From the IMG/VR virus record IMGVR_UViG_3300035501_000922: a DNA stretch of 64,000 nucleotides; one strand, given 5' to 3'. Within the stretch, counting starts at the first letter, position 1, and the number at the start of each line of letters is the position of its first letter. Origin of the DNA: a virus. Taxonomy: Duplodnaviria > Caudoviricetes. The position numbers and the translations under genes were made by a program. This document shows positions 1 to 64,000 of this stretch, in pieces. The notes under the pieces are model-generated. The model had not been told where the DNA came from. It did no database searches and worked only from the letters and a program-made list of their open reading frames with translations.

Positions 1-2
1 TG

Positions 3-1007
3 AGAAAAGTAGATGGTTCTACGAGTTCTCAGGTAGATGAAGATACAATAAATAAACTACACAGATCATTGAGTATATATGATAGACGTGATAAAAAAGC
101 ATCATGGTTATGGAGAAGATATACTGATAAATATAATAGATTTAAATTACCTACAGCGGATGATGCATTATCTAGGGGATTCGGACATGTTTTTTTTGTT
201 AAACCATCATGCAATATTTTAAAAAGTGAATCGAGTCTTGTTGATGACCTCTCGGGAAATCAAAAATTTGTGTATGCATTTAAAAATTGTCCAACACTTT
301 TAAATGAATTAAGTAATGTTTCGGGTGGGCATTCATTTATGTTATCATTGTCTAATAAGGTAACCGGTTTTAGTTTAAACGAAGAGTATATCTCTGAAGT
401 TACACATGGTAAAACTTACACTGGATATCAAATAGCATATGGAAAAAATAACATTGAGTCTATGACCGTAAACAACTTATCATTGGAATTTAGTGATGAT
501 AAATTTTTACATATATATCAACTCCATAAATTATGGTTAGAATATATTAGTGGTGTTTACCGAGGTACAATAAATCCGACAGACTATAATGTAATTAATA
601 AAATTTTAGATTATGCAGGAGCTTGTTATTATATATTAACTGCTGAAGATGGAGAAAGCATTATTTATTGGGAAAAATACTATGGATTATTCCCCACAAA
701 CATAGATACTAGCGGACTCGCATGGTCAGCAGGTCAAGCTGTTTCATTCCCTAAATTTTCAGTCACATATAGATATTCATTTAGAAGCATGTATGACCCT
801 TATTTATTTACAGAATTTAATCATAATTCTAATGTACAAGGCGGGTATAGTTCTTATATCCCAACATTTGATAAAACGGCTCTGCATACAGGTCAATCGT
901 TTGTAGGTGCTCCATATATTGAACTTGACACTGGTGAATTGGGTGATATGAATAACTACACATACAAATTAAGATTTAAAGAATGCTGGGATGCATATGA
1001 CCAATAA
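3..1007 (+). CDS. Putative virion structural (tail/baseplate) protein, 5'-truncated by the window edge
   Basis: Frame is open from position 3 (RKVDGSTSSQ...) through the annotated TTG at 69. It precedes a baseplate-like gene in a structural cluster. Confidence 0.55.
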   Translation, partial: RKVDGSTSSQVDEDTINKLHRSLSIYDRRDKKASWLWRRYTDKYNRFKLPTADDALSRGFGHVFFVKPSCNILKSESSLVDDLSGNQKFVYAFKNCPTLLNELSNVSGGHSFMLSLSNKVTGFSLNEEYISEVTHGKTYTGYQIAYGKNNIESMTVNNLSLEFSDDKFLHIYQLHKLWLEYISGVYRGTINPTDYNVINKILDYAGACYYILTAEDGESIIYWEKYYGLFPTNIDTSGLAWSAGQAVSFPKFSVTYRYSFRSMYDPYLFTEFNHNSNVQGGYSSYIPTFDKTALHTGQSFVGAPYIELDTGELGDMNNYTYKLRFKECWDAYDQ

Positions 1008-1015
1008 GAAAGGGG

Positions 1016-4000
1016 TTGACAGACTTGGCTAGTAATGATACAACAATCGACAGAAGTTATGTTGATAACTTTTCCGTCAAAGAGTTTACAAAAGAAAACT
1101 TAATTGATAAGTATTTTCCGGATATTGATGTTTCTTTAAGAACGGTCGGAATGGTTGGTTTTACAACAGAACAAGTGTCCAATATATCAGAGGATATTTT
1201 CAATACAGCGACAGTTTTATTTAGAGAAACATTTCCTAATAGAGCACAAATACCTGAGAGTATATATTCACATGCAGCCATTTTTCAGTTATCTAACGTA
1301 TTTTCTTCCGCAGCATCTTGTAAGTTCTTATTAGTGCTTGAAGAAGACGCTATAATTGAAAATATGGCTGATAGTTTTGATAAAGACACAGGAATATATA
1401 CATTTTATATTGATAAAAATACAATAATAAATGTAGAAGATATGCCATATATTTTAGATTATGACATTGAACTTCGCATTGTTAGAAAGAAAAATAAAGA
1501 TAACACCGATGACTATATATTCGCAGCATCATATGTTATTCCCGATAATTTTAAAAATACACTAGCTGATGATAATACTAATAGCGACCCATATATTAAG
1601 ATTAAGCGTTCTGCTGATGGCTATATTGCATTAGAGATAATCTGTCATCAGTGTACACGTTCAGTTGTATATGAGGATATCATTAGCAGTGGTACAATCA
1701 ATTATCCTGTTATTGATGTACCATTTGAAGGTAACTTAGCAGGATTTGATATACGATACAAAACATCTACTGATACAGATGATGATTATAAACAATTAAA
1801 AACATTGGTAGTGTATTCTCAACCCATAGAGGAAAAATTCTGCTATTATCAAATGGCTGATGAGAATACATTAAGAATTACATTCAACACAAAGGATGAA
1901 TATTTTACTCCAGATTATGGTAGTACATTAGAGATTACTCTTTATACTACACTCGGTGAAGATGGTAACTTTGATGTATATACAGGTACTGATATTTCAG
2001 TTACATCTAGTGATGAGAACTATCAGTACAGTACACCGTACATAACAGCAGCTAAGCCGATGACATCATCGAGTGGTGGTTCTGAGCAAATGAGCATGGA
2101 TGGACTACAGTCATTAGCTGTAATGAGTTATCGTACTGCTACAGCATTAACAACTGATGCTGACTTGTCTGAATATTTCTCAAATTACAAATACCTATAT
2201 GGTAACAGTGATATCATGTTCATTAAGAAACGTAATGATATATATGAGAGAATATATTCAGCATTCATTATAATGAAGAATGAAAATTATATATATAACA
2301 CAAACACACTTAGTTTAGCATTAAACTTAAGTGATATGGAAAATCCTGAAACTAGCATATACATGATTCATCCCGGAACTCTTTTTACTGCTTCCAGTAC
2401 AGATTATGGTTATGCTGATTTCTTCAGAGATACAGAATTAACTGCGCAAAATACATCATGGTACAATGAGTATTTAAAAGCAGTTGAAAAAGGTGAAGTA
2501 CTATTTGTGGATGACAGTGTTGACCATAATGACTTACCTGATTATCTTAAAGATAGAAGAGCATCATTTGCTGAATACAAGAAACGAAAAGGATATGATG
2601 ATAAAGTATTCGTGTTTGATTACGATACACCAACTAAGGAGCGAATTCTAAGAAATTATGATGATCCACATCATGAAGCTAATAATCACTTCTTATATAT
2701 TAATCCATTTTTGATAAGATTTAAAAAGAATCCAAACTTAGTAAGTATGTACATGACATATATCAATCAAGCATCCACCTTAGATTTTTCGTATAAATAT
2801 GATGATTCATATGTGCAATTCATACTGTATCAATTGAAAGTTAAGAGAGAATTCTCAAAAGAAAAGAAATACACTTTAAGTGTACAGTTAATGCCTAGTA
2901 CAAGCATCAGTGAGGACTACCCTATTATTAATAGTTCAATTACTACAGTCGATGGATATGAAGAAGTTGATTATGTATTAAATGATAAATATAATACATT
3001 CAATAACGACCTTAGAGTTTTCGTTGTTATAAATGACGGAGTTAAGGATGTTTGTTACATAGAGATGTATCCTACTGATTATGATATAGAAAATGAGAAC
3101 TTTACATTTACTGCAGAATTCTTTACTGATGACCATATCACAACAGATGGAAGACTGAGAGTATTATCTGGTACGATTTATAAACCTACGAAATATGAAA
3201 AGTGCTTATCAACATCAGTTCATGCTCTTCGTGTTGTTGATGATTCTACACCAAGTGATGAATTTGATTCAAAAACTATGATTAAAATATCGGATGTAAT
3301 ATCTGATATACCGGATATTAAAGTTGGTACTGAAGAAGATAAATATGAATACGCACAAATAGCACTTGCAAATGATTATTACCAAGTAAGTGATGATGAT
3401 TATACTATTTATCATCATTATGATGCTAATGGTGTAATTGAAAAAGATATTAACAATGATATCGTTGAATATCCTGTTGATTACATAACTCAGGAAGTTA
3501 ATGCTGGTAATTTAAGAAGATGGTGCCAAGTTGTAAATATGACAAGTAGTAGTGAAATACTCATACCTATGACAGATGTTAAGTGCTTAGTATACACAAC
3601 ATATCGTCGTAAATATGACCCTGATACTTTAAAACTGGAAGTTATTGACCCTGATAATGATGCTCTCTATGACGATGAAAAAGATAGGGATGTAAGAGTT
3701 ATCAATAATATATGCCCTGATAAGAGCTTGGGTGCTAATTCATATGATACGACGCTTGATAGTTATTTCATAACGAATGAGTATCAATCAGCGAGTGACC
3801 CAATAACATTTTTAAAACCATTGAATAATGTGAGGTCAAATCTCATATTTAAAGATTATACATTAACAGAAAACTATACTGATGATAATGGTAATGAAAG
3901 CTTTAGATATGTATATGATATACTTGATGCTGAGATATCATCAATACCATTTATTAGATGGTCAACTGCGTTAGATGAAGATAGTTTATCATATTTCATG

Positions 4001-4495
4001 AATAGCTTTTTAGCACAATATAATAATTTAATAGACATCATTAATACTAAACTGAGGAATGAAACATCCATAGATGTTAAGTTTTATAATACTTATGGAC
4101 GGAGTAAAAACTTTATTATCGGTGAAGAAGATGAGAGAATGGATACAGTTAATCTTTCATTATCATTTGATGTTTGGTTTACTCCGGGAACAGACCTCAT
4201 TAGTGTTGTACCTGATGTTAAAGAATATATTAAAACTGAGATTGAGACAATTAATTCTGATGGTTTGAATAATCTGTATATTTCTAACTTAATGAGAAAA
4301 ATTGAGTTACAGTTTGTTTATGTAGATCATATTCGTTTTAATTACATTAATGAATACGACCCAAAATATCAGGCTGTTAAGAATTACGTTACAGATTTAT
4401 CAGAGTTAACTGTAAGTGAAAGACGAGATTATGTACCTGAGTTTTTAGTAGTAGATACTGAAGATATTACTATTAACGAGTATTTCTCATCTTGA
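1016..4495 (+). CDS. Putative baseplate wedge-like virion protein (1159 aa) carrying inserted modules A and B
   Basis: Large acidic beta-rich ORF. N-terminal 'F..RAQ.PESIYSHA' and internal 'SSGG...T..D' segments resemble baseplate wedge (T4 gp6-like) proteins. Structural context. Confidence 0.55.
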   Translation: MTDLASNDTTIDRSYVDNFSVKEFTKENLIDKYFPDIDVSLRTVGMVGFTTEQVSNISEDIFNTATVLFRETFPNRAQIPESIYSHAAIFQLSNVFSSAASCKFLLVLEEDAIIENMADSFDKDTGIYTFYIDKNTIINVEDMPYILDYDIELRIVRKKNKDNTDDYIFAASYVIPDNFKNTLADDNTNSDPYIKIKRSADGYIALEIICHQCTRSVVYEDIISSGTINYPVIDVPFEGNLAGFDIRYKTSTDTDDDYKQLKTLVVYSQPIEEKFCYYQMADENTLRITFNTKDEYFTPDYGSTLEITLYTTLGEDGNFDVYTGTDISVTSSDENYQYSTPYITAAKPMTSSSGGSEQMSMDGLQSLAVMSYRTATALTTDADLSEYFSNYKYLYGNSDIMFIKKRNDIYERIYSAFIIMKNENYIYNTNTLSLALNLSDMENPETSIYMIHPGTLFTASSTDYGYADFFRDTELTAQNTSWYNEYLKAVEKGEVLFVDDSVDHNDLPDYLKDRRASFAEYKKRKGYDDKVFVFDYDTPTKERILRNYDDPHHEANNHFLYINPFLIRFKKNPNLVSMYMTYINQASTLDFSYKYDDSYVQFILYQLKVKREFSKEKKYTLSVQLMPSTSISEDYPIINSSITTVDGYEEVDYVLNDKYNTFNNDLRVFVVINDGVKDVCYIEMYPTDYDIENENFTFTAEFFTDDHITTDGRLRVLSGTIYKPTKYEKCLSTSVHALRVVDDSTPSDEFDSKTMIKISDVISDIPDIKVGTEEDKYEYAQIALANDYYQVSDDDYTIYHHYDANGVIEKDINNDIVEYPVDYITQEVNAGNLRRWCQVVNMTSSSEILIPMTDVKCLVYTTYRRKYDPDTLKLEVIDPDNDALYDDEKDRDVRVINNICPDKSLGANSYDTTLDSYFITNEYQSASDPITFLKPLNNVRSNLIFKDYTLTENYTDDNGNESFRYVYDILDAEISSIPFIRWSTALDEDSLSYFMNSFLAQYNNLIDIINTKLRNETSIDVKFYNTYGRSKNFIIGEEDERMDTVNLSLSFDVWFTPGTDLISVVPDVKEYIKTEIETINSDGLNNLYISNLMRKIELQFVYVDHIRFNYINEYDPKYQAVKNYVTDLSELTVSERRDYVPEFLVVDTEDITINEYFSS

Positions 4496-4496
4496 A

Positions 4497-4508
4497 AACA
4501 ATAACATA
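4497..4508 (+). promoter_or_regulatory. Late-type promoter AACA-N6-TA
   Basis: AACA ATAACA TA just upstream of RBS AAGGAG and the 4540 ORF. Matches the AR9 non-virion RNAP consensus. Confidence 0.6.
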
Positions 4509-4539
4509 AAAATGAATAATATAAAGGAGTGAATATATA

Positions 4540-5496
4540 GTGGAAACTTTTGCTGACAGAGAAAAGAGAGTTATTAACTTCATGGATGAAGTTAAAGCCA
4601 CAAAAGACCAGGAAGCTCAAGATGAGGCTTTCAAGAAAACGGATGATTATAAGCTAAAATGTTTGAATAGAAATCAAGATGACGCTAAGGGTGTTTGTCT
4701 TGATATGGTATTTTCAAAAATCTATAAAGACGCTTTACCTCTTAATAATGACTACAAAGTTGCCCATGGTGAAGACCTTGATGCTGAAATGAAGGATTTT
4801 ATTCAGGATCGTTGCCCTAAAGGTATGGCATACTATGTACGTGAGGGAATTAAGAAAGGTAGTAAGCCTGCTAAAAAGATTATGGATGAAACCAATAAGA
4901 TTGTAGAGGATGATTACAATCAGAAGGCCATGAACCTTGAAGATTATAATGCAGATGATATGGTTTTCCGTATGACTGGTGATAATCAAAAGAAGATTGA
5001 TGTTATGAATAGTAATCTTAATCTTGATGGAATTTCTGATGTTATCCGTGATAATGTTAAGTCCTCAGCTATATCTGAAATTAAAAGAGCTAAAGAAGAG
5101 AAAGATAGTATCAAGCAGTTTGAATCAGAACTTGCAAATGATATGAATGTTACTGATGAATCTGCTATTGATAATGCTCTTGAACTTTACGGTTTTACAG
5201 AGAAGAGAGATTTCCAACCTACGTTATTCCAAGGAATTATGATAGGTAAAATGAATCAACTGCAAAAGATGCAGGAATCTGGTAATCTTGAGCCTGAGTA
5301 TATTTATGATACATTGGCTGAATATGGATTACCTGAGCCTACTACTGAAGGTACCCATTATGCTACTATTGGGGAGCTTGCTTTTGTAGAATCTGTTAAG
5401 GAATATACAAAGCTTAATATTCTTAAAGCTTTAAAACTTGAAAAATTTGATATAAATAGTGTGAACGAACTGGCAAATAATTATGCGTCTAAATAA
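4540..5496 (+). CDS. Hypothetical protein, likely virion/head-associated
   Basis: 318-aa ORF with RBS AAGGAG, own late-type promoter and downstream hairpin. Contains x-x-E-S motifs (TDES, MQES, FVES). Confidence 0.6.
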   Translation: METFADREKRVINFMDEVKATKDQEAQDEAFKKTDDYKLKCLNRNQDDAKGVCLDMVFSKIYKDALPLNNDYKVAHGEDLDAEMKDFIQDRCPKGMAYYVREGIKKGSKPAKKIMDETNKIVEDDYNQKAMNLEDYNADDMVFRMTGDNQKKIDVMNSNLNLDGISDVIRDNVKSSAISEIKRAKEEKDSIKQFESELANDMNVTDESAIDNALELYGFTEKRDFQPTLFQGIMIGKMNQLQKMQESGNLEPEYIYDTLAEYGLPEPTTEGTHYATIGELAFVESVKEYTKLNILKALKLEKFDINSVNELANNYASK

Positions 5497-5499
5497 TTT

Positions 5500-5535
5500 A
5501 AAAGATGAGTATGTATTTTTACATACTCATCTTTT
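5500..5535 (+). terminator. Intrinsic terminator hairpin
   Basis: aaaagatgagtatgta...tacatactcatctttt inverted repeat directly after the stop at 5496. Confidence 0.75.
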
Positions 5536-5561
5536 TAGGTCTACTGCAAGTCAATCAAGAG

Positions 5562-5573
5562 AACAATGTCATA
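5562..5573 (+). promoter_or_regulatory. Late-type promoter AACA-N6-TA
   Basis: AACA ATGTCA TA lies between the terminator and RBS GAAAGGAAG, which supports a true start at 5619. Confidence 0.6.
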
Positions 5574-5618
5574 AGTTTAGCAATTATTTATAAAAATATT
5601 ATAGAAAGGAAGATTAAT

Positions 5619-7223
5619 ATGGAACGTCAAGTTATACATGACCATGTCCAGCTAAGTTCGTTACAGGGTAAACAGATTAAAAATGTTATATATCCTGAAA
5701 ATACAGCGCAGGATGTTATATTAAATACAGAAAATAATGCTAATGTTGATGCATGGGAGACCCTTCAAGATATTATTGATAATATAGGTATACTCGCATT
5801 TTATGATACAATTATTGATGACGGTAATAATGATGAAGGCACATATCAAAAATGTACTGCAACTGATGATGGGGCATTACTTGTAGTAAGTAATGATATA
5901 TCAGATAGTGATTTTAATAGCAATACTCAGATTAAATTGGAAGACATCTCTAAATATGTTGAAGATGCAAAAATAGGTGAATACTATAAAATTATCACTC
6001 TTCCTAATAATTTAACTTGGAGTTCATTAAAAATAAATAATAAAATGGTTGAGATCATGAATGAAATGAGTGAAGAACTCAAAAATAGTATTGATCAACT
6101 CAACGATAGTATTGATTCAACAAATACAAATATAACCACAACTATTAATAATAATATGAGTGTAATTGATAATACTTTAAGTGATCTTGACACTAGGACA
6201 TCAAAGATTGAAAAATATATAAAAAGAATTGTTACTAAACTATACAGTGCAGTTCTTACAGGCGATCCGGGAAAAAGTAGAAACACAAAGGATAGATCTG
6301 TTCAGTATTTTACAATAAATGGTGTGATATCTAATTATTTGGATTTATATTTAATAGATGATGGACGCCAGTATATTTATTGTGGGGATATAGCATCAAA
6401 TGAACATTGTAATGAACATTTATTAATTACCCAATCATATGAGAAATGTGAAAGTGGTGATGATGGTGCGATGAAAGTAATAGATTCCGACAGCGACCTA
6501 CCAACCGAAGATACAATGCCATTATGGTTTGTAGAGGGTGATGTGTCAGATATTAAAGTTGGGGAGTATGTCAGAGAGATGACTGGTAGTACACCTGATA
6601 ATTCACTAATTGAAACCTATCAAAAAGATACAGAAAATACTAAGGGCTCGTTACTTGTAGTTGATAACAGTGTGTCCGATGACGAATTTGATAGTGAAAC
6701 ACAAATTAAATTATCTGATATTACCAGTTATGTTGAAAATGCAAAAATAGGTGAATACTATCTTAAGGGTATATACAAGACAATTTCATATAAAACCGCT
6801 AGATATGATATACCATTCGGTATAATTTATACTGGAAAATATGTTTCACCATTAAATTATTCGTCTGATATATTTATCTATAAGTCTGAAATAATTAATG
6901 CCAGTAATCTTGGTGTTGTAGATATCTATACTGGAAGGAATGGCTATACATATTATATAAGCATTGCTAATGAAGCGGTAAGAGTATGTTTAGATGAAGA
7001 TAATGATTATCATATAGACCTTGGTGCAAATAATGTTATAATCGACAAAAGTACAAATAATGGTGATGAATTAATTAATATTGATAGTGAGAAAACTATT
7101 ATTAATAACACATTGAATATACCTACAACACTCAGGTATGGTCCATACAAAGCATCAAATAAAGAACATCAATTTGATTTTGTTTATGAAGATGATGGGA
7201 CATTGTCTATTATCGGAATATAA
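5619..7223 (+). CDS. Putative tail-fibre-associated protein with three copies of module A and a coiled-coil segment
   Basis: Start reassigned from 5505 to ATG 5619 (RBS present; the 5505 start lies inside the terminator). Three internal ~48-aa repeats. Upstream of the tail fibre gene. Confidence 0.55.
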   Translation: MERQVIHDHVQLSSLQGKQIKNVIYPENTAQDVILNTENNANVDAWETLQDIIDNIGILAFYDTIIDDGNNDEGTYQKCTATDDGALLVVSNDISDSDFNSNTQIKLEDISKYVEDAKIGEYYKIITLPNNLTWSSLKINNKMVEIMNEMSEELKNSIDQLNDSIDSTNTNITTTINNNMSVIDNTLSDLDTRTSKIEKYIKRIVTKLYSAVLTGDPGKSRNTKDRSVQYFTINGVISNYLDLYLIDDGRQYIYCGDIASNEHCNEHLLITQSYEKCESGDDGAMKVIDSDSDLPTEDTMPLWFVEGDVSDIKVGEYVREMTGSTPDNSLIETYQKDTENTKGSLLVVDNSVSDDEFDSETQIKLSDITSYVENAKIGEYYLKGIYKTISYKTARYDIPFGIIYTGKYVSPLNYSSDIFIYKSEIINASNLGVVDIYTGRNGYTYYISIANEAVRVCLDEDNDYHIDLGANNVIIDKSTNNGDELINIDSEKTIINNTLNIPTTLRYGPYKASNKEHQFDFVYEDDGTLSIIGI

Positions 7224-7243
7224 TATTAAGGAGATGAATACAA

Positions 7244-9337
7244 ATGGCAGAAGAAAATAGTGTAGCTGTAATTACATCAGATCCAATATCTACTACTGAT
7301 TCAGGTTTAAAACTTTACCTGAGAATAAGAGTACTAAGTCAGGATTTAAAAACCAACTCATCTAATGTAAGAATAGCTGTGTTAGCAACTAGAACAGATA
7401 GTAAAACAACTTCTTTAAAATCTTTTAGCCTTGATGGGTATGTAAGTTCAAAAACGTCAACAAGTGATCTGGATGAATACGGAGCTGGCTCAGATGCTAA
7501 TTTTACCACTCGTACAATTAAAAAAGGTACTAATACAGTAATATGGAGAAATGATAGTGACAGTGGAGATAATGGTGTAAAATTTACGCACGATAAAGTC
7601 GGATCGAAGACTATAACAATGTCTCTAACTACATTTAAGGCTAATTCAACAACTATTTTAAATAAAACAAAGAGTGGTGCACCATCAATTTCATTAGTTA
7701 TACCAGATTTAGGAACGGCTTCAACAATATCAAGTATTTCTGGCAATTCAACTTTAGGTACTTCAGGAACATTATCTGTAGCCATGAATGCTAGTCAGAT
7801 AGGGTTTACACATAAGCTTATGTTTAAAATAGGTAACACAAGTTATACCCTAAATGCAGGTTCGGCTTCTAAGAGATATACAGATTTTACATACGCACAT
7901 ACACTACAAGAAACTCTTATGAAAGAATTTAAAACGGAAACATCAATGACCATGACGGTTGTATTATATACATATCGAAATGGAACTTTAGTAGGGTCAA
8001 GCTATAAAAATCACACCGTCAGCATATCAAATAGTATCGGGCCATCAATAACAGTAAATTCATCATCTGCATATGCTACAAAAAATGTCTGGAGAGTAGA
8101 TGATATCAAAGGTACTATAGCGAAATACGGTGAAAGTGGTACTGTACCAGATGATGGTGAGACACTAATAATTGGTGGTAAAACCTTATTTAAATATGAT
8201 ATTTCAATAGGACATGCAAAAACGTATGATATGTCACCAATAAAAACAATAACAATACGTGATTCTAAAAATGTGTACTATAGTTGTCAGTATACAATGA
8301 CTGATAACAAGCTTGTTGTACAATTGGCTAGTTCATTTACTGTTAAATCAACATATGCATCACCATTATATATATCTGTAACTAATTTTCGTGGTAAAAC
8401 GATAACAAAAACACTTTTATCAGATATAAACTACGATTATACTTCACCATCGGCTACTATCACAAAAATTGAAAAAATAAATAACTCATTAAAAATTACA
8501 TTTAAGTACCATGGATGCACCTTTGGTGATAAAGAACATGTTCATAATTTCGTAGAGTTTTATCTGTATGGTCATGATCGCACGGAAGCTAATGACAATC
8601 GATGGAAATCATATGATAACAATGTAATGAAATTATATGAGAACGGTATGGGTACCCACTTTGGCAACGATGACAGTTTAAGCTATAGTACATCATCAAA
8701 TGGAAATACATATAGTGTAACGTTAGATGCTAGTAATTTTGACAATTCCGATCTTGATTCATATGATTTTAAAGTTTTGTATTGTGACTCATTTTCATGT
8801 GGTGAATCAAATACTTTATCTTATATAAATAAAGCAACATTTCTAAACTTCAATGCAGATAGCCAATCTATCGGTATTGGAGGAAAAGCAAGTATTGTTA
8901 ATGACAATAGTGTTACAATTGCTGATGGATGGGGTTTATATTTACCAACAGGTGATTATACACCTTCAAGTTCTTCAGGTGATGCACTGTATATGAATAC
9001 TACAACAGGTTTGATTTGTAAATTATCATCGGCACTCAGATACAAAGATGATGTAAACTATGATATAGATAAAGAAAAGATACACGAAATAGTATCAAAC
9101 TTTAAGCCTGTAACGTTTAAATATAAAAATAGTAATGATGTAGAATATGGTTTAATAGCAGATGACCTTGATAAGTTAGATAATAAACTGGTTGTATATA
9201 ATCAGGATGGCTCAGTTGAAAACTTCAGAGACCGTGGTATTTTAGCAATGTTAATTGTTGAAATTCAACGTCAGAATGCTATAATTGAATCATTATATAA
9301 AAAACTCGAAGATAAAGAAAATAAAGAAGACGAATAA
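7244..9337 (+). CDS. Tail fibre/spike protein with C-terminal peptidase S74 intramolecular chaperone
   Basis: Ser/Thr-rich beta-structured body. C-terminus 'SSALRYKDDV...KPVTFKYK...YGLIADDL...' followed by a coiled coil is the S74 chaperone signature. Confidence 0.75.
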   Translation: MAEENSVAVITSDPISTTDSGLKLYLRIRVLSQDLKTNSSNVRIAVLATRTDSKTTSLKSFSLDGYVSSKTSTSDLDEYGAGSDANFTTRTIKKGTNTVIWRNDSDSGDNGVKFTHDKVGSKTITMSLTTFKANSTTILNKTKSGAPSISLVIPDLGTASTISSISGNSTLGTSGTLSVAMNASQIGFTHKLMFKIGNTSYTLNAGSASKRYTDFTYAHTLQETLMKEFKTETSMTMTVVLYTYRNGTLVGSSYKNHTVSISNSIGPSITVNSSSAYATKNVWRVDDIKGTIAKYGESGTVPDDGETLIIGGKTLFKYDISIGHAKTYDMSPIKTITIRDSKNVYYSCQYTMTDNKLVVQLASSFTVKSTYASPLYISVTNFRGKTITKTLLSDINYDYTSPSATITKIEKINNSLKITFKYHGCTFGDKEHVHNFVEFYLYGHDRTEANDNRWKSYDNNVMKLYENGMGTHFGNDDSLSYSTSSNGNTYSVTLDASNFDNSDLDSYDFKVLYCDSFSCGESNTLSYINKATFLNFNADSQSIGIGGKASIVNDNSVTIADGWGLYLPTGDYTPSSSSGDALYMNTTTGLICKLSSALRYKDDVNYDIDKEKIHEIVSNFKPVTFKYKNSNDVEYGLIADDLDKLDNKLVVYNQDGSVENFRDRGILAMLIVEIQRQNAIIESLYKKLEDKENKEDE

Positions 9338-9341
9338 ATAA

Positions 9342-9377
9342 AATGAAGAGATACAGAAATTTCTGTATCTCTTCATT
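9342..9377. terminator. Bidirectional terminator between convergent genes
   Basis: Perfect inverted repeat aatgaagagatacagaa/ttctgtatctcttcatt between the stops at 9337 (+) and 9381 (-). Confidence 0.8.
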
Positions 9378-9380
9378 ATT

Positions 9381-10430
9381 TTAATCGTTCACGATATTTG
9401 TTTTAATGACATAATCCCCAACTTCAATATCTGATATATCAGATATTACGTCAGATTTGTGAACCATCTTAGATGAATCAAAATCATCATCAGGATATTC
9501 GTCTTCAACTACTTTAAGTGACAAAGCATTATCTACAGTACTTCGCTCATATACAATAGTTTTCTCGGCTTCAGTAGTACTTGATGTATTCGTATCATTA
9601 GGTGTACTTACCTCAAGTACATCATTTGAGTTGTTCTTGAGTTTAATATTTTCTGTTAATATACTATTGATAACCTCGTCATTATAAATAACAATGATTT
9701 TTGTTAAATCAAGATTAATTGATAAATTAATGATACGAGGTTTAAAGTCATTAACAATTGGTTGAATTTCAATACCCTCAGTACGTGTTGAATATACAGG
9801 AATCTTATTTTCCAACGCAGTATTAATCGTACATGACTTGCAATTATAAGACTTAGAATAAATTGACGGATGATTGCTAACATCCTCGTCTTTAAACTTA
9901 TCTTGATAAATTGAAACATCATTAATAGAAATTGTGGTTCTCTTATTCTTTGTACACATAATACCATACGGTAAGGTATCTGTAATCATCCAGTCTAAAT
10001 CAACCTGAAGATGTTTAATTCTTCTGTATACACACTCATTCTCAGCATTTACACCAAGAGGATAAACAAAGTCTGTACTCTTGATAGGTTTGATTATAAC
10101 TGAGTGTTCAATCTCTTTTTGACTTGAATCATATACGGTGTAATCAACTGCAACCGTATAGCTATCATATACCTTATCAATTTCTGTAATACCATTATCT
10201 TTTATAAAATCAATAATCGTATCAGCATTTTCTTTATTGGACTTAATATTGGAGAAATCGAAATCACTAAAATACAAAGAAGCTTTAGTAATCTTTTGAT
10301 AAGGATCATTAGTTTGATTTACACTGTTAGGAGTAATCGTCTTTACGTCTGTAATAGGTGCTGTAACATCCTGTAACATCTGATATATAGCACCGTCGTT
10401 TATAGTATAAATAGATTTCATATTAATCAC
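9381..10430 (-). CDS. Hypothetical protein with C-terminal module A
   Basis: 349-aa ORF overlapping the rusA-like gene stop. The last ~50 aa match module A after a Ser/Thr linker. Confidence 0.65.
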   Translation of the reverse strand: MINMKSIYTINDGAIYQMLQDVTAPITDVKTITPNSVNQTNDPYQKITKASLYFSDFDFSNIKSNKENADTIIDFIKDNGITEIDKVYDSYTVAVDYTVYDSSQKEIEHSVIIKPIKSTDFVYPLGVNAENECVYRRIKHLQVDLDWMITDTLPYGIMCTKNKRTTISINDVSIYQDKFKDEDVSNHPSIYSKSYNCKSCTINTALENKIPVYSTRTEGIEIQPIVNDFKPRIINLSINLDLTKIIVIYNDEVINSILTENIKLKNNSNDVLEVSTPNDTNTSSTTEAEKTIVYERSTVDNALSLKVVEDEYPDDDFDSSKMVHKSDVISDISDIEVGDYVIKTNIVND

Positions 10431-11025
10431 CCTTTCGTATTATTTTTCTTTTATTAAAATTAGAATCATAATCTTCCATGTATGAAATGGTTACTTCAAT
10501 ACGTGGTTTAACCGAATAATATTTTGATGTTGTTCCTTCTACAATTAACGAGTCATCATATATTAGAAAACCCTGACACATGTCACAATATGTTTTAGCA
10601 ACATTATCCCAGTCAGGTTTTGAAGTTGGTCTAATGAATCCTAATTCTGCACACACCTTTTCAACTGCACTCATACTACTAGGAATTGGAAAGTATGCAT
10701 TGCAATAGAATTTAGTGGGTGTTGTTATTATATCTATGTCCTGATTTGTCATGAATTTTTCAAATATTTTTTTATTATCTTTTGCCCCTTTTACATAAAA
10801 TACTCCATTCTTACCACTTCTAGGTCGAGGTGTTGCTTTAGGTAAAAGATAAATAGTATATTTTATAGTTTTCCATTTTATATTCTTTATACGTGATATT
10901 TCATCATTGATCTTCTTTTGAGATTTTTTCAGATTTATTGTACGCAATAAATAATTGAGTCTCTCATCAGAGTCAGATGGAATATCACCGTATTTTTCGT
11001 TGTATTCTTTTTCAATCTTTAACAT
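10423..11025 (-). CDS. rusA: RusA-family Holliday junction resolvase
   Basis: Motifs 'PKATPRPR', 'KPDWDNVAKTYCD' and 'IYDDSLIV...K.YS..PRIEV' are the RusA signature. Confidence 0.85.
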   Translation of the reverse strand: MLKIEKEYNEKYGDIPSDSDERLNYLLRTINLKKSQKKINDEISRIKNIKWKTIKYTIYLLPKATPRPRSGKNGVFYVKGAKDNKKIFEKFMTNQDIDIITTPTKFYCNAYFPIPSSMSAVEKVCAELGFIRPTSKPDWDNVAKTYCDMCQGFLIYDDSLIVEGTTSKYYSVKPRIEVTISYMEDYDSNFNKRKIIRKGD

Positions 11026-11030
11026 AATTC

Positions 11031-12533
11031 TTATCCCATTAAAGTCACAAATTTAGTAATTACACTATCCATATATTCATTAACAGCACTAGATATGTTG
11101 TTATCAATATCACTAAATGCGTTACCATACGAACTCATTATCAAATTAACTTTTGTCTTTACCGATGTTGCAAGTATTGATAAACCGCAATTTGTTGCTA
11201 GGTATTCTATTAAACTAGAATTATTAACGAATAATGTCGGGTCGCTCGATGAGCTCATAGTTAATGCACTGTACAAATCAGCTATGCTGAGGGTTACATC
11301 AACTTCATTTGGTAAACCTTCAGCAGACCAAGAATCAGATACTCTCTGAATTTGTATACTTTCAACTAAACCCATATTACAACTAAATACACCATCGACA
11401 TATGCTTTGATTAAAAATGGTGAACTGTAGGTATTAGCTGTACCTTGTCTTGGTAAAGCTAATGCTAATAAATGCATCATTGGAACAAATATATTCATAT
11501 AATATCCAAGTTTATTTCCATAAGGAGTTTTTAAATGAACTGTCACGCTATAGCTTTTGGTATATGTGCTACTCTGATATATCTGTGGCAATATCATGTT
11601 TTCACCTTTGATAACTGAAGAACTAAGATTTAGTATACGTGACATAAATGTTGATGTCTGTCCTACAATACCATCAGATGATGCATAACTAGAAATGAAG
11701 CTATTAATAGCATCCGCTGAACCAGATGCAAAATCAGCTATAGCATCAGCACTATCACCCAATCCACCTGAATTAGCTAAAAAAGCAATTTCTTTTAGCA
11801 TACTCTGAGCGCTATCAAAAGCTGATTTGATCATTGAATCACCACTAGTATTAGACATAGTTTCATCAGCACCCGAGTCAGGATCAATATAAAACTGGAC
11901 ATAGTTTGATGTTGCTAATAAATTCTCCATCTCTTCAGCATCTTCATCAGTAGTACCTGTCGATGTACTTATTATAAATGCACCGCTTTGTATATTAGTT
12001 TTAATTGTTTCCCATCCTTGTTTTAGGCTGTCTACTAAAGTTTTACCATCATTTCCTATTGATGTCAGTACTGATGAATATGTCGAGCCATCAGGCCGAT
12101 AGTTCCTCCAATCATATTGTGCTAATGCTGTACCATCTAAAGTATCAGTTATATTTAACATAACAGCACCTGCTCTACATAACGCATTAACATACTTCAT
12201 ATAATCAGTATAATTACGTTTAAAATCATATAAACGTAAATCTTCATTTGTTGTACCAGTAATATAATCGGCTAACGATGAAAATCCAGAAGAACCTTCT
12301 AATATTGATGTTGTAAGAGCCTGTGTTACTGCTTCTTTTTCATCTTCATCATCGCTAGTATTAGGTAGATATTTCGGTTCTCCCGGTATAATTGTACATA
12401 CGGGAGCTTCAATTAAAAAATTTCGCATATAGTTGCTACCAATACTGGTTGAGATATCTGACATCCTTGGATCAACATCATCAGTAAATTGATACGGAGC
12501 ACCAAATAATCTCATTGATTTTTTAACAGCCAT
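11031..12533 (-). CDS. Putative baseplate/tail structural protein
   Basis: 500-aa ORF immediately downstream of the tape measure. 'PQIYQSS.Y.KSYS.TV.L' and 'P..VDVTLSI.DL' resemble tail-tube/baseplate hub-like folds. Own late-type promoter. Confidence 0.5.
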   Translation of the reverse strand: MAVKKSMRLFGAPYQFTDDVDPRMSDISTSIGSNYMRNFLIEAPVCTIIPGEPKYLPNTSDDEDEKEAVTQALTTSILEGSSGFSSLADYITGTTNEDLRLYDFKRNYTDYMKYVNALCRAGAVMLNITDTLDGTALAQYDWRNYRPDGSTYSSVLTSIGNDGKTLVDSLKQGWETIKTNIQSGAFIISTSTGTTDEDAEEMENLLATSNYVQFYIDPDSGADETMSNTSGDSMIKSAFDSAQSMLKEIAFLANSGGLGDSADAIADFASGSADAINSFISSYASSDGIVGQTSTFMSRILNLSSSVIKGENMILPQIYQSSTYTKSYSVTVHLKTPYGNKLGYYMNIFVPMMHLLALALPRQGTANTYSSPFLIKAYVDGVFSCNMGLVESIQIQRVSDSWSAEGLPNEVDVTLSIADLYSALTMSSSSDPTLFVNNSSLIEYLATNCGLSILATSVKTKVNLIMSSYGNAFSDIDNNISSAVNEYMDSVITKFVTLMG

Positions 12534-12564
12534 ATATGAAATACCTTCTTTCTTTTAATAAAAA

Positions 12565-12603
12565 ATGAATAATGAGAGTGAGAAAATCACTCTCATTATT
12601 CAT
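12565..12603 (-). terminator. Terminator hairpin after the tape measure, overlapping a late-type promoter (12597-12608)
   Basis: atgaataatgagagtga/tcactctcattattcat inverted repeat. The minus strand reads AACA TATGAA TA across its edge. Confidence 0.7.
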
Positions 12604-12624
12604 ATGTTTTTAGTGTGTTTATTT

Positions 12625-15600
12625 TTAGATTCCTGCTGCTATTCTTTTAGCAAGCTTTTCATTTCGTGATTCTGTATGTTGCAGGGTATTAGAACCACTA
12701 CTTGAACTTGTTGAATTTTTAGAATTGTTATTATTATTTGATGTAACAAAAGTATTATTTGTCACACTATCACCATTGATATCAATAGACTTTAAATAAT
12801 CAAGTTTATCACTTGAATCCAGTGTATTATTAGCTATATCTTTCAATAAGCTTATAATGTTTGCAATTAAAGTACTATCTATCTGGTTTGCCGATGTAAC
12901 ACTGGAAGCTTTAAGAGAACTCTTATAATCCTTAACAACATTATCCGCATTTGTAGACGATGATGTACTGTAGGTTGTTGATTGTTCATCATCACCTCTA
13001 CCACCGCCGCCTTCATGAGGACCACATTGTACAGGAGCAAGAGTGCGTTGCTTAGATATCTTGGCTCCAGTACCACGCCCGCCACTTATTATCTTTCTAC
13101 CGGTACCACTTCCACCGTCATCACCGTTTAATTTTTTTCTAGCGGCTATTACAGCGTCTGAAATATCCATACCTTCTGCTACATACTGGGTAACTAATTC
13201 ACTCATTTTGGTAGAATCAGTACTACTATATGTATCGTAGAATGCTTGCGCATATTTTGTACGCTTAGGCATGTTTGTATAATTCATATTAGATCTTTCA
13301 TATCCTGCTTCAAATTGTTTTGCAGCAGTAACCGGGTTAGTAGCTTTCTTGAACTCATCTACAGTAGTATTTGGGGCATTCCATCTTTTCGAAGGATTTT
13401 GTTTAAACGCCCAGTTTTCTGCATCTATGGTACTATCAAGATAGTCCATCTGCATACTAACATTATTTTTCCATCCGTCAATACCTTTTCCAAGTTTTTC
13501 TGAATACGCACCAATCTTAGTTTTCCAAGGTGTCCACTGTATTAATCCTCCTCCTCCGTCATTAGAGTATACCGCAGGATTAAATGCAGACTCTTGCTGA
13601 ATATTACCCATGATACCAGCTGTAGCTGCAGATGAATATCCTTTTTTGATTAATGCGTTCCATACTTGTGCCTGTACATCTGTTCCGTTAGTTGTTGTAC
13701 CATCGGAACTAGAGTCATCACTACTGCTATCACTACTAGAAGTACTAGATTTTAAACTTGCGATGTAGGATTCATAATCAGTATCATAATTACCAGTAAA
13801 TGCACCATTAACTAAACGGTTACCTATTTCACCCATAAGGCTAGTAACACCTGTTAATATACCACCAGCCGTTGCTGTCCCAGTTGTAGTTTCACTGTTT
13901 CCTGTTGCTGCAGAATTAGGTGGTCTCCATATCTCTTCATAAGCATAATTTGCACCACCTACAGTATCAGTTGCAAGCAAGCCCTCATCACAACCACAGT
14001 TCCATGATTGGTGAGATGCAGCACTATCACCACTAGAATAAATTTCACCATGTGCATTGTGTTTAATTAGAATATCACCTTGGTTTAACTTATCCCAACC
14101 GGGGAAAGTCATTCTGGTAAAGCCAGCATTGGCAAGATCATCAATTAAAGTTTGGCTAGAAGAAGATCCACCAAAATTATGTGATGAGTAACCACCAGTT
14201 GGCATATCATCATCGGGAACTGCACCATAATACCATAAACATGCCGATACGAATCCTGTACAATCTCGTCTAAACCCTCTTTTTCCTTTATCACCAAAAT
14301 CAAATGTGAAATTTTCTTGTTTATACGCGTTGTCTGTTGTGTATCCAGCGGCTAACAATTGTTCTGAGAATAATTGCTTAACTTTTTGTACACATTCAAT
14401 CCAACCCGCAGGACTATCAGAACCACTGGAGTCATCAGTAGTTTTTACTGTGTCATATGTTTTAAGGACTTTACGTATTTTTGATAATATTTGTTTTTTA
14501 TGCTTCATGCCACTATCAGTCGTATCATCTGCCGTTGTGGTAGCCTTGTATGTTATTGTTTGCGCTTTATATTTATCATACGGACTCTTATAGATTCCTT
14601 GGTTTTTATCATTAACCGTCGAATGATTTAAAACATGCTTATACTCTGCATTAGTAATGTCATTTTCTACCTCGGTCTGAGTTTTTGAATTCTCCCATGA
14701 ATTTTTATATTTAGTAGGCCAACCAAAGAAATCAGATGTATATGTATAACCACCATTACTAGTTCGTTGTATGGTTCCATCAGTAGATTCACCAAATCCT
14801 CCACGAATTAATGGTTTACTTCCAAATCCGCCGCCTCGTCTGATTCTACCAAGTCCAAATCCACCATTTTGTCCTTTTGTAGCGTTGGATATAAATGATT
14901 TAGCTCTTGATAAAATTGAGGGGCGGCCTGAACCTGAGCCACCACCTGTACTTACAGTTGTACTTGCACCAATTGTTGACATTATCTTGCTCATTATTGA
15001 TTTATATGTCGTATCATTATAGTGCAATCCATCTGAAGTACCCATCTCATTTTTTGTAAATCCATCTTTAATATATGAGTATACGTCTACCCAACCAACA
15101 TCAGATGGAAGAGCATCTTTTAAGCTTTTATTAAATTTCTCAATACCAGAGTTTGAACTTGTATAATTTTTATTACACGGACCTACTGATATGTAGTAAA
15201 TCTTCGCTCCAAGTTTTGTCATTTCTGTTTTTACAAATTTAGCATACTTATCAGCATTATTTACATCATTTACACCATGCCACATAAGGACTACTGTGTT
15301 TGAATCAACGTATTTCTTGGCGAGGTTATATGCGGTTTCACTTAACCAATCAAATCCACTACCTTCTTTAGCAATATATGTTACATTGTCTTTTGTTCCA
15401 ATATACCCTGTTTGTTGAATATATGGACCACCCATAGCACTACACATACCAACTGTTCTGGAGTCACCAATCATGACAATCTTTTTACCGGAATTATCAG
15501 TACTACTTGTATCTGAAGTAGATGATGAACTTGATGAACTTGAATTATGTAGACTTGAAATATATGATGAATAATCTGAATCATAATTGCCTGTAAAAGC

Positions 15601-18600
15601 ACCATTGACAAAACGGTTTCCTATTTCACCCATAAGGCTACTCAAACCTGAAAGTATACTATTAGTTGATGAGCTTGATGAGGAATCGGATGAGGAATCA
15701 ACTACAGTATTAGTTGATGTGTCATATGTAGAGTCATCACTTGAAGTACTATCCCCACAGTATACATATCCGTGTATACTTCTTTTATTATTCCAATCAT
15801 CAATTGATTGAACTTTAAGTTTACCATCATCTGAATCAACGACGTTATTTGCGGGGTTGTTAGCTTCAGTATAGTATACCTTGTTGTTATCGGTATCAAC
15901 ATCTTCTACAAACATTACGTGTCCGTATTGTGAGCTACTACCTAAAGAAACAAGTGAATTAGCTTTTAATGATGTGCCAGTATCATAACCATCTTTTGTT
16001 GCTTTGCTATATATTTCTCCTCCATTACCTCTGGGTCGGTCTGTTATTCCTTCCCATCCACATTTTTCATACGCACGACCCTCGGCGTACCATGTACACT
16101 GTCCTTCACTTAATTGGTTAATAGGTGATTTATATGCATCGCTATCGAAATTAGCAAGGCGTGTACCAAGTTTGCTCTCAAGTGCTGAACCAAAACCGCC
16201 ACCTTGTCCAAATGACCAAGCAGCTCCAGTTTGTGATGCAACATCATCGACATTAAATTTCTTTGAGTATGATTTACCTCTCGGGTCACTTATATCTATA
16301 TTACCGTTATTATCAATACCAGTTGCAACGACATAATGTCCAGCGGGTGTATATGGAGTATCTCCACTGCCAAATCCGCCAGTGCCAGAAGCACCAGAAA
16401 GTATCATTGGTTTTCCCTGCTCTAATTGCGATTGAATATATTCACCTGAAGGATTAAATTGCTCAGTAGAATTAATACCGTATGCAGCGGATGCTTTATC
16501 TATGAAGTTCCAGTTAGTACCAGTACTATCTCTATCACCAGTCATTTGAGCAAGTGACGCTGTTTCTGTAGGTGTAACATTTTGACCCGTCATCTGTGAT
16601 GCAACCATTGACATTGCTGTCGGTCCACATCCAGTATCACCCATTGTAGCACCATCATTACCATATGCACTATTCTTCCAATCGGAATCATTCTGCGAAT
16701 AGTAAGAAAATCCGTTTACTGTATCAGCTCCACGACCACCGTGAGGTGAACGTAGACGTCTGAATCCCATACCGGAACCTCCCATAATAGATGGTTCACC
16801 GTAATCGTCAGTATCGAAATCATCAACTGTATGTCCATCACCAGAACCACCAGTAATCCATTTAGTAAATTTAGTCCAACCTGCGGATACTGTTGATTTA
16901 GCTTTATCCCATGATTCTTTTACAGATTTCTTGATTTTATCTACTGCGTTTTTAGCAGCACTGTCTTTTTGTATTTTACCCTTTGTAAGTAATCCTGTAG
17001 TTATCTTTTCTTGTACTTCATCAGCGTCAATACCTTTTTCAATAAGGTCATTATTAGCATTATAGTAATCAAACTTCTTACCATTTTTAACATAGTAGTT
17101 TCCATTTGCATCAAACCACGCTTCTTGTGAACTTGATGATACCAATTTCTTAATTGAACCTATAATGCCATTTTCTTGTATTGACTTAAATACTGATGAT
17201 ACCTTAGATTTCATATTTTTATAAAGATCCTTTGCTTTAGATACACCTGTACTCCAAGCATTTGATAACTTATCTTTTATATTATTTAAACCTTCCTTAA
17301 GACTTGAGGAATTAACAACAGCCTCACCCTCAGTAAGATTACCAGAATTAATCTGTTCCGTTATTGTTTCAGAGTCCACATTTTCTTCAATTAAATCACC
17401 TGTAGCATTGTAATGATCGAATCCACTACCATTAGCAACATAGTAGCTACCATCAGTATCATACCACGCTTTTTCCTTCTTTGAAGTTAATGACTTAATT
17501 ACAGAAGTTAAAGGACTAGCAACTTTACTAGCTAGTTTACCCCATTTAGTATCACTGAGTTTACTTAGTTTAGTAAATACACCACTAGCTTTTTCTTTTA
17601 CAGACGAGAAGATGTTCTTTGCCTTATCTCCGATAGCACTAGCAATTGTTCCGATTTTATTCTTTACAGTTGCTGTACCTTCTTCGAGTTCTCCAGCAGT
17701 AATTCTTTCCTGAATTTCATCAGCATCAACATCTTCATCAATTTTACTACCATTAGCATTATAATGGTCAAAACTCTTTCCGTTTGCTACATAATAAGAA
17801 CCATCTGTATCATACCAAGCAGTTTCTTTTTTAGTAGTTAAAAACTTAGCTGCCTTCTTAGCTACATTCTTAACCTTCTTAGTAGTATCTTTTACTTTAT
17901 CTTTAGCTTTATTAAAAAGCTTTTTAGTTGAACCCAGAGGGTCTTTTATAAAATTCTTAGCTCCATTTTTAACTTTCTTAGCAGTATCTTTTACCTTATC
18001 TTTACCCTTATTGAATAGGTTTTTGGCACCTTTACCAAGTTTCTTAAGACCATTTTTACCTTTGTTGAATAGCTTCGTAGCACCGTTCTTAAGTTTTTTA
18101 CCCGCATTTTTGGCTTTATCAACACCAGCGGCTATTAAATCTCCACCTTTATCAGCCATAGATGAAAATGTATTTTTAACATTCTTACCAAACTGCTTAG
18201 CTTTATCAACACCAGCAGCTATTAAATCTCCACCTTTATCTATAAGGTTATCATATGCATCAGCTATTTGAGCACCTACTGTTTTATTTTGGTCATCGTT
18301 CCAATCAGCAAACGAATCATATTTAACGGTATATGTACCATCGTTAACACCATCGATATAGTCAGCGAGAGATACCTCATTACCATCTATTTCACCATTT
18401 TTAACAGCGGTTTCGTATGCATCTTCAATTTCTCCTTGGCGATATTCTTCATATTCGCCTTTCCATTCAATTTGGGCATCTTGTAATTTATCTACATCTT
18501 TGTCTTTTGCAACGATGTTATATATTGCACATGCTATTTGAGTGAGAAGGTCAAAGCCAAGTATGCCTACACATACAACCTCATTTACTAAATCGACGAT

Positions 18601-21600
18601 ACTACCTACTGTTGTACCTGTGAAACCACCGAGTACCGCAGCTATAATTCTCATCTTTCCGTCAACTTTACTTTGAGGTATCTGGAATAGTCTAGCTACT
18701 CCACCATCACCTGAGCTATTGATTGCACCTAGTAAGAATCCGCCACCTTCCATAATAACGGTACCTACACCTAATGTCGCAGCTCCACCAGCTTCTTTTG
18801 CTGCAGCTTCAGTAGCACCTTTTTCAATTTTTTTAGTAGCTTCTTCACCCATGTTTTCAAGACCATCGGTAACACTCTTTTCAACTGCTTTAACGCCCGA
18901 GTCTTTACCAACTTTTTTATTAAGTTTTTTACCTACTTTTTCAAGTAATTCATCTATCCAACTTTTAATTTTTTCAATTATTTGTTTGACTATTTTACTA
19001 CCACCCTTAGAAGCACCTTCAGCTCCTTCTTTAGCGACAGTTTCTGCAGTTTCTTTAGCTGCATCTTTACCGAGGGTTGCAGCAGTGCTTTCTGCAGTGT
19101 CTTTAGCAACAGTTTCGGCCGTATCTTTAACAATGGTTGCGCCAGCGTCTTCTACCCCATTTTTAGCAACAGTTTCAGCTGTGTCCTTAGCTATAGTTGC
19201 GCCAGCGTCTTCTACCCCTTCTTTAGCGACAGTTTCAGCCGTTTCTTTGGCTGTATCTTTAACAATGGTTGCACCTGCATCCTCTACACCATCTTTAGCA
19301 ACAGTTTCAGCTGTATCTTTGGCAGTATCTTTAACAATGGTCGCACCAGCATCTTCCACTCCATCTTTAGCAACAGTTTCGGCTGTGTCCTTAGCAGTTT
19401 CTTCAGCTGTTTCTTTAGCGACATTTTCAGCCGTATCTTTTGCAGCCTCTTCAACTCCTTCTTTTGCGGCATCTCCAGCTATGGTTGCAGCAGCATCTTC
19501 AGCCCCTTCTTCAGCAACTGTTTCAGCAGTGTTTTTACCAAATACATCAGTTATAGGTGTATTCCACCAATCTTGGGCAGCTTTTACTTGACTGCCAAAC
19601 TCAGTACCGTAAAATGCATTTTTAGCATTTGTAACTAAATTGCTATTTGCTATTGCATTTAATCCTTTACTTGCTGCATTTACTCCAGCTTCAGCTCCTG
19701 TGCCGGCAACTTTTAAAGTTGTTCCTGCTACTTTGGTTGTCATAAAAGGTAATTTTGAAAGAACCTTACCAGTAGTTTTTGCAACTTTAGGTATACCTTT
19801 TACGAGTGTTTTTGTTGTTGCTTTAACTGCGTTAGGATGAAGTAAAAAATTTACTTTAGCAGCGGTTGCATGATCGACTTCTCCATCTTCATTCGTGAGG
19901 TATGTTTCTGCAGCTTCTAACGGATGACCTGTAGCAAGATCTTCTATAGCATTAGCATCATTAGTTACCTCTGCAACAGCATTATCAAGATTTGAGCGGT
20001 TATCCTTATTCGTAGATTTATTTTCAGTAAAGCTATTGACAACCCCTGCAATTTTATTAACGAGCGTACCCACACCCTCTGCAATACTCAGTAAAGCATT
20101 CGTTACAGACGGCCAATCAATAGTATTAAAAAGAGTGGCAGAAACTGGGGCTAAGGCAGAAGCTATTGTTGCAACATTAGATACTGTTGTCTTAATTAGC
20201 TTATACGTTTCACCAAATGTACTATTCTCTAATTTTTCATCAATGTTGCTTGCAGTCATTTTAGCCCATTCACCAAATGTACCATTTTTCAGAGCATTAA
20301 ATCCCTCACCTACTGTTGTCGCAACTTTCTTAACAATACTTATTGTATTTGAAAAATGATCAGACACAAGCCATTTCATTGCTTTGGTAACAAACGGTAC
20401 TGCAGCCAAAAGACCTACAGTTATTAATCCCTTTTTGCTAAAGATTTTACTCCATATGGCATTATGGGATTTAGTCTCATCATATTGTGCTTTCGTATTG
20501 TCACGTATTTGAGTGAATAAACTTCTTTCTTTTTCTTTCTCTTTTTCACGAACCTTGTCAGCTTGCTTAACTCCCTTTTCACGAACCTTAGTTAATGCTG
20601 ATTTAGCCAGATTAACAGGAGCGGTAACAACTTTACCAACAGTGTGAACGGCTGCACCAATGGCACCAGTTATGAGACCACGACCTCCTCCACTGCCACC
20701 ACGTATGTGTGTACGTCCAACACCTTCACCACCATTTTCTTCAGTGTTGTCTTCATCTACAAGAGTTATGCTTTCACCATTTTTTTCATCTTTTTTAGTC
20801 TTTTTTGCTGCCAATTTTTCAATCTTTTTATCTTCTTTTTCTTTTAATTTATCCCGTTTTTTCTTTTTCTTTGTTAATTTTTTATTTCTCCGCCAATGAC
20901 CTATATCAAAAGAAAACACATCAGATGTAAATGGATTAAATTTTTCTGAGTTAGAAAGATAGTTATCTAATGATAGAATACCATGTTTACCATCTGTTAA
21001 ATCTAACTTTTTGCCAGAAGCTGAAGAAGTAATTTGACCTTTATTTTTTACAAAGTCATCTGCAAAATCATCAAAACCGTCATAGTCATCAAGCAGTCCT
21101 TTGTCTTTTAATTCAAAGAACTTCTTTCTTGCCATACTACGAAGATAAATATCATATGACTCGTTATCTTTTTTCTCACTATCCTTAATCTCATTATCAA
21201 GATTAGCATACTTTTCACTTTTTTTAAAAAATTTTGCTCCAAGACTTAGAATAGCAGCATTTTTATTTTTCTCTTCAGTTTCTTTGTCTTTATAATCTTT
21301 CATGCTGTTGAAGTTCTTAGCAGTCCATTGTAAAACATCACTGCCATTTTCTTCAACTTCTTTCATAGCGGCTTCTGTATCCCCGCCGTTATTCTCTAGG
21401 ATTTTTTGGTATTCTTTAAAGGCGTTAGTTTTTTCTTCATACGAAAAATTATCGCCCTCTTTTTTAAGTTCATCTTTTGTCTTTTCATCACGGGGATCAG
21501 TATCATCTTTATCTCCTGTAAGTTGTGCATATATTTTACTAGCAATCCAAATGAGTTTACCCTCAGCATTTAAGGTCGAGAAATCCTTCATTTGCTTTAC

Positions 21601-24600
21601 TTGGGCAAAAGTAGTTCCTAATGCAATGGCTCTACCTTCAATTTTTTCTTTAGCTTTTTTTGCCATCTGGTCTTCTGTTTCGACCTTGGTATTTAATTTT
21701 TTAGCTAAACTAGGTTTTGCTCGTATTGCAGCAGCTCTTGCCTCAGCAGTATCTGATGAATACTGTCCTTTAGTTGCTTTTTCTATAATCTTGGCGTTCT
21801 TATCTCTTTCTTTTTGATCGTTATGCTCTTTACGAAGTTTATTTCTCTCGTCTGTTTCAAGCATTTTACGGTATCTCCATCTTTCTGATGGACTCATACC
21901 TTCAGTATTAACAGAGTCTAATTGGGAACCATTTATTCTAGCAGTTAAATTATTTGCACCATCATATAATTTTGCAACACCCTTACCTGCAAGACCTGCA
22001 AGACCTTTTACGCCTTTTCCGAGTAATCTAAGAGGTGTTAAAGCAGTTTTGACAATTTTCAAAACTCCTTTTGTTATTCCTCTTATACCACGTTTTATTT
22101 GGGTTTTAAGCCAATCTTTTCCTATATCTAATGCAGCCTTTAAGTTTGAATTTTCCCATGTTTCTACTATCTTGGATTTAGCAATATCAAGAACACCCCG
22201 AACTAATCTTATAGGAGCTAATACTGCTCCTCTTACAGCATGGAATGTTAATGCCGCTATTCCTTTTACAGTATCGGCTACAGGTTCAATAACGTTATCT
22301 CTTACGATATCAACAAGAGGATCAACAAGGTTTTCTTTAATACCAGTACCGATATCATTACATATGCCACCTATATTGTCTCTGATACTAGCGAACACAC
22401 TGCCAACATGCTCAGATACACTTTCGGTAAGTGCTGTTATAGTATCTCCAAACTTGTATTCTAAGTCTAAAGATACTGTTTTAAGATAGTATGAAAGTTG
22501 AGTTTTCATAGGTCTTAATACATTAGCATTAAGCATATTTCCGAAACGTCCAAAAAGACCGTTCTTATGCTTCTTTTTACCATCTTCTTCATAGTCTTCG
22601 CCAAATAAGAATTTCTTAAACGATTCACCATTAGCGGCTATAGAAGCACCAAGACCCATTAAACCACCAAATATAGGTCCACCAGGCATAACAGCCGAAG
22701 CCATAACACCACCAAGTATACCTATACCTGACATTCCAAGAACCTTACCATCTAGTGAAAATTCTTCGCCATTGTTACCTCTAGATGCTTTTTTACTAAA
22801 TCCATTTTTAATAGCATTAACTAAACCAATTTGACCTTTTTCTTCATCACCAAAAAGGAACGCCTTGAATTTATCAGAACGTGTAACAAGTGTAGTTGCT
22901 ATGCCGAGACCAGCACCAACAATAGGACCACCAACTAATGTGCCTAATGCACCTCCGGTTTTTCCTGCTAATGTTGACGTCAAAGCACCTACTGCTCCAC
23001 CACCAATAATATTCAGTTTATTTTTCTTAATATAATCCTGAGTACCTCTACTTAAGAATCCTCCATATCTTTCTCCAGTTTCGTCATCCTTTTTACCAAA
23101 CAACCAATCCTGGAGCTTTCCACTTCTAGTAAGGATACTTGTAGCAATACCCATGGCAGCACCACCAATAGGACCTCCAACAAGAGTACCTAAAACACTA
23201 CCGCCAGCCATTACTCCAACACCAGCACCAATAGCTCCACCAACAGTGGCATCCTTGGTGTATGTACTAAATTTCTTTTGAATTTTCTCAGAAACTTCCT
23301 TAGAGCTTTGACCCTCAATGGATTCTCCTAAAAATGCTTCTTTCCACTTATCTAATCCACCTTTAAGAGATTCAGTGAAACTATTAAAAATTCCACTGCC
23401 TTTTCTCTTACCTGTAGGATTACCATCTTCATCAACTTCTTCAGGTCCAAATAGTTTGGTCATAATTCCAGCTTTAACAGTACTACCCATATTTTTAAGA
23501 GTAGCTAAAACTGAATCATCCTTATCTTCATATTTATTACCCTTAGAATCAGTCCATGCTTTTCCAGTTAGATTGTGCTTAATGGAACCTAAAATATCAC
23601 CCATACCATTTCTAATACCGGAAAGAAGTCCACCTTCTGAATTACCATTTGCATCTTTTGTACCAAGTAATACAATTTTTAACGGAGAAATAACTTTGTC
23701 TCGCAAAGTATCACCAATTGCAGTAGCTTGTTCTGTAAAGATTTTAGTAAATTCCGTCATGGCTTCTTGGGTATTGCCGTGCATTATTGATGTCATCATG
23801 CCATTTGTATGCTTAGCACCCGAAGAAAGCATTTTACTGAGCAGACCACTTGATTCAAAATCTTGACTTTCCCCTGTAAATTCTTCTCTTTTTCGTCTTT
23901 TATCAATACCTTTAAACTTCTTATTATTCTCTTTACCATAACCCATTTCTTTTGATAATTCAGCATAAATGTTTTCTATATTATCAAGACCTGAGTTTTG
24001 TAGATTATAATAACTAGCATTTTTTTCATAATCTTTCAATTTATCAGTTGCAGCTTGCTGCGTGCTTAAAATAGCAGCAGTTAAGCTGTATGCTGATGAA
24101 GGATTATTCTTTACTAATTTTTGAAGAGCATCATTAATATGGTCTGCATTTTTTCTGCTTCCCTTATTGTATGATATACTCTCTAATATTTTTTGTAATT
24201 CACCATCACTTGAAGTATCTGCAACATTAACATGCTTCTGTGATTGTGTTAACTGCATTACAAATTCTTCAATAGTGTGACGTAATGATTCTTGATTCTC
24301 CTTAGTCGATTCATTTTCAACTAATGTTTTTAATGATTTACCGATTTCTGATGAATCAAAACTATCCATAATAGTATTACGGAAGTCATTAAGAATTCCA
24401 CCACGTAAATCAGCTTGCTTTACGTACTTATTTTGATTATAATCAAAAATATCAGCATCAGCTTTTGCTTTTTGGGTATCAATCTTATAATGGTCAGCAA
24501 TTGCTTTTAAATAAGAAGTCTGCTCTCGTAACTCCTTAGTAATAACCTGTGTAATAGCATGTTTGGTTTCACCATCAAAAGGAATTGCACCTTTTTCAAT

Positions 24601-25701
24601 CTTAGCAGAATGAATAGATGTTTTTCTTTCTGAACGTAAACCAAAATTTTTACCAATAAATTTTGTAATAGTACCTGCCAGGCCAGCACTATATTTATCT
24701 CCCTCATCAGCCAACCTATTAAGCATTGTGGGAACAAAATTAGAGAAAGTCTTTTCAACAGTATCAATTGTTGAGCCAAATACTTTGGTTACCAATCCCT
24801 TAGTTAGTTCTGCTGTAACCATACCTAGAGGATTACTTGCTATCATGTCAAGCATACTCTCATCGAGGTCGAGCATGCCTAGGCTATCCTTTATTTGTTG
24901 ATTTACATAGTTTTTATATTGAGCTAAGTTAATACCACCGTTTTTAGTATTAAAAGTACCGGCGGCTGTAGTCCTATCAGAACCATATATATCGGTGTTA
25001 TTACCGCTTTGACCCATACGGTCATAATAGGCCATACTTGCTTCAATGTACTTGGTCATATTATCATTTTGATATTGAACCAAAGCACTTAAATTGTTAT
25101 TAATATTGGATAAGTGACCTGTTATTTCAGAGCCTAACTTCTCCATTTGATACAGACCTGCTGCACTAACAGAAATAAATGCATCCATTGATGCTTTATT
25201 TGTTTTAAGGATATTCTCAGACTGTTTCTTTATATTGGAAGAAAGATTTAAGACAGCGTCACGAGTTCCACTGTCTACTTGAACGTTATAGTTGTTATTA
25301 GTAAGACTAACGTCTTCGTCTTCATCACCGAATGAAACATCACCCGATGAATCTGACCAGAAGTCATCATTTCCATCTCCAAAATCAAACATTCTGTCGG
25401 TATTATTAAAATTACCTTCTTTTAAATCACTTAAAGCATTTTTATATGCTTTTGCAGCGAATGCTCCGTATTTAGATTGCTTTAATGTATCAGCAACCTT
25501 ACCAACTGTAGCCTTTCCACTTTTTAAAGAGGAAAGAATATTTTTAGAAGTTTTCGCAGATGTGCTTACAACTTCTGATAAATTGGGGTATATTTGTTTT
25601 AACGATTCTTGTGTTGATGCACCAATGCTCTTCATGGCGTTGTCTATCCATTTAGATTTGGTGTTTAATGTTTTTTCAAATGTAGATTTAGAAATAGCCA
25701 T
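12625..25701 (-). CDS. Tape-measure / tail-associated lysin polyprotein (4358 aa)
   Basis: Long helical, Gly/Ala-rich membrane-like N-terminal two-thirds. C-terminal domains recognised by motif: C39-like peptidase, CHAP, SGNH hydrolase, NlpC/P60-like and phage tail lysozyme. Confidence 0.85.
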   Translation of the reverse strand: MAISKSTFEKTLNTKSKWIDNAMKSIGASTQESLKQIYPNLSEVVSTSAKTSKNILSSLKSGKATVGKVADTLKQSKYGAFAAKAYKNALSDLKEGNFNNTDRMFDFGDGNDDFWSDSSGDVSFGDEDEDVSLTNNNYNVQVDSGTRDAVLNLSSNIKKQSENILKTNKASMDAFISVSAAGLYQMEKLGSEITGHLSNINNNLSALVQYQNDNMTKYIEASMAYYDRMGQSGNNTDIYGSDRTTAAGTFNTKNGGINLAQYKNYVNQQIKDSLGMLDLDESMLDMIASNPLGMVTAELTKGLVTKVFGSTIDTVEKTFSNFVPTMLNRLADEGDKYSAGLAGTITKFIGKNFGLRSERKTSIHSAKIEKGAIPFDGETKHAITQVITKELREQTSYLKAIADHYKIDTQKAKADADIFDYNQNKYVKQADLRGGILNDFRNTIMDSFDSSEIGKSLKTLVENESTKENQESLRHTIEEFVMQLTQSQKHVNVADTSSDGELQKILESISYNKGSRKNADHINDALQKLVKNNPSSAYSLTAAILSTQQAATDKLKDYEKNASYYNLQNSGLDNIENIYAELSKEMGYGKENNKKFKGIDKRRKREEFTGESQDFESSGLLSKMLSSGAKHTNGMMTSIMHGNTQEAMTEFTKIFTEQATAIGDTLRDKVISPLKIVLLGTKDANGNSEGGLLSGIRNGMGDILGSIKHNLTGKAWTDSKGNKYEDKDDSVLATLKNMGSTVKAGIMTKLFGPEEVDEDGNPTGKRKGSGIFNSFTESLKGGLDKWKEAFLGESIEGQSSKEVSEKIQKKFSTYTKDATVGGAIGAGVGVMAGGSVLGTLVGGPIGGAAMGIATSILTRSGKLQDWLFGKKDDETGERYGGFLSRGTQDYIKKNKLNIIGGGAVGALTSTLAGKTGGALGTLVGGPIVGAGLGIATTLVTRSDKFKAFLFGDEEKGQIGLVNAIKNGFSKKASRGNNGEEFSLDGKVLGMSGIGILGGVMASAVMPGGPIFGGLMGLGASIAANGESFKKFLFGEDYEEDGKKKHKNGLFGRFGNMLNANVLRPMKTQLSYYLKTVSLDLEYKFGDTITALTESVSEHVGSVFASIRDNIGGICNDIGTGIKENLVDPLVDIVRDNVIEPVADTVKGIAALTFHAVRGAVLAPIRLVRGVLDIAKSKIVETWENSNLKAALDIGKDWLKTQIKRGIRGITKGVLKIVKTALTPLRLLGKGVKGLAGLAGKGVAKLYDGANNLTARINGSQLDSVNTEGMSPSERWRYRKMLETDERNKLRKEHNDQKERDKNAKIIEKATKGQYSSDTAEARAAAIRAKPSLAKKLNTKVETEDQMAKKAKEKIEGRAIALGTTFAQVKQMKDFSTLNAEGKLIWIASKIYAQLTGDKDDTDPRDEKTKDELKKEGDNFSYEEKTNAFKEYQKILENNGGDTEAAMKEVEENGSDVLQWTAKNFNSMKDYKDKETEEKNKNAAILSLGAKFFKKSEKYANLDNEIKDSEKKDNESYDIYLRSMARKKFFELKDKGLLDDYDGFDDFADDFVKNKGQITSSASGKKLDLTDGKHGILSLDNYLSNSEKFNPFTSDVFSFDIGHWRRNKKLTKKKKKRDKLKEKEDKKIEKLAAKKTKKDEKNGESITLVDEDNTEENGGEGVGRTHIRGGSGGGRGLITGAIGAAVHTVGKVVTAPVNLAKSALTKVREKGVKQADKVREKEKEKERSLFTQIRDNTKAQYDETKSHNAIWSKIFSKKGLITVGLLAAVPFVTKAMKWLVSDHFSNTISIVKKVATTVGEGFNALKNGTFGEWAKMTASNIDEKLENSTFGETYKLIKTTVSNVATIASALAPVSATLFNTIDWPSVTNALLSIAEGVGTLVNKIAGVVNSFTENKSTNKDNRSNLDNAVAEVTNDANAIEDLATGHPLEAAETYLTNEDGEVDHATAAKVNFLLHPNAVKATTKTLVKGIPKVAKTTGKVLSKLPFMTTKVAGTTLKVAGTGAEAGVNAASKGLNAIANSNLVTNAKNAFYGTEFGSQVKAAQDWWNTPITDVFGKNTAETVAEEGAEDAAATIAGDAAKEGVEEAAKDTAENVAKETAEETAKDTAETVAKDGVEDAGATIVKDTAKDTAETVAKDGVEDAGATIVKDTAKETAETVAKEGVEDAGATIAKDTAETVAKNGVEDAGATIVKDTAETVAKDTAESTAATLGKDAAKETAETVAKEGAEGASKGGSKIVKQIIEKIKSWIDELLEKVGKKLNKKVGKDSGVKAVEKSVTDGLENMGEEATKKIEKGATEAAAKEAGGAATLGVGTVIMEGGGFLLGAINSSGDGGVARLFQIPQSKVDGKMRIIAAVLGGFTGTTVGSIVDLVNEVVCVGILGFDLLTQIACAIYNIVAKDKDVDKLQDAQIEWKGEYEEYRQGEIEDAYETAVKNGEIDGNEVSLADYIDGVNDGTYTVKYDSFADWNDDQNKTVGAQIADAYDNLIDKGGDLIAAGVDKAKQFGKNVKNTFSSMADKGGDLIAAGVDKAKNAGKKLKNGATKLFNKGKNGLKKLGKGAKNLFNKGKDKVKDTAKKVKNGAKNFIKDPLGSTKKLFNKAKDKVKDTTKKVKNVAKKAAKFLTTKKETAWYDTDGSYYVANGKSFDHYNANGSKIDEDVDADEIQERITAGELEEGTATVKNKIGTIASAIGDKAKNIFSSVKEKASGVFTKLSKLSDTKWGKLASKVASPLTSVIKSLTSKKEKAWYDTDGSYYVANGSGFDHYNATGDLIEENVDSETITEQINSGNLTEGEAVVNSSSLKEGLNNIKDKLSNAWSTGVSKAKDLYKNMKSKVSSVFKSIQENGIIGSIKKLVSSSSQEAWFDANGNYYVKNGKKFDYYNANNDLIEKGIDADEVQEKITTGLLTKGKIQKDSAAKNAVDKIKKSVKESWDKAKSTVSAGWTKFTKWITGGSGDGHTVDDFDTDDYGEPSIMGGSGMGFRRLRSPHGGRGADTVNGFSYYSQNDSDWKNSAYGNDGATMGDTGCGPTAMSMVASQMTGQNVTPTETASLAQMTGDRDSTGTNWNFIDKASAAYGINSTEQFNPSGEYIQSQLEQGKPMILSGASGTGGFGSGDTPYTPAGHYVVATGIDNNGNIDISDPRGKSYSKKFNVDDVASQTGAAWSFGQGGGFGSALESKLGTRLANFDSDAYKSPINQLSEGQCTWYAEGRAYEKCGWEGITDRPRGNGGEIYSKATKDGYDTGTSLKANSLVSLGSSSQYGHVMFVEDVDTDNNKVYYTEANNPANNVVDSDDGKLKVQSIDDWNNKRSIHGYVYCGDSTSSDDSTYDTSTNTVVDSSSDSSSSSSTNSILSGLSSLMGEIGNRFVNGAFTGNYDSDYSSYISSLHNSSSSSSSSTSDTSSTDNSGKKIVMIGDSRTVGMCSAMGGPYIQQTGYIGTKDNVTYIAKEGSGFDWLSETAYNLAKKYVDSNTVVLMWHGVNDVNNADKYAKFVKTEMTKLGAKIYYISVGPCNKNYTSSNSGIEKFNKSLKDALPSDVGWVDVYSYIKDGFTKNEMGTSDGLHYNDTTYKSIMSKIMSTIGASTTVSTGGGSGSGRPSILSRAKSFISNATKGQNGGFGLGRIRRGGGFGSKPLIRGGFGESTDGTIQRTSNGGYTYTSDFFGWPTKYKNSWENSKTQTEVENDITNAEYKHVLNHSTVNDKNQGIYKSPYDKYKAQTITYKATTTADDTTDSGMKHKKQILSKIRKVLKTYDTVKTTDDSSGSDSPAGWIECVQKVKQLFSEQLLAAGYTTDNAYKQENFTFDFGDKGKRGFRRDCTGFVSACLWYYGAVPDDDMPTGGYSSHNFGGSSSSQTLIDDLANAGFTRMTFPGWDKLNQGDILIKHNAHGEIYSSGDSAASHQSWNCGCDEGLLATDTVGGANYAYEEIWRPPNSAATGNSETTTGTATAGGILTGVTSLMGEIGNRLVNGAFTGNYDTDYESYIASLKSSTSSSDSSSDDSSSDGTTTNGTDVQAQVWNALIKKGYSSAATAGIMGNIQQESAFNPAVYSNDGGGGLIQWTPWKTKIGAYSEKLGKGIDGWKNNVSMQMDYLDSTIDAENWAFKQNPSKRWNAPNTTVDEFKKATNPVTAAKQFEAGYERSNMNYTNMPKRTKYAQAFYDTYSSTDSTKMSELVTQYVAEGMDISDAVIAARKKLNGDDGGSGTGRKIISGGRGTGAKISKQRTLAPVQCGPHEGGGGRGDDEQSTTYSTSSSTNADNVVKDYKSSLKASSVTSANQIDSTLIANIISLLKDIANNTLDSSDKLDYLKSIDINGDSVTNNTFVTSNNNNNSKNSTSSSSGSNTLQHTESRNEKLAKRIAAGI
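13230..13680 (-). other. Phage tail lysozyme (Phage_lysozyme2-like) domain within the tape measure
   Basis: 'VWNAL..KGYS..ATAGIMGNIQQES.FNP...GLIQWT...A..F...YER...R..YA..FY'. Confidence 0.85.
13920..14410 (-). other. NlpC/P60-like amidase domain within the tape measure
   Basis: 'RDCTGFVSACL...GDILI...HGEIY' Cys/His pattern. Confidence 0.7.
14970..15485 (-). other. SGNH/GDSL hydrolase domain within the tape measure
   Basis: Blocks 'IGDSRT', 'G.G', 'HGVND' and 'DGLHY'. Confidence 0.85.
15757..16190 (-). other. CHAP amidase/endopeptidase domain within the tape measure
   Basis: 'GQCTWYAEGR...GNG...YGHVMFVE...YTEAN' is the CHAP signature. Confidence 0.85.
16210..16715 (-). other. Peptidase C39-like domain within the tape measure
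   Basis: 'YYSQNDSDW...GCGPTAMSMV...GHYVV..G...DP' gives the papain-like Q/C/H/D pattern. Confidence 0.8.
19020..19530 (-). repeat. Coding tandem repeat (~16-20 aa unit, TAETVAK(D/E)GVEDAGATIVKD) in the tape measure
   Basis: Visible in DNA as recurring 'ctttagcaacagtttc' and 'tatctttaacaatggt' units. Confidence 0.9.
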
Positions 25702-25741
25702 TTAACTGACTCACTCCTTTCCTCATACAAGAGGTTATCGT

Positions 25742-25753
25742 TAAAAGATTGTT
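25742..25753 (-). promoter_or_regulatory. Late-type promoter of the tape-measure gene
   Basis: Minus strand AACA ATCTTT TA, ~40 nt upstream of the start, with RBS AAAGGAGTGA. Confidence 0.65.
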
Positions 25754-25788
25754 TTTTAAGGATATCTACATGTGAAAAAAGAAAAAAA

Positions 25789-25824
25789 AATAGGAGTAAC
25801 GAGATTATACTCGTTACTCCTATT
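25789..25824 (-). terminator. Intrinsic terminator
   Basis: aataggagtaacgag/ctcgttactcctatt stem followed by a long U tract on the minus strand. Confidence 0.8.
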
Positions 25825-25846
25825 TAAAGGGAGATAAGTTAGTGTA

Positions 25847-26419
25847 TCACTTTTTGTCAACTCTCTTGCGAGACTGAAGGAACGCAGGACAACCTGTCTT
25901 AACACCAAGTTCCTTATGCTTCTTCTTTGTAGTCTCAAATGTTCCAAGATAGGAACGATCCTGAGGAGAATGTGCATCTGCAACAGTAGTCTTCTCATCA
26001 ATATTCTTAATATAGATTCCGCCCTTAAATTCCTTGGTAGGAATAAAGTCAAACTGATTACCAGCATTAATATATTCATACAGAGCCGATGCAAAGAATT
26101 CATAAAGACCTTCCATGTTAGGAATTACGAATTCATCATCAAGGACTCTTACTGATTCAGACTTATCAACGCCAGCCTTTTCAATCAGTGTTTTGCACCA
26201 CTGACGGAATCCCTTAGTAACCATAACATCTTCAACAGAATCAAGTTCACCCTTCTTAACCTTAGCCATCTCTGTCTTAAAATTGACATCATTAGCCATT
26301 GCAAGCATTAATGTGTTGAAGTTCTTCTTGTTGAAACGGTTGATAACAATCTTTCCGTTTGCGTTCTTCTTAGCACTCATAGAATCAAGTGCTTCCTGTA
26401 CTGTCATAATCTTTGCCAT
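25847..26419 (-). CDS. Hypothetical basic protein, possibly nucleoid/DNA-binding
   Basis: 190 aa, RBS GGAGG, basic C-terminus. The beta-arm-like segment 'IYIKNIDEKT...HSPQD' is only weakly HU-like. Confidence 0.55.
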   Translation of the reverse strand: MAKIMTVQEALDSMSAKKNANGKIVINRFNKKNFNTLMLAMANDVNFKTEMAKVKKGELDSVEDVMVTKGFRQWCKTLIEKAGVDKSESVRVLDDEFVIPNMEGLYEFFASALYEYINAGNQFDFIPTKEFKGGIYIKNIDEKTTVADAHSPQDRSYLGTFETTKKKHKELGVKTGCPAFLQSRKRVDKK

Positions 26420-26434
26420 TTTAAATACCTCCTG

Positions 26435-26542
26435 TTATTTTGACAATTTGTTCTTCTTTTTCTGCTTCTTCCGTTCCTTAACTATTTTAAGGATATCGTC
26501 CAAACAGAAACTTTCAAGGTTTTTAATCTTAATCTTTTTCAT
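26435..26542 (-). CDS. Small lysine-rich protein (35 aa, MKKIKIKNLESFCLDDILKIVKERKKQKKKNKLSK), not in the ORF track
   Basis: RBS GAAAGGTGG upstream. Its stop lies just before the RBS of the 26419 gene. Confidence 0.5.
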   Translation of the reverse strand: MKKIKIKNLESFCLDDILKIVKERKKQKKKNKLSK

Positions 26543-26801
26543 AGATTAAAACCACCTTTCTTAATAAAAAGTATGACACGTTATAAAATAAAATAAATAC
26601 AACATGGATATAATTGGGGAGAACGATTTCTACCGTCCTTTTGTCTGACTGAGAGAACCGCAATTCTATGTGAAAAACCGCAAAAATAGATACGCTTGTC
26701 ATTACTTCCAATTTTGTTCATAACGAAACTCCAATATAATTTTATTGACCTGTATAGTTCTCCCCAATCATTTATGCATTTAATTTTATTTTATACAATT
26801 T

Positions 26802-26813
26802 AATAATATATAA
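26802..26813 (-). promoter_or_regulatory. Early-type promoter TTATATATTATT
   Basis: Same motif found upstream of multiple non-structural genes in this window. Confidence 0.55.
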
Positions 26814-26861
26814 ATGATATTTATAACTCAATATCGTTTCTCCTTGATGTTGACATACATT

Positions 26862-26898
26862 AGAAGATGATTACGGAATAATTCCGTAATCATCTTCT
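26862..26898. terminator. Hairpin directly after the RNAP beta exon 3 stop
   Basis: agaagatgattacggaat/attccgtaatcatcttct inverted repeat. Confidence 0.7.
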
Positions 26899-26907
26899 TC
26901 TTTTTTT

Positions 26908-27123
26908 TTATTCTTTTTCGTTATATATTTCTTTTAATCTATTCTTTAATTCAATAATGCATTTATTACCTAATGCAGTAAGTAATATACTAGGAGTCAT
27001 ACGTTTTAAGATTGAGTTAGAAGCTATGATTGTACTAACTTCTTCTTCAGGTCTAAAACTACTCCACGGTTCATATCCTGCAGGAATGATTTCACCAATA
27101 GTATTCTTTAAAGCGGTAAAATT
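26908..27123 (-). CDS. RNA polymerase beta subunit, exon 3 (71 aa, not in the ORF track)
   Basis: Translates NFTALKNTIGEIIP...NSILKRMTPS...EKE*. Joined to exon 2 it gives GSKIANFTALKN, equivalent to beta GDKMAGRHGNKG, and KRMT equivalent to SRMN. Confidence 0.9.
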   Translation of the reverse strand, partial: NFTALKNTIGEIIPAGYEPWSSFRPEEEVSTIIASNSILKRMTPSILLTALGNKCIIELKNRLKEIYNEKE

Positions 27124-27402
27124 CTGTTTCTTACTATATCTCTATAGTACATAGACTATATCTTCAATATATATTCTGTTACCAAATATACAATGCCTCC
27201 CATTTCCACATTATCTGTGTACTCTACTCAGTTATTCATATAGATGTTTCTTCTATATTATCTTTTCGATAGTCGTTGAACGTTCTTCCATTAGGAAGCT
27301 TCGCTGCTGATTGTCTCTATTCATTAGATTGTTACACTTGGTACTAATGACTTGGCAAGAGTTTCCAGCAATTAAAGAGGTTTTAAATCACCTATTTTGT
27401 TA
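27124..27402 (-). ncRNA. Group I self-splicing intron (279 nt, no homing endonuclease) in RNAP beta
   Basis: 5' exon ends in U. P1 AAAUCGCU/GGUGAUUU has U.G at the splice site. Core motifs UUAAUUGCUGG, AAUCAGCAG, GUUCAACGACUA and AAGAUAUAGUCUA are present. Terminal G at 27124. Removal restores the frame. Confidence 0.92.
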
Positions 27403-28383
27403 AGCGATTTTTGAGCCTATTTCAAGAGGTTCGGAATGCTTGATATAAAATTCAATCATTACGCCACCTTCTTCAATTTTTTGTCCCTTAATGACACCAA
27501 ACTTATTGGGCTCAATTTTCTTGGTTGTTTCATTTAACATCAATCCACATTTTACAATACTATTTGTAGACTCAGGGTCATATTTTTCTAAGAATTTTTT
27601 CTTCTTATTTATTGTATTATAATAGTTAGTAACTATCTTTCTTAATGAAGGTGATAACTCATCTACTTCTACAGTAGAATATATTTTGATATCTTCAATT
27701 ATACCTGAGTACTTAGAATGAATATCATTTCTACTTCCTTCAAGGACATTAGACTGTTCATCGGCACTCAGATTAGCAAGTAATGCATTAAGAGAACTAT
27801 CTTCAAATGAAGTATCAAATTGAACTAAGCTATCTCCAACTTTGATTTCATCACCTTTTTTAACCATATATTCAACGTTAGCATTCTTACCAATAGTAAC
27901 TTGTCTTACAAAGCACATCTCTGTTGCTGCTTCATCAGATAACTTTTCTGTTATCATTGTAGCATCCTGATATGTATTATATGTAGACATAATTGCTACT
28001 TTGGTAAGTGTACCCATGTTCATACGGCAGTTATTAAACTTATCATTTGTAAAGAAATCTTTATGGTATGCAAGAACATCATCTTTCTTAAACTTATCAC
28101 CAACTTTAAGTGGTGTAATAAGTTTATTACTAAGGAAGAATCCACCACCACCATTTTTAACAATAGTATTTGATAAGTTAATAGCACGACATTTACCAGA
28201 GTTATATTTTACAATCATGATTTCTGATGATTCATCATAATCAATAACTGTTCCATTTTCATCAGCATTAACTACGAAGTCTGAAGAAAGTTCGAATCTA
28301 CAAACTTCTTCAAAACCATTTGACATTAATACTGGTGATGATTTTTTAACAGGAATAACGTGCTTACTTTGCTTGATTGCATG
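27403..28383 (-). CDS. RNA polymerase beta subunit, exon 2 (327 aa)
   Basis: HAIKQSKHVIP...YNTYQDA..ITEK (beta GYNFEDS motif)...EIGSKIA. Confidence 0.9.
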
Positions 28384-28691
28384 CATTTCCATGTTAAATA
28401 TTGAGTCGTTACTTCAATATCAATACATAATGTATTGTCACTATATCACTATAGTGGTCAGACTATATCTTCATTTTATACTCTATTACCGAATATAAAA
28501 TGCCACCTGTTTCCACTCCACTTAGAGTGTACTCTACTCACTTCTTCACTTAGATATTTCTTCTAAGCTATGTTTTCGATAGTCGTTGAACCTTACTCTT
28601 ATAAATAAGAGTCTTGGCTGCTGATTGTCTTCAGTGAAGATGTTCCAGCAATTAAAGCGGTTTTTTAACGTTTAAGCCATGTATCAAGTTA
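28384..28691 (-). ncRNA. Group I self-splicing intron (308 nt, no homing endonuclease) in RNAP beta
   Basis: P1 ACGUUUAGGU/GCUUAAACGU with U.G. Same P/Q/R/S core. Terminal G at 28384. Splicing gives DDPTRLG|HAIKQSKHVIP, in register with beta DDANRALMGANMQRQAVP. Confidence 0.92.
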
Positions 28692-31600
28692 ACCTAAACG
28701 TGTAGGGTCATCTTTTGTAGCAGCTAGAGGAATTGATAACTCACCCGGTGAGAATAGATTTGTATCATGTAATTCATTAAGCTTTTCATCTTTTAATTCA
28801 ACATATCCTCTTAACGAAACAACTGAAGGATTCATGGTAAGTGTTTTATTTACACCTACTGAACCATCAGGAGACGTTGACGGAGAGATAACACCTGTTG
28901 AGGTTTTATCAAATGTACGTTTTTCCATTGTATATGATTCGTCAAGGTTTGCACCTCTGAAACCTTTACTGGAAATACCATGTGACATTTCCATTTCTAG
29001 TACAGGATTAAGTGTAGAGTAATCCTCTACAGTTTTTAAAGCGAGTATTTCTTTGATTACACAATCCTGTGGTACTGAGAATGTTTTCTTACCATTAGAA
29101 TTACGATACAGAATATATTTTTTAGCTAATCTTTCATAAAGAATAGCAGGAATAATTTCATTACTTCTTATTCTAGATAAACCCTGATTTATCTCAGGTG
29201 TAAACTGTGAATCAGATAATAACGATACTGCATATATGATGATTTCTACTAAGTCTGTTGGAAGATTGAGGTCTTCACATACTTCAATTGTAATAGGGTC
29301 CATCATAAATTCGTATACGTTTAAAAGAGCATTTGCAATTGTTGCTTTACCATATACTTTAATTAAGTAAGGCATATAGGGTTCTTTAGTATCCATTTCA
29401 GCTATTCTATACTCTGATGTATCAAGCATTCTATAACCATTGAGGAGTAAATCAATACCAACATCAGCTTGGTATACCAAAAAGCAATCTGCAAATTTTA
29501 AGAAGTTTTCATTTGGTTTTAACTGAGGGAGTTTATCCTCAAGTCTATATTTAACTTTTCCTTTTGTTAATAGTGATGATAAACCTTCCCAGAAACCAAG
29601 TAATAAACCTACTGCAACGAACTGACTCATTACTTTTGCTCTAGTATACATAAGTTTTTTAGGTGCTTTAGTTGAATTATATAACTCAAGTATATCATTA
29701 TTAAGAGTCTTAAGAATAATATCTACAATAGTCAAATCATCATCCGTTTTCTGTGTATTAGTATCAATAAATATTGGTGAACCGGACTTGTCTACACCTA
29801 TAAACATATGACCTTTTGGAATGGATATATTCTTCGAAGAAGCATAATCAGTAGCTTCTTGCTGGTCAAAAAATAGAGTAGTTCTTCCATTTTTATATCT
29901 GGTAGCAATCTTAGAGATTTCATCATATTCGATAGTGGTCACATACTTGTTGTTAACCGATAAGCTGTTACCGAATGTGAAGTAAGATTCAAACTCACTA
30001 GATTTTTTAAGCACATTCTTTAATCTTTCAATTGAAGAAATGGACTTTGTACCTACTCTTTGAATAAACATCTTGTTGTAGTTTGTTGTGAGCTGAACTA
30101 TGTCTGCACTTGTCTTTACAACAGGATATAAAAGATTTTGTTTCTTAATGAGTTTTCTGTTACCACCGATATATAAGAATTTATCTTCAATAAACTTAGG
30201 CATATCAACTTTAATGGTATGACGTTTTCTGTTTGCATCTTCAAGATAAATAGTATATGTATCTTTGTAGTTCAACTCATCTGAAGTATCCTTAATCTGT
30301 ATATCTCTAACATACATAGGAATTGACTTATTATTTAATGCTAAAATAGCATTAGTAATATCTTTAGGCATTAGCTTTTCATTATATGTCTTTTCAAAGT
30401 TATCGAACTTAATCTTGGTCATATTTTTATTTGATGTTCTAACACTGTTTGAAACATCTTTTACAGGAATATTTATATGACTAGACTGAATCTTATTGAT
30501 CTCTTTTATTGACATATTACCAACTTTAATATTCTCTTGTGCTTTCTTTAATTCCTTATCTCTTGCTGTTGAAGCCGACGACTGAGGAATAATTGGAGCA
30601 ATAGTCTTATCATATATTTCACTAAGGAGTTCCTTGTCTGAATCTATATCATTTTCAACTTTCGTTAAAATTACATTTGATATCGTCTCATCAGGGATTT
30701 CTGATGTATTGGGAATATTAGCCTCAACCTCTCGACGAACTATCTCAGCTTTGTTTTTGATTTTATTATAAATCTCAGGATTAGAAAATGCTGAGGATAT
30801 TGCTGTAGGTTTTTCAATTGTATCATTTGTAACAATTTCTGTAGCAGTTGATTTATTTATTGATTCATTAATCTTGCCGATAGAATCTTCTACAGCCTCA
30901 TCTTTTTTTATGTTATCTTCGTCAATAACTGTATCAACGTTGGGTACATAAGAATACAGCTTTTTCATTTCAATTTTAAACTTTAAATAAGTTTTCTTTT
31001 CAGCTTGTGATGGATTGACTTTCAGGCATTTCTTATCTGTATAAAGATAAAAATCAATATTAACGTCTTTTAACAATGGAAGAAAACGATACATTGAATA
31101 GTATATCATAAATACAGGATTATTCAGATTATCCGAAAGATTCTTTTCAAGTTTAAACTTTTCAATGTTTATTAAAATAAACTTATTCTTGTAAACTGAA
31201 AGATTACTTGAGTTAATAATTGCTTTAATATAATCCCAATAGATTTTAACTCTCTTTACAGGAGGAATTTTACTACAAAGAGAATTAAAAATTTGAATAT
31301 ACCTTGATAAATCATAGTACATGTTACGTGTGTCTTTTCCATCTATAGTCATCTTTAGATAAGGATGAACTTTAGTTTGAGTTTTAATTTTCTTATAAAG
31401 TTCTTTTCTTTCAGTTAATTCACGTATCCTATAATTCTTATTATATAATCTTCCTCTATAAATAGGATTATAATAATAGTAATAATACCTATTTCCACTC
31501 ATAAAATTAATCTTATTATTAATTATTTCTATGGATTCATTTGTATTATTAGTGTATAAAAAACATAGATTTCCTTTACCAATTTTATCTCCTCTTGGTA

Positions 31601-31748
31601 AAGTAATACGACGTGTCATAGTTTTTAAATATGGAAGAGACTCAGGATATACTGCTTCAGTAACTACCGTGGTTTCTTCCTGTTCAGGTTCATCTGTTGC
31701 TTCTAATGATATAGGATTATCATTTATAACATCATCAAATAAACTCAT
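28692..31748 (-). CDS. Multisubunit RNA polymerase beta subunit, exon 1 (probably virion RNAP; spliced product 1417 aa)
   Basis: 'KVDMPKF....F.YIGGN', 'R.FD....G.ISP.TSPDGSVGV' and 'DDPTR' beta motifs. Acidic N-terminal leader with LEA/TEA putative prohead-protease sites. Late-type promoter. Confidence 0.88.
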
Positions 31749-31776
31749 TTACATAACACTTCCTTTCTATAACCAT

Positions 31777-31788
31777 TATTCTTATGTT
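31777..31788 (-). promoter_or_regulatory. Late-type promoter of RNAP beta
   Basis: Minus strand AACA TAAGAA TA upstream of RBS GAAAGGAAG. Confidence 0.65.
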
Positions 31789-31826
31789 TTTTGAGCTTCT
31801 TTCTATTACCATTCATCAGTTACAGA

Positions 31827-31868
31827 ATAAAAAAGAGTATGGATTACAATATCCATACTCTTTTTATT
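31827..31868 (-). terminator. Intrinsic terminator
   Basis: aaaaagagtatggat/atccatactcttttt. Confidence 0.75.
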
Positions 31869-31874
31869 ATTAAG

Positions 31875-34800
31875 TTAAAAATCGTCATCTTCTAAATTAT
31901 CAAGTAATGCCTCAGTATAGTTAGAATAGAATTCATCAATTGATTCAGTATCAATATTTTCATAGTTTTCGATATATGTTTCAACCTCTTGATACGACTC
32001 ATGTATGCTAACAATATTCTCTGGGAATAACTTAGCAATATAATCAGTATGACCACCAAATATATCATAGATAGCCTGACGACAGAATAATGTAAACGTT
32101 AATTTAGCATTCTTATCATTATCAGCTACGTATAAGTAATTGCTAAGTGTATTTTCAAGCTTATCAATTTCTTTTTGAAGTTCCTTCTTAACTTCAGGTG
32201 TATAGTCGCCTGTTGCTAAATCTTTCTTAAGCATATCAATATTTACTTGAATTCTATTTTGTATTGTTCCATGACCGCCATCATTGAATAGCATTAACAG
32301 TGTTCGATTTGCCATTGCAAGGTCTGTAAGGAACTTACGAGTTGAGTTTTCCTTTAAAGAAGCATTAGCTTCTGAAACAGTTAATCCAATAGGTTTAATT
32401 AAATTGAGAGCCTCAAGTTTTGCTAATGATGAACCTATTTCACTACCATAACCATATGCACCAGCAAATGAATCAGCAAATGTTTCTCCCTTTTTCTCAG
32501 GAACTGCAATAAGATGAGAAACGGGACTCATAAGCATATAAAGAGGCATAGCCAAGAAATTTAACGGTGCAGTTATTTTTTCAAGCCCTCTTGTCAACCA
32601 TGCACCAAAATTTTTCAATGCCATACCAATCTTTTTAAATATAGGAACTGCATTAAGAATAGCTTCGATAATCTTGGTATATGCACTATATATTTTTTTT
32701 CCCGGATCAGTTGCCAAAATTACAGGCCAAGGATTAATTGACGTTCTAGTGCCATTTTGGTATACTGTACCACTTTCGGGGTCAAATACTATATTTGGTT
32801 TTATCTGTATAACAGATCGTAATGTTTTTACACAAACATTAATCGCATAATAGAAAGAGGCGTCAAAATTATGACCAATTTCATGTAATAAGATTGCCAT
32901 ATATTCTCCTGCTGTCAAATCTGCTTGACTAGCAATAGTTGAACTAGCTTGGATAAAGCAAACATGACGATGCGACTTATCATAGTAGCCCTTTTTCTTA
33001 TCTACTGCAACTATTTCTTCACCATTAAACACTAAATCAGCGCAGAATAGTGTGCCAATTGCAGGTGCTACTTTAGAGGTTCTCTTCCATGTAATAAATA
33101 CCTTATTAAAACCAAACTGTTTTTGCAACAACTGTGTAAATTTTATATTTAATGGGTGATTTGTATAGTCGGCAAGTGGATTAGCTTTCATTAACGCTAT
33201 AAGCTCACCCAGTGTTTTTTCGGCTTCGATTAGTGTACCTGATTTTCCAAAGTAAGCTTCAGTATATACGTAATCATTATCAGACTCAGTAACAACTACA
33301 CGACCTTTCCTATCTTTAGTAATAACCTTATTCTCAGATTTATTCTGGTCAGGGAGATTATCAACCCATGTTCTCAATGTCTCCATGTAGTTTTTCTTCC
33401 ATTTAGCAAATGCTTCATCAGGACTTCCATTCTTCTTATCATAAGCAATAGGAATAATATCGAGATAGTCATTATTATCTACATTTTTCCAAACCCAATG
33501 TTTCGGAGGCTTTGGGAAATCATAGTCACCATCGAACATAATGCGAGCATCAGAATATAATTTACCATAGAAAACTCCATCTCTATAGTTGTCTTCTTTT
33601 TTTCTTAAATGAACATGACCTGCAGATGAATACTTAGTTTTATAACCTTTATTATTAAGAAGCTCAATAACAGGCTTAATTTCGCTATCAATATTAGCAG
33701 CTTCAAACATATTGTCAGGTTTGTGGAGTTCTAAATACTTTAACTTATTTTCATAGGTTTTAATAGCAGTAAGATTATTAGACTCCATAGCTGCTTCAAG
33801 TTTTTCTTCTAGTTCTTCTTTGGAACTTTTTTTATCAGAATAATAACCATCCACAGCTAATAATATACTTTTAACTTGTCCATTTGAGACACGTACGCCA
33901 ATAGATTTTTCAGTACTAATGTATCCTTCATCATCTTTTTTGAGGTCTTTTATAATTGACTTTATTTTTGTAAATGACGATGGCATAACAATTGAACCAT
34001 TAATTGAAACTTCAGCGTCATCAAAGATTTCTATTGCTTCGCATTCATCATTTGAATTATAAAATACGTGACAGAATCCAAAATCATCGGTAGTGTTTTT
34101 ACTGGATTCACTTTTACGGAATTTAGAAAAATCCGACTTAATTTTTTTTGATACTTCTGACTTTTTCATACCAAATTTAATTCCATTTATACCCTTTAAT
34201 GGGTGAGCATCAATTTTAATCAAATTACCTTGTTTGTTCTTTAATTCCTTCGCTGACTCATTAACATCAACACCGTCAGTATTAAACTTTTCATCAAGTT
34301 CATCAGCAAGATTATTGAGTGCTTCTATAGTTTCAGGATCTAATCCCTTCTTTAATACACGTAATTCTTTTTCTTTTTGAATTACATTTTGTTTTAACTC
34401 ATTCATTTTTGCAGGGTCAACATGTTTGATTTTTGCTACTCGAAGTTTAGCTTTAGCTGTTGATTTGGCCATAACTGCTCTTCTAAGTTCAGAAGAAATT
34501 GCAACCCTTGTTTTAACTTTATCAGTAAAATCTTTGATTGACTTCTCTACATAATATGTATATGCATAGTCAGGATTCTGAATATATTCATGAACAGCTT
34601 CAATCTCAATATTATCAGGTAATTCTATTCCATTCAACTTTCCGTCCTCCATTTCTTTATTAAGTGTTTTTATGTCACTTACAACAGAATTGGGGTCACC
34701 AACGCCCTTTGTAGAGCCACACTGAGGAAGCATTGCACCGATAGCGAATTCATCTTTGTTTTCATCTTGCTGATTATCAGTAACATTCTTTTCCTTGGCA

Positions 34801-35645
34801 TTGTCTAGGTCCTCAGTAGCATTTTCAACAACATGATCATACTCACCAGTTATAAGAGAATAAACAGATTCTTTTGCTTCTTTTAAATATAATTCACTAT
34901 TAGGACGTACATTGATAAATATCGTAAAATAGTTATCTTTGCTAACAGTAAAATCTTTAAATTCTTTTACCGTATTCTTAACAACATTAAATACATCATT
35001 ATATGTATCTTTGTTTTGACTTCCTAAGCATAATGAATTTGGTCCACTTACCATAGAGGAACCAGAACCTTTAATGAAAGCTGTACGGCTTTTTTTAGAA
35101 ATATGAAGCTTAAAGCCAGCTTCTTCAACTGCCTTTTCTACAGCATCAAGTACAGCCTTTTTCTTCTGCGATGCACCATCAGCACTCTCATTAAATGTAT
35201 CATCATCTATAATATCTTCCATTGCTTCTTTAACAGTCTTAGGAATTTTTATAGAAAAATAGAAAATAGATCTGGGACCAAAATCTAATTCGCACTTATT
35301 TTCATACTGTCTGATAACATCCTCGGCATCTTTATTTTTTAAAGAAGATATCTTCTTTTTTACTTCTTTTTCAATATCTTCATGTTCACTTTCAAGTTTT
35401 TCTATTATATCTTTACTTTCGGGGGATTTTTCTTTAATTTTTTTAATTTTCATTTCAAGTTTAATTTTCTTTTCAATAAGTTTTTTGGTATCTTTCTTGA
35501 TGGGAAATTTGATTTTATCTCCTATAGCAGTTGTAACTACTTTTGAACCCGCAGCTCCAATTGCTGAGCCTATTAACCCGGATTCAGAGATACTCTCATC
35601 CTCATCTTTTGGTATATCATTCATGATTAAATCAAAGTAATCCAT
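31875..35645 (-). CDS. Multi-domain (polyvalent) putative internal head protein with a zincin metallopeptidase
   Basis: HEIGH (32871-32885) plus downstream 'E.FADSFA..YGYG'. 'ID.EI..VIELLN.KGY.T.YSSAGH' domain. Many hydrophobic-x-E-(S/A) sites. Late-type promoter at 35679-35690. Confidence 0.7.
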   Translation of the reverse strand: MDYFDLIMNDIPKDEDESISESGLIGSAIGAAGSKVVTTAIGDKIKFPIKKDTKKLIEKKIKLEMKIKKIKEKSPESKDIIEKLESEHEDIEKEVKKKISSLKNKDAEDVIRQYENKCELDFGPRSIFYFSIKIPKTVKEAMEDIIDDDTFNESADGASQKKKAVLDAVEKAVEEAGFKLHISKKSRTAFIKGSGSSMVSGPNSLCLGSQNKDTYNDVFNVVKNTVKEFKDFTVSKDNYFTIFINVRPNSELYLKEAKESVYSLITGEYDHVVENATEDLDNAKEKNVTDNQQDENKDEFAIGAMLPQCGSTKGVGDPNSVVSDIKTLNKEMEDGKLNGIELPDNIEIEAVHEYIQNPDYAYTYYVEKSIKDFTDKVKTRVAISSELRRAVMAKSTAKAKLRVAKIKHVDPAKMNELKQNVIQKEKELRVLKKGLDPETIEALNNLADELDEKFNTDGVDVNESAKELKNKQGNLIKIDAHPLKGINGIKFGMKKSEVSKKIKSDFSKFRKSESSKNTTDDFGFCHVFYNSNDECEAIEIFDDAEVSINGSIVMPSSFTKIKSIIKDLKKDDEGYISTEKSIGVRVSNGQVKSILLAVDGYYSDKKSSKEELEEKLEAAMESNNLTAIKTYENKLKYLELHKPDNMFEAANIDSEIKPVIELLNNKGYKTKYSSAGHVHLRKKEDNYRDGVFYGKLYSDARIMFDGDYDFPKPPKHWVWKNVDNNDYLDIIPIAYDKKNGSPDEAFAKWKKNYMETLRTWVDNLPDQNKSENKVITKDRKGRVVVTESDNDYVYTEAYFGKSGTLIEAEKTLGELIALMKANPLADYTNHPLNIKFTQLLQKQFGFNKVFITWKRTSKVAPAIGTLFCADLVFNGEEIVAVDKKKGYYDKSHRHVCFIQASSTIASQADLTAGEYMAILLHEIGHNFDASFYYAINVCVKTLRSVIQIKPNIVFDPESGTVYQNGTRTSINPWPVILATDPGKKIYSAYTKIIEAILNAVPIFKKIGMALKNFGAWLTRGLEKITAPLNFLAMPLYMLMSPVSHLIAVPEKKGETFADSFAGAYGYGSEIGSSLAKLEALNLIKPIGLTVSEANASLKENSTRKFLTDLAMANRTLLMLFNDGGHGTIQNRIQVNIDMLKKDLATGDYTPEVKKELQKEIDKLENTLSNYLYVADNDKNAKLTFTLFCRQAIYDIFGGHTDYIAKLFPENIVSIHESYQEVETYIENYENIDTESIDEFYSNYTEALLDNLEDDDF

Positions 35646-35705
35646 TGATTAATCAGTCCTTTCTATATAAATTTATCTTAAATACTTGTTTTTTATACAG
35701 ACAAA

Positions 35706-38156
35706 TTAGGGTTCACAAATATCAGTAAGATCCTTTACTATTTTAACTATTATATTAGTATATAGCATAGTAATATATCTCGTTAGTGCTTTCATACGTG
35801 CAGATTGAAATTCATCGGTTGATTTCGGAATAAGACTTTTTAGATTAACAATATTTCTTTTATATTTTTTTTGTATTTTCTTATAATCATCCAAGTATTT
35901 ATTAAACATCATTAATTTATCTTGTACTTCGCTATTATTTTTACAAAGTTTGATTTCATTTACATAAGAAACACACCACTGATATTTACTTATGATATCT
36001 TTTATATCATCATTAATTTTTTTCTGCTGTATATTCTTATATTTTGAAGCTATATCTTTATCTGATATTTTTTTAGATAAATCCAATAGGTTATTCCCTA
36101 TATCTGATAAACCATTTAAATATAATGATATTTCTTTTATGGCATTTTTATTATCTTCTTTATACCGATTACTTATTTGATTAGATAGCTCTTTACCAGC
36201 ATTATATACAGCGTCAAGTTCAGTCCTATTCTTATCAATTTTTAAGTATTGAATTAATCGGTTACGTTCACCAACTGATGATGACGATATGCCGAATTTT
36301 TGCATTGCTTTAATAATATTTTTAGCAAGTTCTTCTTCGTGTTTTTTGTCAACTCTGTTAAAGAGTCTAATAGCATATAAAACATGTTTTTTGTCATTTA
36401 ATGGGTATTTTCGTAATTTGGGTATACCATACATCTCACTATCAATGATATTACGTTTTTTTGCCGAAGATGCCATTTCATATGTAACATGTTCTCTATT
36501 ATTTTTATCTACATATGGGACATACTCTTTTGTGTCTTTATCCATGCGCTTTAATTTCTGCTTCATAAATTTTGATGCATCTGAGTAATCATCATTTTTA
36601 TCAGCTACACCCGGTTTACCGTATGTTTCAAGCCAATGGAATTTCCATCTATAGTGTTCAGCGCTTTTTTCATTATTTTTGCCATATGTAAATTTACGTC
36701 CTTGTTCATTAAAAGCCCCATCTAATTCTATTTTCCCCACGCATTTAACCTTTATTGGTTGTTTTACCCATACTTCATGGGTAACCTTACAGTCAGGTAC
36801 TTCATCCGTTGATGGTACGTAGTATTTGATACTATTATTGAAAGCTTCATGAACATACAATTCAAGTCCTTTTTCACGTTTGGGCAATGCCATTACTGCA
36901 CCCATTAAAACAGTATAGAAGCATACCCTTCGTGTCTTACTATCTTCGAAATTATTTTGGGTAAGATAATTATTTGGTATTTTAGGTACTAACATGTGTC
37001 CATCACAATTTTTACTAGATAAATAGAATATCTTATGACCCAATTCTTTAGCGGTTTCTTTTATAACTTGCTCTTCAGGTTCAGTACAGCAGGCAGTTAC
37101 AAATTTTTGTAGACTCATTCCTGTTTTTACATTTTTCATTGTAGTTATATTAAATTCTGGATATTTTGGATTATACTGCCACTTAGACTTTATATCATTT
37201 TTTAAATCATCAAGTGTTTGATATGGTCCTGTAATACCACTATAATTTTCCCATGCATTTTCAAACCAATAGTATTTTTTGTCTTTAATAAAGTATAATA
37301 AAGAATGAGTTGCTCCACCCTGATTACCGTCAGACTCAATCATGAATAAACAATCACACTTAATATGAAGCTTATTAAAAACATACTTTTCGAATATTAC
37401 TTGGTCATGACAACTTCCACTACGTGTTTTATAAACTTCTTCAGCCGATTTAAGCTTATTAAAATTTGCATATCGTATATTATTTTTCATCCATTGTGAT
37501 AAATCATCAGGTGTCCTAATACGATTTTTAATAAATTTATTTATGTTCTCTTCATATATAGATGCAGACTCAGCTATTACCTCATTCTCACCGATGTTAT
37601 TCTTTAAATACCATATCAAAGCTTCTCTATGCTCATCTTTAAAGAATTTTAAACATTGCTTAACTGGATAAAATTTACCACTTAGTATAAATGGGTCTTT
37701 ATCAACTTTCTCAATTTCTCCTTTATATAAAGAATCATATTGAGCGACATAGATATCTGTATAACTAGCATCCCAGTAAACCATCTTATCGTTTACCTTC
37801 ATACTATGTGGAGGTTTATGAATAACTTTATATGATATACCAGTAGCTTCAATATTCCGAATATTAATTCTTGCTTCTTCTTGGCATTCATTCGTTGCTT
37901 GAATAATATCAGGTACATCTTTCTCTTTTGAACCACCTGGAAGGAAGTATTCTCCATTAGGTTTCTTCTTAACAAAAACTTCCCTATTATTTTTTACAAT
38001 AATAGTTTCAACACGTCCACGATATAAATGATTATCAAAAGGAAATGTCATTATGGAATTCCATACACCTGTAACTCCATAAAACCCGTTTTCTGATATA
38101 ATTTTAGAAATGAACTCAGGGTCGTGTCCAAATCTATCGAATTTTGTTTTATTCAT
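35706..38156 (-). CDS. Multi-domain (polyvalent) protein: NUDIX, transglutaminase-like, ART-like and DUF6582-like domains
   Basis: NUDIX box 'LPGG..E........NECQEEA'. 'GSCHDQ...THS...WFE' Cys-His pattern. 'RVCF...HEVW' ART-like. 'YGIP..RKYPLNDKKHV..AI..F' DUF6582-like. Confidence 0.65.
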   Translation of the reverse strand: MNKTKFDRFGHDPEFISKIISENGFYGVTGVWNSIMTFPFDNHLYRGRVETIIVKNNREVFVKKKPNGEYFLPGGSKEKDVPDIIQATNECQEEARINIRNIEATGISYKVIHKPPHSMKVNDKMVYWDASYTDIYVAQYDSLYKGEIEKVDKDPFILSGKFYPVKQCLKFFKDEHREALIWYLKNNIGENEVIAESASIYEENINKFIKNRIRTPDDLSQWMKNNIRYANFNKLKSAEEVYKTRSGSCHDQVIFEKYVFNKLHIKCDCLFMIESDGNQGGATHSLLYFIKDKKYYWFENAWENYSGITGPYQTLDDLKNDIKSKWQYNPKYPEFNITTMKNVKTGMSLQKFVTACCTEPEEQVIKETAKELGHKIFYLSSKNCDGHMLVPKIPNNYLTQNNFEDSKTRRVCFYTVLMGAVMALPKREKGLELYVHEAFNNSIKYYVPSTDEVPDCKVTHEVWVKQPIKVKCVGKIELDGAFNEQGRKFTYGKNNEKSAEHYRWKFHWLETYGKPGVADKNDDYSDASKFMKQKLKRMDKDTKEYVPYVDKNNREHVTYEMASSAKKRNIIDSEMYGIPKLRKYPLNDKKHVLYAIRLFNRVDKKHEEELAKNIIKAMQKFGISSSSVGERNRLIQYLKIDKNRTELDAVYNAGKELSNQISNRYKEDNKNAIKEISLYLNGLSDIGNNLLDLSKKISDKDIASKYKNIQQKKINDDIKDIISKYQWCVSYVNEIKLCKNNSEVQDKLMMFNKYLDDYKKIQKKYKRNIVNLKSLIPKSTDEFQSARMKALTRYITMLYTNIIVKIVKDLTDICEP

Positions 38157-38211
38157 TATCGTTTCACTCCTTTAATAAAAAAATATTTATATTATTGTGC
38201 TTTAATTAAAA

Positions 38212-38242
38212 AAAGTGATGTAGGACTACCTACATCACTTTA
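38212..38242 (-). terminator. Intrinsic terminator
   Basis: aaagtgatgtagg/cctacatcacttt. Confidence 0.75.
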
Positions 38243-38245
38243 TTT

Positions 38246-38776
38246 TTATTCATTGATTAAATAGCACAAAACTTCATCATGGTCATCCATTAATGCTATT
38301 GCATGAGCACTTATAGCATTAAAGATACCACCACAAACATTGCGTGCATTCTTTTCAGTCGATGTTAATTCACGATTTCTGTCTTTGATAAGATTTGCAA
38401 AATCTGCGAAGGGGATAGAAATCCCTCTGAGTTTATCGTTGTTACTATCTTTATACAACGGCTCCTGCATTATGCCATGATATGTCTTACTGATTAAATC
38501 ATAGTCTATTGCTCCACAGTTGAATGTAAACAGTACATTCGCCACACGGTGTAAGCAAAGCTCGCCTGCAAATACCAGATTGTTCATATTAATACCATAC
38601 AGATTCTTTTTGCTCTTTGCATACCCTTCAACGTTATAAAAGGGTACAGTATACTTATTATTTATAGTTACCCCCATGAAAAACATTGACATATCAATCA
38701 TACGAATGTACGAATTCAAGAGTCTGCCTTTCTTGCTTAATACGTACAGGTCAGACTCATTTACCGCCTTTCTCAT
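38246..38776 (-). CDS. Hypothetical protein
   Basis: 176-aa ORF, RBS GAGGAGG, overlapping the upstream gene. Confidence 0.65.
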   Translation of the reverse strand: MRKAVNESDLYVLSKKGRLLNSYIRMIDMSMFFMGVTINNKYTVPFYNVEGYAKSKKNLYGINMNNLVFAGELCLHRVANVLFTFNCGAIDYDLISKTYHGIMQEPLYKDSNNDKLRGISIPFADFANLIKDRNRELTSTEKNARNVCGGIFNAISAHAIALMDDHDEVLCYLINE

Positions 38777-39254
38777 TTAAACATTCCTCCTCACTCGTTA
38801 TATTCCATATGCCATCATTATAAAAATATGGCTGATAATCTAATTCCATTTGTTTTAATGTAGATAGCTCTGGAACAAATTCTGATTCATCTTTTATAAT
38901 TTTATCCATAATTTTTATGGTTTTCTTAATAGCTTTTAATTCATCATGTGAAAACTCATAAACTTCCATCATTCTCATAAGTATATCTTTTACGTATGTG
39001 TGGTCATACACATATTCATCTGATAGTAATTGAAGATAGACAAGATAACCACACTGTACATACGTTTCATTATACCGTACAAGATATAAATCGTCGAAGT
39101 CATTTAACTTACGACATTTCTTATTTTTTATTTTGCATATTGTAAGTTTAACATCATGGTGTTTCCTTATAAGTTCACAATAAGATTTTACGACACGATA
39201 TTCATCATGAAATGCTATTACGTGTTTACCATCAAATGCACCATACATAATCAC
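38757..39254 (-). CDS. Hypothetical protein
   Basis: 165-aa ORF in an operon with its neighbours. Confidence 0.65.
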   Translation of the reverse strand: MIMYGAFDGKHVIAFHDEYRVVKSYCELIRKHHDVKLTICKIKNKKCRKLNDFDDLYLVRYNETYVQCGYLVYLQLLSDEYVYDHTYVKDILMRMMEVYEFSHDELKAIKKTIKIMDKIIKDESEFVPELSTLKQMELDYQPYFYNDGIWNITSEEECLNEKGGK

Positions 39255-39262
39255 AACTCCGT

Positions 39263-39700
39263 TTATGAGATTTTAACTGCCATATTATAACAGTTAGTAA
39301 GCTTCTGCAATGTTTCAGGTTTAATATGAAGCTTTACAGGTTCAAAGCTCAGTATTGCTAAAATCAGTGATGCAATCAGTCTACTGATTATTACAACTAT
39401 TGGAACAATATCAGCAAACAATCTTTGTACACGGTCCAAAAGATTTGTTCCCTCAATCTCTCTGATAACTTCTTTTCTTGCTTCGAGTCTTTCATTAGAA
39501 GTAGCAAAGTAATTCGGGTCTTTTTTAATCTTCTTTTTTGCTTTTTTCCTTGCCTGTTGTTCAGCAAGATTCAACTGTAACTGCATTTCTTGAATTTCTT
39601 CAAGAATGTTATCATAGGTCTTATTGAGATTCTTATCAACCTCATTTAAGATTGATATACTCTTTTTAGCTTTTTTCTTTTTTGACATTTTTAACAACAT
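39263..39700 (-). CDS. Hypothetical basic protein with a hydrophobic C-terminal segment (start probably the MSKKKK Met)
   Basis: RBS GAAAGGA, coiled coil, 'IVPIVVIISRLIASLILAILS' segment. Early-type promoter at 39767-39778 (-). Confidence 0.65.
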   Translation of the reverse strand: MLLKMSKKKKAKKSISILNEVDKNLNKTYDNILEEIQEMQLQLNLAEQQARKKAKKKIKKDPNYFATSNERLEARKEVIREIEGTNLLDRVQRLFADIVPIVVIISRLIASLILAILSFEPVKLHIKPETLQKLTNCYNMAVKIS

Positions 39701-40120
39701 CCTTTCATTTATATATAGTATAATTAGAAATCTCTTTTTATCGTTTAAAAGAGAGTATTCTAAAAATATAATATATAAATATAAATTAGAATTCGAAATA
39801 AAATTTTATTATAAAAACATTTTAGTAATATATGTGGGTAAGGGGGAACCCCAAGAGTTAAATTGGATAATGTTGGGGAACATAGAAAAAGATAGAAGAA
39901 GAATCATATTGATTGAATAATATATGAGAAAAATAATAGATTAAATATATAATAATAGGAGTAGATATATACAAAAATGTATATATCTACTTTTTAACAT
40001 TTATTTAAATAAAAGTCTTGCATTTTTAATTCTCCTTTCAGAATATATAAAGATGAATAGATATAGTAATATTACTATATCTATTCATCTTCGTTTTATC
40101 CGTAAAGTCAGATTTTTCAA

Positions 40121-40132
40121 TTATACATTATT
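40121..40132 (+). promoter_or_regulatory. Early-type promoter TTATACATTATT
   Basis: Motif copy upstream of the small 40239 gene. Confidence 0.6.
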
Positions 40133-40238
40133 TTTGTGTAATCGGATATGAAATACATAAAACGATTACAACAATGAAAAATAGGTCGCCTGAACCTAGT
40201 CAAAAGAAAGGCATTGAAATACTGTAGGAGGTATTTAT

Positions 40239-40412
40239 ATGGGAAACGTTAATGCTACAAACGAAAACGCAAAGGAAATCAGAAAAACTGTGAATGCGGT
40301 TATTAAGGCAACTCTTGCCAGCGTCTTTATTGGCGCGTCGGTAATGGAGCTGAGCTACAACATCCGTAAGGTCATGTTGTGGCTCGAGGAGGACCTTGAG
40401 GATAGCAAGTAA
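40239..40412 (+). CDS. Small monocistronic protein (57 aa), not in the ORF track
   Basis: Perfect RBS AGGAGG, MGNVNATNENAKEIRKTVNAVIKATLASVFIGASVMELSYNIRKVMLWLEEDLEDSK*, own promoter and terminator. Confidence 0.75.
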   Translation: MGNVNATNENAKEIRKTVNAVIKATLASVFIGASVMELSYNIRKVMLWLEEDLEDSK

Positions 40413-40459
40413 AAAAAAATAAGCGGAGTAAGTATTGAACTTACTCCGCTTATTTTTTT
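40413..40459. terminator. Bidirectional terminator
   Basis: aaaaataagcggagtaagt/acttactccgcttattttt between convergent genes. Confidence 0.85.
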
Positions 40460-41682
40460 TATTGTAATAATAAAAATGCTGTTTTTGAATTCTTTTTTAT
40501 CTCTTCTAGAATATGAATTATTTCAAGTGTTAAATAATTCTTGTCATCTCCATATATCTTATCTTCAAGTATAGCTTTTTCATATTTTAATAACGTAGAC
40601 GAAATCTCATCTAATGATATTTTCATACCAAATTTGAATGAAGAATTTAAAGGTACATAATTATACTTAATAAGTAAATTCTCTGTTTTTTTAGATACTT
40701 CATTTCTCATCGTTACAATATTAGTTAGTTTACTACCAAGTCTGATTGTATACTTATCCAATCCATCTGGAATTAATAACTTATGTTCAGGCATAAACAG
40801 TGTCTTCACATCTTGGTTATCTATAAAGAATTTGGATGGAAGAGCCAAGAACATCTCTAGGAACGCATAAAAACTGCTATTAACTACAAAGTATAATTCA
40901 GTAGATTTAAACTGTAAACCTCTAATATCATTTGGAATATCAGAGAAAGCTACTTTACAATTCTGAAGTTGTTCTTCAATATCTTCATTATCACCAAAAA
41001 ATGACAAATTACCATATGGTGTGAATATATTTGACATACTCACGTTAGTCCTATTGTCATCAATATAATTGTAATAGTTGGCATTAATATATGAATCAGA
41101 TACTAAGTCAATATTAGTAACAAAATTATTCATATACTTATAAAAGTTTTTAAGGAACTCTTCTACTACTGCATTTTCTAGTTTTTCATAATCTGGAATA
41201 AAACTTGGAAATTCACTATCTTTCTCAATTTCAAATGTATTTTTAAAGAATAAATCTGGAAGGACTCCAAATAAACTACAGAGAGAATTGCCGGTGAATG
41301 ATACGATTATATCTTTAATGACACATCCAGATGGTAAGAAGAACTGACCAACTGTAAAATCAATATCATCATCATTAGATATTAAATCTGAGAGTTGAGC
41401 CATGTCGGATACAGTTTTTTTATATTCATCACCGGCAAGTTCAATATCGTATGAACTACTAAGTGTAATTAGATTATCCGAATTACTCAGCATTTTCATT
41501 ATGAATAATTCAAAGATGGAAACATCGGTAATTATCATTGAGACCGCAGTATGAGACATGAGTTTATTCATGTTCTTACCCACTTCACGATTAAACTGTG
41601 TATTATTTTTTCCAATTGCTATTGCTTCATACAGTTTATCTATATTAGAAAAATGAACATTTTTTACAATCATTTTATTCAC
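40459..41682 (-). CDS. Hypothetical protein, possibly a degenerate tandem ThyX-like fold
   Basis: 407-aa ORF. Weak resemblance only (H-x-x-x-S-M-x-I-x-DVS; LP/VP-containing strands). Confidence 0.5.
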   Translation of the reverse strand: MNKMIVKNVHFSNIDKLYEAIAIGKNNTQFNREVGKNMNKLMSHTAVSMIITDVSIFELFIMKMLSNSDNLITLSSSYDIELAGDEYKKTVSDMAQLSDLISNDDDIDFTVGQFFLPSGCVIKDIIVSFTGNSLCSLFGVLPDLFFKNTFEIEKDSEFPSFIPDYEKLENAVVEEFLKNFYKYMNNFVTNIDLVSDSYINANYYNYIDDNRTNVSMSNIFTPYGNLSFFGDNEDIEEQLQNCKVAFSDIPNDIRGLQFKSTELYFVVNSSFYAFLEMFLALPSKFFIDNQDVKTLFMPEHKLLIPDGLDKYTIRLGSKLTNIVTMRNEVSKKTENLLIKYNYVPLNSSFKFGMKISLDEISSTLLKYEKAILEDKIYGDDKNYLTLEIIHILEEIKKNSKTAFLLLQ

Positions 41683-41833
41683 CTTCTCCTTGCTCTACAA
41701 TTTTTTTACATGTCATTGTTCCGTCTTCATAAATAAGGTTTGGACATTTATTACATTTCTTCATAGACTCTTCAGATTCTGCGAAGTATGTAGAAATCTC
41801 CGAATCATTATAGTTATTTAAACAATCATTCAT
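41675..41833 (-). CDS. Small Cys-containing protein (52 aa), not in the ORF track
   Basis: RBS GAAAGGATG, MNDCLNN...KKCNKCPNL...TCKK...EGE*. Overlaps the start of the 407-aa gene. Confidence 0.6.
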   Translation of the reverse strand: MNDCLNNYNDSEISTYFAESEESMKKCNKCPNLIYEDGTMTCKKIVEQGEGE

Positions 41834-41885
41834 TTTAAAACATCCTTTCATGAATATAATTTTTATTTAAACGTCAAATAATTAA

Positions 41886-41897
41886 TTATATATTATT
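41886..41897 (+). promoter_or_regulatory. Early-type promoter TTATATATTATT
   Basis: Upstream of the operon starting at 41932. Confidence 0.65.
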
Positions 41898-41931
41898 TCT
41901 TTATAATAAAAAAGAAAGTGAGGATATTACT

Positions 41932-42135
41932 ATGAGTAATATGGATAAAGAAAAAGAAGAGATGAAAGAATCTATTAATGAGATTATTTTTCTTTCCGAT
42001 TTTATATGCTACAATTCTTTAGAAAAGAATCAAAAGAAAATAAAAAAGAAATTGAAGAAATTATTAAATCATATTGAAAATGATGAATTTTCTCAATGTA
42101 TGAGTGAGGAGTGGTTACAAAAATATGACGAATGA
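41932..42135 (+). CDS. Hypothetical protein (67 aa)
   Basis: RBS GTGAGGA, first gene of the operon. Confidence 0.65.
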   Translation: MSNMDKEKEEMKESINEIIFLSDFICYNSLEKNQKKIKKKLKKLLNHIENDEFSQCMSEEWLQKYDE

Positions 42136-42670
42136 AAAACTTTATAAATACTATTTCTTCTATCTCAAAACAGAAGGCTATAAACCTGAACTGTATGCAT
42201 ATACAGATAATAAGGAACTTGCTGATGAATTTGAAATAGAAAGAAATATGGATTTGTTTGTTAAGAAAAAACACAAGATAACAAGAGGAGCTGTGAATGA
42301 CCTTGCTCAGGAATATCCTGAATTAGCAATTGAGTTAATAGACGGTGTAACTAAAAGTAATGATAATATATCACATACCGTTAAATTTTCAATGGCAGTA
42401 ACTGCAGTTGAAAGAATGAGTATTGTAACTGAATTTAATAATGTAGTTTTTTATCAATTACTTTCATTATCATCAATAGATCCTCGTGCGTTTAAACCGA
42501 GTATACAAAAATCTTTAAACATTATTGATTATACCTATAACTATTATACATATCATTTAGAGGCTAGTATTCCAGATGATGTATATGAATATCAATATTG
42601 TTATGATATGGATTTGTTTGGTGTATTCGTTAATTTATATGGAAAACTTTTAAGGAATAGTGGTGATTAA
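42125..42670 (+). CDS. Paralog family member 1 (LYA.T..K..A..F...R motif)
   Basis: Shared N- and C-terminal motifs with the next three ORFs. Start likely ATG 42125. Confidence 0.7.
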   Translation: MTNEKLYKYYFFYLKTEGYKPELYAYTDNKELADEFEIERNMDLFVKKKHKITRGAVNDLAQEYPELAIELIDGVTKSNDNISHTVKFSMAVTAVERMSIVTEFNNVVFYQLLSLSSIDPRAFKPSIQKSLNIIDYTYNYYTYHLEASIPDDVYEYQYCYDMDLFGVFVNLYGKLLRNSGD

Positions 42671-42672
42671 AA

Positions 42673-43338
42673 ATGAAAAAAGTATATCTTATATATGCAA
42701 AGATAACTTCGGAATTGTGGAATGAATGGTTTTCTCATGTTGTTGATTATTCGAAGAGGCTATTCAAATACAATGAGTCCATGGATTATTATATAGGATT
42801 ATACGCATGGACTACAGATAAGTCTCTTTATAAAACTTTTAAGAAGAATAGGGAGTACTGTAAGTATTATGTGTATATGGATAAGTCCATGACAAAACGA
42901 GAGTTTAAAGAGTTTAAAAAATTAAATGGTGATAATCGTTTGTCTGTATATAGTTATAGTAGAGGAGATTACAACAGACTTCCGCCAGTTCAAGTTGTAA
43001 CAACATGTAGTGAGCGTAGTACTATACTTGAACGTGAGAATCTAGTTATGGTCTTGTATACGGTTTTCCCTCAGTTTGACGTGGAGTATTATTGGTTTAA
43101 TAATAAAATTATAGACGCTCTGGATAAACTAATGTATACATCAGTTTATGATGTTGATTGGGGTGGAGATTCAGCATGCTTTACAACAGAAGAACGTGAC
43201 CAACGAATAGATTATGCAAATAATAATATGTCGTATGGATTAACTGTGTATGGCAATAAATTCTTTGATATATTCACAAATGAGTTTGGTTTGTTAATGT
43301 TTATATTCAAGCCGATGTTTATAGGAGGAGGTTTTTAA
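42673..43338 (+). CDS. Paralog family member 2
   Basis: 'LYAWTTDKSLYKTFKKNR'. Confidence 0.7.
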   Translation: MKKVYLIYAKITSELWNEWFSHVVDYSKRLFKYNESMDYYIGLYAWTTDKSLYKTFKKNREYCKYYVYMDKSMTKREFKEFKKLNGDNRLSVYSYSRGDYNRLPPVQVVTTCSERSTILERENLVMVLYTVFPQFDVEYYWFNNKIIDALDKLMYTSVYDVDWGGDSACFTTEERDQRIDYANNNMSYGLTVYGNKFFDIFTNEFGLLMFIFKPMFIGGGF

Positions 43339-43964
43339 TGAAAGTTTATTGTTTTTATCTATATGGTGATGAGCTTACTACAAATAAGTATGCGGCATTA
43401 CCGTATGATAATACGAGAATGAGTAATGAATTTATGTATTCATTATATGGATTTACTAATAATAAAAAGATTGCAGGAGAATTTCGTAAGAGTAGAGATA
43501 TGAATATATTCTTTGAGAAAACAATGGATATGAGTTCTAAGGAATATGAGGCATTGTCTGAAGATAAAATGGAATGTGAAATCAGACACTATCCATACAA
43601 AATTCCTGCGATACGTGATGATAAAATAACAGTTGAGTTGATGTTTATTACATCTACTACATCAGAGTATAATAAAATATGTTTTGACGGTACCACATAT
43701 CTTAATAAGGTATATTCTGATACGTATAAAAACATGACATACATTAGACCTACTGATTTCAATGATATATTATCTATCACGTTACGAAAGGTTTTCAATT
43801 ACTATGATGTATTGGATTGGGTACGGCAAATTGATAGTTTACCAGACTACAGTTTTGATATAAATACCTGCTCATTATATTTTCATGTATTTGGAAATAC
43901 TTATAACGAAGAAAGGATGAGTGAAGCATGCAATTATGGAGATTCTTTAAGAAACCTAGCATAG
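43338..43964 (+). CDS. Paralog family member 3
   Basis: 'LYGFTNNKKIAGEFRKSRDM'. Confidence 0.7.
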   Translation: MKVYCFYLYGDELTTNKYAALPYDNTRMSNEFMYSLYGFTNNKKIAGEFRKSRDMNIFFEKTMDMSSKEYEALSEDKMECEIRHYPYKIPAIRDDKITVELMFITSTTSEYNKICFDGTTYLNKVYSDTYKNMTYIRPTDFNDILSITLRKVFNYYDVLDWVRQIDSLPDYSFDINTCSLYFHVFGNTYNEERMSEACNYGDSLRNLA

Positions 43965-44497
43965 ATGCTGATGATGTACCTACTGTATTGACAATAACAG
44001 ACAGGTATCCATTATATGCAATAACATGTGATAAAAAGTTAGCAAAGAGGTTTCAACGAGAAAGAAATTCTGATAAATTCATTATCAAAAAAACGAAAGT
44101 AGATAAAGCTGAATATGCTGAATATGCTATGCGTAATAGGTCATGTGTTTTGTGTATTCAAAAGCTAACTACTGTAAAGAATAAAAACACGAAAGACCAA
44201 GAGATACTTGATGTAGAGGTTCTACTAACTACTGCAGAATATCAAATATGTAAAGAACCAATGATTCTTATTGGTGACGATTCGTGGTGGACGAACACAG
44301 CATATGAGGTTCCTAATCCTTATATATTTAATACTGAGGTAACTAAAGCATTACGTTATTTTGATTATATCATGTTGTATAAACTTTTTGTAGAAAGTGC
44401 TGAAATGATGGAACAAGATGACGACTACTCTGTACCACAATGGTATATTGATGAGTTAGCTTATTTTGTTGATATATATCAGGATACATTCAGGTAA
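43928..44497 (+). CDS. Paralog family member 4
   Basis: 'LYAITCDKKLAKRFQRERN'. Confidence 0.7.
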   Translation: MQLWRFFKKPSIDADDVPTVLTITDRYPLYAITCDKKLAKRFQRERNSDKFIIKKTKVDKAEYAEYAMRNRSCVLCIQKLTTVKNKNTKDQEILDVEVLLTTAEYQICKEPMILIGDDSWWTNTAYEVPNPYIFNTEVTKALRYFDYIMLYKLFVESAEMMEQDDDYSVPQWYIDELAYFVDIYQDTFR

Positions 44498-44535
44498 TTT
44501 TAATCAGATGACAATATTATAATTTAAAGTAGGAG

Positions 44536-45219
44536 ATGATAATAATGGCTAAGAAAACTACTATAAAAGATAATATTAAGTTGATGAGTATAACAGCTCC
44601 TGAGCCAATGGAATACTATGTTAATATTGAAACTGATAAGGACAGAAAGAAATATGTTTTTCAGATTGAAAAGATTGTTAGGAGTTCTCTTGAATATAAG
44701 GATTATATTAATTTCTTAAAAGAAAATCTTGACTTAAATAAGTGCATATTTTTCCAGAATGTCACATCAGATAAAACTAATCGACGTAGTAAAGTTAGTA
44801 TTGAATTACATCATGAACCATTTACATTATTCGATTATGTGAATACTGTAGTTACCAAATATCAAACTGAGGGGCTACCGCTTAACGCATTAAACATAGC
44901 TGATGAAGTACTCGAACTTCATTATGCTAATAAGGTTGGTTTAGTTCCTTTATCTAAAACGATGCATGAGGTTATTCATAATTCAACAAAGCTTCTTGTT
45001 CCATTGAATATGTGCTATGGTGATTACTCACAATTTTTGGAAGAATATGAACCGTACATATCGGAAGATATGTACGATAAACTTGAACGGAAATTGGATA
45101 TGACGAAAAACCTAACGCCAGATTCATTTGAAGCTATTAAGAAAGAATTTACTTATGTTGACGTTAAGGGTTTTGAAGGTGTAGATAAATTACAAACCGC
45201 ATCTTCACAAATAGCATAA
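44536..45219 (+). CDS. HNH-like (His-Me finger) protein, paralog of 52682-53308
   Basis: 'IELHHEPFTLFDY...LVPLSKTMHEVIH'. GACA-N6-TA promoter at 44510-44521. Confidence 0.55.
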   Translation: MIIMAKKTTIKDNIKLMSITAPEPMEYYVNIETDKDRKKYVFQIEKIVRSSLEYKDYINFLKENLDLNKCIFFQNVTSDKTNRRSKVSIELHHEPFTLFDYVNTVVTKYQTEGLPLNALNIADEVLELHYANKVGLVPLSKTMHEVIHNSTKLLVPLNMCYGDYSQFLEEYEPYISEDMYDKLERKLDMTKNLTPDSFEAIKKEFTYVDVKGFEGVDKLQTASSQIA

Positions 45220-45258
45220 AATAAGAGCATATAGTTATGAACTATATGCTCTTATTTT
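45218..45258 (+). terminator. Intrinsic terminator
   Basis: aaaataagagcatatagt/actatatgctcttatttt. Confidence 0.8.
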
Positions 45259-45407
45259 TTATGACATTTGACAACGGATAAGGAATCGTAAAGTGAATCT
45301 ATAAATTTCTTTCAAGATTTTATACTTTTGTTTTACTATTAAAAAATAAGAATCCGAAAAACTCTATTTTAAGTCAATCAGTCAAGACTTTTTAATTTAG
45401 TATTTAC

Positions 45408-45419
45408 TTATATATTATT
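45408..45419 (+). promoter_or_regulatory. Early-type promoter TTATATATTATT
   Basis: Upstream of the 45462 operon. Confidence 0.65.
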
Positions 45420-45461
45420 TATAAGTAAATACCTTAATTTATTCGGAAGGAGTTATTAGAT

Positions 45462-46709
45462 ATGGGTGTAATTAAAATTGGTTTCGATGAAGATATTCCA
45501 GATCAGTATGAAATGGAAGATGAACCTGAAAAACTTCATGGTAAAAAATTCAAGAGACCAGAAAGAAGAGATGTGTACATCTCTCCACAAAGATTAGAGG
45601 TAATTAAATCTGAATATAATTGTGTTGTTATACATGATTATGGAGATGAGTACCATTTGTCTGAAGAGGAAAGAGAAGCGAAGAATCAGTTCTACAGTAC
45701 ATTTAAGATTCTGAAGAAAGCAAAAAGGAAATACAGGAACATCGTTGAGTATGTAAAAGTAATGAGAGATGCACTTGCATGTCTTGATGCAGTTGCAGAG
45801 AAGAATGGTGTCTATGATCCAGAAGAATTCAAGCACTTATATTTTAAAGGCGAGATATTCATTAATGGATTGCATTTTCCTAAGTATGTCGGAAAGGATA
45901 AGAAGAACATTTCATGGGAATATCTTGCTGAATTTATATTAGGTGATGCAGACCCAAGTGAACTGATTCCAGATAAAAACGACGATATACTTAATGAAGA
46001 AGAAATGGAAGAACGTAAACTGCAACTCTTTACAGACGAAGAACTTTCAGAAATCATGGCACCACCATCAGATGAAGAAGTTCAAACGGAAATGAAACTC
46101 TTCGATGTTGATACAGATTCACAGAATGGTAGGAATGTGGCAGTATTTCTTGATGATAAAGCTACAAGGAAGTTTATTAAAGCACAGCCAGAATTCCTTA
46201 ATGAAGTGAAGGAAATTAAACGTTCTATGAAGTCGGAAGAACATCTGCTATCATTTGTATCTGATTTGACGATGGATGATATTGAACACATTGAAGCATA
46301 CGACCAGAGGCATAATTATGTATCAACAGCTGATATGCCTGAATTTAAGGGTGATATTATGAAGGATTCTGATTATCATCGTTATATGCAAGCTCTTAAA
46401 GATTATGAAGATGAGTATATCAAAGATAATTATCATGGTCGTATGAAGACACTCGGTGAGATACGTGAACTTGAGCTTAAAGCAGCACTTGAAGAAGGCG
46501 GATGGAATATTCGTGCTCTTTATAATAATAAAGAGAAAGAGGAGAAACTGCGTAAAGCTATGAAGCGTGATAGGAAGCGTGAAAAGAAGTTAAAAGAGCA
46601 ACTTATCAAAATACAGAACCGAAATAAGAAGCGTCGTCAAATGGGTGATGATATCAATTCTTCGAAAAAGAAGAAAAACAAAAAGAAAAAGCATAAGGAC
46701 GATGACTGA
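45462..46709 (+). CDS. Hypothetical acidic protein with a basic C-terminal tail
   Basis: 415-aa ORF, RBS GAAGGAG. Confidence 0.7.
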   Translation: MGVIKIGFDEDIPDQYEMEDEPEKLHGKKFKRPERRDVYISPQRLEVIKSEYNCVVIHDYGDEYHLSEEEREAKNQFYSTFKILKKAKRKYRNIVEYVKVMRDALACLDAVAEKNGVYDPEEFKHLYFKGEIFINGLHFPKYVGKDKKNISWEYLAEFILGDADPSELIPDKNDDILNEEEMEERKLQLFTDEELSEIMAPPSDEEVQTEMKLFDVDTDSQNGRNVAVFLDDKATRKFIKAQPEFLNEVKEIKRSMKSEEHLLSFVSDLTMDDIEHIEAYDQRHNYVSTADMPEFKGDIMKDSDYHRYMQALKDYEDEYIKDNYHGRMKTLGEIRELELKAALEEGGWNIRALYNNKEKEEKLRKAMKRDRKREKKLKEQLIKIQNRNKKRRQMGDDINSSKKKKNKKKKHKDDD

Positions 46710-46875
46710 TAATAATGAGTATAATATTCGAAAGTACAACCAACAGTACAAAAAGAATGCAGAAGAAGCAATAGATTTGATTCTTCTCAATACGGTTGGA
46801 AGTACTGAAGATGATTTTAAAGATTATACTCGTGAATCATTAGATTGGTCATGGGACAATATAACAAATCAATGA
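46702..46875 (+). CDS. Small hypothetical protein (57 aa)
   Basis: ATG overlapping the upstream stop, with RBS AAGGA. Confidence 0.5.
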   Translation: MTDNNEYNIRKYNQQYKKNAEEAIDLILLNTVGSTEDDFKDYTRESLDWSWDNITNQ

Positions 46876-46886
46876 GGTGTTTAACA

Positions 46887-47756
46887 TTGAATGAAACTAA
46901 AAAGAAAAGGTCATTAATTCTACAGTACTTCTCAATGGATTTATATGTAGAATTAATGAAAGTCACGATGATGTCTGATGTTGATAATAATGAAAAGGGA
47001 AACATCATTAAGGAACTTTTGTTTAAATATCAAGTACCATATACAGCACTCGGTAGTGGAACTAATAGAATGGCAGTTCTTATCGAAGGTTATGCAGTTA
47101 AAATCGCTCTGGATAGAGATGGAATGATTGATAATCAAAGAGAAATGCTATATGCGAAAAATCTACAACCATATGTTGTTAAGGTGTATGAATGTACACC
47201 GAATGGCTTGATAGCAATAACTGAATATGTGTCTATATTCACGTTAGATGATTTTCACACATATCAACCAGACATGAGAGATATCCTAGAAGATATTTCA
47301 AGTAACTTTCTTATCGGTGATGTAGGCATTACTGGTAAGAATTATGTTAACTGGGGAATCCGTGATGATGGTACAATATGCATATTGGATTTTGCATATA
47401 TTTACGCAGTTCAATATAAGTTATTTGTATGCAGTTGTGATGGTGAAACGTTACTTCAGTATGACAAAGATTATGTAAATATGCGTTGTCCACATTGTGG
47501 TCGAAGATATACGTTTGGTGAAATACGCAAAAAGGTAACTAGAGCAAAGCAAGAAATGGAAATCGGTGATATACGAAGACTAGGTTATAATCTGACTCAG
47601 CCAGAAGAATATGTATCTGTAATTCCAGAATTTGAACCTCGAATTAAAGAAAAGAAGAAAAAGGTATTGACACCAACGGAAGAAGCGATACGTAATTATC
47701 GCAAAAGAAAAAAGCATGATCCTGAGGATTGGGGTTATCCTGACGATGAGGATTAA
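46887..47756 (+). CDS. Protein kinase-like protein with C-terminal zinc ribbon
   Basis: 'LGSGTNR.A' (Gly loop), 'AVKIA' (Lys), 'NQRE' (helix C), 'D.....N.G' and 'ILDFA', then CxC...CPHCG. Probable TTG start behind GAGGTG. Confidence 0.7.
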   Translation: MNETKKKRSLILQYFSMDLYVELMKVTMMSDVDNNEKGNIIKELLFKYQVPYTALGSGTNRMAVLIEGYAVKIALDRDGMIDNQREMLYAKNLQPYVVKVYECTPNGLIAITEYVSIFTLDDFHTYQPDMRDILEDISSNFLIGDVGITGKNYVNWGIRDDGTICILDFAYIYAVQYKLFVCSCDGETLLQYDKDYVNMRCPHCGRRYTFGEIRKKVTRAKQEMEIGDIRRLGYNLTQPEEYVSVIPEFEPRIKEKKKKVLTPTEEAIRNYRKRKKHDPEDWGYPDDED

Positions 47757-47786
47757 TATAATAAAAACCTGAAGGGAGTTTTAATT

Positions 47787-48992
47787 ATGAGTAAGAAGAA
47801 GCATAAGGGTCTTTGGGACTTTACTGCGGAAGAACAGCAGGAAGCTGCTGAACAGATGGCTCAGCTTGAAGATAAAAAGCTGAGCATCTTTGATTTAGGA
47901 AAAGGTGCTGAAGCACCGATTTCAGAAAGTGGATTTACTAAGGACTTAGAATCCATAATATACAGGGATATTCTAGGTTCATCCAATCAGCCTATTGCCA
48001 TTCCTAATGCAGGAATGAGTATCGTTGCTGACAGCAAGCCTGAGGTACAGACTGAAGTAAAAGAATTTATTCCTAGTACAGCTGAAAGTACTGATGGTAT
48101 TCATGTTGATATCAACAGACGTCTGAATAGGCTTACAATTGATGATGGTGTGTCACCCACAACTCTTTCGATTGACTATATAAATCTTATTGAGATTTCT
48201 GGTGATTATGATGATTCAGATGCGGCACAGATTATTTCGTTGCTGTATTACTATATCATTTCGTGCAAGCATCCGTTCGCTGTTATTTCAAATATTGAGT
48301 TTGAAAGTAAATTCAAGAAATACAAATCATTCAATGAAAATAAGTTTATTTTCATCGCAATTGATGGTGGACAGTGCTTGTATTATATAGAAGAGGAAGA
48401 TGTGCGAAAGCTTACTACTCTTCCTGATATTTATCATATGAATACAGAGAGTACACTACAATTCTACACAGCTCTTGCATATAACGCCGGAGCTACACAT
48501 AACATATTCTTTATTGATGATGATGAATATATATCGAGGTATAAATCATATCTTGAATCAATCCGTTCGGTTGATGATTACATTAAGCTTATGGATAATG
48601 ATAAAGATACTGTATTTCATGATAATATACCTGGAGAGGTTACATTCTATGCGGAATGTTTAGACGCAACGTATCTCCAGAAGAATGCACGTGAACAGTT
48701 AATGGAATTAATTGGTGATATCGACGATGATGATGATGACTGGGGTAGCGACGATGATGAAGACACTGAAGACGAAACGCCTAATTATTCGGTAGATGAT
48801 ATTAATTCATTATTACCAGATGATGGAACAGTGGTTGAAGTAGTTTCAGAAGTAACCGAAAAGGTACCCCCCATTGAGAATATCACACCAACAGGAGTAC
48901 CTACTGTAGAGGGGATTAATCAACTGAATAATGTAACTAATGAAAAACCCAGTGATGACTCAATGGTCATACCAGTTATTAAAAAGCATTAA
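47787..48992 (+). CDS. Hypothetical acidic protein
   Basis: 401-aa ORF, RBS AAGGGAG. Confidence 0.7.
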   Translation: MSKKKHKGLWDFTAEEQQEAAEQMAQLEDKKLSIFDLGKGAEAPISESGFTKDLESIIYRDILGSSNQPIAIPNAGMSIVADSKPEVQTEVKEFIPSTAESTDGIHVDINRRLNRLTIDDGVSPTTLSIDYINLIEISGDYDDSDAAQIISLLYYYIISCKHPFAVISNIEFESKFKKYKSFNENKFIFIAIDGGQCLYYIEEEDVRKLTTLPDIYHMNTESTLQFYTALAYNAGATHNIFFIDDDEYISRYKSYLESIRSVDDYIKLMDNDKDTVFHDNIPGEVTFYAECLDATYLQKNAREQLMELIGDIDDDDDDWGSDDDEDTEDETPNYSVDDINSLLPDDGTVVEVVSEVTEKVPPIENITPTGVPTVEGINQLNNVTNEKPSDDSMVIPVIKKH

Positions 48993-49003
48993 GGTGAACA
49001 GCT

Positions 49004-49654
49004 ATGATGTTTACAATGAATTCAAAAGTGTTTCAGGATGACTTTTTAACGAATGAATCTGATAAAAACATTTTGAAGGCTCAGTATGTAATAGTCTCAT
49101 CACGTATTCGTAAACAAGATTCTAGTTACAATAACATCATAAGTGCTTATAATTTCCTATTCCCAAATGGACAAGTCCTAGGTAAACTAACAGACGAAGA
49201 TGTTAGGGAAGAATATTTCAATCAATTGGAGAGTGTTAAACCGACGCTCTCCACATTGATTTTAGGTTCCATAGACGAAAAGTTCAATATCATTTTTATA
49301 TGTACTAAGTGCGAGGATAAGCTCCACTATCTACAATATCTTTCAGAATATATTTATATGGAGTTTGGATATCCTGTTTATGAGTATAAATCATATGCAA
49401 GTGGACGTTCAGCTTTAAGAGAATATGATATTAAAAAGGTTAAGAAAAAATGTAATAAGATACTTGCTAAAGCCAAGAAACGGCAATATCAAAAAGACCT
49501 TAAAACAGATGCAGGAAGAAGCAGGATTAAAAGTGAATTCAAATCACGAACGAAAAAAGAAATGCAAAAAGAACTTGAAGCTCGGAATCTATATATAGAT
49601 GGAATGAGTAAAAAAGAAATGCTTGAGATGTTTGAGTTATTCGTTTTAAAATAA
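49004..49654 (+). CDS. Hypothetical protein
   Basis: 216-aa ORF followed by a terminator hairpin (49656-49695). Confidence 0.7.
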   Translation: MMFTMNSKVFQDDFLTNESDKNILKAQYVIVSSRIRKQDSSYNNIISAYNFLFPNGQVLGKLTDEDVREEYFNQLESVKPTLSTLILGSIDEKFNIIFICTKCEDKLHYLQYLSEYIYMEFGYPVYEYKSYASGRSALREYDIKKVKKKCNKILAKAKKRQYQKDLKTDAGRSRIKSEFKSRTKKEMQKELEARNLYIDGMSKKEMLEMFELFVLK

Positions 49655-49722
49655 TAAAAATGTGTGATGATTTATGTTTCATCACACATTTTTTTAACTT
49701 TATTTGAAGAGGTGAGCTAATA

Positions 49723-50484
49723 ATGTCATCTAATTTGTGGAAAAAAGATAATTTTATAAATGAGAATATAATTTATTTATTTAATAAAGACATAGTAGAA
49801 TACGATATGAAAAGTGCTGGATTATCTCTTATTCAAGAATTTAAATTATTACCAGATAGTGATATCCAAAAGTTAAAAGAAGTTGGTAAACACCAAAGAG
49901 AAATTAAAATAGGAAAAATGCAAATTAAAAATGAGAAATTAAAAAATGGATTAAAAGATGCTTTCCAAGCAGCAAGACAAATGTTTTTTGAATTAAATAA
50001 ACTAGAAAACAGTGATATTATTTCGATTAAGAAAGATGCTATATTCACAACTAAATACTGTGAATACACTAAGATTGGAAAGTATATAGATTTTAGACCA
50101 AAACATAATTACAGCTCATATATTCGTCTAGATAAAAGACTTGAGTTTTACTATAGCCCTAGTGAGTTATCTGTTAAAGGAATTGACGATGAACTTCTGA
50201 AGTATCATCAAGATTATCTTTTGAAGTTCATTAATCTATATTTTAAAAAGATGGAAACTTCTGATAGTCCTGCAGTTATTGAATTTACCAGAAATTTTAT
50301 TGATAAATATAAAGCCAGAGAACTGTCACTTGGGTACTATAGAAATTTTAATATAAAATCTGATTTTGTAATATACAATGACGATAATAGATATATGAAT
50401 TATTGGGAGGAAGATAAAGACCAAGTTGATATATCATATAACTATTTTAATATTCTTTTAAAATTAATTAAAATACCATTGTAA
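49723..50484 (+). CDS. Small family-B DNA polymerase palm-like protein
   Basis: 'IVEYDMKSAGLS' (motif A-like) and 'IISIKKDAIF' (motif C-like) in only 253 aa. Confidence 0.55.
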   Translation: MSSNLWKKDNFINENIIYLFNKDIVEYDMKSAGLSLIQEFKLLPDSDIQKLKEVGKHQREIKIGKMQIKNEKLKNGLKDAFQAARQMFFELNKLENSDIISIKKDAIFTTKYCEYTKIGKYIDFRPKHNYSSYIRLDKRLEFYYSPSELSVKGIDDELLKYHQDYLLKFINLYFKKMETSDSPAVIEFTRNFIDKYKARELSLGYYRNFNIKSDFVIYNDDNRYMNYWEEDKDQVDISYNYFNILLKLIKIPL

Positions 50485-50497
50485 AGGAGAATGCTGA

Positions 50498-51157
50498 ATG
50501 GATATTAACTTTAGTAGCGTTGCGGGTGACCGTGAATGTTACGTATACTTTGATACCGAATTTACTGGTCTTAGACAAAATACAACGCTTATATCTATTG
50601 GTTTAGTTGATGCAGATGGTAGAAGTTTCTATGCAGAATTTACAGATTATGATAGGAATCAGATATCTGAATGGATAGAAGATAATGTAATCAGAAAGCT
50701 AACAAATCCAAAACTAAAAATAAATGGACATCATTGGAAGGTTACAGGTAATAAAAATGTTATTCGTAAATATCTTTGGAAATGGTTGGAACCATTAATA
50801 AATAAAGGTAAAAAGATACAGTTTGTTTCTGACGTATGTCATTACGATTTTGTGTTATTACTTGATTTATTATTGGAAAGAGATAAAACTGCTATTGACC
50901 TACCTGATTGTATTTCATCAGCATGTGTTGATGTCAATCAAGATATTGCACTATGCTTAAAGAGAAGTCCAAAACCTGATGATATGAGTGAAGACGAGTA
51001 TGAAAATAACTATGTACCAGTCTCAATTGCATTTGATATTAGTAGGGAGGAATTCATATCAAATAGTGGTAATTTTAAATTTAATGGTGCTAAGCATAAT
51101 TCTTTATATGATGCATTTGTTATTCGGGCTATGCATCAATATATTTGGAATTTATGA
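50498..51157 (+). CDS. DEDDh 3'-5' exonuclease (Rv2179c-like exoribonuclease family)
   Basis: 'YFDTEFTGL...LISIGLV...FYAE', 'YDFV' and 'HNSLYDA'. Confidence 0.85.
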   Translation: MDINFSSVAGDRECYVYFDTEFTGLRQNTTLISIGLVDADGRSFYAEFTDYDRNQISEWIEDNVIRKLTNPKLKINGHHWKVTGNKNVIRKYLWKWLEPLINKGKKIQFVSDVCHYDFVLLLDLLLERDKTAIDLPDCISSACVDVNQDIALCLKRSPKPDDMSEDEYENNYVPVSIAFDISREEFISNSGNFKFNGAKHNSLYDAFVIRAMHQYIWNL

Positions 51158-51164
51158 AAGGGAA

Positions 51165-51206
51165 AAGTAAATGAGAGTAATTTAAACAAATTACTCTCAT
51201 TTACTT
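51165..51206. terminator. Bidirectional terminator
   Basis: aagtaaatgagagtaattt/aaattactctcatttactt. Confidence 0.8.
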
Positions 51207-51211
51207 ATTTA

Positions 51212-51739
51212 TTAAGGAGTTTCAGAACTAGGAATTGTATTATTCGTATGATCAGCGTTAAATTGAATAACATTTGCCAACAGAATGATGCTTGTCTGTT
51301 GCGAGATATATTTCATTATATAATCATTTGTAAGAAATATATTTGGATTATCAAAAATTAATTTTTTATCCAACCCCTCATATACATTTGTAGATATAAT
51401 ATTTATATCATCTGAGAGTCTCGTATATTCATATTTTTGATTAAGTGTGATGAATGTTTTCATTGTGACATTACACTCAATTTCAATCAATGTATTAATT
51501 AACGATAATATTTCCTTTGTAACTTCAACTTGTTCATCAGTTGCTAAAATATTAGGCTTAGTTAGCTTATTATACTCAATAATACTTTTATTTTTTAAAT
51601 GAATCCTTATCTGCTTAAATAAGCTGATAAGAGTTATAAATGCATAAAATATGGTGATACTACCAATTATTATTAAAACAATAAAAATTATCTCGATTAT
51701 ATTTTCATTATGTAAAAAATTCATAGTGTTAACCTCCAT
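51212..51739 (-). CDS. Membrane protein with a single N-terminal TM helix
   Basis: 'IIEIIFIVLIIIGSITIFYAFITLISLF'. GACA-N6-TA promoter at 51750-51761. Confidence 0.65.
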   Translation of the reverse strand: MEVNTMNFLHNENIIEIIFIVLIIIGSITIFYAFITLISLFKQIRIHLKNKSIIEYNKLTKPNILATDEQVEVTKEILSLINTLIEIECNVTMKTFITLNQKYEYTRLSDDINIISTNVYEGLDKKLIFDNPNIFLTNDYIMKYISQQTSIILLANVIQFNADHTNNTIPSSETP

Positions 51740-51875
51740 AAGTATAAATTATGGTATTGTCGATATGGTAATTTTTAAAATGCGTAAACTATAAAACTTA
51801 AGTTATACATTATTTATGTGCAAAAAAGCAAAAAATAATCCATAACGTAAAAATAATATTAAGGAGGAATATATT

Positions 51876-52646
51876 ATGGAAAACAATAAGAATGAGTTGG
51901 CAATTATGATTAATTTGCCAGGAATTGTGGAAAGGAAGGTCTGCTTGTTTGACTTCACTGGTGACCTGTACCATGATTATGAACAAGAAGAGTTAGACGC
52001 AATAGTTGAAGACTATTACAGGCGTCTTGATGATAAGGGGATGTCGGTCGATGAAAGGAAGTGGGAATTCGAGAAAATAACCGCGGAAGCTCGAAAGCGG
52101 CGTCGTAGTAAAGAATACGAGAGCATGCACAATGAGTATATGGCATATGTCGATACGTGCATTAGCATAGGCAAAGAGCCTCATACTGCTGAAGAGTGGT
52201 ATGCCGTGAAGGACGCCACTCGGTTAAAAAGAGACCGGTACAAAAGGATACTGACCAATACAAAGTTTCTATCAATCTTTGTAGCTATTATACTTGTTGT
52301 AAATTGGGTATTTTTCTCAGCGAAAATACCTGAGGTGCACGACGTGCAGAAAGATGGGCTACAAAAGATGTATGTCAACGTTATGATTGACAGTTCATTT
52401 GTGAGTTCATCAACGGATTCGTATAATAAGACGGTCCGTATTAAAAACGTGGACAATGCGATAGAGTATGTAGAAACATACTATCCACTAACGTTTGTGA
52501 AATATCGCAAAAAAGATCTGCGAAAAGAAATAACCAAATTAAATAACACAGACATCTTCGGTGAATTTACTGAAGATGAATACATAGTAATCCCCGTGTT
52601 GTTTAATCCTGATGACGAGGTGTCATCAAATATATCAAAGGCGTAA
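51876..52646 (+). CDS. Membrane-anchored protein with a C-terminal LysM-like domain
   Basis: TM 'FLSIFVAIILVVNWVFF'. C-terminal 'DLRKEITKLNN.......EYIVIPV'. Early-type promoter at 51803-51814, RBS AAGGAGG. Confidence 0.55.
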   Translation: MENNKNELAIMINLPGIVERKVCLFDFTGDLYHDYEQEELDAIVEDYYRRLDDKGMSVDERKWEFEKITAEARKRRRSKEYESMHNEYMAYVDTCISIGKEPHTAEEWYAVKDATRLKRDRYKRILTNTKFLSIFVAIILVVNWVFFSAKIPEVHDVQKDGLQKMYVNVMIDSSFVSSSTDSYNKTVRIKNVDNAIEYVETYYPLTFVKYRKKDLRKEITKLNNTDIFGEFTEDEYIVIPVLFNPDDEVSSNISKA

Positions 52647-52682
52647 AAGAGAGAGAGTGTGTAAAAGCACTCTCTCTTTTTT
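52645..52682. terminator. Bidirectional terminator
   Basis: aaaagagagagagtg/cactctctctttt between convergent genes. Confidence 0.75.
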
Positions 52683-53308
52683 TATATTAATTTCTTATTT
52701 AATTCGAGAACTCCAAAGTCATTTGAATCATACAGTAATGATCTATCTATATAACGATTTAACTGTTCTCTGTATTCATCAGAAATGGCATCAGCATATT
52801 TATCTATAAATTCTTTAAGATTACCATATGCTTGACGTTGATTTATAAAGATATTACCATTATGAATTTGCTCATGCACAGTCGTACTTACCATTACAAT
52901 CTGTATTCTATTTTTTTGGTGTTCGTCTAATACTGCATCAGCAATTCTTGCAGTACTTATTTTCCATTTTTTTAATATGAAGTATTCTAGTACTATTGCA
53001 CAATAATCGAATAATGTAAATATAGGACCATGATGCATTTCAATACTTGCATCTTCATCTGTTATATTTTTAAAGACCTGACATCTATCAAGCTTTACTT
53101 CTTTTTTTAGATATCTTATATACTTATTATATCTGTCATTGGTTCGCACTAATCTTTCACAACCCCTGATAAAATTTACATAACTCTCATAGTTACTAAA
53201 ATAATTAGTATCCTTATAGTATGGGATATTATAAAATGATGACTTTGCATCTATAATAGGGGTTATGTTAGATTTATCATATATTATATCTGGTAATGAT
53301 TTTGCCAT
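52682..53308 (-). CDS. HNH-like protein, paralog of 44536-45219
   Basis: 'IEMHHGPIFTLFDY...VMVSTTVHEQIH'. GACA-N6-TA promoter at 53340-53351. Confidence 0.55.
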   Translation of the reverse strand: MAKSLPDIIYDKSNITPIIDAKSSFYNIPYYKDTNYFSNYESYVNFIRGCERLVRTNDRYNKYIRYLKKEVKLDRCQVFKNITDEDASIEMHHGPIFTLFDYCAIVLEYFILKKWKISTARIADAVLDEHQKNRIQIVMVSTTVHEQIHNGNIFINQRQAYGNLKEFIDKYADAISDEYREQLNRYIDRSLLYDSNDFGVLELNKKLI

Positions 53309-53424
53309 TTTAATTCCTCCCGTAAATACATAAATAAATTATATCAATGTCGATTAAATAAAAAAATCGCTATTTTCTTGTAGACAATTCCTTAATAAAC
53401 TTCATTAAAGGAGCTGAATACGTA

Positions 53425-56400
53425 ATGAGTTTAGACTACATAAATCCAATGACAAATTTATATAAAGAATTTCTTGTTATATTACAAAAGATTGTCATTA
53501 AATATAATTATTTAGCCGATACATATGAAACTGTTGAAATGACTCGAAAAGCTAATGAGTATTTGGATGCAGTTGAGAAAAAGGATACCTTTTTCACGTA
53601 TCGTGATTATACTTATGAAGATTTTGATGCAGTTAAACTTTTTGATTATGATATAAGGAAAAAAGCTGTTACTGATATTCGTGCTATACCTGTAGATAAT
53701 TACAATGAAAAGACAGGCATAGGTACTCAGTATAGGCAGAAGCTTTTAGAATTACGTCGTAAAAAAGTCATAGAAGAATATGAAGAACAGAATAACTATT
53801 ATAGAATGTTAAATGGTCAGCCTGATACAGATGCTGACCCTCGCTATTTTTTCTATGTGACAGATGAAATAGCTGAAGAGTATGGAATTGACCCCACTAT
53901 TCCAATACATGAATTACAAGATTACTATAATAATCTTGACCCTGATTTTCCAGACCATGGTGACCAGATTATGGCTATTCTTGAAGGTATTGGTTATATT
54001 GATACTGTCAAGAATGCATCAAGAGAAAAGAGAAACCTGATATATGGTGGTTCCATCTGTGGTGGCTCTGGTGCTATGGTTACAGCTTCATTGACAACAG
54101 CTGCAAGAGCTGAACTAGGGATAACATCAATGAGAATTAATCTCACTAATGATGCGAGTCCTATTACCGGATATAAAGCTAATGAAAATCTTTATTATAA
54201 TGCTGCAACAATTAGTTCGTTTGCTGGTCTTGATATACAACCGGGTGACTGGGTTATGTCAACAGGTAGTAAATGGAAGAAAGTTGATAGCGACGTAGAT
54301 ATACAGGGTGAAAGCGATACCTGTGAGGGTTATTTGAATTATCTGGGTTCACAGAGAATTAGTATATTAACTGCTCGTAAAGCTAAAAACTTTGAGATAC
54401 TTCGTCTAGATAAAAATCTTATTCGTACGAATGTTTATGATACATTTGTAGATATATACAATCAGTGTCGTGACTATATGGTAACCGTAGTATATCAGTA
54501 TGACTTCAGGTCATTTATGAGTTATTATGATAACTTCATTGCTATGTGCATTATGCTTATGGCTGAACTTCATCTTATAACTAAACAAATACCATATGAA
54601 GTTAGAAGAAACTTTTTTGATGTATATGCATTACGTATGCTTTATGAAGCATATAATATGCCGTATGATATATATGTAGATATAGATACACAAAACCTGA
54701 TTGCTCAGAACCTGAATATGATTATTATTAATAAGGCTACTAATAAAGTTATTTATGACGTAGCTAATTTACTAGGATTCAGTAACTTAACAGCGTATAA
54801 ATATTATCTTGCTAAGCAACATAAACTTGACCCTTATGGTAATCCTATATTCAAGACTACTGAAAGATTTAATACTGATACGGGAGAGTTAGAAACGGTT
54901 CCTGATTATGATACAATGTATGATATCTATTTCCAAAAAGAAGAATTAATGGAAGATGATTTTATACAGTCATTCAATAGTAAGGTAAACCGTGTTGAGT
55001 ATAATGTCATAACTCCGAATGATGCATTCTGGTGGGAAGACCAAAACTTAATTGATAGAAAGAATGAAACCGACTATAACTTTGTGGAAAGCAAATATTT
55101 AAGTTTGGGTCTTTCATATAAAATGACTGATGTTTTATTTGAAAATGTCATTCTGTTAAAAACTGTAATGTATTATAAAAACGAACTTAGTGATATTAGC
55201 ATATCACTTCCTAAGATTATAACAGGTGCTCCTGTTCCTTTATTCGATGCTATAATTCTTTTAATTTGTCTTGTAAGTAAGAAGCATAACCTGACTGGTG
55301 AGATTATCTCTATACCAACTGATATTATATCAGTTTTGGATTATTTGAATAATATGGAAAGTAGTCGTGGTTTAGTTGATACATTTGCATTCGATTTTGA
55401 TTATTTCAAAACTGATGAAGGACAAGATGAAATTGAAAAAGTTAAAGAGTGTTTGGGTAAAATAGCAGTTGGTTTATTTGACAGCACGGGTGGATACTAT
55501 GTTTTTGATGACCCAACCTATAGCTATTATAATAGTTTTGATGAGAAAGTTGAAAGTGATATTAGCACTGATGTAGTGGCAGAACTCATGAAGATGGGTG
55601 AATTAACTACAGGTGAAGTTGATGTACATGGTGATGACGTTGATTTATTCGAAGAATACATCAGCGTACTATCATTAGATTCTGTTAGTGGACGTGCTGA
55701 AAAAATAGAGACTCTTAATAAAATCTATACGAATATTAAAGGTCTCTATAAGTTCTTAAATGAAAAGATGATTGATGCTTCTGATAAAGAAACATATGAC
55801 ACTTTGAGAACGTTCTATAATGCTGCATTTTATGCTAAAGAAGTAAAAGATATATTTACAATTCAGTGGAGAGACAGTACGGGAGAAACTCACCAGAGAA
55901 CTGCAAAGAACTTTTTTGAATATTTATATTACAAAAACCGTAGTTTATATCTATCTATTTTCTATATGGATTTTGAAAATGAGTATGATAAGTTCCTTAA
56001 CAATAATACATTCCCCACACTTATTCATAGTACATCCGATAATCCTGATTCTCTTTTAGTAATAGATGACGATGATAATATGACTGGACCTTCAATTAAA
56101 TTATCTGAGGTACAGAAGTATGTACCAAATGCAAGGGTTGGCGATAGAGTTGAAATATGTCCTGAACCAACTTATGCTGAATTTACTGATAAACTTAATG
56201 CAGGTTTAATTGATGTATCATTTGATGTGATGAAAGAGATTACAGAAGGAGAGAGTAACAATGAAAGTGCAATGAGTGCTACTATCTATTATTACGTAAA
56301 TCATATTATCTCGAAATTTAAAAATATAGTAGATAATATTGACTATTCATATATGCTTAATGATGTATCAACTTTATTACAGGACTTATTGATTAAACTG

Positions 56401-57468
56401 ATCAAATTTGTCAAATCGTTTACTGTAGATTTTATTGGTCTTGATATCATATTTGTATGTGATTTTAAGCCTGAGAATCTTCTCAGATTAATTGATAAAG
56501 TTCATTATATTGAAAAAACCATAGAACCAAAAGAAACTATGAACTTTAGTTTCTGGGATACTATATCAGTTACTGCTAATAAAACGATATATGACAGAAA
56601 TAAACTAAGAGACAATATTGCTAAACCATGGTTTACAGACCCCGATAATTCAACAGATATTCCGTCTAGACGAGGAATGATTGCTTTATTTGATTCAACA
56701 TCAACTAAAACTGATTTGAGTATTGGCTACTCATTATCGAATGTTGATGAATCAAACGGCAATATGTTGCTAAATTTGTATGTTCCGAGAGCGGAATTAG
56801 TTGATGATTCATATAATATTAATTATGATGACTATACAAATAATCCAAGCTCATACAAGGGAATTATTCCTACTATTACATCAAATGATGCACATAGTGT
56901 GATTCCTGATAGTTATGCATACACAGTATATCTTATATGCAAAACAGATGATATTGATGATGTAACAGGATTTCCTGATGCTGGTCAAGGACCTAGTGTA
57001 AGATTCCTGAGTACACCATTGGTGGATATATATAGTGGACTTGGGACTACTACATTAAACATTCGTGAGTTTGTACCATCTGATAGTAATGATACATTAA
57101 GTAATGACCACGTAGAAATACTTACAAATAAAGATGCTAGAGAGTGGCATATAATTGCATTATCTCAAACATCCAATACAGTTCGTGTATTTATTGATGG
57201 AGAACGTTGCTTAGATCATACCTTTAATCAAAGGTCAATTGGAGATGGCACTACGAATGATTTCCAATGTTATACTATGCCTAATAACTTTACTGGTAAA
57301 GGGTTTAAAGATGTTTTAAATGGATATTCATATTATTCGTGTGGTATTCAATTTAAAATGATGTGTATAGCAAATGTTAATCATAATGGTGCTGAATTAC
57401 AAGAAAATTCAAAATGGTTTGCACATAAATATGGGATTCAAATAAATAATAAGATTCCTATACTCTAA
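53425..57468 (+). CDS. Large baseplate/virion structural protein with modules B and A and a C-terminal LamG/ConA-like domain
   Basis: 1347 aa. 'E.NNYYRMLNG.P' and 'I.NKAT.KV...V..LLG' baseplate-like segments. C-terminal 'WHIIAL....VRVFIDG' LamG motif. Promoter GACA-N6-TA at 53383-53394. Confidence 0.6.
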   Translation: MSLDYINPMTNLYKEFLVILQKIVIKYNYLADTYETVEMTRKANEYLDAVEKKDTFFTYRDYTYEDFDAVKLFDYDIRKKAVTDIRAIPVDNYNEKTGIGTQYRQKLLELRRKKVIEEYEEQNNYYRMLNGQPDTDADPRYFFYVTDEIAEEYGIDPTIPIHELQDYYNNLDPDFPDHGDQIMAILEGIGYIDTVKNASREKRNLIYGGSICGGSGAMVTASLTTAARAELGITSMRINLTNDASPITGYKANENLYYNAATISSFAGLDIQPGDWVMSTGSKWKKVDSDVDIQGESDTCEGYLNYLGSQRISILTARKAKNFEILRLDKNLIRTNVYDTFVDIYNQCRDYMVTVVYQYDFRSFMSYYDNFIAMCIMLMAELHLITKQIPYEVRRNFFDVYALRMLYEAYNMPYDIYVDIDTQNLIAQNLNMIIINKATNKVIYDVANLLGFSNLTAYKYYLAKQHKLDPYGNPIFKTTERFNTDTGELETVPDYDTMYDIYFQKEELMEDDFIQSFNSKVNRVEYNVITPNDAFWWEDQNLIDRKNETDYNFVESKYLSLGLSYKMTDVLFENVILLKTVMYYKNELSDISISLPKIITGAPVPLFDAIILLICLVSKKHNLTGEIISIPTDIISVLDYLNNMESSRGLVDTFAFDFDYFKTDEGQDEIEKVKECLGKIAVGLFDSTGGYYVFDDPTYSYYNSFDEKVESDISTDVVAELMKMGELTTGEVDVHGDDVDLFEEYISVLSLDSVSGRAEKIETLNKIYTNIKGLYKFLNEKMIDASDKETYDTLRTFYNAAFYAKEVKDIFTIQWRDSTGETHQRTAKNFFEYLYYKNRSLYLSIFYMDFENEYDKFLNNNTFPTLIHSTSDNPDSLLVIDDDDNMTGPSIKLSEVQKYVPNARVGDRVEICPEPTYAEFTDKLNAGLIDVSFDVMKEITEGESNNESAMSATIYYYVNHIISKFKNIVDNIDYSYMLNDVSTLLQDLLIKLIKFVKSFTVDFIGLDIIFVCDFKPENLLRLIDKVHYIEKTIEPKETMNFSFWDTISVTANKTIYDRNKLRDNIAKPWFTDPDNSTDIPSRRGMIALFDSTSTKTDLSIGYSLSNVDESNGNMLLNLYVPRAELVDDSYNINYDDYTNNPSSYKGIIPTITSNDAHSVIPDSYAYTVYLICKTDDIDDVTGFPDAGQGPSVRFLSTPLVDIYSGLGTTTLNIREFVPSDSNDTLSNDHVEILTNKDAREWHIIALSQTSNTVRVFIDGERCLDHTFNQRSIGDGTTNDFQCYTMPNNFTGKGFKDVLNGYSYYSCGIQFKMMCIANVNHNGAELQENSKWFAHKYGIQINNKIPIL

Positions 57469-57513
57469 AAAACAATATATTTAAATACTATATATGAGAA
57501 AGGAATGATATGA

Positions 57514-58563
57514 ATGTCAAAAATCTTATCTGACAGACTTAATTTAACTGATAAGAAAGAGAAGCAAGCATCTATTCCGATGCCTGATTTTCCTGATATA
57601 TTAAAACATTCACCTACCTTATGGAAAAAAACCGAGGTTCTCTGTAGTAATGGACCTATTATATCAAACCCGAATGGTAAATCGTCATTTGCTCCGGGTT
57701 GTCCTTTTACGCAGTCATCTAACATGGTTCCCATAGGTGGTGTTCAATATGTTATGGAGCAATTATTTGGCGTACAAGGTGAAATAGATATTCCTACATT
57801 ATATGATTTAACAGATAGCAGTAATACAACCATCTCTCATCCTACTAAGTATGAAAAACCTGTAGGACCAGTTAATTCAGTTCCTGCAACTGATACTTAT
57901 CAAACTCCTGATGGTACAAAGACTGTTATTTATAGACCGGGGCATTTAGTACAGCTTTTCGGTATTGGTATCACAGGTACCGCTGAAAATGATATTACTG
58001 TATTCCCTGTTAACTATAGAGAAAATTCTATTGACAGTACAATCGCCAGTGAAGATGGACAAACGATAAAAGGAACAATGGTTCCTTTCAGATATACATC
58101 TACACAGCTTAAGCAGACTGATGAAAGAAAACAATACTTTGGTAAGGTAAAGAATGATGATGGTATTATTTCGTATTATCTTAAGAAGTTTGAATCAGAC
58201 CCTGTAATTAAGCATGTATGGAAGATTGGCGAAGATACCGAAATTGAAGATGAAGAGAATATCGTATCTTCCGAAGATATATGGCAAAATACTTCTAGTT
58301 TAAATGCTGTAGAATCATTTACTGAGATTTTCCTTAAGATTAGTAAGAAAGATACTAAAGAATGGTTTGGTGCTTTAAACCAAGAAGATAGAGCTCGTGT
58401 TAATACGATTGCTTTATTTAGTGGAAGATATATAACTACTGGTACTCTTGATACAGATGGAGATTACCAAGATGTAAGATTATTCTCTAAGTTGAACATT
58501 CCTGTTGAGTATCTCACATTATCAAAAGATTTGAACATTATTTACCGTGTATACGGTGCATAA
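57514..58563 (+). CDS. Putative virion structural (baseplate/tail-fibre attachment) protein
   Basis: 349 aa, follows the baseplate-like gene. C-terminal 'VNTIALFSG...LFSKLN......KDL.IIYR'. Confidence 0.5.
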   Translation: MSKILSDRLNLTDKKEKQASIPMPDFPDILKHSPTLWKKTEVLCSNGPIISNPNGKSSFAPGCPFTQSSNMVPIGGVQYVMEQLFGVQGEIDIPTLYDLTDSSNTTISHPTKYEKPVGPVNSVPATDTYQTPDGTKTVIYRPGHLVQLFGIGITGTAENDITVFPVNYRENSIDSTIASEDGQTIKGTMVPFRYTSTQLKQTDERKQYFGKVKNDDGIISYYLKKFESDPVIKHVWKIGEDTEIEDEENIVSSEDIWQNTSSLNAVESFTEIFLKISKKDTKEWFGALNQEDRARVNTIALFSGRYITTGTLDTDGDYQDVRLFSKLNIPVEYLTLSKDLNIIYRVYGA

Positions 58564-58587
58564 CACAATTTGAAATTTATACTTGGG

Positions 58588-58599
58588 TTATATATTATT
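58588..58599 (+). promoter_or_regulatory. Early-type promoter TTATATATTATT
   Basis: Upstream of the tubulin gene and followed by a 5' hairpin. Confidence 0.65.
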
Positions 58600-58661
58600 C
58601 TATGGTATAATCGTTTTATTATACCATAAAAAATATTTTAATGAAAGGAGGACTCGTTCCT

Positions 58662-59807
58662 ATGTTAAAAGTAGGTATTGTCGGTATCGGTAACACAGGT
58701 AATCAGGTTGCCGCTTTAGCTCAGAATGAATTAAAGATTCCTGTTCTGGCTATTAATAGTAGTGAGAAAGACCTTGAAACCGTACCAGATGGAGTTCCAA
58801 AAAAGTTGATTTCTAGTGCTGATGGTTTATCACAGGGTGCTGGAAAAAACAGATCACTCGCAAAGAGTTATTTGAAAGATTCTATTATGCAGTTTCTTTC
58901 GTCTGAAGAAATTCAGTCATTCATTAACAGTTTAGATGTGTTTTTTATAGTTAGTTCTACAGGTGGTGGTACTGGTTCAGGTACTGCACCTCTTATGGCT
59001 AATATTATTCAAGCTACATTTACTGATGTTAAGGTAATTTTGGTTGGTGTGCTTCCTGTAAATAATGAGGCACTGAGTGCACATGTAAATACCCTTGAGT
59101 ATTTGAATGAGTTGTACACAGCACTGAGCAACCAAACATATATGTTGTATGATAACGATAAACTCTCGAATATGCCATCTTATCAAATGATGGAACAGGT
59201 AAACAAAGAAATCGTTGAGGATATCAATGTTATCAGATGTACATATAATCTGACTACAAGATTCGATTCAATTGATGAGCAGGACATGATGCGTCTTATT
59301 TCATTCCCCGGTCGTATTGTCATTTCTAGACTTCAAAATATTGCCGAGAAGGATTGTGATTCTAAGAGTCTTGAAGATATGCTCATCGATAATATCAAGA
59401 AGAACTGTCATGTTGAAGCTCAGCGTGATAAGAAGATTACAGCTTCTGGCATTATTACAAATCTTTCGAAGACATTATCGGAGAATTTCGATAACCATAT
59501 TCCAAAGGTTCGTGAATTCATAGGTGACCCTATCCATGATTTTAATCATATTTATATTAATGAGGATAGGAAACTTCCTAACAATGTTTTCCTGATTTTA
59601 TCAGGTTTAACTCCTGTTAACGACAAGATACACAGAATTAGTGACCGTGTCGAGGAGATTGAGGAAAAGCAGAAAGCTTTGGAAGAAGAGAATGCCTTGA
59701 ATGAAATTGATATGGGTAAACTTAGTGGTAAGGTAGCTTCTAAGGATAACAAAGCAAGTGATGCTACTACGGTTGACCTTCAGGGTATTTTTAACAAGTT
59801 TATGTAA
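58662..59807 (+). CDS. Tubulin/FtsZ-family GTPase (PhuZ/TubZ-like)
   Basis: 'VGIGNTGNQVA', 'GAGKN' and the tubulin signature 'GGGTGSG', plus 'YDND'. Start ATG 58662 behind AAGGAGG. Confidence 0.9.
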   Translation: MLKVGIVGIGNTGNQVAALAQNELKIPVLAINSSEKDLETVPDGVPKKLISSADGLSQGAGKNRSLAKSYLKDSIMQFLSSEEIQSFINSLDVFFIVSSTGGGTGSGTAPLMANIIQATFTDVKVILVGVLPVNNEALSAHVNTLEYLNELYTALSNQTYMLYDNDKLSNMPSYQMMEQVNKEIVEDINVIRCTYNLTTRFDSIDEQDMMRLISFPGRIVISRLQNIAEKDCDSKSLEDMLIDNIKKNCHVEAQRDKKITASGIITNLSKTLSENFDNHIPKVREFIGDPIHDFNHIYINEDRKLPNNVFLILSGLTPVNDKIHRISDRVEEIEEKQKALEEENALNEIDMGKLSGKVASKDNKASDATTVDLQGIFNKFM

Positions 59808-59943
59808 GAATTGTATTGAAATAATACATTATCTATTCGGTATGTGGATGGTATGATAATAATATTTTATCATACCATCCACATATATCTAACCTTAAAA
59901 ATGGTTTTAAGAAAAATCTAATTGTTGAAAGGAGTTTTAAACC

Positions 59944-60906
59944 ATGGCTAAAAATGGCGGCGATAATAATCGCAAGGTGAAAATCAGTGAAGACGCAAAG
60001 GAGTTTGCAAAATTAACACTGAAAAAGTTTAAGAAGGAAAGCGACGGTTACTACGATTCAAAGAAGGAGCTGAAGCAGAGTTATCAGCTGTATCTTATTG
60101 ACCTTCTTCCGAAGACAATCGAGTTCGTTGTTAAGTTCGGTTATATCAAAGATGATACCGTGCAAGAAACCAAGGAAGCAATTTATGCTAAGCTTGTTGA
60201 TGAGGATTTCGTAAAAGTTCTTAAGAAAGAAATTAAGAACGGCAACAAGATTGAGAATATCAAGCTGCTTCCTATTATTATTAAAGACATACTTCTGCAG
60301 GCGGAAAAATCAAATGCTGAGCTGTTAGCAAATGACCCGAATGCAAAAATCTATGATATGTCGGATCTTGTAGAGCTTACTCAGTTGATTCTTAAGAAGA
60401 GACTGAAGAAGATGGCAAAGGCAGGTATTGATGAGAACATTGCATTTGATACCCTGTCTATTATTCCGACTGATATTGCTCTTAAGAGCAGTCAGAATTA
60501 TCGTATTCATATGTTCTATGAGTGCCTGTATGAGCATTCTAAGAGCAAGGTTATTCCCTTCAATGATATTATGAAAGTTATTGTTGATGAGGAATATTAT
60601 CCGATGTTTATCGCATTCGCTTTACTTGAGCGTAAAGAAAAGTTTGGTAAGCTTACGGATAACCAGAAAACATTCTACCTTGCAGTATCTTCATGGTGTT
60701 TCGATACAATGGAGAAACTGAATAAAGATGTAATCAGAGCTATTATCACGTCCTTTATTCGTGGTCGTCAGAGAGACGAATCTAAGAATAATGATTCTAA
60801 TAGACGTTACGCTCTTGGTTCACTGTCAGAAACAGATTATCCGAGAATCGCTAAGACGATTAAAGCAATGATTGCCGAGAACGATTCAATCAAGAAGTAT
60901 TTCTGA
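59944..60906 (+). CDS. Hypothetical protein
   Basis: 320-aa helical ORF, RBS GAAAGGAG. Early-like promoter at 59822-59833. Confidence 0.75.
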   Translation: MAKNGGDNNRKVKISEDAKEFAKLTLKKFKKESDGYYDSKKELKQSYQLYLIDLLPKTIEFVVKFGYIKDDTVQETKEAIYAKLVDEDFVKVLKKEIKNGNKIENIKLLPIIIKDILLQAEKSNAELLANDPNAKIYDMSDLVELTQLILKKRLKKMAKAGIDENIAFDTLSIIPTDIALKSSQNYRIHMFYECLYEHSKSKVIPFNDIMKVIVDEEYYPMFIAFALLERKEKFGKLTDNQKTFYLAVSSWCFDTMEKLNKDVIRAIITSFIRGRQRDESKNNDSNRRYALGSLSETDYPRIAKTIKAMIAENDSIKKYF

Positions 60907-61010
60907 TAAAACAGAATAATTAAATGCTGAAGCTACATCGACTATTAAGTATGGTCGATGTATGCGTAAGCATATTTTTTTATATTTTATAAATAGAAAG
61001 GATTTTTGAA

Positions 61011-61985
61011 ATGATTTATCACTTTAGTATTGGTGCTTATAAGCACTACAATGATGCGGAGAATAATGCGACTATAATGAAAGACGAGCATGACAACTCT
61101 TTCATTTCTCTCAATGCAATTAATCAGAGAATTAGAATTACATCTGGATGTCATTCTCTTCAGTCTGTTACCAGTGACGATTTTTTAATTAGCAGTAACA
61201 GTTTTGCAACAGTGAATGACGCCGATATTCTTCCTTATATGGTGACAAAATTCTCCTTAGGTGATGCATTAGATAGTGAATATCGATGGGTAAATAATAG
61301 CAAGAATATGAACCCGATGTTTATTTCTAATCGTAAGCCAAAGGATGCAGATACAAAGAACGAGCAGATTATTGCTTATATTACACTTGACCCGAGAGTT
61401 AAGGTTCTGAGTTATTCTACTAAGTACAGTATTCTTCAGACATATGGAAAGAAGGATTACTACACCGGTTGTACAATCGTATTAAATCGTGATGATATTA
61501 CTGTCGGTGAAGAAAATGTACTTATGACAATTAAGTTTGTTGACACTACTACACACAGATATAAGGTTGCTAACATCAGTATTGATGAAGCAGGAAAGCC
61601 TACAATGAATATTGAAGATGTAGTTGGCGATGAAGTTAGCAAGATGAGATTTAATGACAGAAAGTATAAGTCGAGTCTGAGATTCAGATATAAGACTAAG
61701 AAGAAGCAGCTTCTTACCTCGTACTATATCTGCGAAAAGTATCAGGAGCAGTTTGTTAGAGACCTCGTTAAGGATTTACATAATCCGACAGTTATGACTG
61801 TAGATACTCCCTTTGATGAATCAAATAGTAATGTAGTTGATTTGCTGAATACACTTTCGGAAAATCATGTAAAGGCTATTACAACCATCGGAGTAGATAT
61901 TCCTCTTGATGTTCTTAAGAAGCATAAGATTTTCAATGTATTTGAATATGATATTGAAAAGGAAATTCTTAAGTGTAAAAGATAA
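61011..61985 (+). CDS. Hypothetical protein
   Basis: 324-aa ORF, RBS GAAAGGA. Confidence 0.75.
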   Translation: MIYHFSIGAYKHYNDAENNATIMKDEHDNSFISLNAINQRIRITSGCHSLQSVTSDDFLISSNSFATVNDADILPYMVTKFSLGDALDSEYRWVNNSKNMNPMFISNRKPKDADTKNEQIIAYITLDPRVKVLSYSTKYSILQTYGKKDYYTGCTIVLNRDDITVGEENVLMTIKFVDTTTHRYKVANISIDEAGKPTMNIEDVVGDEVSKMRFNDRKYKSSLRFRYKTKKKQLLTSYYICEKYQEQFVRDLVKDLHNPTVMTVDTPFDESNSNVVDLLNTLSENHVKAITTIGVDIPLDVLKKHKIFNVFEYDIEKEILKCKR

Positions 61986-62087
61986 AATTATTATAAACTA
62001 GATTTATAAGATAATTATATATTATTTTATGGTAAGTTTATACTTATTCAAAAAATTTTAATCCAATTGCCGAAAGGAGTTTTAAAA

Positions 62088-62567
62088 ATGGCAGAAAGAA
62101 AAAGTAATGGTCCCGTTCAGACAGTCACCAGATCTATTAATAAGAGAGGTGAACTTAAGGGAAAGGACAAGAAGGAAACGAAGTATCTGAAAGCTATTTG
62201 CCCTCATCACAAGTATAATAAGAAGGGCAAGCTTAAGCCTACGATCTTCAATAACAATGATGGAACATGCATCTGCACTATGTGCGGTCAGAAGTTCCCA
62301 ACTAAGCTTTATGATAATGACCAGCTTGGTCAGATTGTTGGAGACATGAAGACACTTAATGAGCAGGCTAAGTATATGGCTGTTGCAACTGGCTCGGGTG
62401 GAAACGGAGTAGATTTCTTTGCTCAGGTTGGTGCAGTTCTTGCAAAGTACAAGAAGTCATATAAGAAGCTCAGAACCATTGCTTCAAAGCAGTCTCATGT
62501 AAAAGAAAAGAAGCGTAAGAAGAATTCCATGGGTTCCAATCAGTATGGTACTTGGGGAAGTCGTTAA
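62088..62567 (+). CDS. Basic zinc-ribbon protein
   Basis: CPHH...CTMCG. Start ATG 62088 behind GAAAGGAG. Early-type promoter at 62015-62026. Confidence 0.7.
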   Translation: MAERKSNGPVQTVTRSINKRGELKGKDKKETKYLKAICPHHKYNKKGKLKPTIFNNNDGTCICTMCGQKFPTKLYDNDQLGQIVGDMKTLNEQAKYMAVATGSGGNGVDFFAQVGAVLAKYKKSYKKLRTIASKQSHVKEKKRKKNSMGSNQYGTWGSR

Positions 62568-62605
62568 TTAAGCTAGTAACCTACTTCTAATATACTCCAT
62601 TTTTC

Positions 62606-62645
62606 AATAAAGGGAATATGAGATTTTTCTCATATTCCCTTTATT
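62606..62645 (+). terminator. Intrinsic terminator
   Basis: ataaagggaatatgaga/tctcatattccctttat followed by a T tract. Confidence 0.8.
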
Positions 62646-62771
62646 TTTTATTATCGACTTATAATATTATCCGTAGGGATATAGGGATAAAATAAAATAC
62701 TGAAAGAAACATAATTTTAAGGTTTTAAAAGCCTAGAATTTATAAATATTTTGAAAGGATGTGAATGAGAA

Positions 62772-63099
62772 ATGGCAAAAGATGTACAAATGTTCTACAT
62801 CGAATCAGACATTAAGAAGATTCAAACTAAGACGAATCTATACATTCAAAAGTATGGTCCTGCAGGTGCTTTTCATTTAGCACGAGAAATCATACAGAAT
62901 AATATAGATGAATGTATTGACCCTGAGAGTAACGGAAGTAATATCTACATTTCTTATGACAAAGAAAGTGACATGTTAACATGTGAAGATGATGGAAGAG
63001 GATTTCCTGAAAAGGATTATCCTCTTGATATTTTCTGCACCAAAAACCAATCAGGTTCTAAATTCTTTAGAGACCAGGGCGGTGATTCCGCTGGAGAGT
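62772..63099 (+). CDS. gyrB: DNA gyrase B / type II topoisomerase ATPase subunit, exon 1
   Basis: GHKL motifs 'EIIQNNIDE', 'EDDGRGFP' and 'SGSKF'. Confidence 0.88.
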
Positions 63100-63406
63100 T
63101 AACACTTAGCTCTTGTACTATAGCGATATAGTACTAGCACTCTTTTAATTGCTGGGAAGTCTCATGTAGACAATCAGCAGCGAAGCTTCCTAATGGAAGA
63201 ACGTTCAACGACTATCGAAAACACGGTTATTCGAGAAATACGGTAACTGGAAGTGAGTAGAGTAGGGTTTAAGCAAACCCGAAATGGAGAGCCTACTGTA
63301 ATTGGTAATAGATTACAGAGTGAAGATATAGTCTAAACTTCTATGGTGACATAGAGCTGTCTTAATTGACAGATATAAGTATAGCGAACTTATATGAATA
63401 TAATTG
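63100..63406 (+). ncRNA. Group I self-splicing intron (307 nt, no homing endonuclease) in gyrB
   Basis: P1 GAGAGU/GCUCUU with U.G. Core UUAAUUGCUGG, AAUCAGCAG, GUUCAACGACUA and AAGAUAUAGUCUA. Terminal G at 63406. Splicing T|TC gives SAGEFGVGLTVVNALS. Confidence 0.92.
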
Positions 63407-64000
63407 TCGGTGTTGGACTTACTGTTGTAAATGCACTCTCAGATAAATTTATTCTTACATCTTATAGAGAAGATGAGGGATATAAACACACAATTGTTTT
63501 TGAGGATGGTGAAAAGATTAAAGATGAAAAGAAACCTTTAAGAAAAGGTGATAAACAACATGGTTCATCTATTTCATTTATACCATCGAAAAAGTATCTC
63601 GGCGCTAATACAGTTCTTCCTTATAAGGAAATGATTGAATGGGTCGAGAAGATGACTTACTTTATACGTAAGAAAAAAATGAAAATTAAAGTGGATGTAT
63701 TTAAGGGCTTGAAGCTCAAAGATTCATTTACTTTTAAACCAAAAGCTTTTGATGAATTACTTGATAAAATTACACCTACTAAATCTTATTCTCCTAAATG
63801 TAGTTTTAGTGGAGATAATGAGATTAAAGAAAAAGTAAGAAAGTCAGTAATTGATAAAGAAAGCGGAAAGGTACTCACTAAAGAAGTTACTATTAAGAAG
63901 AAAATTCATCTTGATGTAGCTCTCAGGTATGTACCTGATTCAGTAACGTTTTATGACACATATTGTAATTACACAAATACGATAGACGGTGGCATACATC
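63407..64000 (+). CDS. gyrB: DNA gyrase B / type II topoisomerase, exon 2 (runs off the window end)
   Basis: GVGLTVVNALS...HGS.ISFIPS...YCNYTNTIDGGIH continues the GyrB ATPase and transducer domains. Confidence 0.88.

Follow-up and report, generated by a model that had tools for sequence, protein, structure and literature searches.

Can a segment of some fifty residues be moved as a unit between the virion proteins of a phage, and if so, what does it do there? The question is raised by the window, the whole stretch of 64,000 nucleotides of viral DNA that was analysed here. An earlier note on this DNA had described an acidic motif of about 48 amino acids occurring in frame six times in four proteins, and had offered two readings of it, a portable tag for virion decoration, docking or metal/glycan binding and a selfish coding element. 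On translation all six copies are in frame, contain no stops and carry the described motif, which we call module A. The four hosts were said to share no other obvious similarity apart from a module B in two of them, and all-against-all BLASTP shows nothing else in common. The folding unit is longer than the 48-aa core, about 55-58 residues, with a few more residues on each side.

The first host is a 1159-aa late protein (1016..4495, plus strand), an orthologue of AR9 g212 in phrog_18960, for which the function is unknown. Its module, copy 1, has a core at 3194-3330 (plus strand, residues 727-771 of the ORF) and a full unit at 3182..3367 (residues 723-784). The second host is a 572-aa orphan protein with a coiled-coil stretch (5505..7223, plus strand), whose gene is followed immediately downstream by a tail-fibre gene. 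It carries three copies on the plus strand, copy 2 at 5835..6005 (core 5844-5987, residues 114-161), copy 3 at 6429..6590 (core 6438-6572, residues 312-356) and copy 4 at 6609..6779 (core 6618-6761, residues 372-419); copies 2 and 4 are 65% identical and copy 3 is the most diverged of the three. A 349-aa protein on the minus strand (9381..10430) is the third host and is built from a beta-sandwich N-terminal domain, a linker and the module (copy 5, core 9408-9551, residues 294-341; full unit 9390..9566, residues 289-347, both on the minus strand). Its gene lies downstream of the tape-measure, 500-aa virion-protein and RusA genes. The fourth host is a 1347-aa virion structural protein (53425..57468, plus strand), an orthologue of AR9 g260 in phrog_20751, and holds copy 6 (core 56020-56151, residues 866-909; full unit 55996..56166, residues 858-914, plus strand). 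The labels "baseplate" and "fibre-associated" that had been attached to the hosts are unproven; of the AR9 counterparts, g212 is annotated as a hypothetical protein only and g260 as a virion protein.

The significance of the copies was tested by leaving out one host per round and comparing a profile of the other hosts' copies to all six-frame ORFs of the window. Every left-out copy was recovered, with E-values of 2.9e-15 for the 1159-aa copy, 9.5e-13 for the 349-aa copy, 2.1e-13, 2.5e-10 and 9.1e-5 for the three 572-aa copies and 1.6e-7 for the 1347-aa copy, and no other match among these ORFs fell below E 0.4. A broader profile built from 108 members of the family finds exactly the same six copies in the window and no seventh. 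Other searches started from the region itself. The DNA of 1016-9337 has no match in the phage collection, the 572-aa and 349-aa proteins have none by tblastn in 50,697 phage records, and the 572-aa protein found nothing in a word-indexed protein search. No locus was confirmed when IMG/VR was scanned for the pattern of the six aligned copies, and no relative came out of the species-representative genomes that were scanned. The protein atlas gave sub-threshold leads only (tail-fibre families at 0.82-0.87 and NusA-like rows at a TM of about 0.2).

Module A is a real protein family for which the domain libraries searched have no entry. When 1.84 billion proteins were searched with its profile, 107 matched at E<=1e-3, 29 of them at E<=1e-10, and once the module is masked these matches fall into many mutually unrelated groups. 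That it belongs to no named family, as had been suspected, is confirmed for Pfam-A, NCBIfam, PHROGs and the sequences of the PDB, none of which has a significant match covering it (PDB sequences searched by profile with A3 and A1 yielded no meaningful match). Two bacterial-looking SLH or LRR proteins (P0106 and P0108) were rejected as members; they match the last 20 profile positions only and are taken as chance matches to a common Gly-Asp-x-Val hairpin.

The module is predicted to be a self-folding domain of about 55 residues. The AlphaFold model of a single module has a pLDDT of 89.8, and within the model of the 349-aa protein the full unit reaches 93-96 after a linker that is predicted to be disordered (9573..9614, minus strand, residues 273-286, pLDDT below 50). 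In the predicted order the first two strands are followed by an acidic loop and the third strand, and a short helix then leads to the fourth; in the model of copy 4 the strands are at residues 4-9, 17-21, 35-37 and 53-59 and the helix at 38-41, in the numbering of its stretch. Asp and Glu are abundant in the sequences, which have a median net charge of -6 and a median pI of 4.3, and most of the conserved positions are hydrophobic (Tyr3, Leu14, Val16, Val17, Ile32, Val37, Ile41, Gly47, Tyr49 and Val50). VIA-align with the module alone gave four rows, at Z 2.0-2.4. For the whole 349-aa model Foldseek found no significant match in the PDB or BFVD, and all that VIA-align matched to its N-terminal domain were generic sandwiches of the FN3-like or Ig-like kind, none above Z 4.8.

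The sole structural look-alike of the modelled module, and a weak one, is a part of the NusA N-terminal domain (PF08529, residues about 55-99), which likewise runs from a hydrophobic strand through an acidic loop and a short helix to a strand of the form Gly-Asp/Glu-aromatic-Val. A captured piece of this domain could interact with RNA polymerase, for example the virion-packaged polymerase of AR9-like phages. NusA chains take eight of the first ten places in Foldseek (best E 0.2, probability 0.77; 2kwp with an rmsd of 3.0 over 44 columns), VIA-align places T. maritima NusA residues 55-99 at Z 2.0 (29% identity, rmsd 4.3 over 45 residues), and partial Pfam NusA_N matches limited to profile positions 59-93 of 119 are seen in the 572-aa protein (E 0.0028), P0010 (E 7e-5) and P0038 (E 2e-6). 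However, all of these scores are below significance. The 572-aa protein reaches 18.3 bits, at profile positions 63-93 only, where the NusA_N cut-off is 23.8 bits, and the 28.2 bits of P0038 are a sum only, with no single stretch passing. The other three hosts of the window have no NusA_N match, nor does the complete relative G001 or any of 46 members of the 349-aa family. Comparison of the module profile to E. coli NusA gave a P of 0.025 with no proper alignment, hhalign found nothing in the N-terminal domain of that protein, and the profile searches of PDB sequences did not find NusA. The whole NusA_N alpha/beta domain has about 120 residues and N-terminal helices, while the module, with its ~55 residues, four strands and one 4-residue helix, covers about a third of it. 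The proteins that bear the module are tail and fibre proteins and not part of transcription, and overall we find such a capture very improbable.

The family has a clear home among the four hosts. The module is C-terminal throughout the 349-aa family, in all 55 of its sequence clusters, each time after a flexible linker rich in Pro, Asp and Gly. G001, a complete relative of 254 kb, has a single module copy, which is in its 349-aa family protein, and the gene order around that gene is conserved. Additionally, the nearest relatives of the 1159-aa copy are the C-terminal modules of the 349-aa family (50-60% identity). Judged by these sequences, the module is the ancestral C-terminal domain of this family. 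The proposal that the module sits at insertion points thus needs to be divided: it stands for the 1159-aa and 1347-aa proteins, where the module is a clean indel among orthologues, but not for the 349-aa protein.

The insertions become apparent when the orthologues are aligned. In G001 the orthologue of the 1159-aa protein (61% identical over the whole alignment) is without residues 723-784, the "site B" insertion, which is also missing from the orthologues in G002 and L027. The G001 orthologue of the 1347-aa protein (64% identical in the best segment) is without residues 858-914, and these are missing from G003 as well. At both places 4-8 residues stand in G001 where the module is missing. 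Other orthologues bear the module at different sites, and this, together with its clean absence from proteins 61-64% identical, bears out the portability that had been claimed. A second site in the 1159 family is occupied in P0033, L021 and L024 only, and P0092, P0090 and P0098 bear copies at other sites in the 1347 family; there are at least two independent in-frame insertion sites in the former family and at least four in the latter. The insertions are old and common to orthologues that are 56-67% identical. Copy number in the 572-aa family ranges from 0 to 3, and tandem arrays of 3-4 copies occur. The module is also found, often in tandem, in proteins with F5/8 type C or CBM_5_12 domains and in the tail sheath of other phages (P0012 and P0034), where the copies are in the region between the core parts; additional sheath domains are positioned away from the tube (PMC9230969). 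In several lineages the copy at the 1159 site is decaying, having gained an insert of 13-17 residues and lost the final strand motif, which argues against a strictly required function at this site. As for inteins, the junctions vary and have neither a first-residue Cys/Ser/Thr nor a C-terminal His-Asn plus nucleophile, and the unit is far below mini-intein size.

These alignments also bear on another explanation, in which the likeness of the copies goes back to ancestral core sequence or is an artefact that comes from their acidic composition. The ancestral position in the 349-aa family and the many Asp and Glu residues would agree with it. Orthologues of the other hosts, however, are cleanly without the module, which refutes ancestral core sequence for three of the four hosts, and the hydrophobic character of most conserved positions and the low leave-one-out E-values speak against an artefact. 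We find this explanation hardly credible.

Short in-frame insertions in unrelated genes are shared with the Rickettsia palindromic elements, on which the second of the earlier readings was modelled. A selfish coding element of this kind would spread at the level of DNA and be tolerated rather than useful, and the repeated independent insertions in the 1159 and 1347 families are consistent with it. However, the Rickettsia elements are conserved as palindromic DNA, whereas in module A the DNA is diverged and unstructured and it is the protein fold that is conserved. Hairpin potential is absent in all six copies (folding z from -0.91 to +1.26), the mean column identity of the module DNA is 62%, and its ends and flanks are not conserved. 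Identity decreases from second to first to third codon positions in 10 of the 15 copy pairs, and is highest at second positions in all 15. Because third positions are only 36-58% identical, where 36% is expected by chance, while second positions are conserved, selection acts on the protein and not on the DNA. The age of the insertions, the confident predicted fold with its conserved hydrophobic core and the presence of one copy only in G001 point in the same direction. Since the module DNA shows no signs of a mobile element, we reject the selfish reading as highly unlikely, and keep the decoration or docking part of the earlier proposal, which fits the contexts in which the module is found.

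Our preferred reading is that module A is a promiscuous, exposed accessory domain of virion proteins, comparable to the Ig-like and carbohydrate-binding add-ons seen elsewhere, and we would put its probability at roughly 0.6. The module has its original place at the C-terminus of the conserved ~350-aa protein of uncultured AR9-like jumbo phages, on a flexible linker. From there the coding segment of exactly one folding unit would have been copied in frame into variable regions of other late or virion proteins, presumably via illegitimate or short-homology recombination followed by selection, and there was tandem duplication as well. In this phage the recipients would be the 572-aa protein next to the fibre gene and the proteins of the g212 and g260 types; in other phages they would be tail sheath and fibre-like proteins that bind carbohydrate. 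We infer both the surface exposure and the binding of the module: most likely it is exposed to solvent and gives the particle extra low-affinity contacts, either to a host-surface polymer, possibly via bound cations, or to another component of the particle.

Ig-like accessory domains have reportedly been described on phage structural proteins by Fraser et al. 2006 J Mol Biol. Such domains (Big_2, I-set, FN3; T4 Hoc; sheath extras; PMC10385173, PMC9230969) are small, beta-rich and added to unrelated virion proteins, and like module A they are on sheath or fibre proteins, dispensable in orthologues, often in tandem and exchanged. The likeness is in behaviour, that is in the promiscuous and dispensable presence on unrelated virion proteins, and not in Ig membership. 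No Ig-family Pfam match covers any copy, and in place of an Ig-type sandwich of 80-100 residues the model packs four strands and one short helix into about 55 very acidic residues. Extra low-affinity contacts of the proposed kind are what Ig-like domains and inserted carbohydrate-binding modules provide on other phages. A second comparison is with the carbohydrate-binding modules inserted in virion proteins of lactococcal and streptococcal siphophages (evolved Dit, Tal and neck passage structure; PMC6669499). There too one type of module is a clean extra domain in different tail and baseplate proteins within one phage group and is variably present among orthologues. These modules, however, are lectin-like folds of 150-200 residues with demonstrated sugar binding (PMC6669499), whereas module A is a third as large, belongs to jumbo phages of the myovirus type and bears no likeness to them that could be detected. 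The strong acidity of module A is unlike typical add-ons of either kind.

The same contexts could be explained by a shared docking or address domain, with one common site, or self-binding, recruiting unrelated proteins to the same place on the tail. A candidate for such a place is the fibre-encrusted sheath of PBS1-type tails. This would account for the same module being on sheath, fibre-adjacent and core virion proteins, and the AR9 and PBS1 sheaths are described as encrusted by fibres (PMC9230969). Additionally, the layout of the 349-aa protein, a beta-sandwich with a terminal module, resembles Hoc, in which the C-terminal domain is the capsid anchor (PMC10385173). However, since relatives have the 1159-aa and 1347-aa proteins without the module, these proteins need no tag for incorporation, and because of its single copy no module-to-module network is possible in G001. 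The tandem arrays, and copy numbers that vary from one orthologue to another, are more in keeping with adhesin-like repeats than with a specific plug. We therefore think docking unlikely, if still worth considering. A stricter version, in which the module is a plug for a shared socket and insertion alone attaches any protein at a defined tail site, strikes us as quite doubtful. As an example, the sheath, baseplate and accessory fibres would be linked by a self- or partner-binding module, and if true the make-up of the virion could be altered simply by relocating one 55-residue unit.

Much of the virion protein sequence of jumbo phages is without annotation. What is new here is a compact uncatalogued domain family with a usable profile, a confident predicted fold and a clear ancestral home, whose insertions into other virion proteins are repeated and datable. 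Together these make the module a clean case from nature of shuffling at the level of domains in phage particles, and one that lies outside the Ig-like and carbohydrate-binding families. The module finding does not on its own open a long-standing question. The insertions do mark tolerated sites in conserved AR9-type proteins, which can be useful for display or engineering. If the exposed accessory domain that we favour binds a ligand on the host or gut surface, it would also be a pointer to adsorption determinants in an uncultured clade of rumen/gut phages.

A smaller point concerns the gene models of two hosts. The true start of the 572-aa gene is probably the ATG at 5619, and that of the 349-aa gene is probably the ATG at 10421, which gives a protein of 346 aa.

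All six in-frame copies of the module translate without stops to the motif given in the earlier note, and they fall in four called ORFs of the window: the 1159-aa (1016-4495, plus strand), 349-aa (9381-10430, minus strand) and 1347-aa (53425-57468, plus strand) hosts carry one copy each and the 572-aa host (5505-7223, plus strand) carries three. Because it would be circular to score a profile on the copies that trained it, leave-one-host-out profiles were each run against all ORFs of the window in six frames. The left-out copies were recovered at E-values of 2.9e-15, 9.5e-13, 2.1e-13, 2.5e-10, 9.1e-5 and 1.6e-7, and no other window ORF came under 0.4. With a profile of 108 family members the window yields just these six copies and no seventh, and all-against-all BLASTP leaves the module as the sole similarity among hosts that had been called otherwise unrelated. 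The original observation is confirmed, and we consider an artefactual similarity highly improbable. The true starts of two host genes are probably later than those of the longest ORFs: that of the 572-aa gene is probably at residue 39 (window 5619), where homologues and the atlas record begin, and that of the 349-aa gene is most likely an ATG three codons in (window 10421), giving MKSIYT, which fits the family consensus.

A search of 1.84 billion representative proteins with a profile of the six copies returned 107 matches at E<=1e-3, 29 of them at E<=1e-10. Pfam, NCBIfam and PHROGs have no entry covering the module in the window hosts or the matches scanned, and PDB sequence searches with it returned nothing; the module is a real domain family without a name in the libraries searched, as first suspected. 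The consensus of 108 instances has near-invariant hydrophobic or structural positions (Tyr3, Ala13, Leu14, Val16, Val17, Ile32, Val37, Ile41, Pro42, Ile44, Val46, Gly47, Tyr49 and Val50) and acidic ones (Asp19, Asp23, Asp27, Asp43 and Glu/Asp48), with a median net charge of -6 and a median pI of 4.3. Modelled alone with AlphaFold2, the module reaches pLDDT 89.8 and is predicted to have two strands, an acidic loop, a third strand, a helix of four residues and a last strand, and within the 349-aa model it has pLDDT 93-96 directly behind a disordered linker (residues 273-286). Since the confidence is high both alone and in this context, the module is predicted to behave as an autonomous folding unit. 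The acidic unit described as ~48 aa exists, but the predicted folding unit is a little longer, about 55-58 residues. For the N-domain of the 349-aa protein, a beta-sandwich, structure comparison gave no more than generic FN3-like or Ig-like resemblances (Z 4.8 or less).

Foldseek with the module model gave no significant match. NusA chains were eight of the ten best rows, the best of them below significance (E 0.2, probability 0.77), and the E. coli NusA N-domain (2kwp) aligned in Foldseek with an rmsd of 3.0 over 44 columns. VIA-align, which is independent of Foldseek, pointed to T. maritima NusA residues 55-99 (Z 2.0, 29% identity), and Pfam NusA_N gave partial, sub-threshold matches on module copies. 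The direct tests of this lead failed, however: the 108-member profile reached only P 0.025 against E. coli NusA with no proper alignment, hhalign found nothing in the NusA N-domain, and among 46 proteins from the 349-aa family none matched NusA_N. The module is therefore weakly like one sub-part of the NusA N-domain and not a member of that family, and it is very unlikely to be a captured piece of NusA. The strongest NusA_N signal among the proteins scanned (a summed 28.2 bits, E 2e-6) falls at residues 914-956 of P0038, a metagenomic protein of 1411 aa, in a stretch unflagged by the module profile; this may be a diverged module copy bridging the two families.

When the module is masked, the matching proteins split into many mutually unrelated groups, the largest of which, with 55 clusters, comprises the 349-aa protein and its family. 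The module is ancestral in this host, not inserted, because it is C-terminal in every full-length member, because in twelve related contigs the gene likewise follows the tape-measure, virion-protein and RusA genes, and because the copy in this family's protein is the only one in the complete 254-kb relative G001. The 1159-aa copy is closest to C-terminal modules from the 349-aa family (50-60% identity) rather than to the other copies in this genome, which points to that family as the putative donor. The earlier suggestion that the module sits at insertion points holds for the 1159-aa, 572-aa and 1347-aa hosts but not for this one.

In the 1159-aa protein, the orthologues in G001 (61% identity over the whole alignment) and in a further relative, G002, align to residues 5/7-721/722 and then 785-1156/1157, with about four residues in G001 in place of 62 module-bearing ones. 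The G001 orthologue of the 1347-aa protein (64% identity over the best-matching segment) aligns up to residue 857 and resumes at 915, about eight residues replacing the module, which is cleanly missing from both G001 proteins. What was inserted coincides with the predicted folding unit and takes in a few residues beyond each end of the core. A second site in the 1159-aa family, after residue 458, holds a well-preserved copy only in the matching protein P0033 and the syntenic loci L021 and L024; the window, L022, G001 and G002 have no copy there. In the 1347-aa family, P0092 has a clean 62-residue module insertion at a site different from that in the window, two further sites are each occupied by a copy in P0090, and P0098 has one extra copy. 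Syntenic 572-aa orthologues have 0, 1, 2 or 3 copies. At the position of window 3182-3367, L021, L022, L024 and P0033 carry an acidic insert of 13-17 residues in the module loop and have lost the terminal Val-Gly-Glu-Tyr-Val motif, so that this copy looks decaying or remodelled. As the 1159-aa insertion is common to orthologues only 56-67% identical and is decaying in several, the insertions are old.

It had also been proposed that the module is a selfish element like the Rickettsia palindromic elements, and this did not survive comparison of the DNA. The six copies bear no resemblance to such elements, with no conserved flanks or ends and no hairpin potential (z-scores -0.9 to +1.3), and intein residues are absent from the insertion junctions. 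In each of the 15 copy pairs identity is highest at second codon positions (57-81%), with third positions at 36-58% against 36% expected by chance. This codon pattern and the old insertions look like protein-level selection on an old domain, and selfishness at the DNA level has very little probability.

Our preferred reading, to which we give a probability of roughly 0.6, is that the module is a promiscuous, solvent-exposed accessory domain of virion proteins. As a small autonomous domain on a flexible linker, it would act as an exposed add-on. Among the matches are short proteins of three or four tandem copies, proteins bearing F5/8 type C or CBM_5_12 carbohydrate-binding domains, and the tail sheath proteins P0012 and P0034, where copies lie between parts of the conserved core. 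The tandem arrays, the neighbouring carbohydrate-binding domains and the dispensability in close orthologues would all fit such a domain, as would the sheath copies, which lie in the additional-domain region, situated away from the tube (PMC9230969). We infer a binding function, and the conserved acidic loop hints at cation binding or a cation-bridged contact. The main alternative, a docking or address domain tying proteins to one common site, is possible but unlikely, as the module is missing from functional orthologues, varies in copy number and occurs singly in G001. Fraser et al. 2006 reportedly described Ig-like domains as accessory domains of other phages. An accessory role for the module would be that of Ig-like domains, such as those of Hoc, on other phages (PMC10385173) and of the carbohydrate-binding modules that occur as insertions in several lactococcal phage virion proteins (PMC6669499). 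The module is a new domain family of a known kind.

The window has a G+C of 32%. The 1159-aa and 1347-aa proteins match g212 and g260 of AR9/PBS1, respectively, at 23-30% identity, as they do counterparts in Staphylococcus, Listeria, Fusobacterium and Yersinia jumbo phages. Beside the 349-aa gene, the minus strand encodes a RusA resolvase, a virion structural protein of 500 aa and a giant protein of 4358 aa, mirroring AR9 g208, g205 and g204. The RusA-type Holliday-junction resolvase gene (10423-11025, minus strand), between virion genes as in AR9, is the best-conserved of its neighbourhood (51-77% identity in 12 of 12 relatives). The 572-aa gene is followed by one of 697 aa (7244-9337, plus strand), which encodes a tail fibre with DUF859 and an S74 chaperone domain. 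Compared with loci L021, L022, L024, L027 and L028, only its last ~105-125 residues are kept, in four of the five (35-38% identical); the rest differs, and lengths vary between about 690 and 1055 aa, a pattern suggestive of cassette-like swapping of the fibre body. Within the 1347-aa gene, a segment (55441-55629, plus strand) matches three repeats in the 4358-aa protein (16972-17901, minus strand; 27-38% identity, E 1e-4 to 3e-4) and is probably what the earlier note called module B. Genes at 44536-45219 (plus) and 52682-53308 (minus) are paralogous (33% identity over 152 residues, E 2e-26), and 42104-42670 is more weakly related to 43928-44497 and 43338-43964, the three forming a family of genes of roughly 190-220 aa each.

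Follow-up and report, generated by a model that had tools for sequence, protein, structure and literature searches.

Module B, a ~50-residue domain family shared by the tape-measure-like giant and two other large proteins of a jumbo-phage genome

The window analyzed here is a stretch of 64,000 nucleotides of viral DNA (Duplodnaviria; Caudoviricetes; IMG/VR record IMGVR_UViG_3300035501_000922). A segment of about 50 residues, module B, had been noticed three times in its giant tape-measure-like protein and once in each of two other large proteins of 1347 and 1159 residues. The question raised was whether these five segments are copies of one domain and, if so, whether that domain is a shared assembly tag of the tail tip or a cassette repeatedly shuffled within the genome, both of which had been suggested in the initial annotation.

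The tape-measure copies were delimited as follows, with positions given for the window:

12625..25701, minus strand: giant tape-measure-like tail protein of 4358 aa, with Peptidase_C39_2, CHAP and Phage_lysozyme2 in its C-terminal part
17677..17823, minus strand: module B copy 1 (aa 2627-2675), from translation and AF2 of aa 2624-2678
17326..17472, minus strand: module B copy 2 (aa 2744-2792), from translation
16978..17124, minus strand: module B copy 3 (aa 2860-2908), from translation; orthologous by position to the final copy of the homologous giants
17125..17676, minus strand: two Lys/Ser-rich basic linkers of ~67 aa each (pI ~10), flanking copy 2

Translation of the minus strand gave three copies of 49 aa, matching the reading originally quoted, located just upstream of the enzyme part (C39-like, CHAP, tail lysozyme). 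Module B is acidic (pI ~4 in the tape measure), and each basic linker (pI ~10) together with one module forms a repeat unit of ~117 aa. Since DNA identity among the three copies was ~66%, they are considered to be old duplicates. Homologous giants carried two to four copies each at iE<1e-3, and up to six when weaker copies or stretches were counted, at a spacing of 107-129 aa (period ~117 aa); positional orthologues of the tape-measure copies were recognizable among the giants.

The copy in the 1347-aa protein was of the same (TMP) type:

53425..57468, plus strand: 1347-aa virion protein (phrog_20751), distantly related to PBS1 gp153 and phiR1-37 g234
55471..55629, plus strand: TMP-type module B copy (aa 683-735), from translation and HMM

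Module B was present on the plus strand at 55471-55620, with the sequence that had been reported. In a search of the window's 810 six-frame ORFs with an HMM built from the three tape-measure copies, this copy was recovered at E 2.7e-8; with a tape-measure-only HMM of 54 copies, taken from the tape measure of the window and 16 homologues of it (17 proteins in all), the value was 2.2e-13. Within the 1347-aa family the module was absent from 112 of 121 members and was inserted at no fewer than three distinct points (at least three) in the other nine, and here it is an accessory insertion. The subclade bearing it also has a weak Laminin_G_3-like C-terminus.

The gene for the 1159-aa protein is flanked by one whose product has a tail-tube fold (3-1007) and by a fibre gene that includes a Peptidase_S74 chaperone:

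1016..4495, plus strand: 1159-aa tail-cluster protein (phrog_18960), with relatives in AR9, PBS1 gp103 and phiR1-37 g207
3176..3205, plus strand: predicted first strand of module B (aa 721-730), placed by orthologue alignment, AF2 strand E22-31 and VIA alignment ranges
3206..3370, plus strand: insertion with module A (aa 731-785), missing from ~100 of 120 orthologues
3371..3526, plus strand: strands 2-4, helix and last strand of module B (aa 786-837), a diverged copy

This plus-strand copy proved to be real and diverged, as had been claimed, with its frame starting at 3371 and not at 3372 as originally given. Alone against the tape-measure profile it gave a non-significant E of 0.27-0.4, ranking third in the window. 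It is established indirectly, because 88 of 119 orthologues matched a tape-measure-only profile (iE<1e-3) at the homologous site, because the window's copy aligned column for column with those matches, and because the profiles of the two groups were matched by hhalign (below). It scored 45-49 bits (E ~3e-16) against an orthologue-module profile made without it, and differed from the orthologues by a 7-residue insertion ahead of the helix. Mapping of presence and absence across orthologues, a check proposed with the initial annotation, set this proportion at the canonical site against only 9 of 121 in the 1347-aa family; in the 1159-aa family module B is an integral, near-constant part.

As first described, module B occurs in both large proteins, with module A beside it. 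In the 1159-aa protein the two modules do adjoin, but module A does not simply precede module B; it appears to be nested in the first hairpin of the latter. In silico removal of module A did not raise the module B HMM score, so that the case for nesting comes from the orthologue alignment and the AF2 model. Module A was nested in module B in at least three proteins, in three different loops, and the two co-occurred in at least three carrier families. The description of both large proteins as baseplate-like is plausible by gene context only. Pfam searches with the two proteins and their families returned noise only, apart from a weak Laminin_G_3 match in two members of the 1347-aa family, and PDB sequence searches with both proteins and the family profiles returned nothing usable; neither search supplied an identifying family or a solved structure.

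Profile-profile alignment, also proposed at the outset, joined the TMP-type profile (A1) to the 1159-aa-family profile (A3) with an hhalign probability of 98.4% (E 4.2e-15). Module B is a genuine, independently folding domain family of ~50-55 residues. By sequence it comprises two types, a TMP type and an 1159-aa-family type; apart from one weak tie, every copy not at the canonical 1159-aa-family site scored higher with the TMP-type profile. The residues kept between both types were mainly aromatic, hydrophobic and turn glycines.

AF2 modelled the tape-measure copy (aa 2624-2678) with pLDDT 94.5 and pTM 0.75, and residues 700-865 of the 1159-aa protein with pLDDT 92.7 and pTM 0.80. The predicted fold is a compact beta4-alpha-beta arrangement, in which a four-stranded beta-meander is followed by a helix and a fifth strand (five strands and one helix in 55 residues). 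Both models were predicted to have the element order E-E-E-E-H-E, a comparison made by element order and not by superposition, and 14 of the top 50 weak VIA matches were common to the two. Foldseek found no PDB match at E<=0.001 for the tape-measure model; the highest Z from VIA-align of the same copy, compared with 48,161 chains, was 4.3, the rows being mostly propeller blades and Sm-like; and in BFVD its best E was 0.03, with every match a small uncharacterized phage protein. As these matches were weak, the family cannot be named from fold searches. For residues 700-865 of the 1159-aa protein the best Z was 3.4. The PDB sequence search with A1 yielded nothing usable, with no phage tail protein among the matches listed, and hmmscan of 47 module B copies against Pfam (E<=10) assigned no family. 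Module B thus appears to be a previously unrecorded mini-domain, with no Pfam, PDB sequence or clear fold match. Complex prediction with three copies (alignment A1) scored 0.00, which gives no answer on self-association either way.

Two motif-based candidates were considered. A prohead-protease site (L/I-x-E) at the L-T-E-G end of the module was rejected since many copies have Lys, Thr, Ala or Gln in place of Glu. EF-hand or dockerin calcium loops were set aside because, on visual inspection, the D-x-D-G and N-x-N-G-D turns do not fit the 1-3-5-12 spacing; dockerin had no Pfam match among the 47 copies.

Among 1.84 billion (1.84e9) representative proteins, 89 contained module B at E<=1e-3, about two thirds of which were tape-measure-like giants of 3000-5400 aa. 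The distribution of the family is limited to a single uncultured clade of jumbo phages that are AT-rich and related to AR9/phiKZ. When the repeats of the tape measure were compared by tblastn with 50,697 phage records (cultured phages), there was no match. Module B was also found in the C-terminal tails of several unrelated proteins and in small proteins, some of which we take to be fibre-like from their motifs, a PHROGs search having given no such match. One carrier of 294 aa had two copies and its gene adjoined a Laminin_G_3 gene, while another of 286 aa had modules A and B in one protein. A PHROGs search with ten other carriers gave no functional annotation; one of the ten, P0340, matched phrog_18960 and is a member of the 1159-aa family. 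P0325, in which module B was joined to a PBP5_C fragment, was left out because it looks like a chimeric contig continuing tape-measure sequence.

The shuffling suggested in the initial annotation is borne out by the multiple insertion points in the 1347-aa family, by the absence of the module from most of its members, by a shift of site in two relatives (G003 and G004), and by the several unrelated carriers. In the G003 and G004 orthologues of the 1159-aa protein the canonical module B is missing and two to three TMP-type copies are found ~150 aa upstream; one degenerate copy is left in the tape measure, an apparent compensation between the two proteins that represents a single lineage. Protein identity was ~30%, and this value together with the DNA identity of 66% indicates that the transfers are old and not recent. 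We conclude that module B is very probably a domain family spread by shuffling. TMP-type copies have been inserted repeatedly and in frame into other tail proteins, namely the 1347-aa family, non-canonical sites of the 1159-aa family, small proteins and the C-terminal tails of several unrelated proteins, and module A has in turn been inserted into loops of module B.

As to function, module B may be an accessory, exposed envelope-binding domain at the tail tip. This proposal is put forward tentatively; it is the likeliest reading because the module is dispensable in most orthologues of one carrier, movable in another, and located next to lectin- or fibre-like parts and the lysin cassette. Module B would help to hold the tail tip on a polymer of the host envelope and, after ejection, would do the same for the lysin end of the tape measure, a use likened to that of the Ig-like, FN3 and LysM modules of other phages. 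Against an adhesin, no fold or sequence match to a known carbohydrate- or wall-binding module was found in the Pfam, PDB, VIA and BFVD searches. The conserved residues fit conservation of the fold and not a common binding surface, and until infection the copies in the tape measure are expected to be inside the tail, an odd location for an adhesin. Taken as a whole, a shuffled domain family combined with an accessory binding role is somewhat favoured.

The shared assembly-tag system gained no positive evidence. Most 1347-aa orthologues are without module B, which makes an essential docking function unlikely. In its general form, such an explanation would have module B, with or without module A, position the distal end of the tape measure and the baseplate or fibre proteins on a common tail-tip partner. 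We regard it as unlikely. It draws on the near-constant module at a fixed site of the 1159-aa family, whose gene follows the tail-tube-fold gene so that the product could be near the tube and the tape measure; on the recurrence of modules A and B together, with A nested in B three times; on the prediction of the A+B segment of the 1159-aa protein as one confident unit (pTM 0.80); and on the phiKZ precedent for a docking domain common to jumbo-phage tail paralogues (PMC13250141). However, the 112 orthologues of the 1347-aa protein without module B are conserved virion proteins nonetheless, the position of the module within its carriers is not conserved, and its number in the tape measure ranges from about one degenerate copy to six. 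Modules A and B are, moreover, both acidic and often in one chain, a poor fit to a lock between A and B in trans. A stronger version, in which module B and its nested module A could form a portable tail-tip docking code with an assembly logic like that of cohesin and dockerin, is a long shot; if it were true, moving a cassette would re-wire which proteins mount on the baseplate.

Equally unlikely is that module B is an inert bead or spacer, adding only length, rigidity or solubility and spreading because it is harmless. Conservation restricted to core and turn positions, a variable copy number at regular spacing in the tape measure, tolerance of another domain in three different loops, and the lack of a recognized ligand-binding fold in the fold searches would all suit it. 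The copies have nevertheless been under purifying selection over a long divergence, as seen in the recognizable orthologous copies of the giants and the retention in 88 of 119 orthologues, and G003 and G004, without the canonical copy, have copies elsewhere in the same protein, suggesting a need for one. That the copies outside the tape measure are chance look-alikes from an AT-rich, Asp/Asn/Tyr-rich proteome can be dismissed as highly improbable, since the poor score of the 1159-aa copy alone against the tape-measure profile is outweighed by E 2e-13 for the 1347-aa copy, the hhalign E of 4e-15 between family profiles, the 88 of 119 orthologues matching at one site and the common predicted topology.

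Module B opens the way to experiments on how jumbo-phage tail tips recognize, and hold on to, the cell envelope, and should it prove to bind a wall polymer, it would represent a small binding scaffold of a new kind. The module would justify an additional domain-family entry, and it marks a large uncultured jumbo-phage clade and offers a handle for defining it. Its occurrence as beads inside a giant tape-measure/lysin protein, while itself host to a second inserted module, is distinctive.

Phage virions are known to bear promiscuous accessory domains, nearly all of those described being, to our knowledge, Ig-like folds. Ig-like domains (Big_2, FN3, I-set) on phage structural proteins were treated by Fraser et al. 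2006 (pmid 16631788), as cited in PMC8718954, where lambda gpV, T5 pb6 and SPP1 gp17.1* are described. Such domains are often dispensable for assembly, and weak adhesion to surfaces has been attributed to them. Like module B, they are small and self-folding and occur sporadically, in variable copy number, in tail, head and fibre proteins. Module B is about half their size, and its predicted beta4-alpha-beta fold appears to differ from their 7-9-strand sandwich of ~80-100 residues; the 47 copies had no match to Pfam Ig-like, Big or FN3 models (hmmscan, E<=10). Unlike Ig-like domains, module B is limited to one phage clade and is found in tandem inside a tape-measure-like protein, a location in which we know of no Ig-like domain.

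In phiKZ, the gp131 paralogues (gp132-gp135) have a common N-terminal domain proposed to seat different fibres on the baseplate (PMC13250141). Both that domain and module B are common to several jumbo-phage tail proteins; the gp131 domain, however, is N-terminal and defines a paralogue family, whereas module B is internal, at varying sites, in unrelated proteins as well as the tape measure. The two are set apart here by description.

LysM and choline-binding (CW_binding) repeats are tandem modules of 20-50 aa with linkers, found near peptidoglycan hydrolase domains. Module B resembles wall-binding repeats in its tandem arrangement with linkers beside hydrolase domains and in its aromatic-rich beta-hairpins, and its W-x-D-x-x-G-x-Y-Y pattern recalls choline-binding hairpins, a likeness we take as a lead only. 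Among the 47 copies tested with Pfam models, one reached Choline_bind_4 (of the choline-binding/CW_binding_1 models) at E 0.098, well short of the gathering threshold, and one WW_like at E 0.07, both at noise level, and none matched LysM, whose beta-alpha-alpha-beta topology differs from that predicted for module B. Module B, unlike wall-binding repeats, also occurs in proteins without a hydrolase.

T5 pb2 and the mycobacteriophage TM4 TMP are tape-measure proteins with embedded lytic domains. We know of no tandem non-catalytic globular modules in either that are common to baseplate or fibre proteins. The window's giant is, like them, a tail-lumen protein with cell-wall hydrolase domains (C39-like, CHAP, tail lysozyme).

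Module B, a domain of about 50 residues, was followed through three proteins, which together with their neighbours are placed as follows:

12625-25701, minus strand: tape-measure-like giant protein (TMP), 4358 aa, with C39_2, CHAP and lysozyme domains
TMP residues 2627-2675, 2744-2792 and 2860-2908, minus strand: module B copies 1-3, from the translation
53425-57468, plus strand: 1347-aa protein, phrog_20751, virion structural protein
1016-4495, plus strand: 1159-aa protein, phrog_18960
3206-3370, plus strand: module A (aa 731-785 of the 1159-aa protein), an insertion predicted to lie within module B
3-1007, plus strand: gene preceding the 1159-aa gene; its product has a tail-tube fold, Phage_TTP_15 (E 5e-9)
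7244-9337, plus strand: 697-aa fibre gene downstream of the 1159-aa gene, containing DUF859 and, at the C-terminus, an intramolecular chaperone (Peptidase_S74)

The Peptidase_C39_2, CHAP and Phage_lysozyme2 domains lie within the final third of the TMP. No family identifying the 1347-aa or the 1159-aa protein was found in Pfam or among solved structures; from gene context, which for the 1159-aa gene comprises the flanking tail-tube and fibre genes, the term baseplate-like is plausible for both. A RusA-like Holliday junction resolvase (10423-11025, minus strand; phrog_140, E 2e-28) was observed amid the tail genes, immediately downstream of the giant's neighbour.

The window (32% G+C) codes for the split beta subunit of a multisubunit RNA polymerase, for a PhuZ-like tubulin and for many PHROGs annotated as virion structural. 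Distant relatives of the 1347-aa and 1159-aa proteins occur in Bacillus phages AR9 and PBS1, in Yersinia phage phiR1-37 and in jumbo phages of Staphylococcus, Listeria and Fusobacterium; the close relatives come from uncultured contigs, 200-300 kb in length. The source is therefore an uncultured jumbo phage that falls in the broader AR9/phiKZ-like group. The tubulin gene (58641-59807, plus strand; phrog_4733, E 3.5e-12) is the second gene 3' of the 1347-aa gene, with a 349-aa ORF (57514-58563) between them.

Translation agreed exactly with the three TMP copies as initially annotated; their DNA identity is only about 66%, so they are old duplicates. When the 810 ORFs from six-frame translation of the window were all searched with an HMM built from these copies, the 1347-aa protein matched at E 2.7e-8; the 1159-aa protein scored E 0.4 yet ranked third. 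With a larger tape-measure-only profile (54 copies from 17 giants, the TMP and 16 homologues) the 1347-aa copy improved to E 2.2e-13, confirming module B there, and the 1159-aa copy stayed at E 0.27. The tape-measure-only profile matched 88 of 119 orthologues of the 1159-aa protein (iE<1e-3), always near residues 700-760, and MAFFT aligned DYYQVSDDDYTIYHHYDANGVIEKD...VDYITQEVNAGNL of the 1159-aa protein with these matches. When a profile was made from the orthologues' modules with the window copy left out, that copy scored 45-49 bits against it. Profile-profile alignment, the kind of check proposed in the initial annotation, was significant for the TMP type with the 1159-aa-family type (hhalign probability 98.4%, E 4.2e-15, 47 columns). 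The 1159-aa copy thus proved real by way of its orthologues and profiles, with its frame beginning at 3371 rather than 3372; both non-tape-measure copies are on the plus strand. From these comparisons of sequence, all five copies are judged to be homologous. By profile comparison the non-tape-measure copies did align significantly, and the models gave no sign of a different fold; the refuting outcome named in the initial annotation did not arise.

A TMP copy was modelled with AlphaFold2 from an alignment of 47 copies (pLDDT 94.5, pTM 0.75). The model has four strands (3-7, 13-17, 20-24, 30-36) followed by a helix (37-46) and a last strand (50-54); its three tight turns coincide with conserved motifs, D-x-D-G, N-G and N-x-N-G. 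Residues 700-865 of the 1159-aa protein, modelled with 105 orthologous segments (pLDDT 92.7, pTM 0.80), gave the same order of elements over module B. No convincing fold match for either model was found in PDB and BFVD, the best scores (Z 4.3, Foldseek E 0.03) going to propeller blades, Sm-like proteins and small uncharacterised phage proteins. Fourteen of the top 50 weak matches were common to both models, which lends indirect support to a single predicted fold.

The initial annotation had placed module B directly after module A in the 1159-aa protein. The two are neighbours, but orthologue alignment and the AlphaFold2 model suggest that A is nested in B and not just adjacent. In most orthologues the first strand (IYRN) is continuous with G-x-YYKV; the 1159-aa protein and the relatives nearest to it have about 55-120 residues, with module A, between the two, and about 100 of 120 orthologues have B without A. 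In the model, strand 721-730 precedes the insertion, and weak structural alignments spanning the whole TMP model begin at about residues 19-23 of this 700-865 model and skip it. Splicing the insertion out in silico left the HMM score unchanged. Two other module B-bearing proteins (P0033, P0149) have an A-like segment in other loops, so that A appears to lie within differing B loops in three proteins or more.

When 1.84 billion representative proteins were searched with the profile, only 89 contained module B (E<=1e-3). Giants, 3000-5400 aa long and matched over 1-6 stretches each, made up about two thirds; a few of the remainder were biased repeat proteins or giant fragments. No match to the TMP repeat region was found among cultured phages. 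The 16 homologous giants have 2-4 significant copies each (up to 6 including weaker ones), spaced 107-129 aa apart (median 117). The repeat unit is an acidic module B (pI about 4) with a basic Lys/Ser-rich linker (pI about 10), and the array stops about 90 residues short of the C39-like domain. TMP residues 713-745 (23467-23565, minus strand), KAWTDSKGNKYEDKDDSVLATLKNMG, resemble the first hairpin and helix of module B; this stretch is far from significant (domain E 150-380) and could be a decayed copy or chance. In one 293-aa protein (P0325) a Peptidase_S11/PBP5_C fragment and a membrane tail are joined to the last B of a giant and the linker behind it, most likely through a chimeric metagenomic contig.

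Only 9 of 121 members of the 1347-aa family carry B; according to the alignment it was inserted at three or more points, clustered about a hot spot that the VDTFAFDFDYF and YISVLS motifs flank. B is near-constant in the 1159-aa family. The orthologues in two related IMG/VR phages (G003, G004) lack the canonical B and carry 2-3 TMP-type copies about 150 residues upstream; their giants, L027 (G003) and L026 (G004:C1:2064-13766), have a single degenerate B-like stretch, GDDGNYYAYDVKTGKQL...SGDIVKEG. This inverse pattern, with few B in the giant and more in the 1159-aa orthologue, represents one lineage only. Other carriers in relatives are a 286-292-aa protein with A and B together, a 294-aa protein with two copies and an adjoining Laminin_G_3 gene, a 1211-aa protein, proteins of about 630 aa, and several of 142-680 aa with B at the C-terminus. 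The TMP-type profile outscored the 1159-aa type for all non-canonical copies except one weak tie. Repeated shuffling, the second alternative of the initial annotation, finds good support in the several insertion points, the moved copies and the other carriers; the findings describe a clade-specific, self-folding mini-domain that in-frame shuffling has carried between tail genes.

At its C-terminus the 1347-aa protein has an extension (aa about 1180-1330; window about 56960-57400) that looks Laminin_G_3/ConA-like and is missing from the majority of its family, of about 915 aa. The extension contains the motif W-H-I-I-A-L...V-F-I-D-G and may be a receptor-binding part; Laminin_G_3 matches in Pfam were weak (E 0.03, two family members).

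The best reading of module B, held tentatively, is an accessory envelope-binding module. Its company points to the cell envelope: the hydrolases of the giant, the weak Laminin_G_3-like C-terminus of the B-bearing subclade of the 1347-aa family, and the Laminin_G_3 gene beside the two-copy 294-aa protein. Against this, core and turn positions account for the residues common to both sequence types, the models matched no recognised binding fold, and the giant's copies should sit inside the tail until ejection. A docking module and an inert bead or spacer are less likely alternatives, about equal to each other. The tail-tip assembly tag first proposed is not favoured, since an essential tag would keep its presence and position among orthologues and B does neither: 93% of the 1347-aa family lack it, its place can shift within the 1159-aa family, and the giant has it in varying number.

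Pfam holds no family for module B, a PDB sequence search with its profile found nothing, and no record of the family was found in the databases searched (Pfam, PDB and BFVD among them); the phenomenon itself is already known. In its sporadic presence, shifting site and varying number, module B resembles accessory domains such as the Ig-like, Big_2 and FN3 modules found on tail tubes and decoration proteins of phages, which, in the part of the literature drawn on here, are described as frequently not needed for assembly and as probable aids to adsorption (PMC8718954; Fraser et al. 2006 cited there). Module B is unusual in standing in tandem within a tape-measure-like protein and in acting as host for a second module.

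Follow-up and report, generated by a model that had tools for sequence, protein, structure and literature searches.

The intron I2, one of three short group I introns (I1, I2, and I3) in the analyzed DNA (a stretch of 64,000 nucleotides, referred to as the window), appears to be a chimera best explained by recombination: its backbone resembles those of RNA polymerase (RNAP) gene introns in other phages, and its P6 module is that found in I3. The source is an uncultured AR9-like jumbo phage of ~252 kb, in which the introns lie within two essential genes, at their most conserved catalytic motifs. As a whole, we consider it likely that I1, I2, and I3 are group I ribozymes of an AR9-like pool, that HNH endonucleases drove their homing, and that P6 was exchanged by recombination.

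Table. Positions of the introns, their shared 54-mer, and the interrupted genes (window coordinates).
Feature	Position	Strand	Description
I1	28384-28691	(-)	308 nt; group I, ORF-less; RNAP beta gene site A, DDPTRLG/HAIKQ
I2	27124-27402	(-)	279 nt; group I, ORF-less; RNAP beta gene site B, EIGSKIA/NFTALKNT
I3	63100-63406	(+)	307 nt; group I, ORF-less; GyrB-like topo II large-subunit gene
Fourth intron	65357-65722 (window-equivalent)		366 nt; same topo II gene as I3; 1.3 kb past the window end
54-mer in I2	27263-27316	(-)	Exact identity to the I3 copy; also in independent assembly L059
54-mer in I3	63168-63221	(+)	P5 3' strand, P4 3' strand (Q), whole P6 hairpin, J6/7, P7 5' strand (R); from Rfam alignment and covariation table
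RNAP beta exon 1	28692-31748	(-)	phrog_3148 (E=1e-87); tblastn to AR9, PBS1, S6; orthologue of AR9 g189
RNAP beta exon 2	27403-28383	(-)	phrog_14872 (E=4e-70); 89% identity with L002 residues 1023-1349
RNAP beta exon 3 and stop codon	26908-27123	(-)	phrog_14872 (E=3e-10); 92% identity with L002 residues 1346-1417
Topo II large-subunit (GyrB-like) exon 1, GHKL ATPase part	62772-63099	(+)	phrog_543, HATPase_c; junction by intron-less allele
Topo II large-subunit exon 2	63407-64000, continuing past the window end	(+)	phrog_543, DNA_gyraseB

Sequence evidence confirmed I1, I2, and I3 as genuine ORF-less group I introns. Their Rfam RF00028 scores (88, 70.9, and 80.4 bits, respectively; E=1e-16 to 1e-21) exceeded the gathering score of 50 bits, and no further intron was found in the window at E≤1. 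The Rfam placement of I1 lay ~55 nt upstream of its true boundaries; the junctions were set by intron-less alleles: L002 for RNAP beta and L020-L022 for topo II. In silico splicing gave DDPTRLG/HAIKQ, EIGSKIA/NFTALK, and AGE-F-GVG, contiguous in L002 or L020-L022 and agreeing at each residue. These boundaries agreed with the lengths and the TAAC start of all three introns in the initial sequence-only reading, and the last base was always G. Site B of I2 lies at the GDK...RHGNKG-equivalent motif, and I3 interrupts the Phe codon (T/TC) in GGDSAGE-F-GVGLTVVNALS. As that reading had also stated, there is no room for a homing endonuclease: none of the introns contained an ORF longer than ~45 aa, and an endonuclease-sized ORF cannot fit. 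Megablast of both intron regions against cultured phages gave no match.

The earlier claim that each intron has a guide of its own was borne out by a site-specific P1, read by hand: ACGUUUAGGU / GCUUAAACGU in I1, AAAUCGCU / GGUGAUUU in I2, and GAGAGU / GCUCUU in I3, closed in each case by a U.G wobble at the 5' splice site. Among 14 family members, compensatory changes were found at 33 of the 62 predicted pairs, located in P3, P4, P5, P6, P7.1, P7.2, P8, and P9; P7 was invariant and hence uninformative for covariation. The P7.1/P7.2 helices between P7 and the P3 3' strand covaried (alignment columns 179-200 and 219-277) and, together with similarity to introns of Staphylococcus, Escherichia, Bacillus, and Pseudomonas phages, suggested a phage IA2-like architecture.

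The gene containing I1 and I2 encodes the beta subunit of a virion-type multisubunit RNAP. In annotation, both interrupted genes (RNAP beta and topo II) should be regarded as intact, not as pseudogenes, with their exons joined across precisely defined introns. Evidence that the topo II gene runs on past the window came from L049, whose identity to the window was 100% across 12,990 nt. Identity to L002 rose from 71% in RNAP beta exon 1 to 89% in exon 2; a homing scar was rejected as the source of this jump, because the N-terminal part was less conserved in every comparison.

The introns of the window were initially described as a family of three. Although they are indeed related group I introns, the number three was an artefact of the window: a fourth intron interrupts the same topo II gene as I3, and the pool is wider. 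Among uncultured relatives (IMG/VR contigs), site A was occupied in L005, L007, L009, and L014, and site B in L004 and L015; a further site (A'), 8 nt downstream of site A, held the intron of L008 and a second intron of L007. The cores of these same-site introns were 75-84% identical to I1 and I2. The two richest genomes of related uncultured phages were G004, with eight Rfam matches (seven above threshold), and G005, with 14 (five above threshold), including four introns within one terminase gene; these counts are minima, because the gathering threshold overlooked clearly homologous introns in L004, L005, L008, L009, and L015. On the other hand, the closest relatives (G001, L001/L021, and L003/L022) were uninterrupted at all four intron sites. 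The identity of I1 and I2 to introns of other phages was 79-84%, compared with 78% between I1 and I2, while I3 was only 66-70% identical to any compared intron. Since I1 and I2 were as near to introns of other phages as to each other, the introns appear to represent a pool circulating in the AR9-like phage clade, and not a private three-member family. The A/T-rich ends were too noisy for a nearest-neighbour search using short segments. At their 5' ends, I2 and the site-B intron of L004 were similar, but this was rejected as evidence of homology: both have to meet the same P1/P10 requirement, which accounts for the resemblance.

The chimeric character of I2 was apparent from a site-by-site comparison with I3 and G4rpoBa. 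These two were distinguished at 65 sites, and I2 agreed with G4rpoBa at 48 of these; 11 consecutive I3-like sites in I2 were confined to alignment columns 130-174 (P6 and the start of J7/7.1). In a run-length permutation test, none of 5000 permutations reached an 11-site run, although the sites are not independent: the two P6 strands covary, and a single event, a hairpin swap, may in reality lie behind them. The I2 backbone was 81% identical to G4rpoBa and 80% to L005, whereas I2 and I3 were only ~70% identical over aligned columns outside the 54-mer, and the backbones nearest to I2 carried the other P6 type. In addition, the mean shared exact stretch was longer in within-genome than in between-genome intron pairs (28.6 and 17.6 nt, respectively), and none of 5000 label permutations was as extreme. 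The mosaic pattern itself was observed, whereas any direction or timing of the P6 exchange would be inferred. The shared P6 is best accounted for by homologous recombination, or by gene conversion among intron copies, with the invariant flanking blocks as anchors.

The exact identity of the 54-mer in I2 and I3, reported in the sequence-only reading, was verified; it is the longest stretch common to any intron pair in the window and each copy is present there only once. It is not an assembly artefact, because copies recur elsewhere: L059, an independent assembly from another JGI sample, has identical I1 and I2, 54-mer included, and L053 and L054 carry the I3 copy. That reading had set equal conservation of the 54-mer in unrelated phage introns as the sign of simple structural constraint, and such conservation was largely found: identity over the full length was 85-88% in hundreds of unrelated introns (E. 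coli, Campylobacter, Vibrio, and Pseudomonas phages), and the blocks at its two ends (query positions 2-53; 85-87% of the 54-mer) were 100% identical in phiKZ-like phages. Furthermore, I1, I2, and I3 have identical P4' (14 nt) and J6/7-P7 (19 nt) blocks, which recur unchanged in several introns of related phages, and the P6 stem type CGAAGCUUC...GAAGAACG was present at 24 IMG/VR loci. Most of the 54-mer can thus be taken as ribozyme core, which is nearly invariant among phage introns at large, with the extra identity confined to the P6 hairpin. An explanation by constraint alone, in which independently acquired introns share the core and a common P6 variant, nevertheless seems unlikely. At the 24 loci, there were at least 20 different apices, at least 20 of the loci differed from I2 and I3 in the apex, and the 7-nt apex CUAAUGG was absent from all of them, being seen only in I2 and I3; neither the exact 54-mer nor a P6-spanning 31-mer had a match in IMG/VR or the JGI metagenome collection (the latter evidently without the window's own contig). 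The ~70% identity of I2 and I3 elsewhere and the other P6 type in the backbones closest to I2 also argue against it, and none of the same-site introns of relatives (L004, L005, L007, L008, L009, L014, and L015) carried the P6 of I2 and I3. It is possible that an ancestral P6 was kept in both introns.

The length of this identical stretch, and the position of I2 as the nearest neighbour of I3 (70%), might instead indicate that one of the two arose recently when the other was copied as a whole into a new gene, by reverse splicing or ectopic homing, and that its guide was re-tuned later. We regard this as improbable: identity collapses on either side of the 54-mer, a P2 hairpin (absent also from I1) and a P9.1/P9.2 tail are present only in I3, an extended P5 is present only in I2, and the I2 backbone is nearer to those of other phages than to I3. 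The patchwork of I2 refutes a sister relation along the whole length. Since the 5' exon targets of I2 (AAAUCGCU) and I3 (GAGAGU) share nothing, the present guide of one could not select the site of the other. A shared splicing checkpoint on RNAP and topoisomerase expression, also proposed initially, found no support, and we consider it highly improbable as a reason for intron retention; apart from the fact that the host genes are essential and that I1 and I2 have in-frame stops at their borders, nothing favors it. The genes of the nearest relatives, which lack all four introns, argue against such a role, and the sporadic occupancy among relatives, with different introns at a given site in different phages, is the pattern expected of selfish elements.

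We infer from these comparisons both the actual splicing of I1-I3 and their route of arrival. After transcription, each intron would fold, and its guide would pair with the end of the preceding exon (P1, including U.G at the splice site). Two standard transesterifications, beginning with a free guanosine and ending at the terminal G, would then restore the reading frames of RNAP beta and topo II. An in-frame TAA opens I1 and I2, and ribosomes would therefore stop at the intron border. Arrival was most likely by DNA-level homing via HNH endonucleases, which are still encoded inside relatives' introns at the sites of I1 and I2: NUMOD4/HNH_3 ORFs were found in L007 and L009 (site A) and in L015 (site B). 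Afterwards, the endonuclease gene may have been lost, or the introns may have been mobilized by an endonuclease encoded elsewhere. Among the mechanisms of spread suggested earlier, recombination (gene conversion) fitted best, in view of the I2 mosaic and the within-genome tracts. Reverse splicing is not needed, since the HNH-bearing introns at the same sites make homing and endonuclease loss a sufficient explanation of the origin; the lack of any sequence relationship among the four 5' exon targets also speaks against simple reverse splicing by the introns as they are now.

At present, I1-I3 are probably not autonomously mobile. A tblastn search of the window with the HNH proteins of relatives gave nothing (E>1), and no free-standing HNH, GIY-YIG, or LAGLIDADG protein was found in the neighbouring ORFs and 29 further ORFs of the 64-kb window (ORFs≥100 aa); RusA (10423-11025) was the only nuclease family among the ORFs scanned. 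A collaborative homing pair, in which a free-standing endonuclease adjoins the intron-bearing gene, was not seen in the window. At the topo II sites, none of the three relatives compared, all intron-less, had an endonuclease-bearing intron.

More speculatively, the dispersed ribozyme cores of intron-rich jumbo phages might form a multigene family in concerted evolution, in which frequent ectopic gene conversion, with the invariant P4 and P7 blocks as anchors, swaps internal modules, while the site-specific ends (P1/P10 guide and P9 tail) stay; we hold this only tentatively. If it is true, modules such as the 54-mer would be homogenized across several genes per genome, and there would be a DNA-level route to renew or re-target introns without an endonuclease or reverse splicing. 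The locus offers a clean natural chimeric group I intron together with a small within-genome statistic on tract length, and bears on how giant phages keep their ORF-less introns and how these diversify.

No new mechanism is required by these results: RNAP genes with several introns, ORF-less beside HNH-bearing introns, and core-block recombination have all been described previously. Bryk and Belfort reportedly found in 1990 that domains of the T4 td and nrdB introns are shuffled by recombination at shared core elements. The T4 system is similar to ours in that chimeric introns arise from core-block recombination between paralogues in one phage genome; however, the process was seen there experimentally, whereas here it is deduced from a natural mosaic.

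The group I introns of the Bacillus jumbo phage AR9/PBS1 were described by Lavysh et al. (2016), a work known here through the reference list of PMC12350094. AR9 g189, annotated (KU878088) as a join of six exons (five introns) with HNH g190, is orthologous to the intron-bearing RNAP beta gene, although the proteins are only ~28% identical. The R block GTTCAACGACTATC is present in all five g189 introns, most of which also have the Q block and the P9.1/P9.2 tail motif GTAGCGAA. As in the phage studied here and its relatives, ORF-less and HNH-bearing introns are mixed, several introns lie within one conserved segment, and paralogous introns share long identical stretches (58 nt between AR9 introns 3 and 4). 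The insertion sites differ: intron 4 is ~7 codons further downstream than site A, the position of intron 5 corresponds to L002 residues 1104/1105, and no intron was found at site B in the aligned stretch, which reaches only to L002 residue 1283, short of site B (1349). By their core blocks and the orthologous host gene, I1-I3 can be assigned to the AR9-type jumbo-phage intron family, with insertion sites not shared with AR9. They differ from the same-site introns of L007, L009, and L015 in that I1 and I2 lack the NUMOD4/HNH ORFs. Intron-rich jumbo phages of other clades and other hosts are also comparable: a Jug phage genome has ~18.5 group I introns, most of them short (PMC12880540), and co-infection of PhiPA3 and a related phage served to study an HNH-bearing intron of PhiPA3 (PMC11620839). 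Their homing endonuclease genes mostly stand alone, and they resemble the present phage in carrying many short ORF-less introns in essential genes.

Three above-threshold matches to the Rfam group I model were found in the window, and no fourth was detected there even in a permissive run at E≤1. Intron boundaries were set by comparison of the window with intron-less alleles among 19 related IMG/VR loci: an uninterrupted RNAP β of 1422 aa was encoded by loci L001 and L002, and the topoisomerase II (topo II) subunit was without interruption in L020-L022. The three intron lengths proposed in a sequence-only reading matched these boundaries exactly, and the TAAC start of all three was also seen there, together with a common terminal G. 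The Rfam alignment of I1 was shifted ~55 nt into exon 1, the real intron having a longer 3' tail. As that reading had claimed, the internal guide differed for each intron and paired with the end of its own upstream exon, the last pair being U.G; an in-frame TAA was the first intron codon in I1 and I2.

Coordinates of introns and other features (window positions unless a locus is named)
Feature	Position	Strand	Remarks
I1	28384-28691	-	308 nt; RNAP β site A, predicted product DDPTRLG/HAIKQ
I2	27124-27402	-	279 nt; RNAP β site B, predicted product EIGSKIA/NFTALKNT
I3	63100-63406	+	307 nt; predicted product GGDSAGE-F-GVGLTVVNALS, Phe codon split T/TC
I4	L049:14347-14712 (window-equivalent 65357-65722)		366 nt; JGI contig, just beyond the window end
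Rfam match, I1	28439-28747	-	group I model
Rfam match, I2	27132-27436	-	group I model
Rfam match, I3	63090-63356	+	group I model
54-mer in I2	27263-27316	-	identical to the I3 copy
54-mer in I3	63168-63221	+	identical to the I2 copy
PhuZ-like tubulin gene	58641-59807	+	phrog_4733, Pfam Tubulin
RusA Holliday-junction resolvase gene	10423-11025	-

I1 and I2 divide a multisubunit-RNAP β gene (phrog_3148 and phrog_14872) into three exons, and I3 interrupts a gene for the large subunit of a GyrB-like topo II (phrog_543, HATPase_c, and DNA_gyraseB). The window (G+C ~32%; no tRNA genes found) also encodes virion proteins and a PhuZ-like tubulin, and was matched at 100% identity across 12,990 nt by a JGI metagenome contig, Ga0376456_0000002 (JGI 3300035502; 251,915 bp). 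The nearest relatives of its RNAP β protein were those of the jumbo phages AR9, PBS1, and Staphylococcus S6 (27-29% identity). A single ORF of 4358 aa (12625-25701, minus strand), with a G+C of 35-40%, above that of the neighbouring DNA, matched no PHROG family. In L059 (JGI 3300043080), where this phage was assembled independently, I1 and I2 were identical to those of the window, and a 61-nt deletion adjoining a short AAGAA repeat was found in RNAP β exon 3 (L059:4035-4060, ~window 27048-27108); this would frameshift the C-terminus of RNAP β, and stems either from a defective variant or from misassembly.

When 14 family cores (I1-I4 and ten from relatives) were aligned, RNAalifold recovered P3, P4, P5, P6, P7.1, P7.2, P8, and P9, with compensatory double changes in 33 of the 62 predicted pairs. 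The base of P6 was among these, being C-G in I2, I3, and I4, and C-C/G-G in the remaining cores. P7.1/P7.2 place the introns in a predicted phage-type IA architecture.

The 54-mer was exact in both copies, each unique within the window, and was also present in independent assemblies of other samples. It covers the 3' strands of P5 and P4, the P6 hairpin, J6/7, and the 5' strand of P7. Among cultured phages, 638 records matched it, of which 493 covered 80% or more of the 54-mer (typically 85-88% identity), including Pseudomonas phiKZ-like, E. coli rV5-like, Campylobacter, and Vibrio phages; both end blocks were 100% identical in phiKZ-like phages. The P6 stem (CGAAGCUUC...GAAGAACG) was found in 24 IMG/VR loci with at least 20 different apical sequences, none of which equalled the CUAAUGG apex of I2 and I3, and a 31-mer across P6 was absent both from IMG/VR and from the JGI metagenome scan. 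Since the ends and the P6 stem recur in other phages, but the apex does not, roughly 47 of the 54 positions reflect ordinary core conservation, while the 7-nt apex was restricted to I2 and I3 among the P6 variants seen in the cultured-phage and IMG/VR comparisons. Conservation in unrelated phage introns, which the sequence-only reading had said would mean simple structural constraint, was therefore largely, but not completely, found.

In the aligned core, I1 was nearest to G4rpoBa, an RNAP-gene intron of another phage (84%), as was I2 (81%; 80% with the intron of L005), whereas I1 and I2 were 78% identical. I3 showed 66-70% identity with every other intron, and I2 was its nearest only because of the 54-mer. 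In a three-sequence test, I2 followed G4rpoBa at 48 of the 65 sites separating I3 from G4rpoBa; the I3-like sites included a run of 11 consecutive ones confined to alignment columns 130-174 (P6 and the start of J7/7.1). This run length was reached in none of 5000 permutations, although paired positions are not independent, so that effectively one module was exchanged. Taking L005 or I1 in place of G4rpoBa as the second parent gave the same outcome. Among 21 introns, the longest exact shared stretch averaged 28.6 nt within a genome versus 17.6 nt between genomes, a difference equalled in none of 5000 label permutations.

The observation as a whole was real and accurately described, but the family is larger than the three members first proposed, since homologous introns occur in relatives and in AR9, and the topo II gene of I3 also contains I4. 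I4 (no ORF; begins TAAT and ends ...ATTG) interrupts RYKG/LGE, a site intron-less in L020-L022; its P6 hairpin differs only slightly from the one in I2 and I3, and the 3' tail is similar to that of I3. Site A was occupied in L005/L006, L007, L009, and L014 (L019 was interrupted at or near it), site A', 8 nt downstream, in L008 and also L007, and site B in L004 and L015. NUMOD4/HNH_3 endonuclease ORFs were located inside these introns in L007, L009, and L015. In L007 (4407-5999), introns at sites A and A' are back to back, separated by an 8-nt micro-exon, CATGCGAT (5716-5723), and the first contains a NUMOD4/HNH/HTH ORF (4738-5694) within its 3' tail. Whole-record Rfam scans gave 8 matches (7 above threshold) in the related phage genome G004 and 14 (5 above threshold) in G005. 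Four group I introns interrupt the terminase large-subunit gene of G004, the last two flanking an HNH endonuclease ORF (phrog_59; L039:729-1550). L004, L005, L008, L009, and L015 gave no Rfam match at the gathering threshold, although their insertions in RNAP β are, judged by sequence, clearly homologous group I introns; intron counts from Rfam are therefore too low for such phages.

In the classical homing cycle, invasion is followed by endonuclease loss (PMC3984707). The present introns would have arrived in this manner, which fits because occupancy is sporadic, the closest relatives are intron-less, and same-site introns in relatives are HNH-bearing. Intron copies would recombine homologously, with invariant core blocks as anchors; the patchy similarity and the mosaic I2 are consistent with this, and the earlier suggestion of gene conversion between introns agrees with it. 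Spread by reverse splicing of the present copies, proposed in the same reading, is not favoured because the four 5' exon targets bear no sequence relationship to one another. The 64-kb window yielded no endonuclease gene, and mobilisation in trans by an endonuclease encoded elsewhere in the genome is possible. A regulatory role as a shared splicing checkpoint on RNAP and gyrase, also put forward there, was unsupported.

In AR9, the annotation of the orthologous gene, g189, joins six exons and includes HNH g190. The R block GTTCAACGACTATC is present in all five introns of g189, and most of them contain the Q block and the GTAGCGAA tail motif as well; their positions differ from sites A and B, but lie within the same conserved segment. 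A stretch of 58 nt in the P7.1/P7.2 region is identical between introns 3 and 4 (L058, KU878088 149469-159129), and long identical stretches between paralogous introns thus already exist in a published genome. Since within-genome pairs in G004 also share identical stretches of 53-65 nt, the 54-mer is typical of such intron-rich genomes. The introns belong to an already described phenomenon, that of the AR9/PBS1 introns and of intron-rich jumbo phages (PMC12880540), to which the clean I2 chimera is a modest addition.
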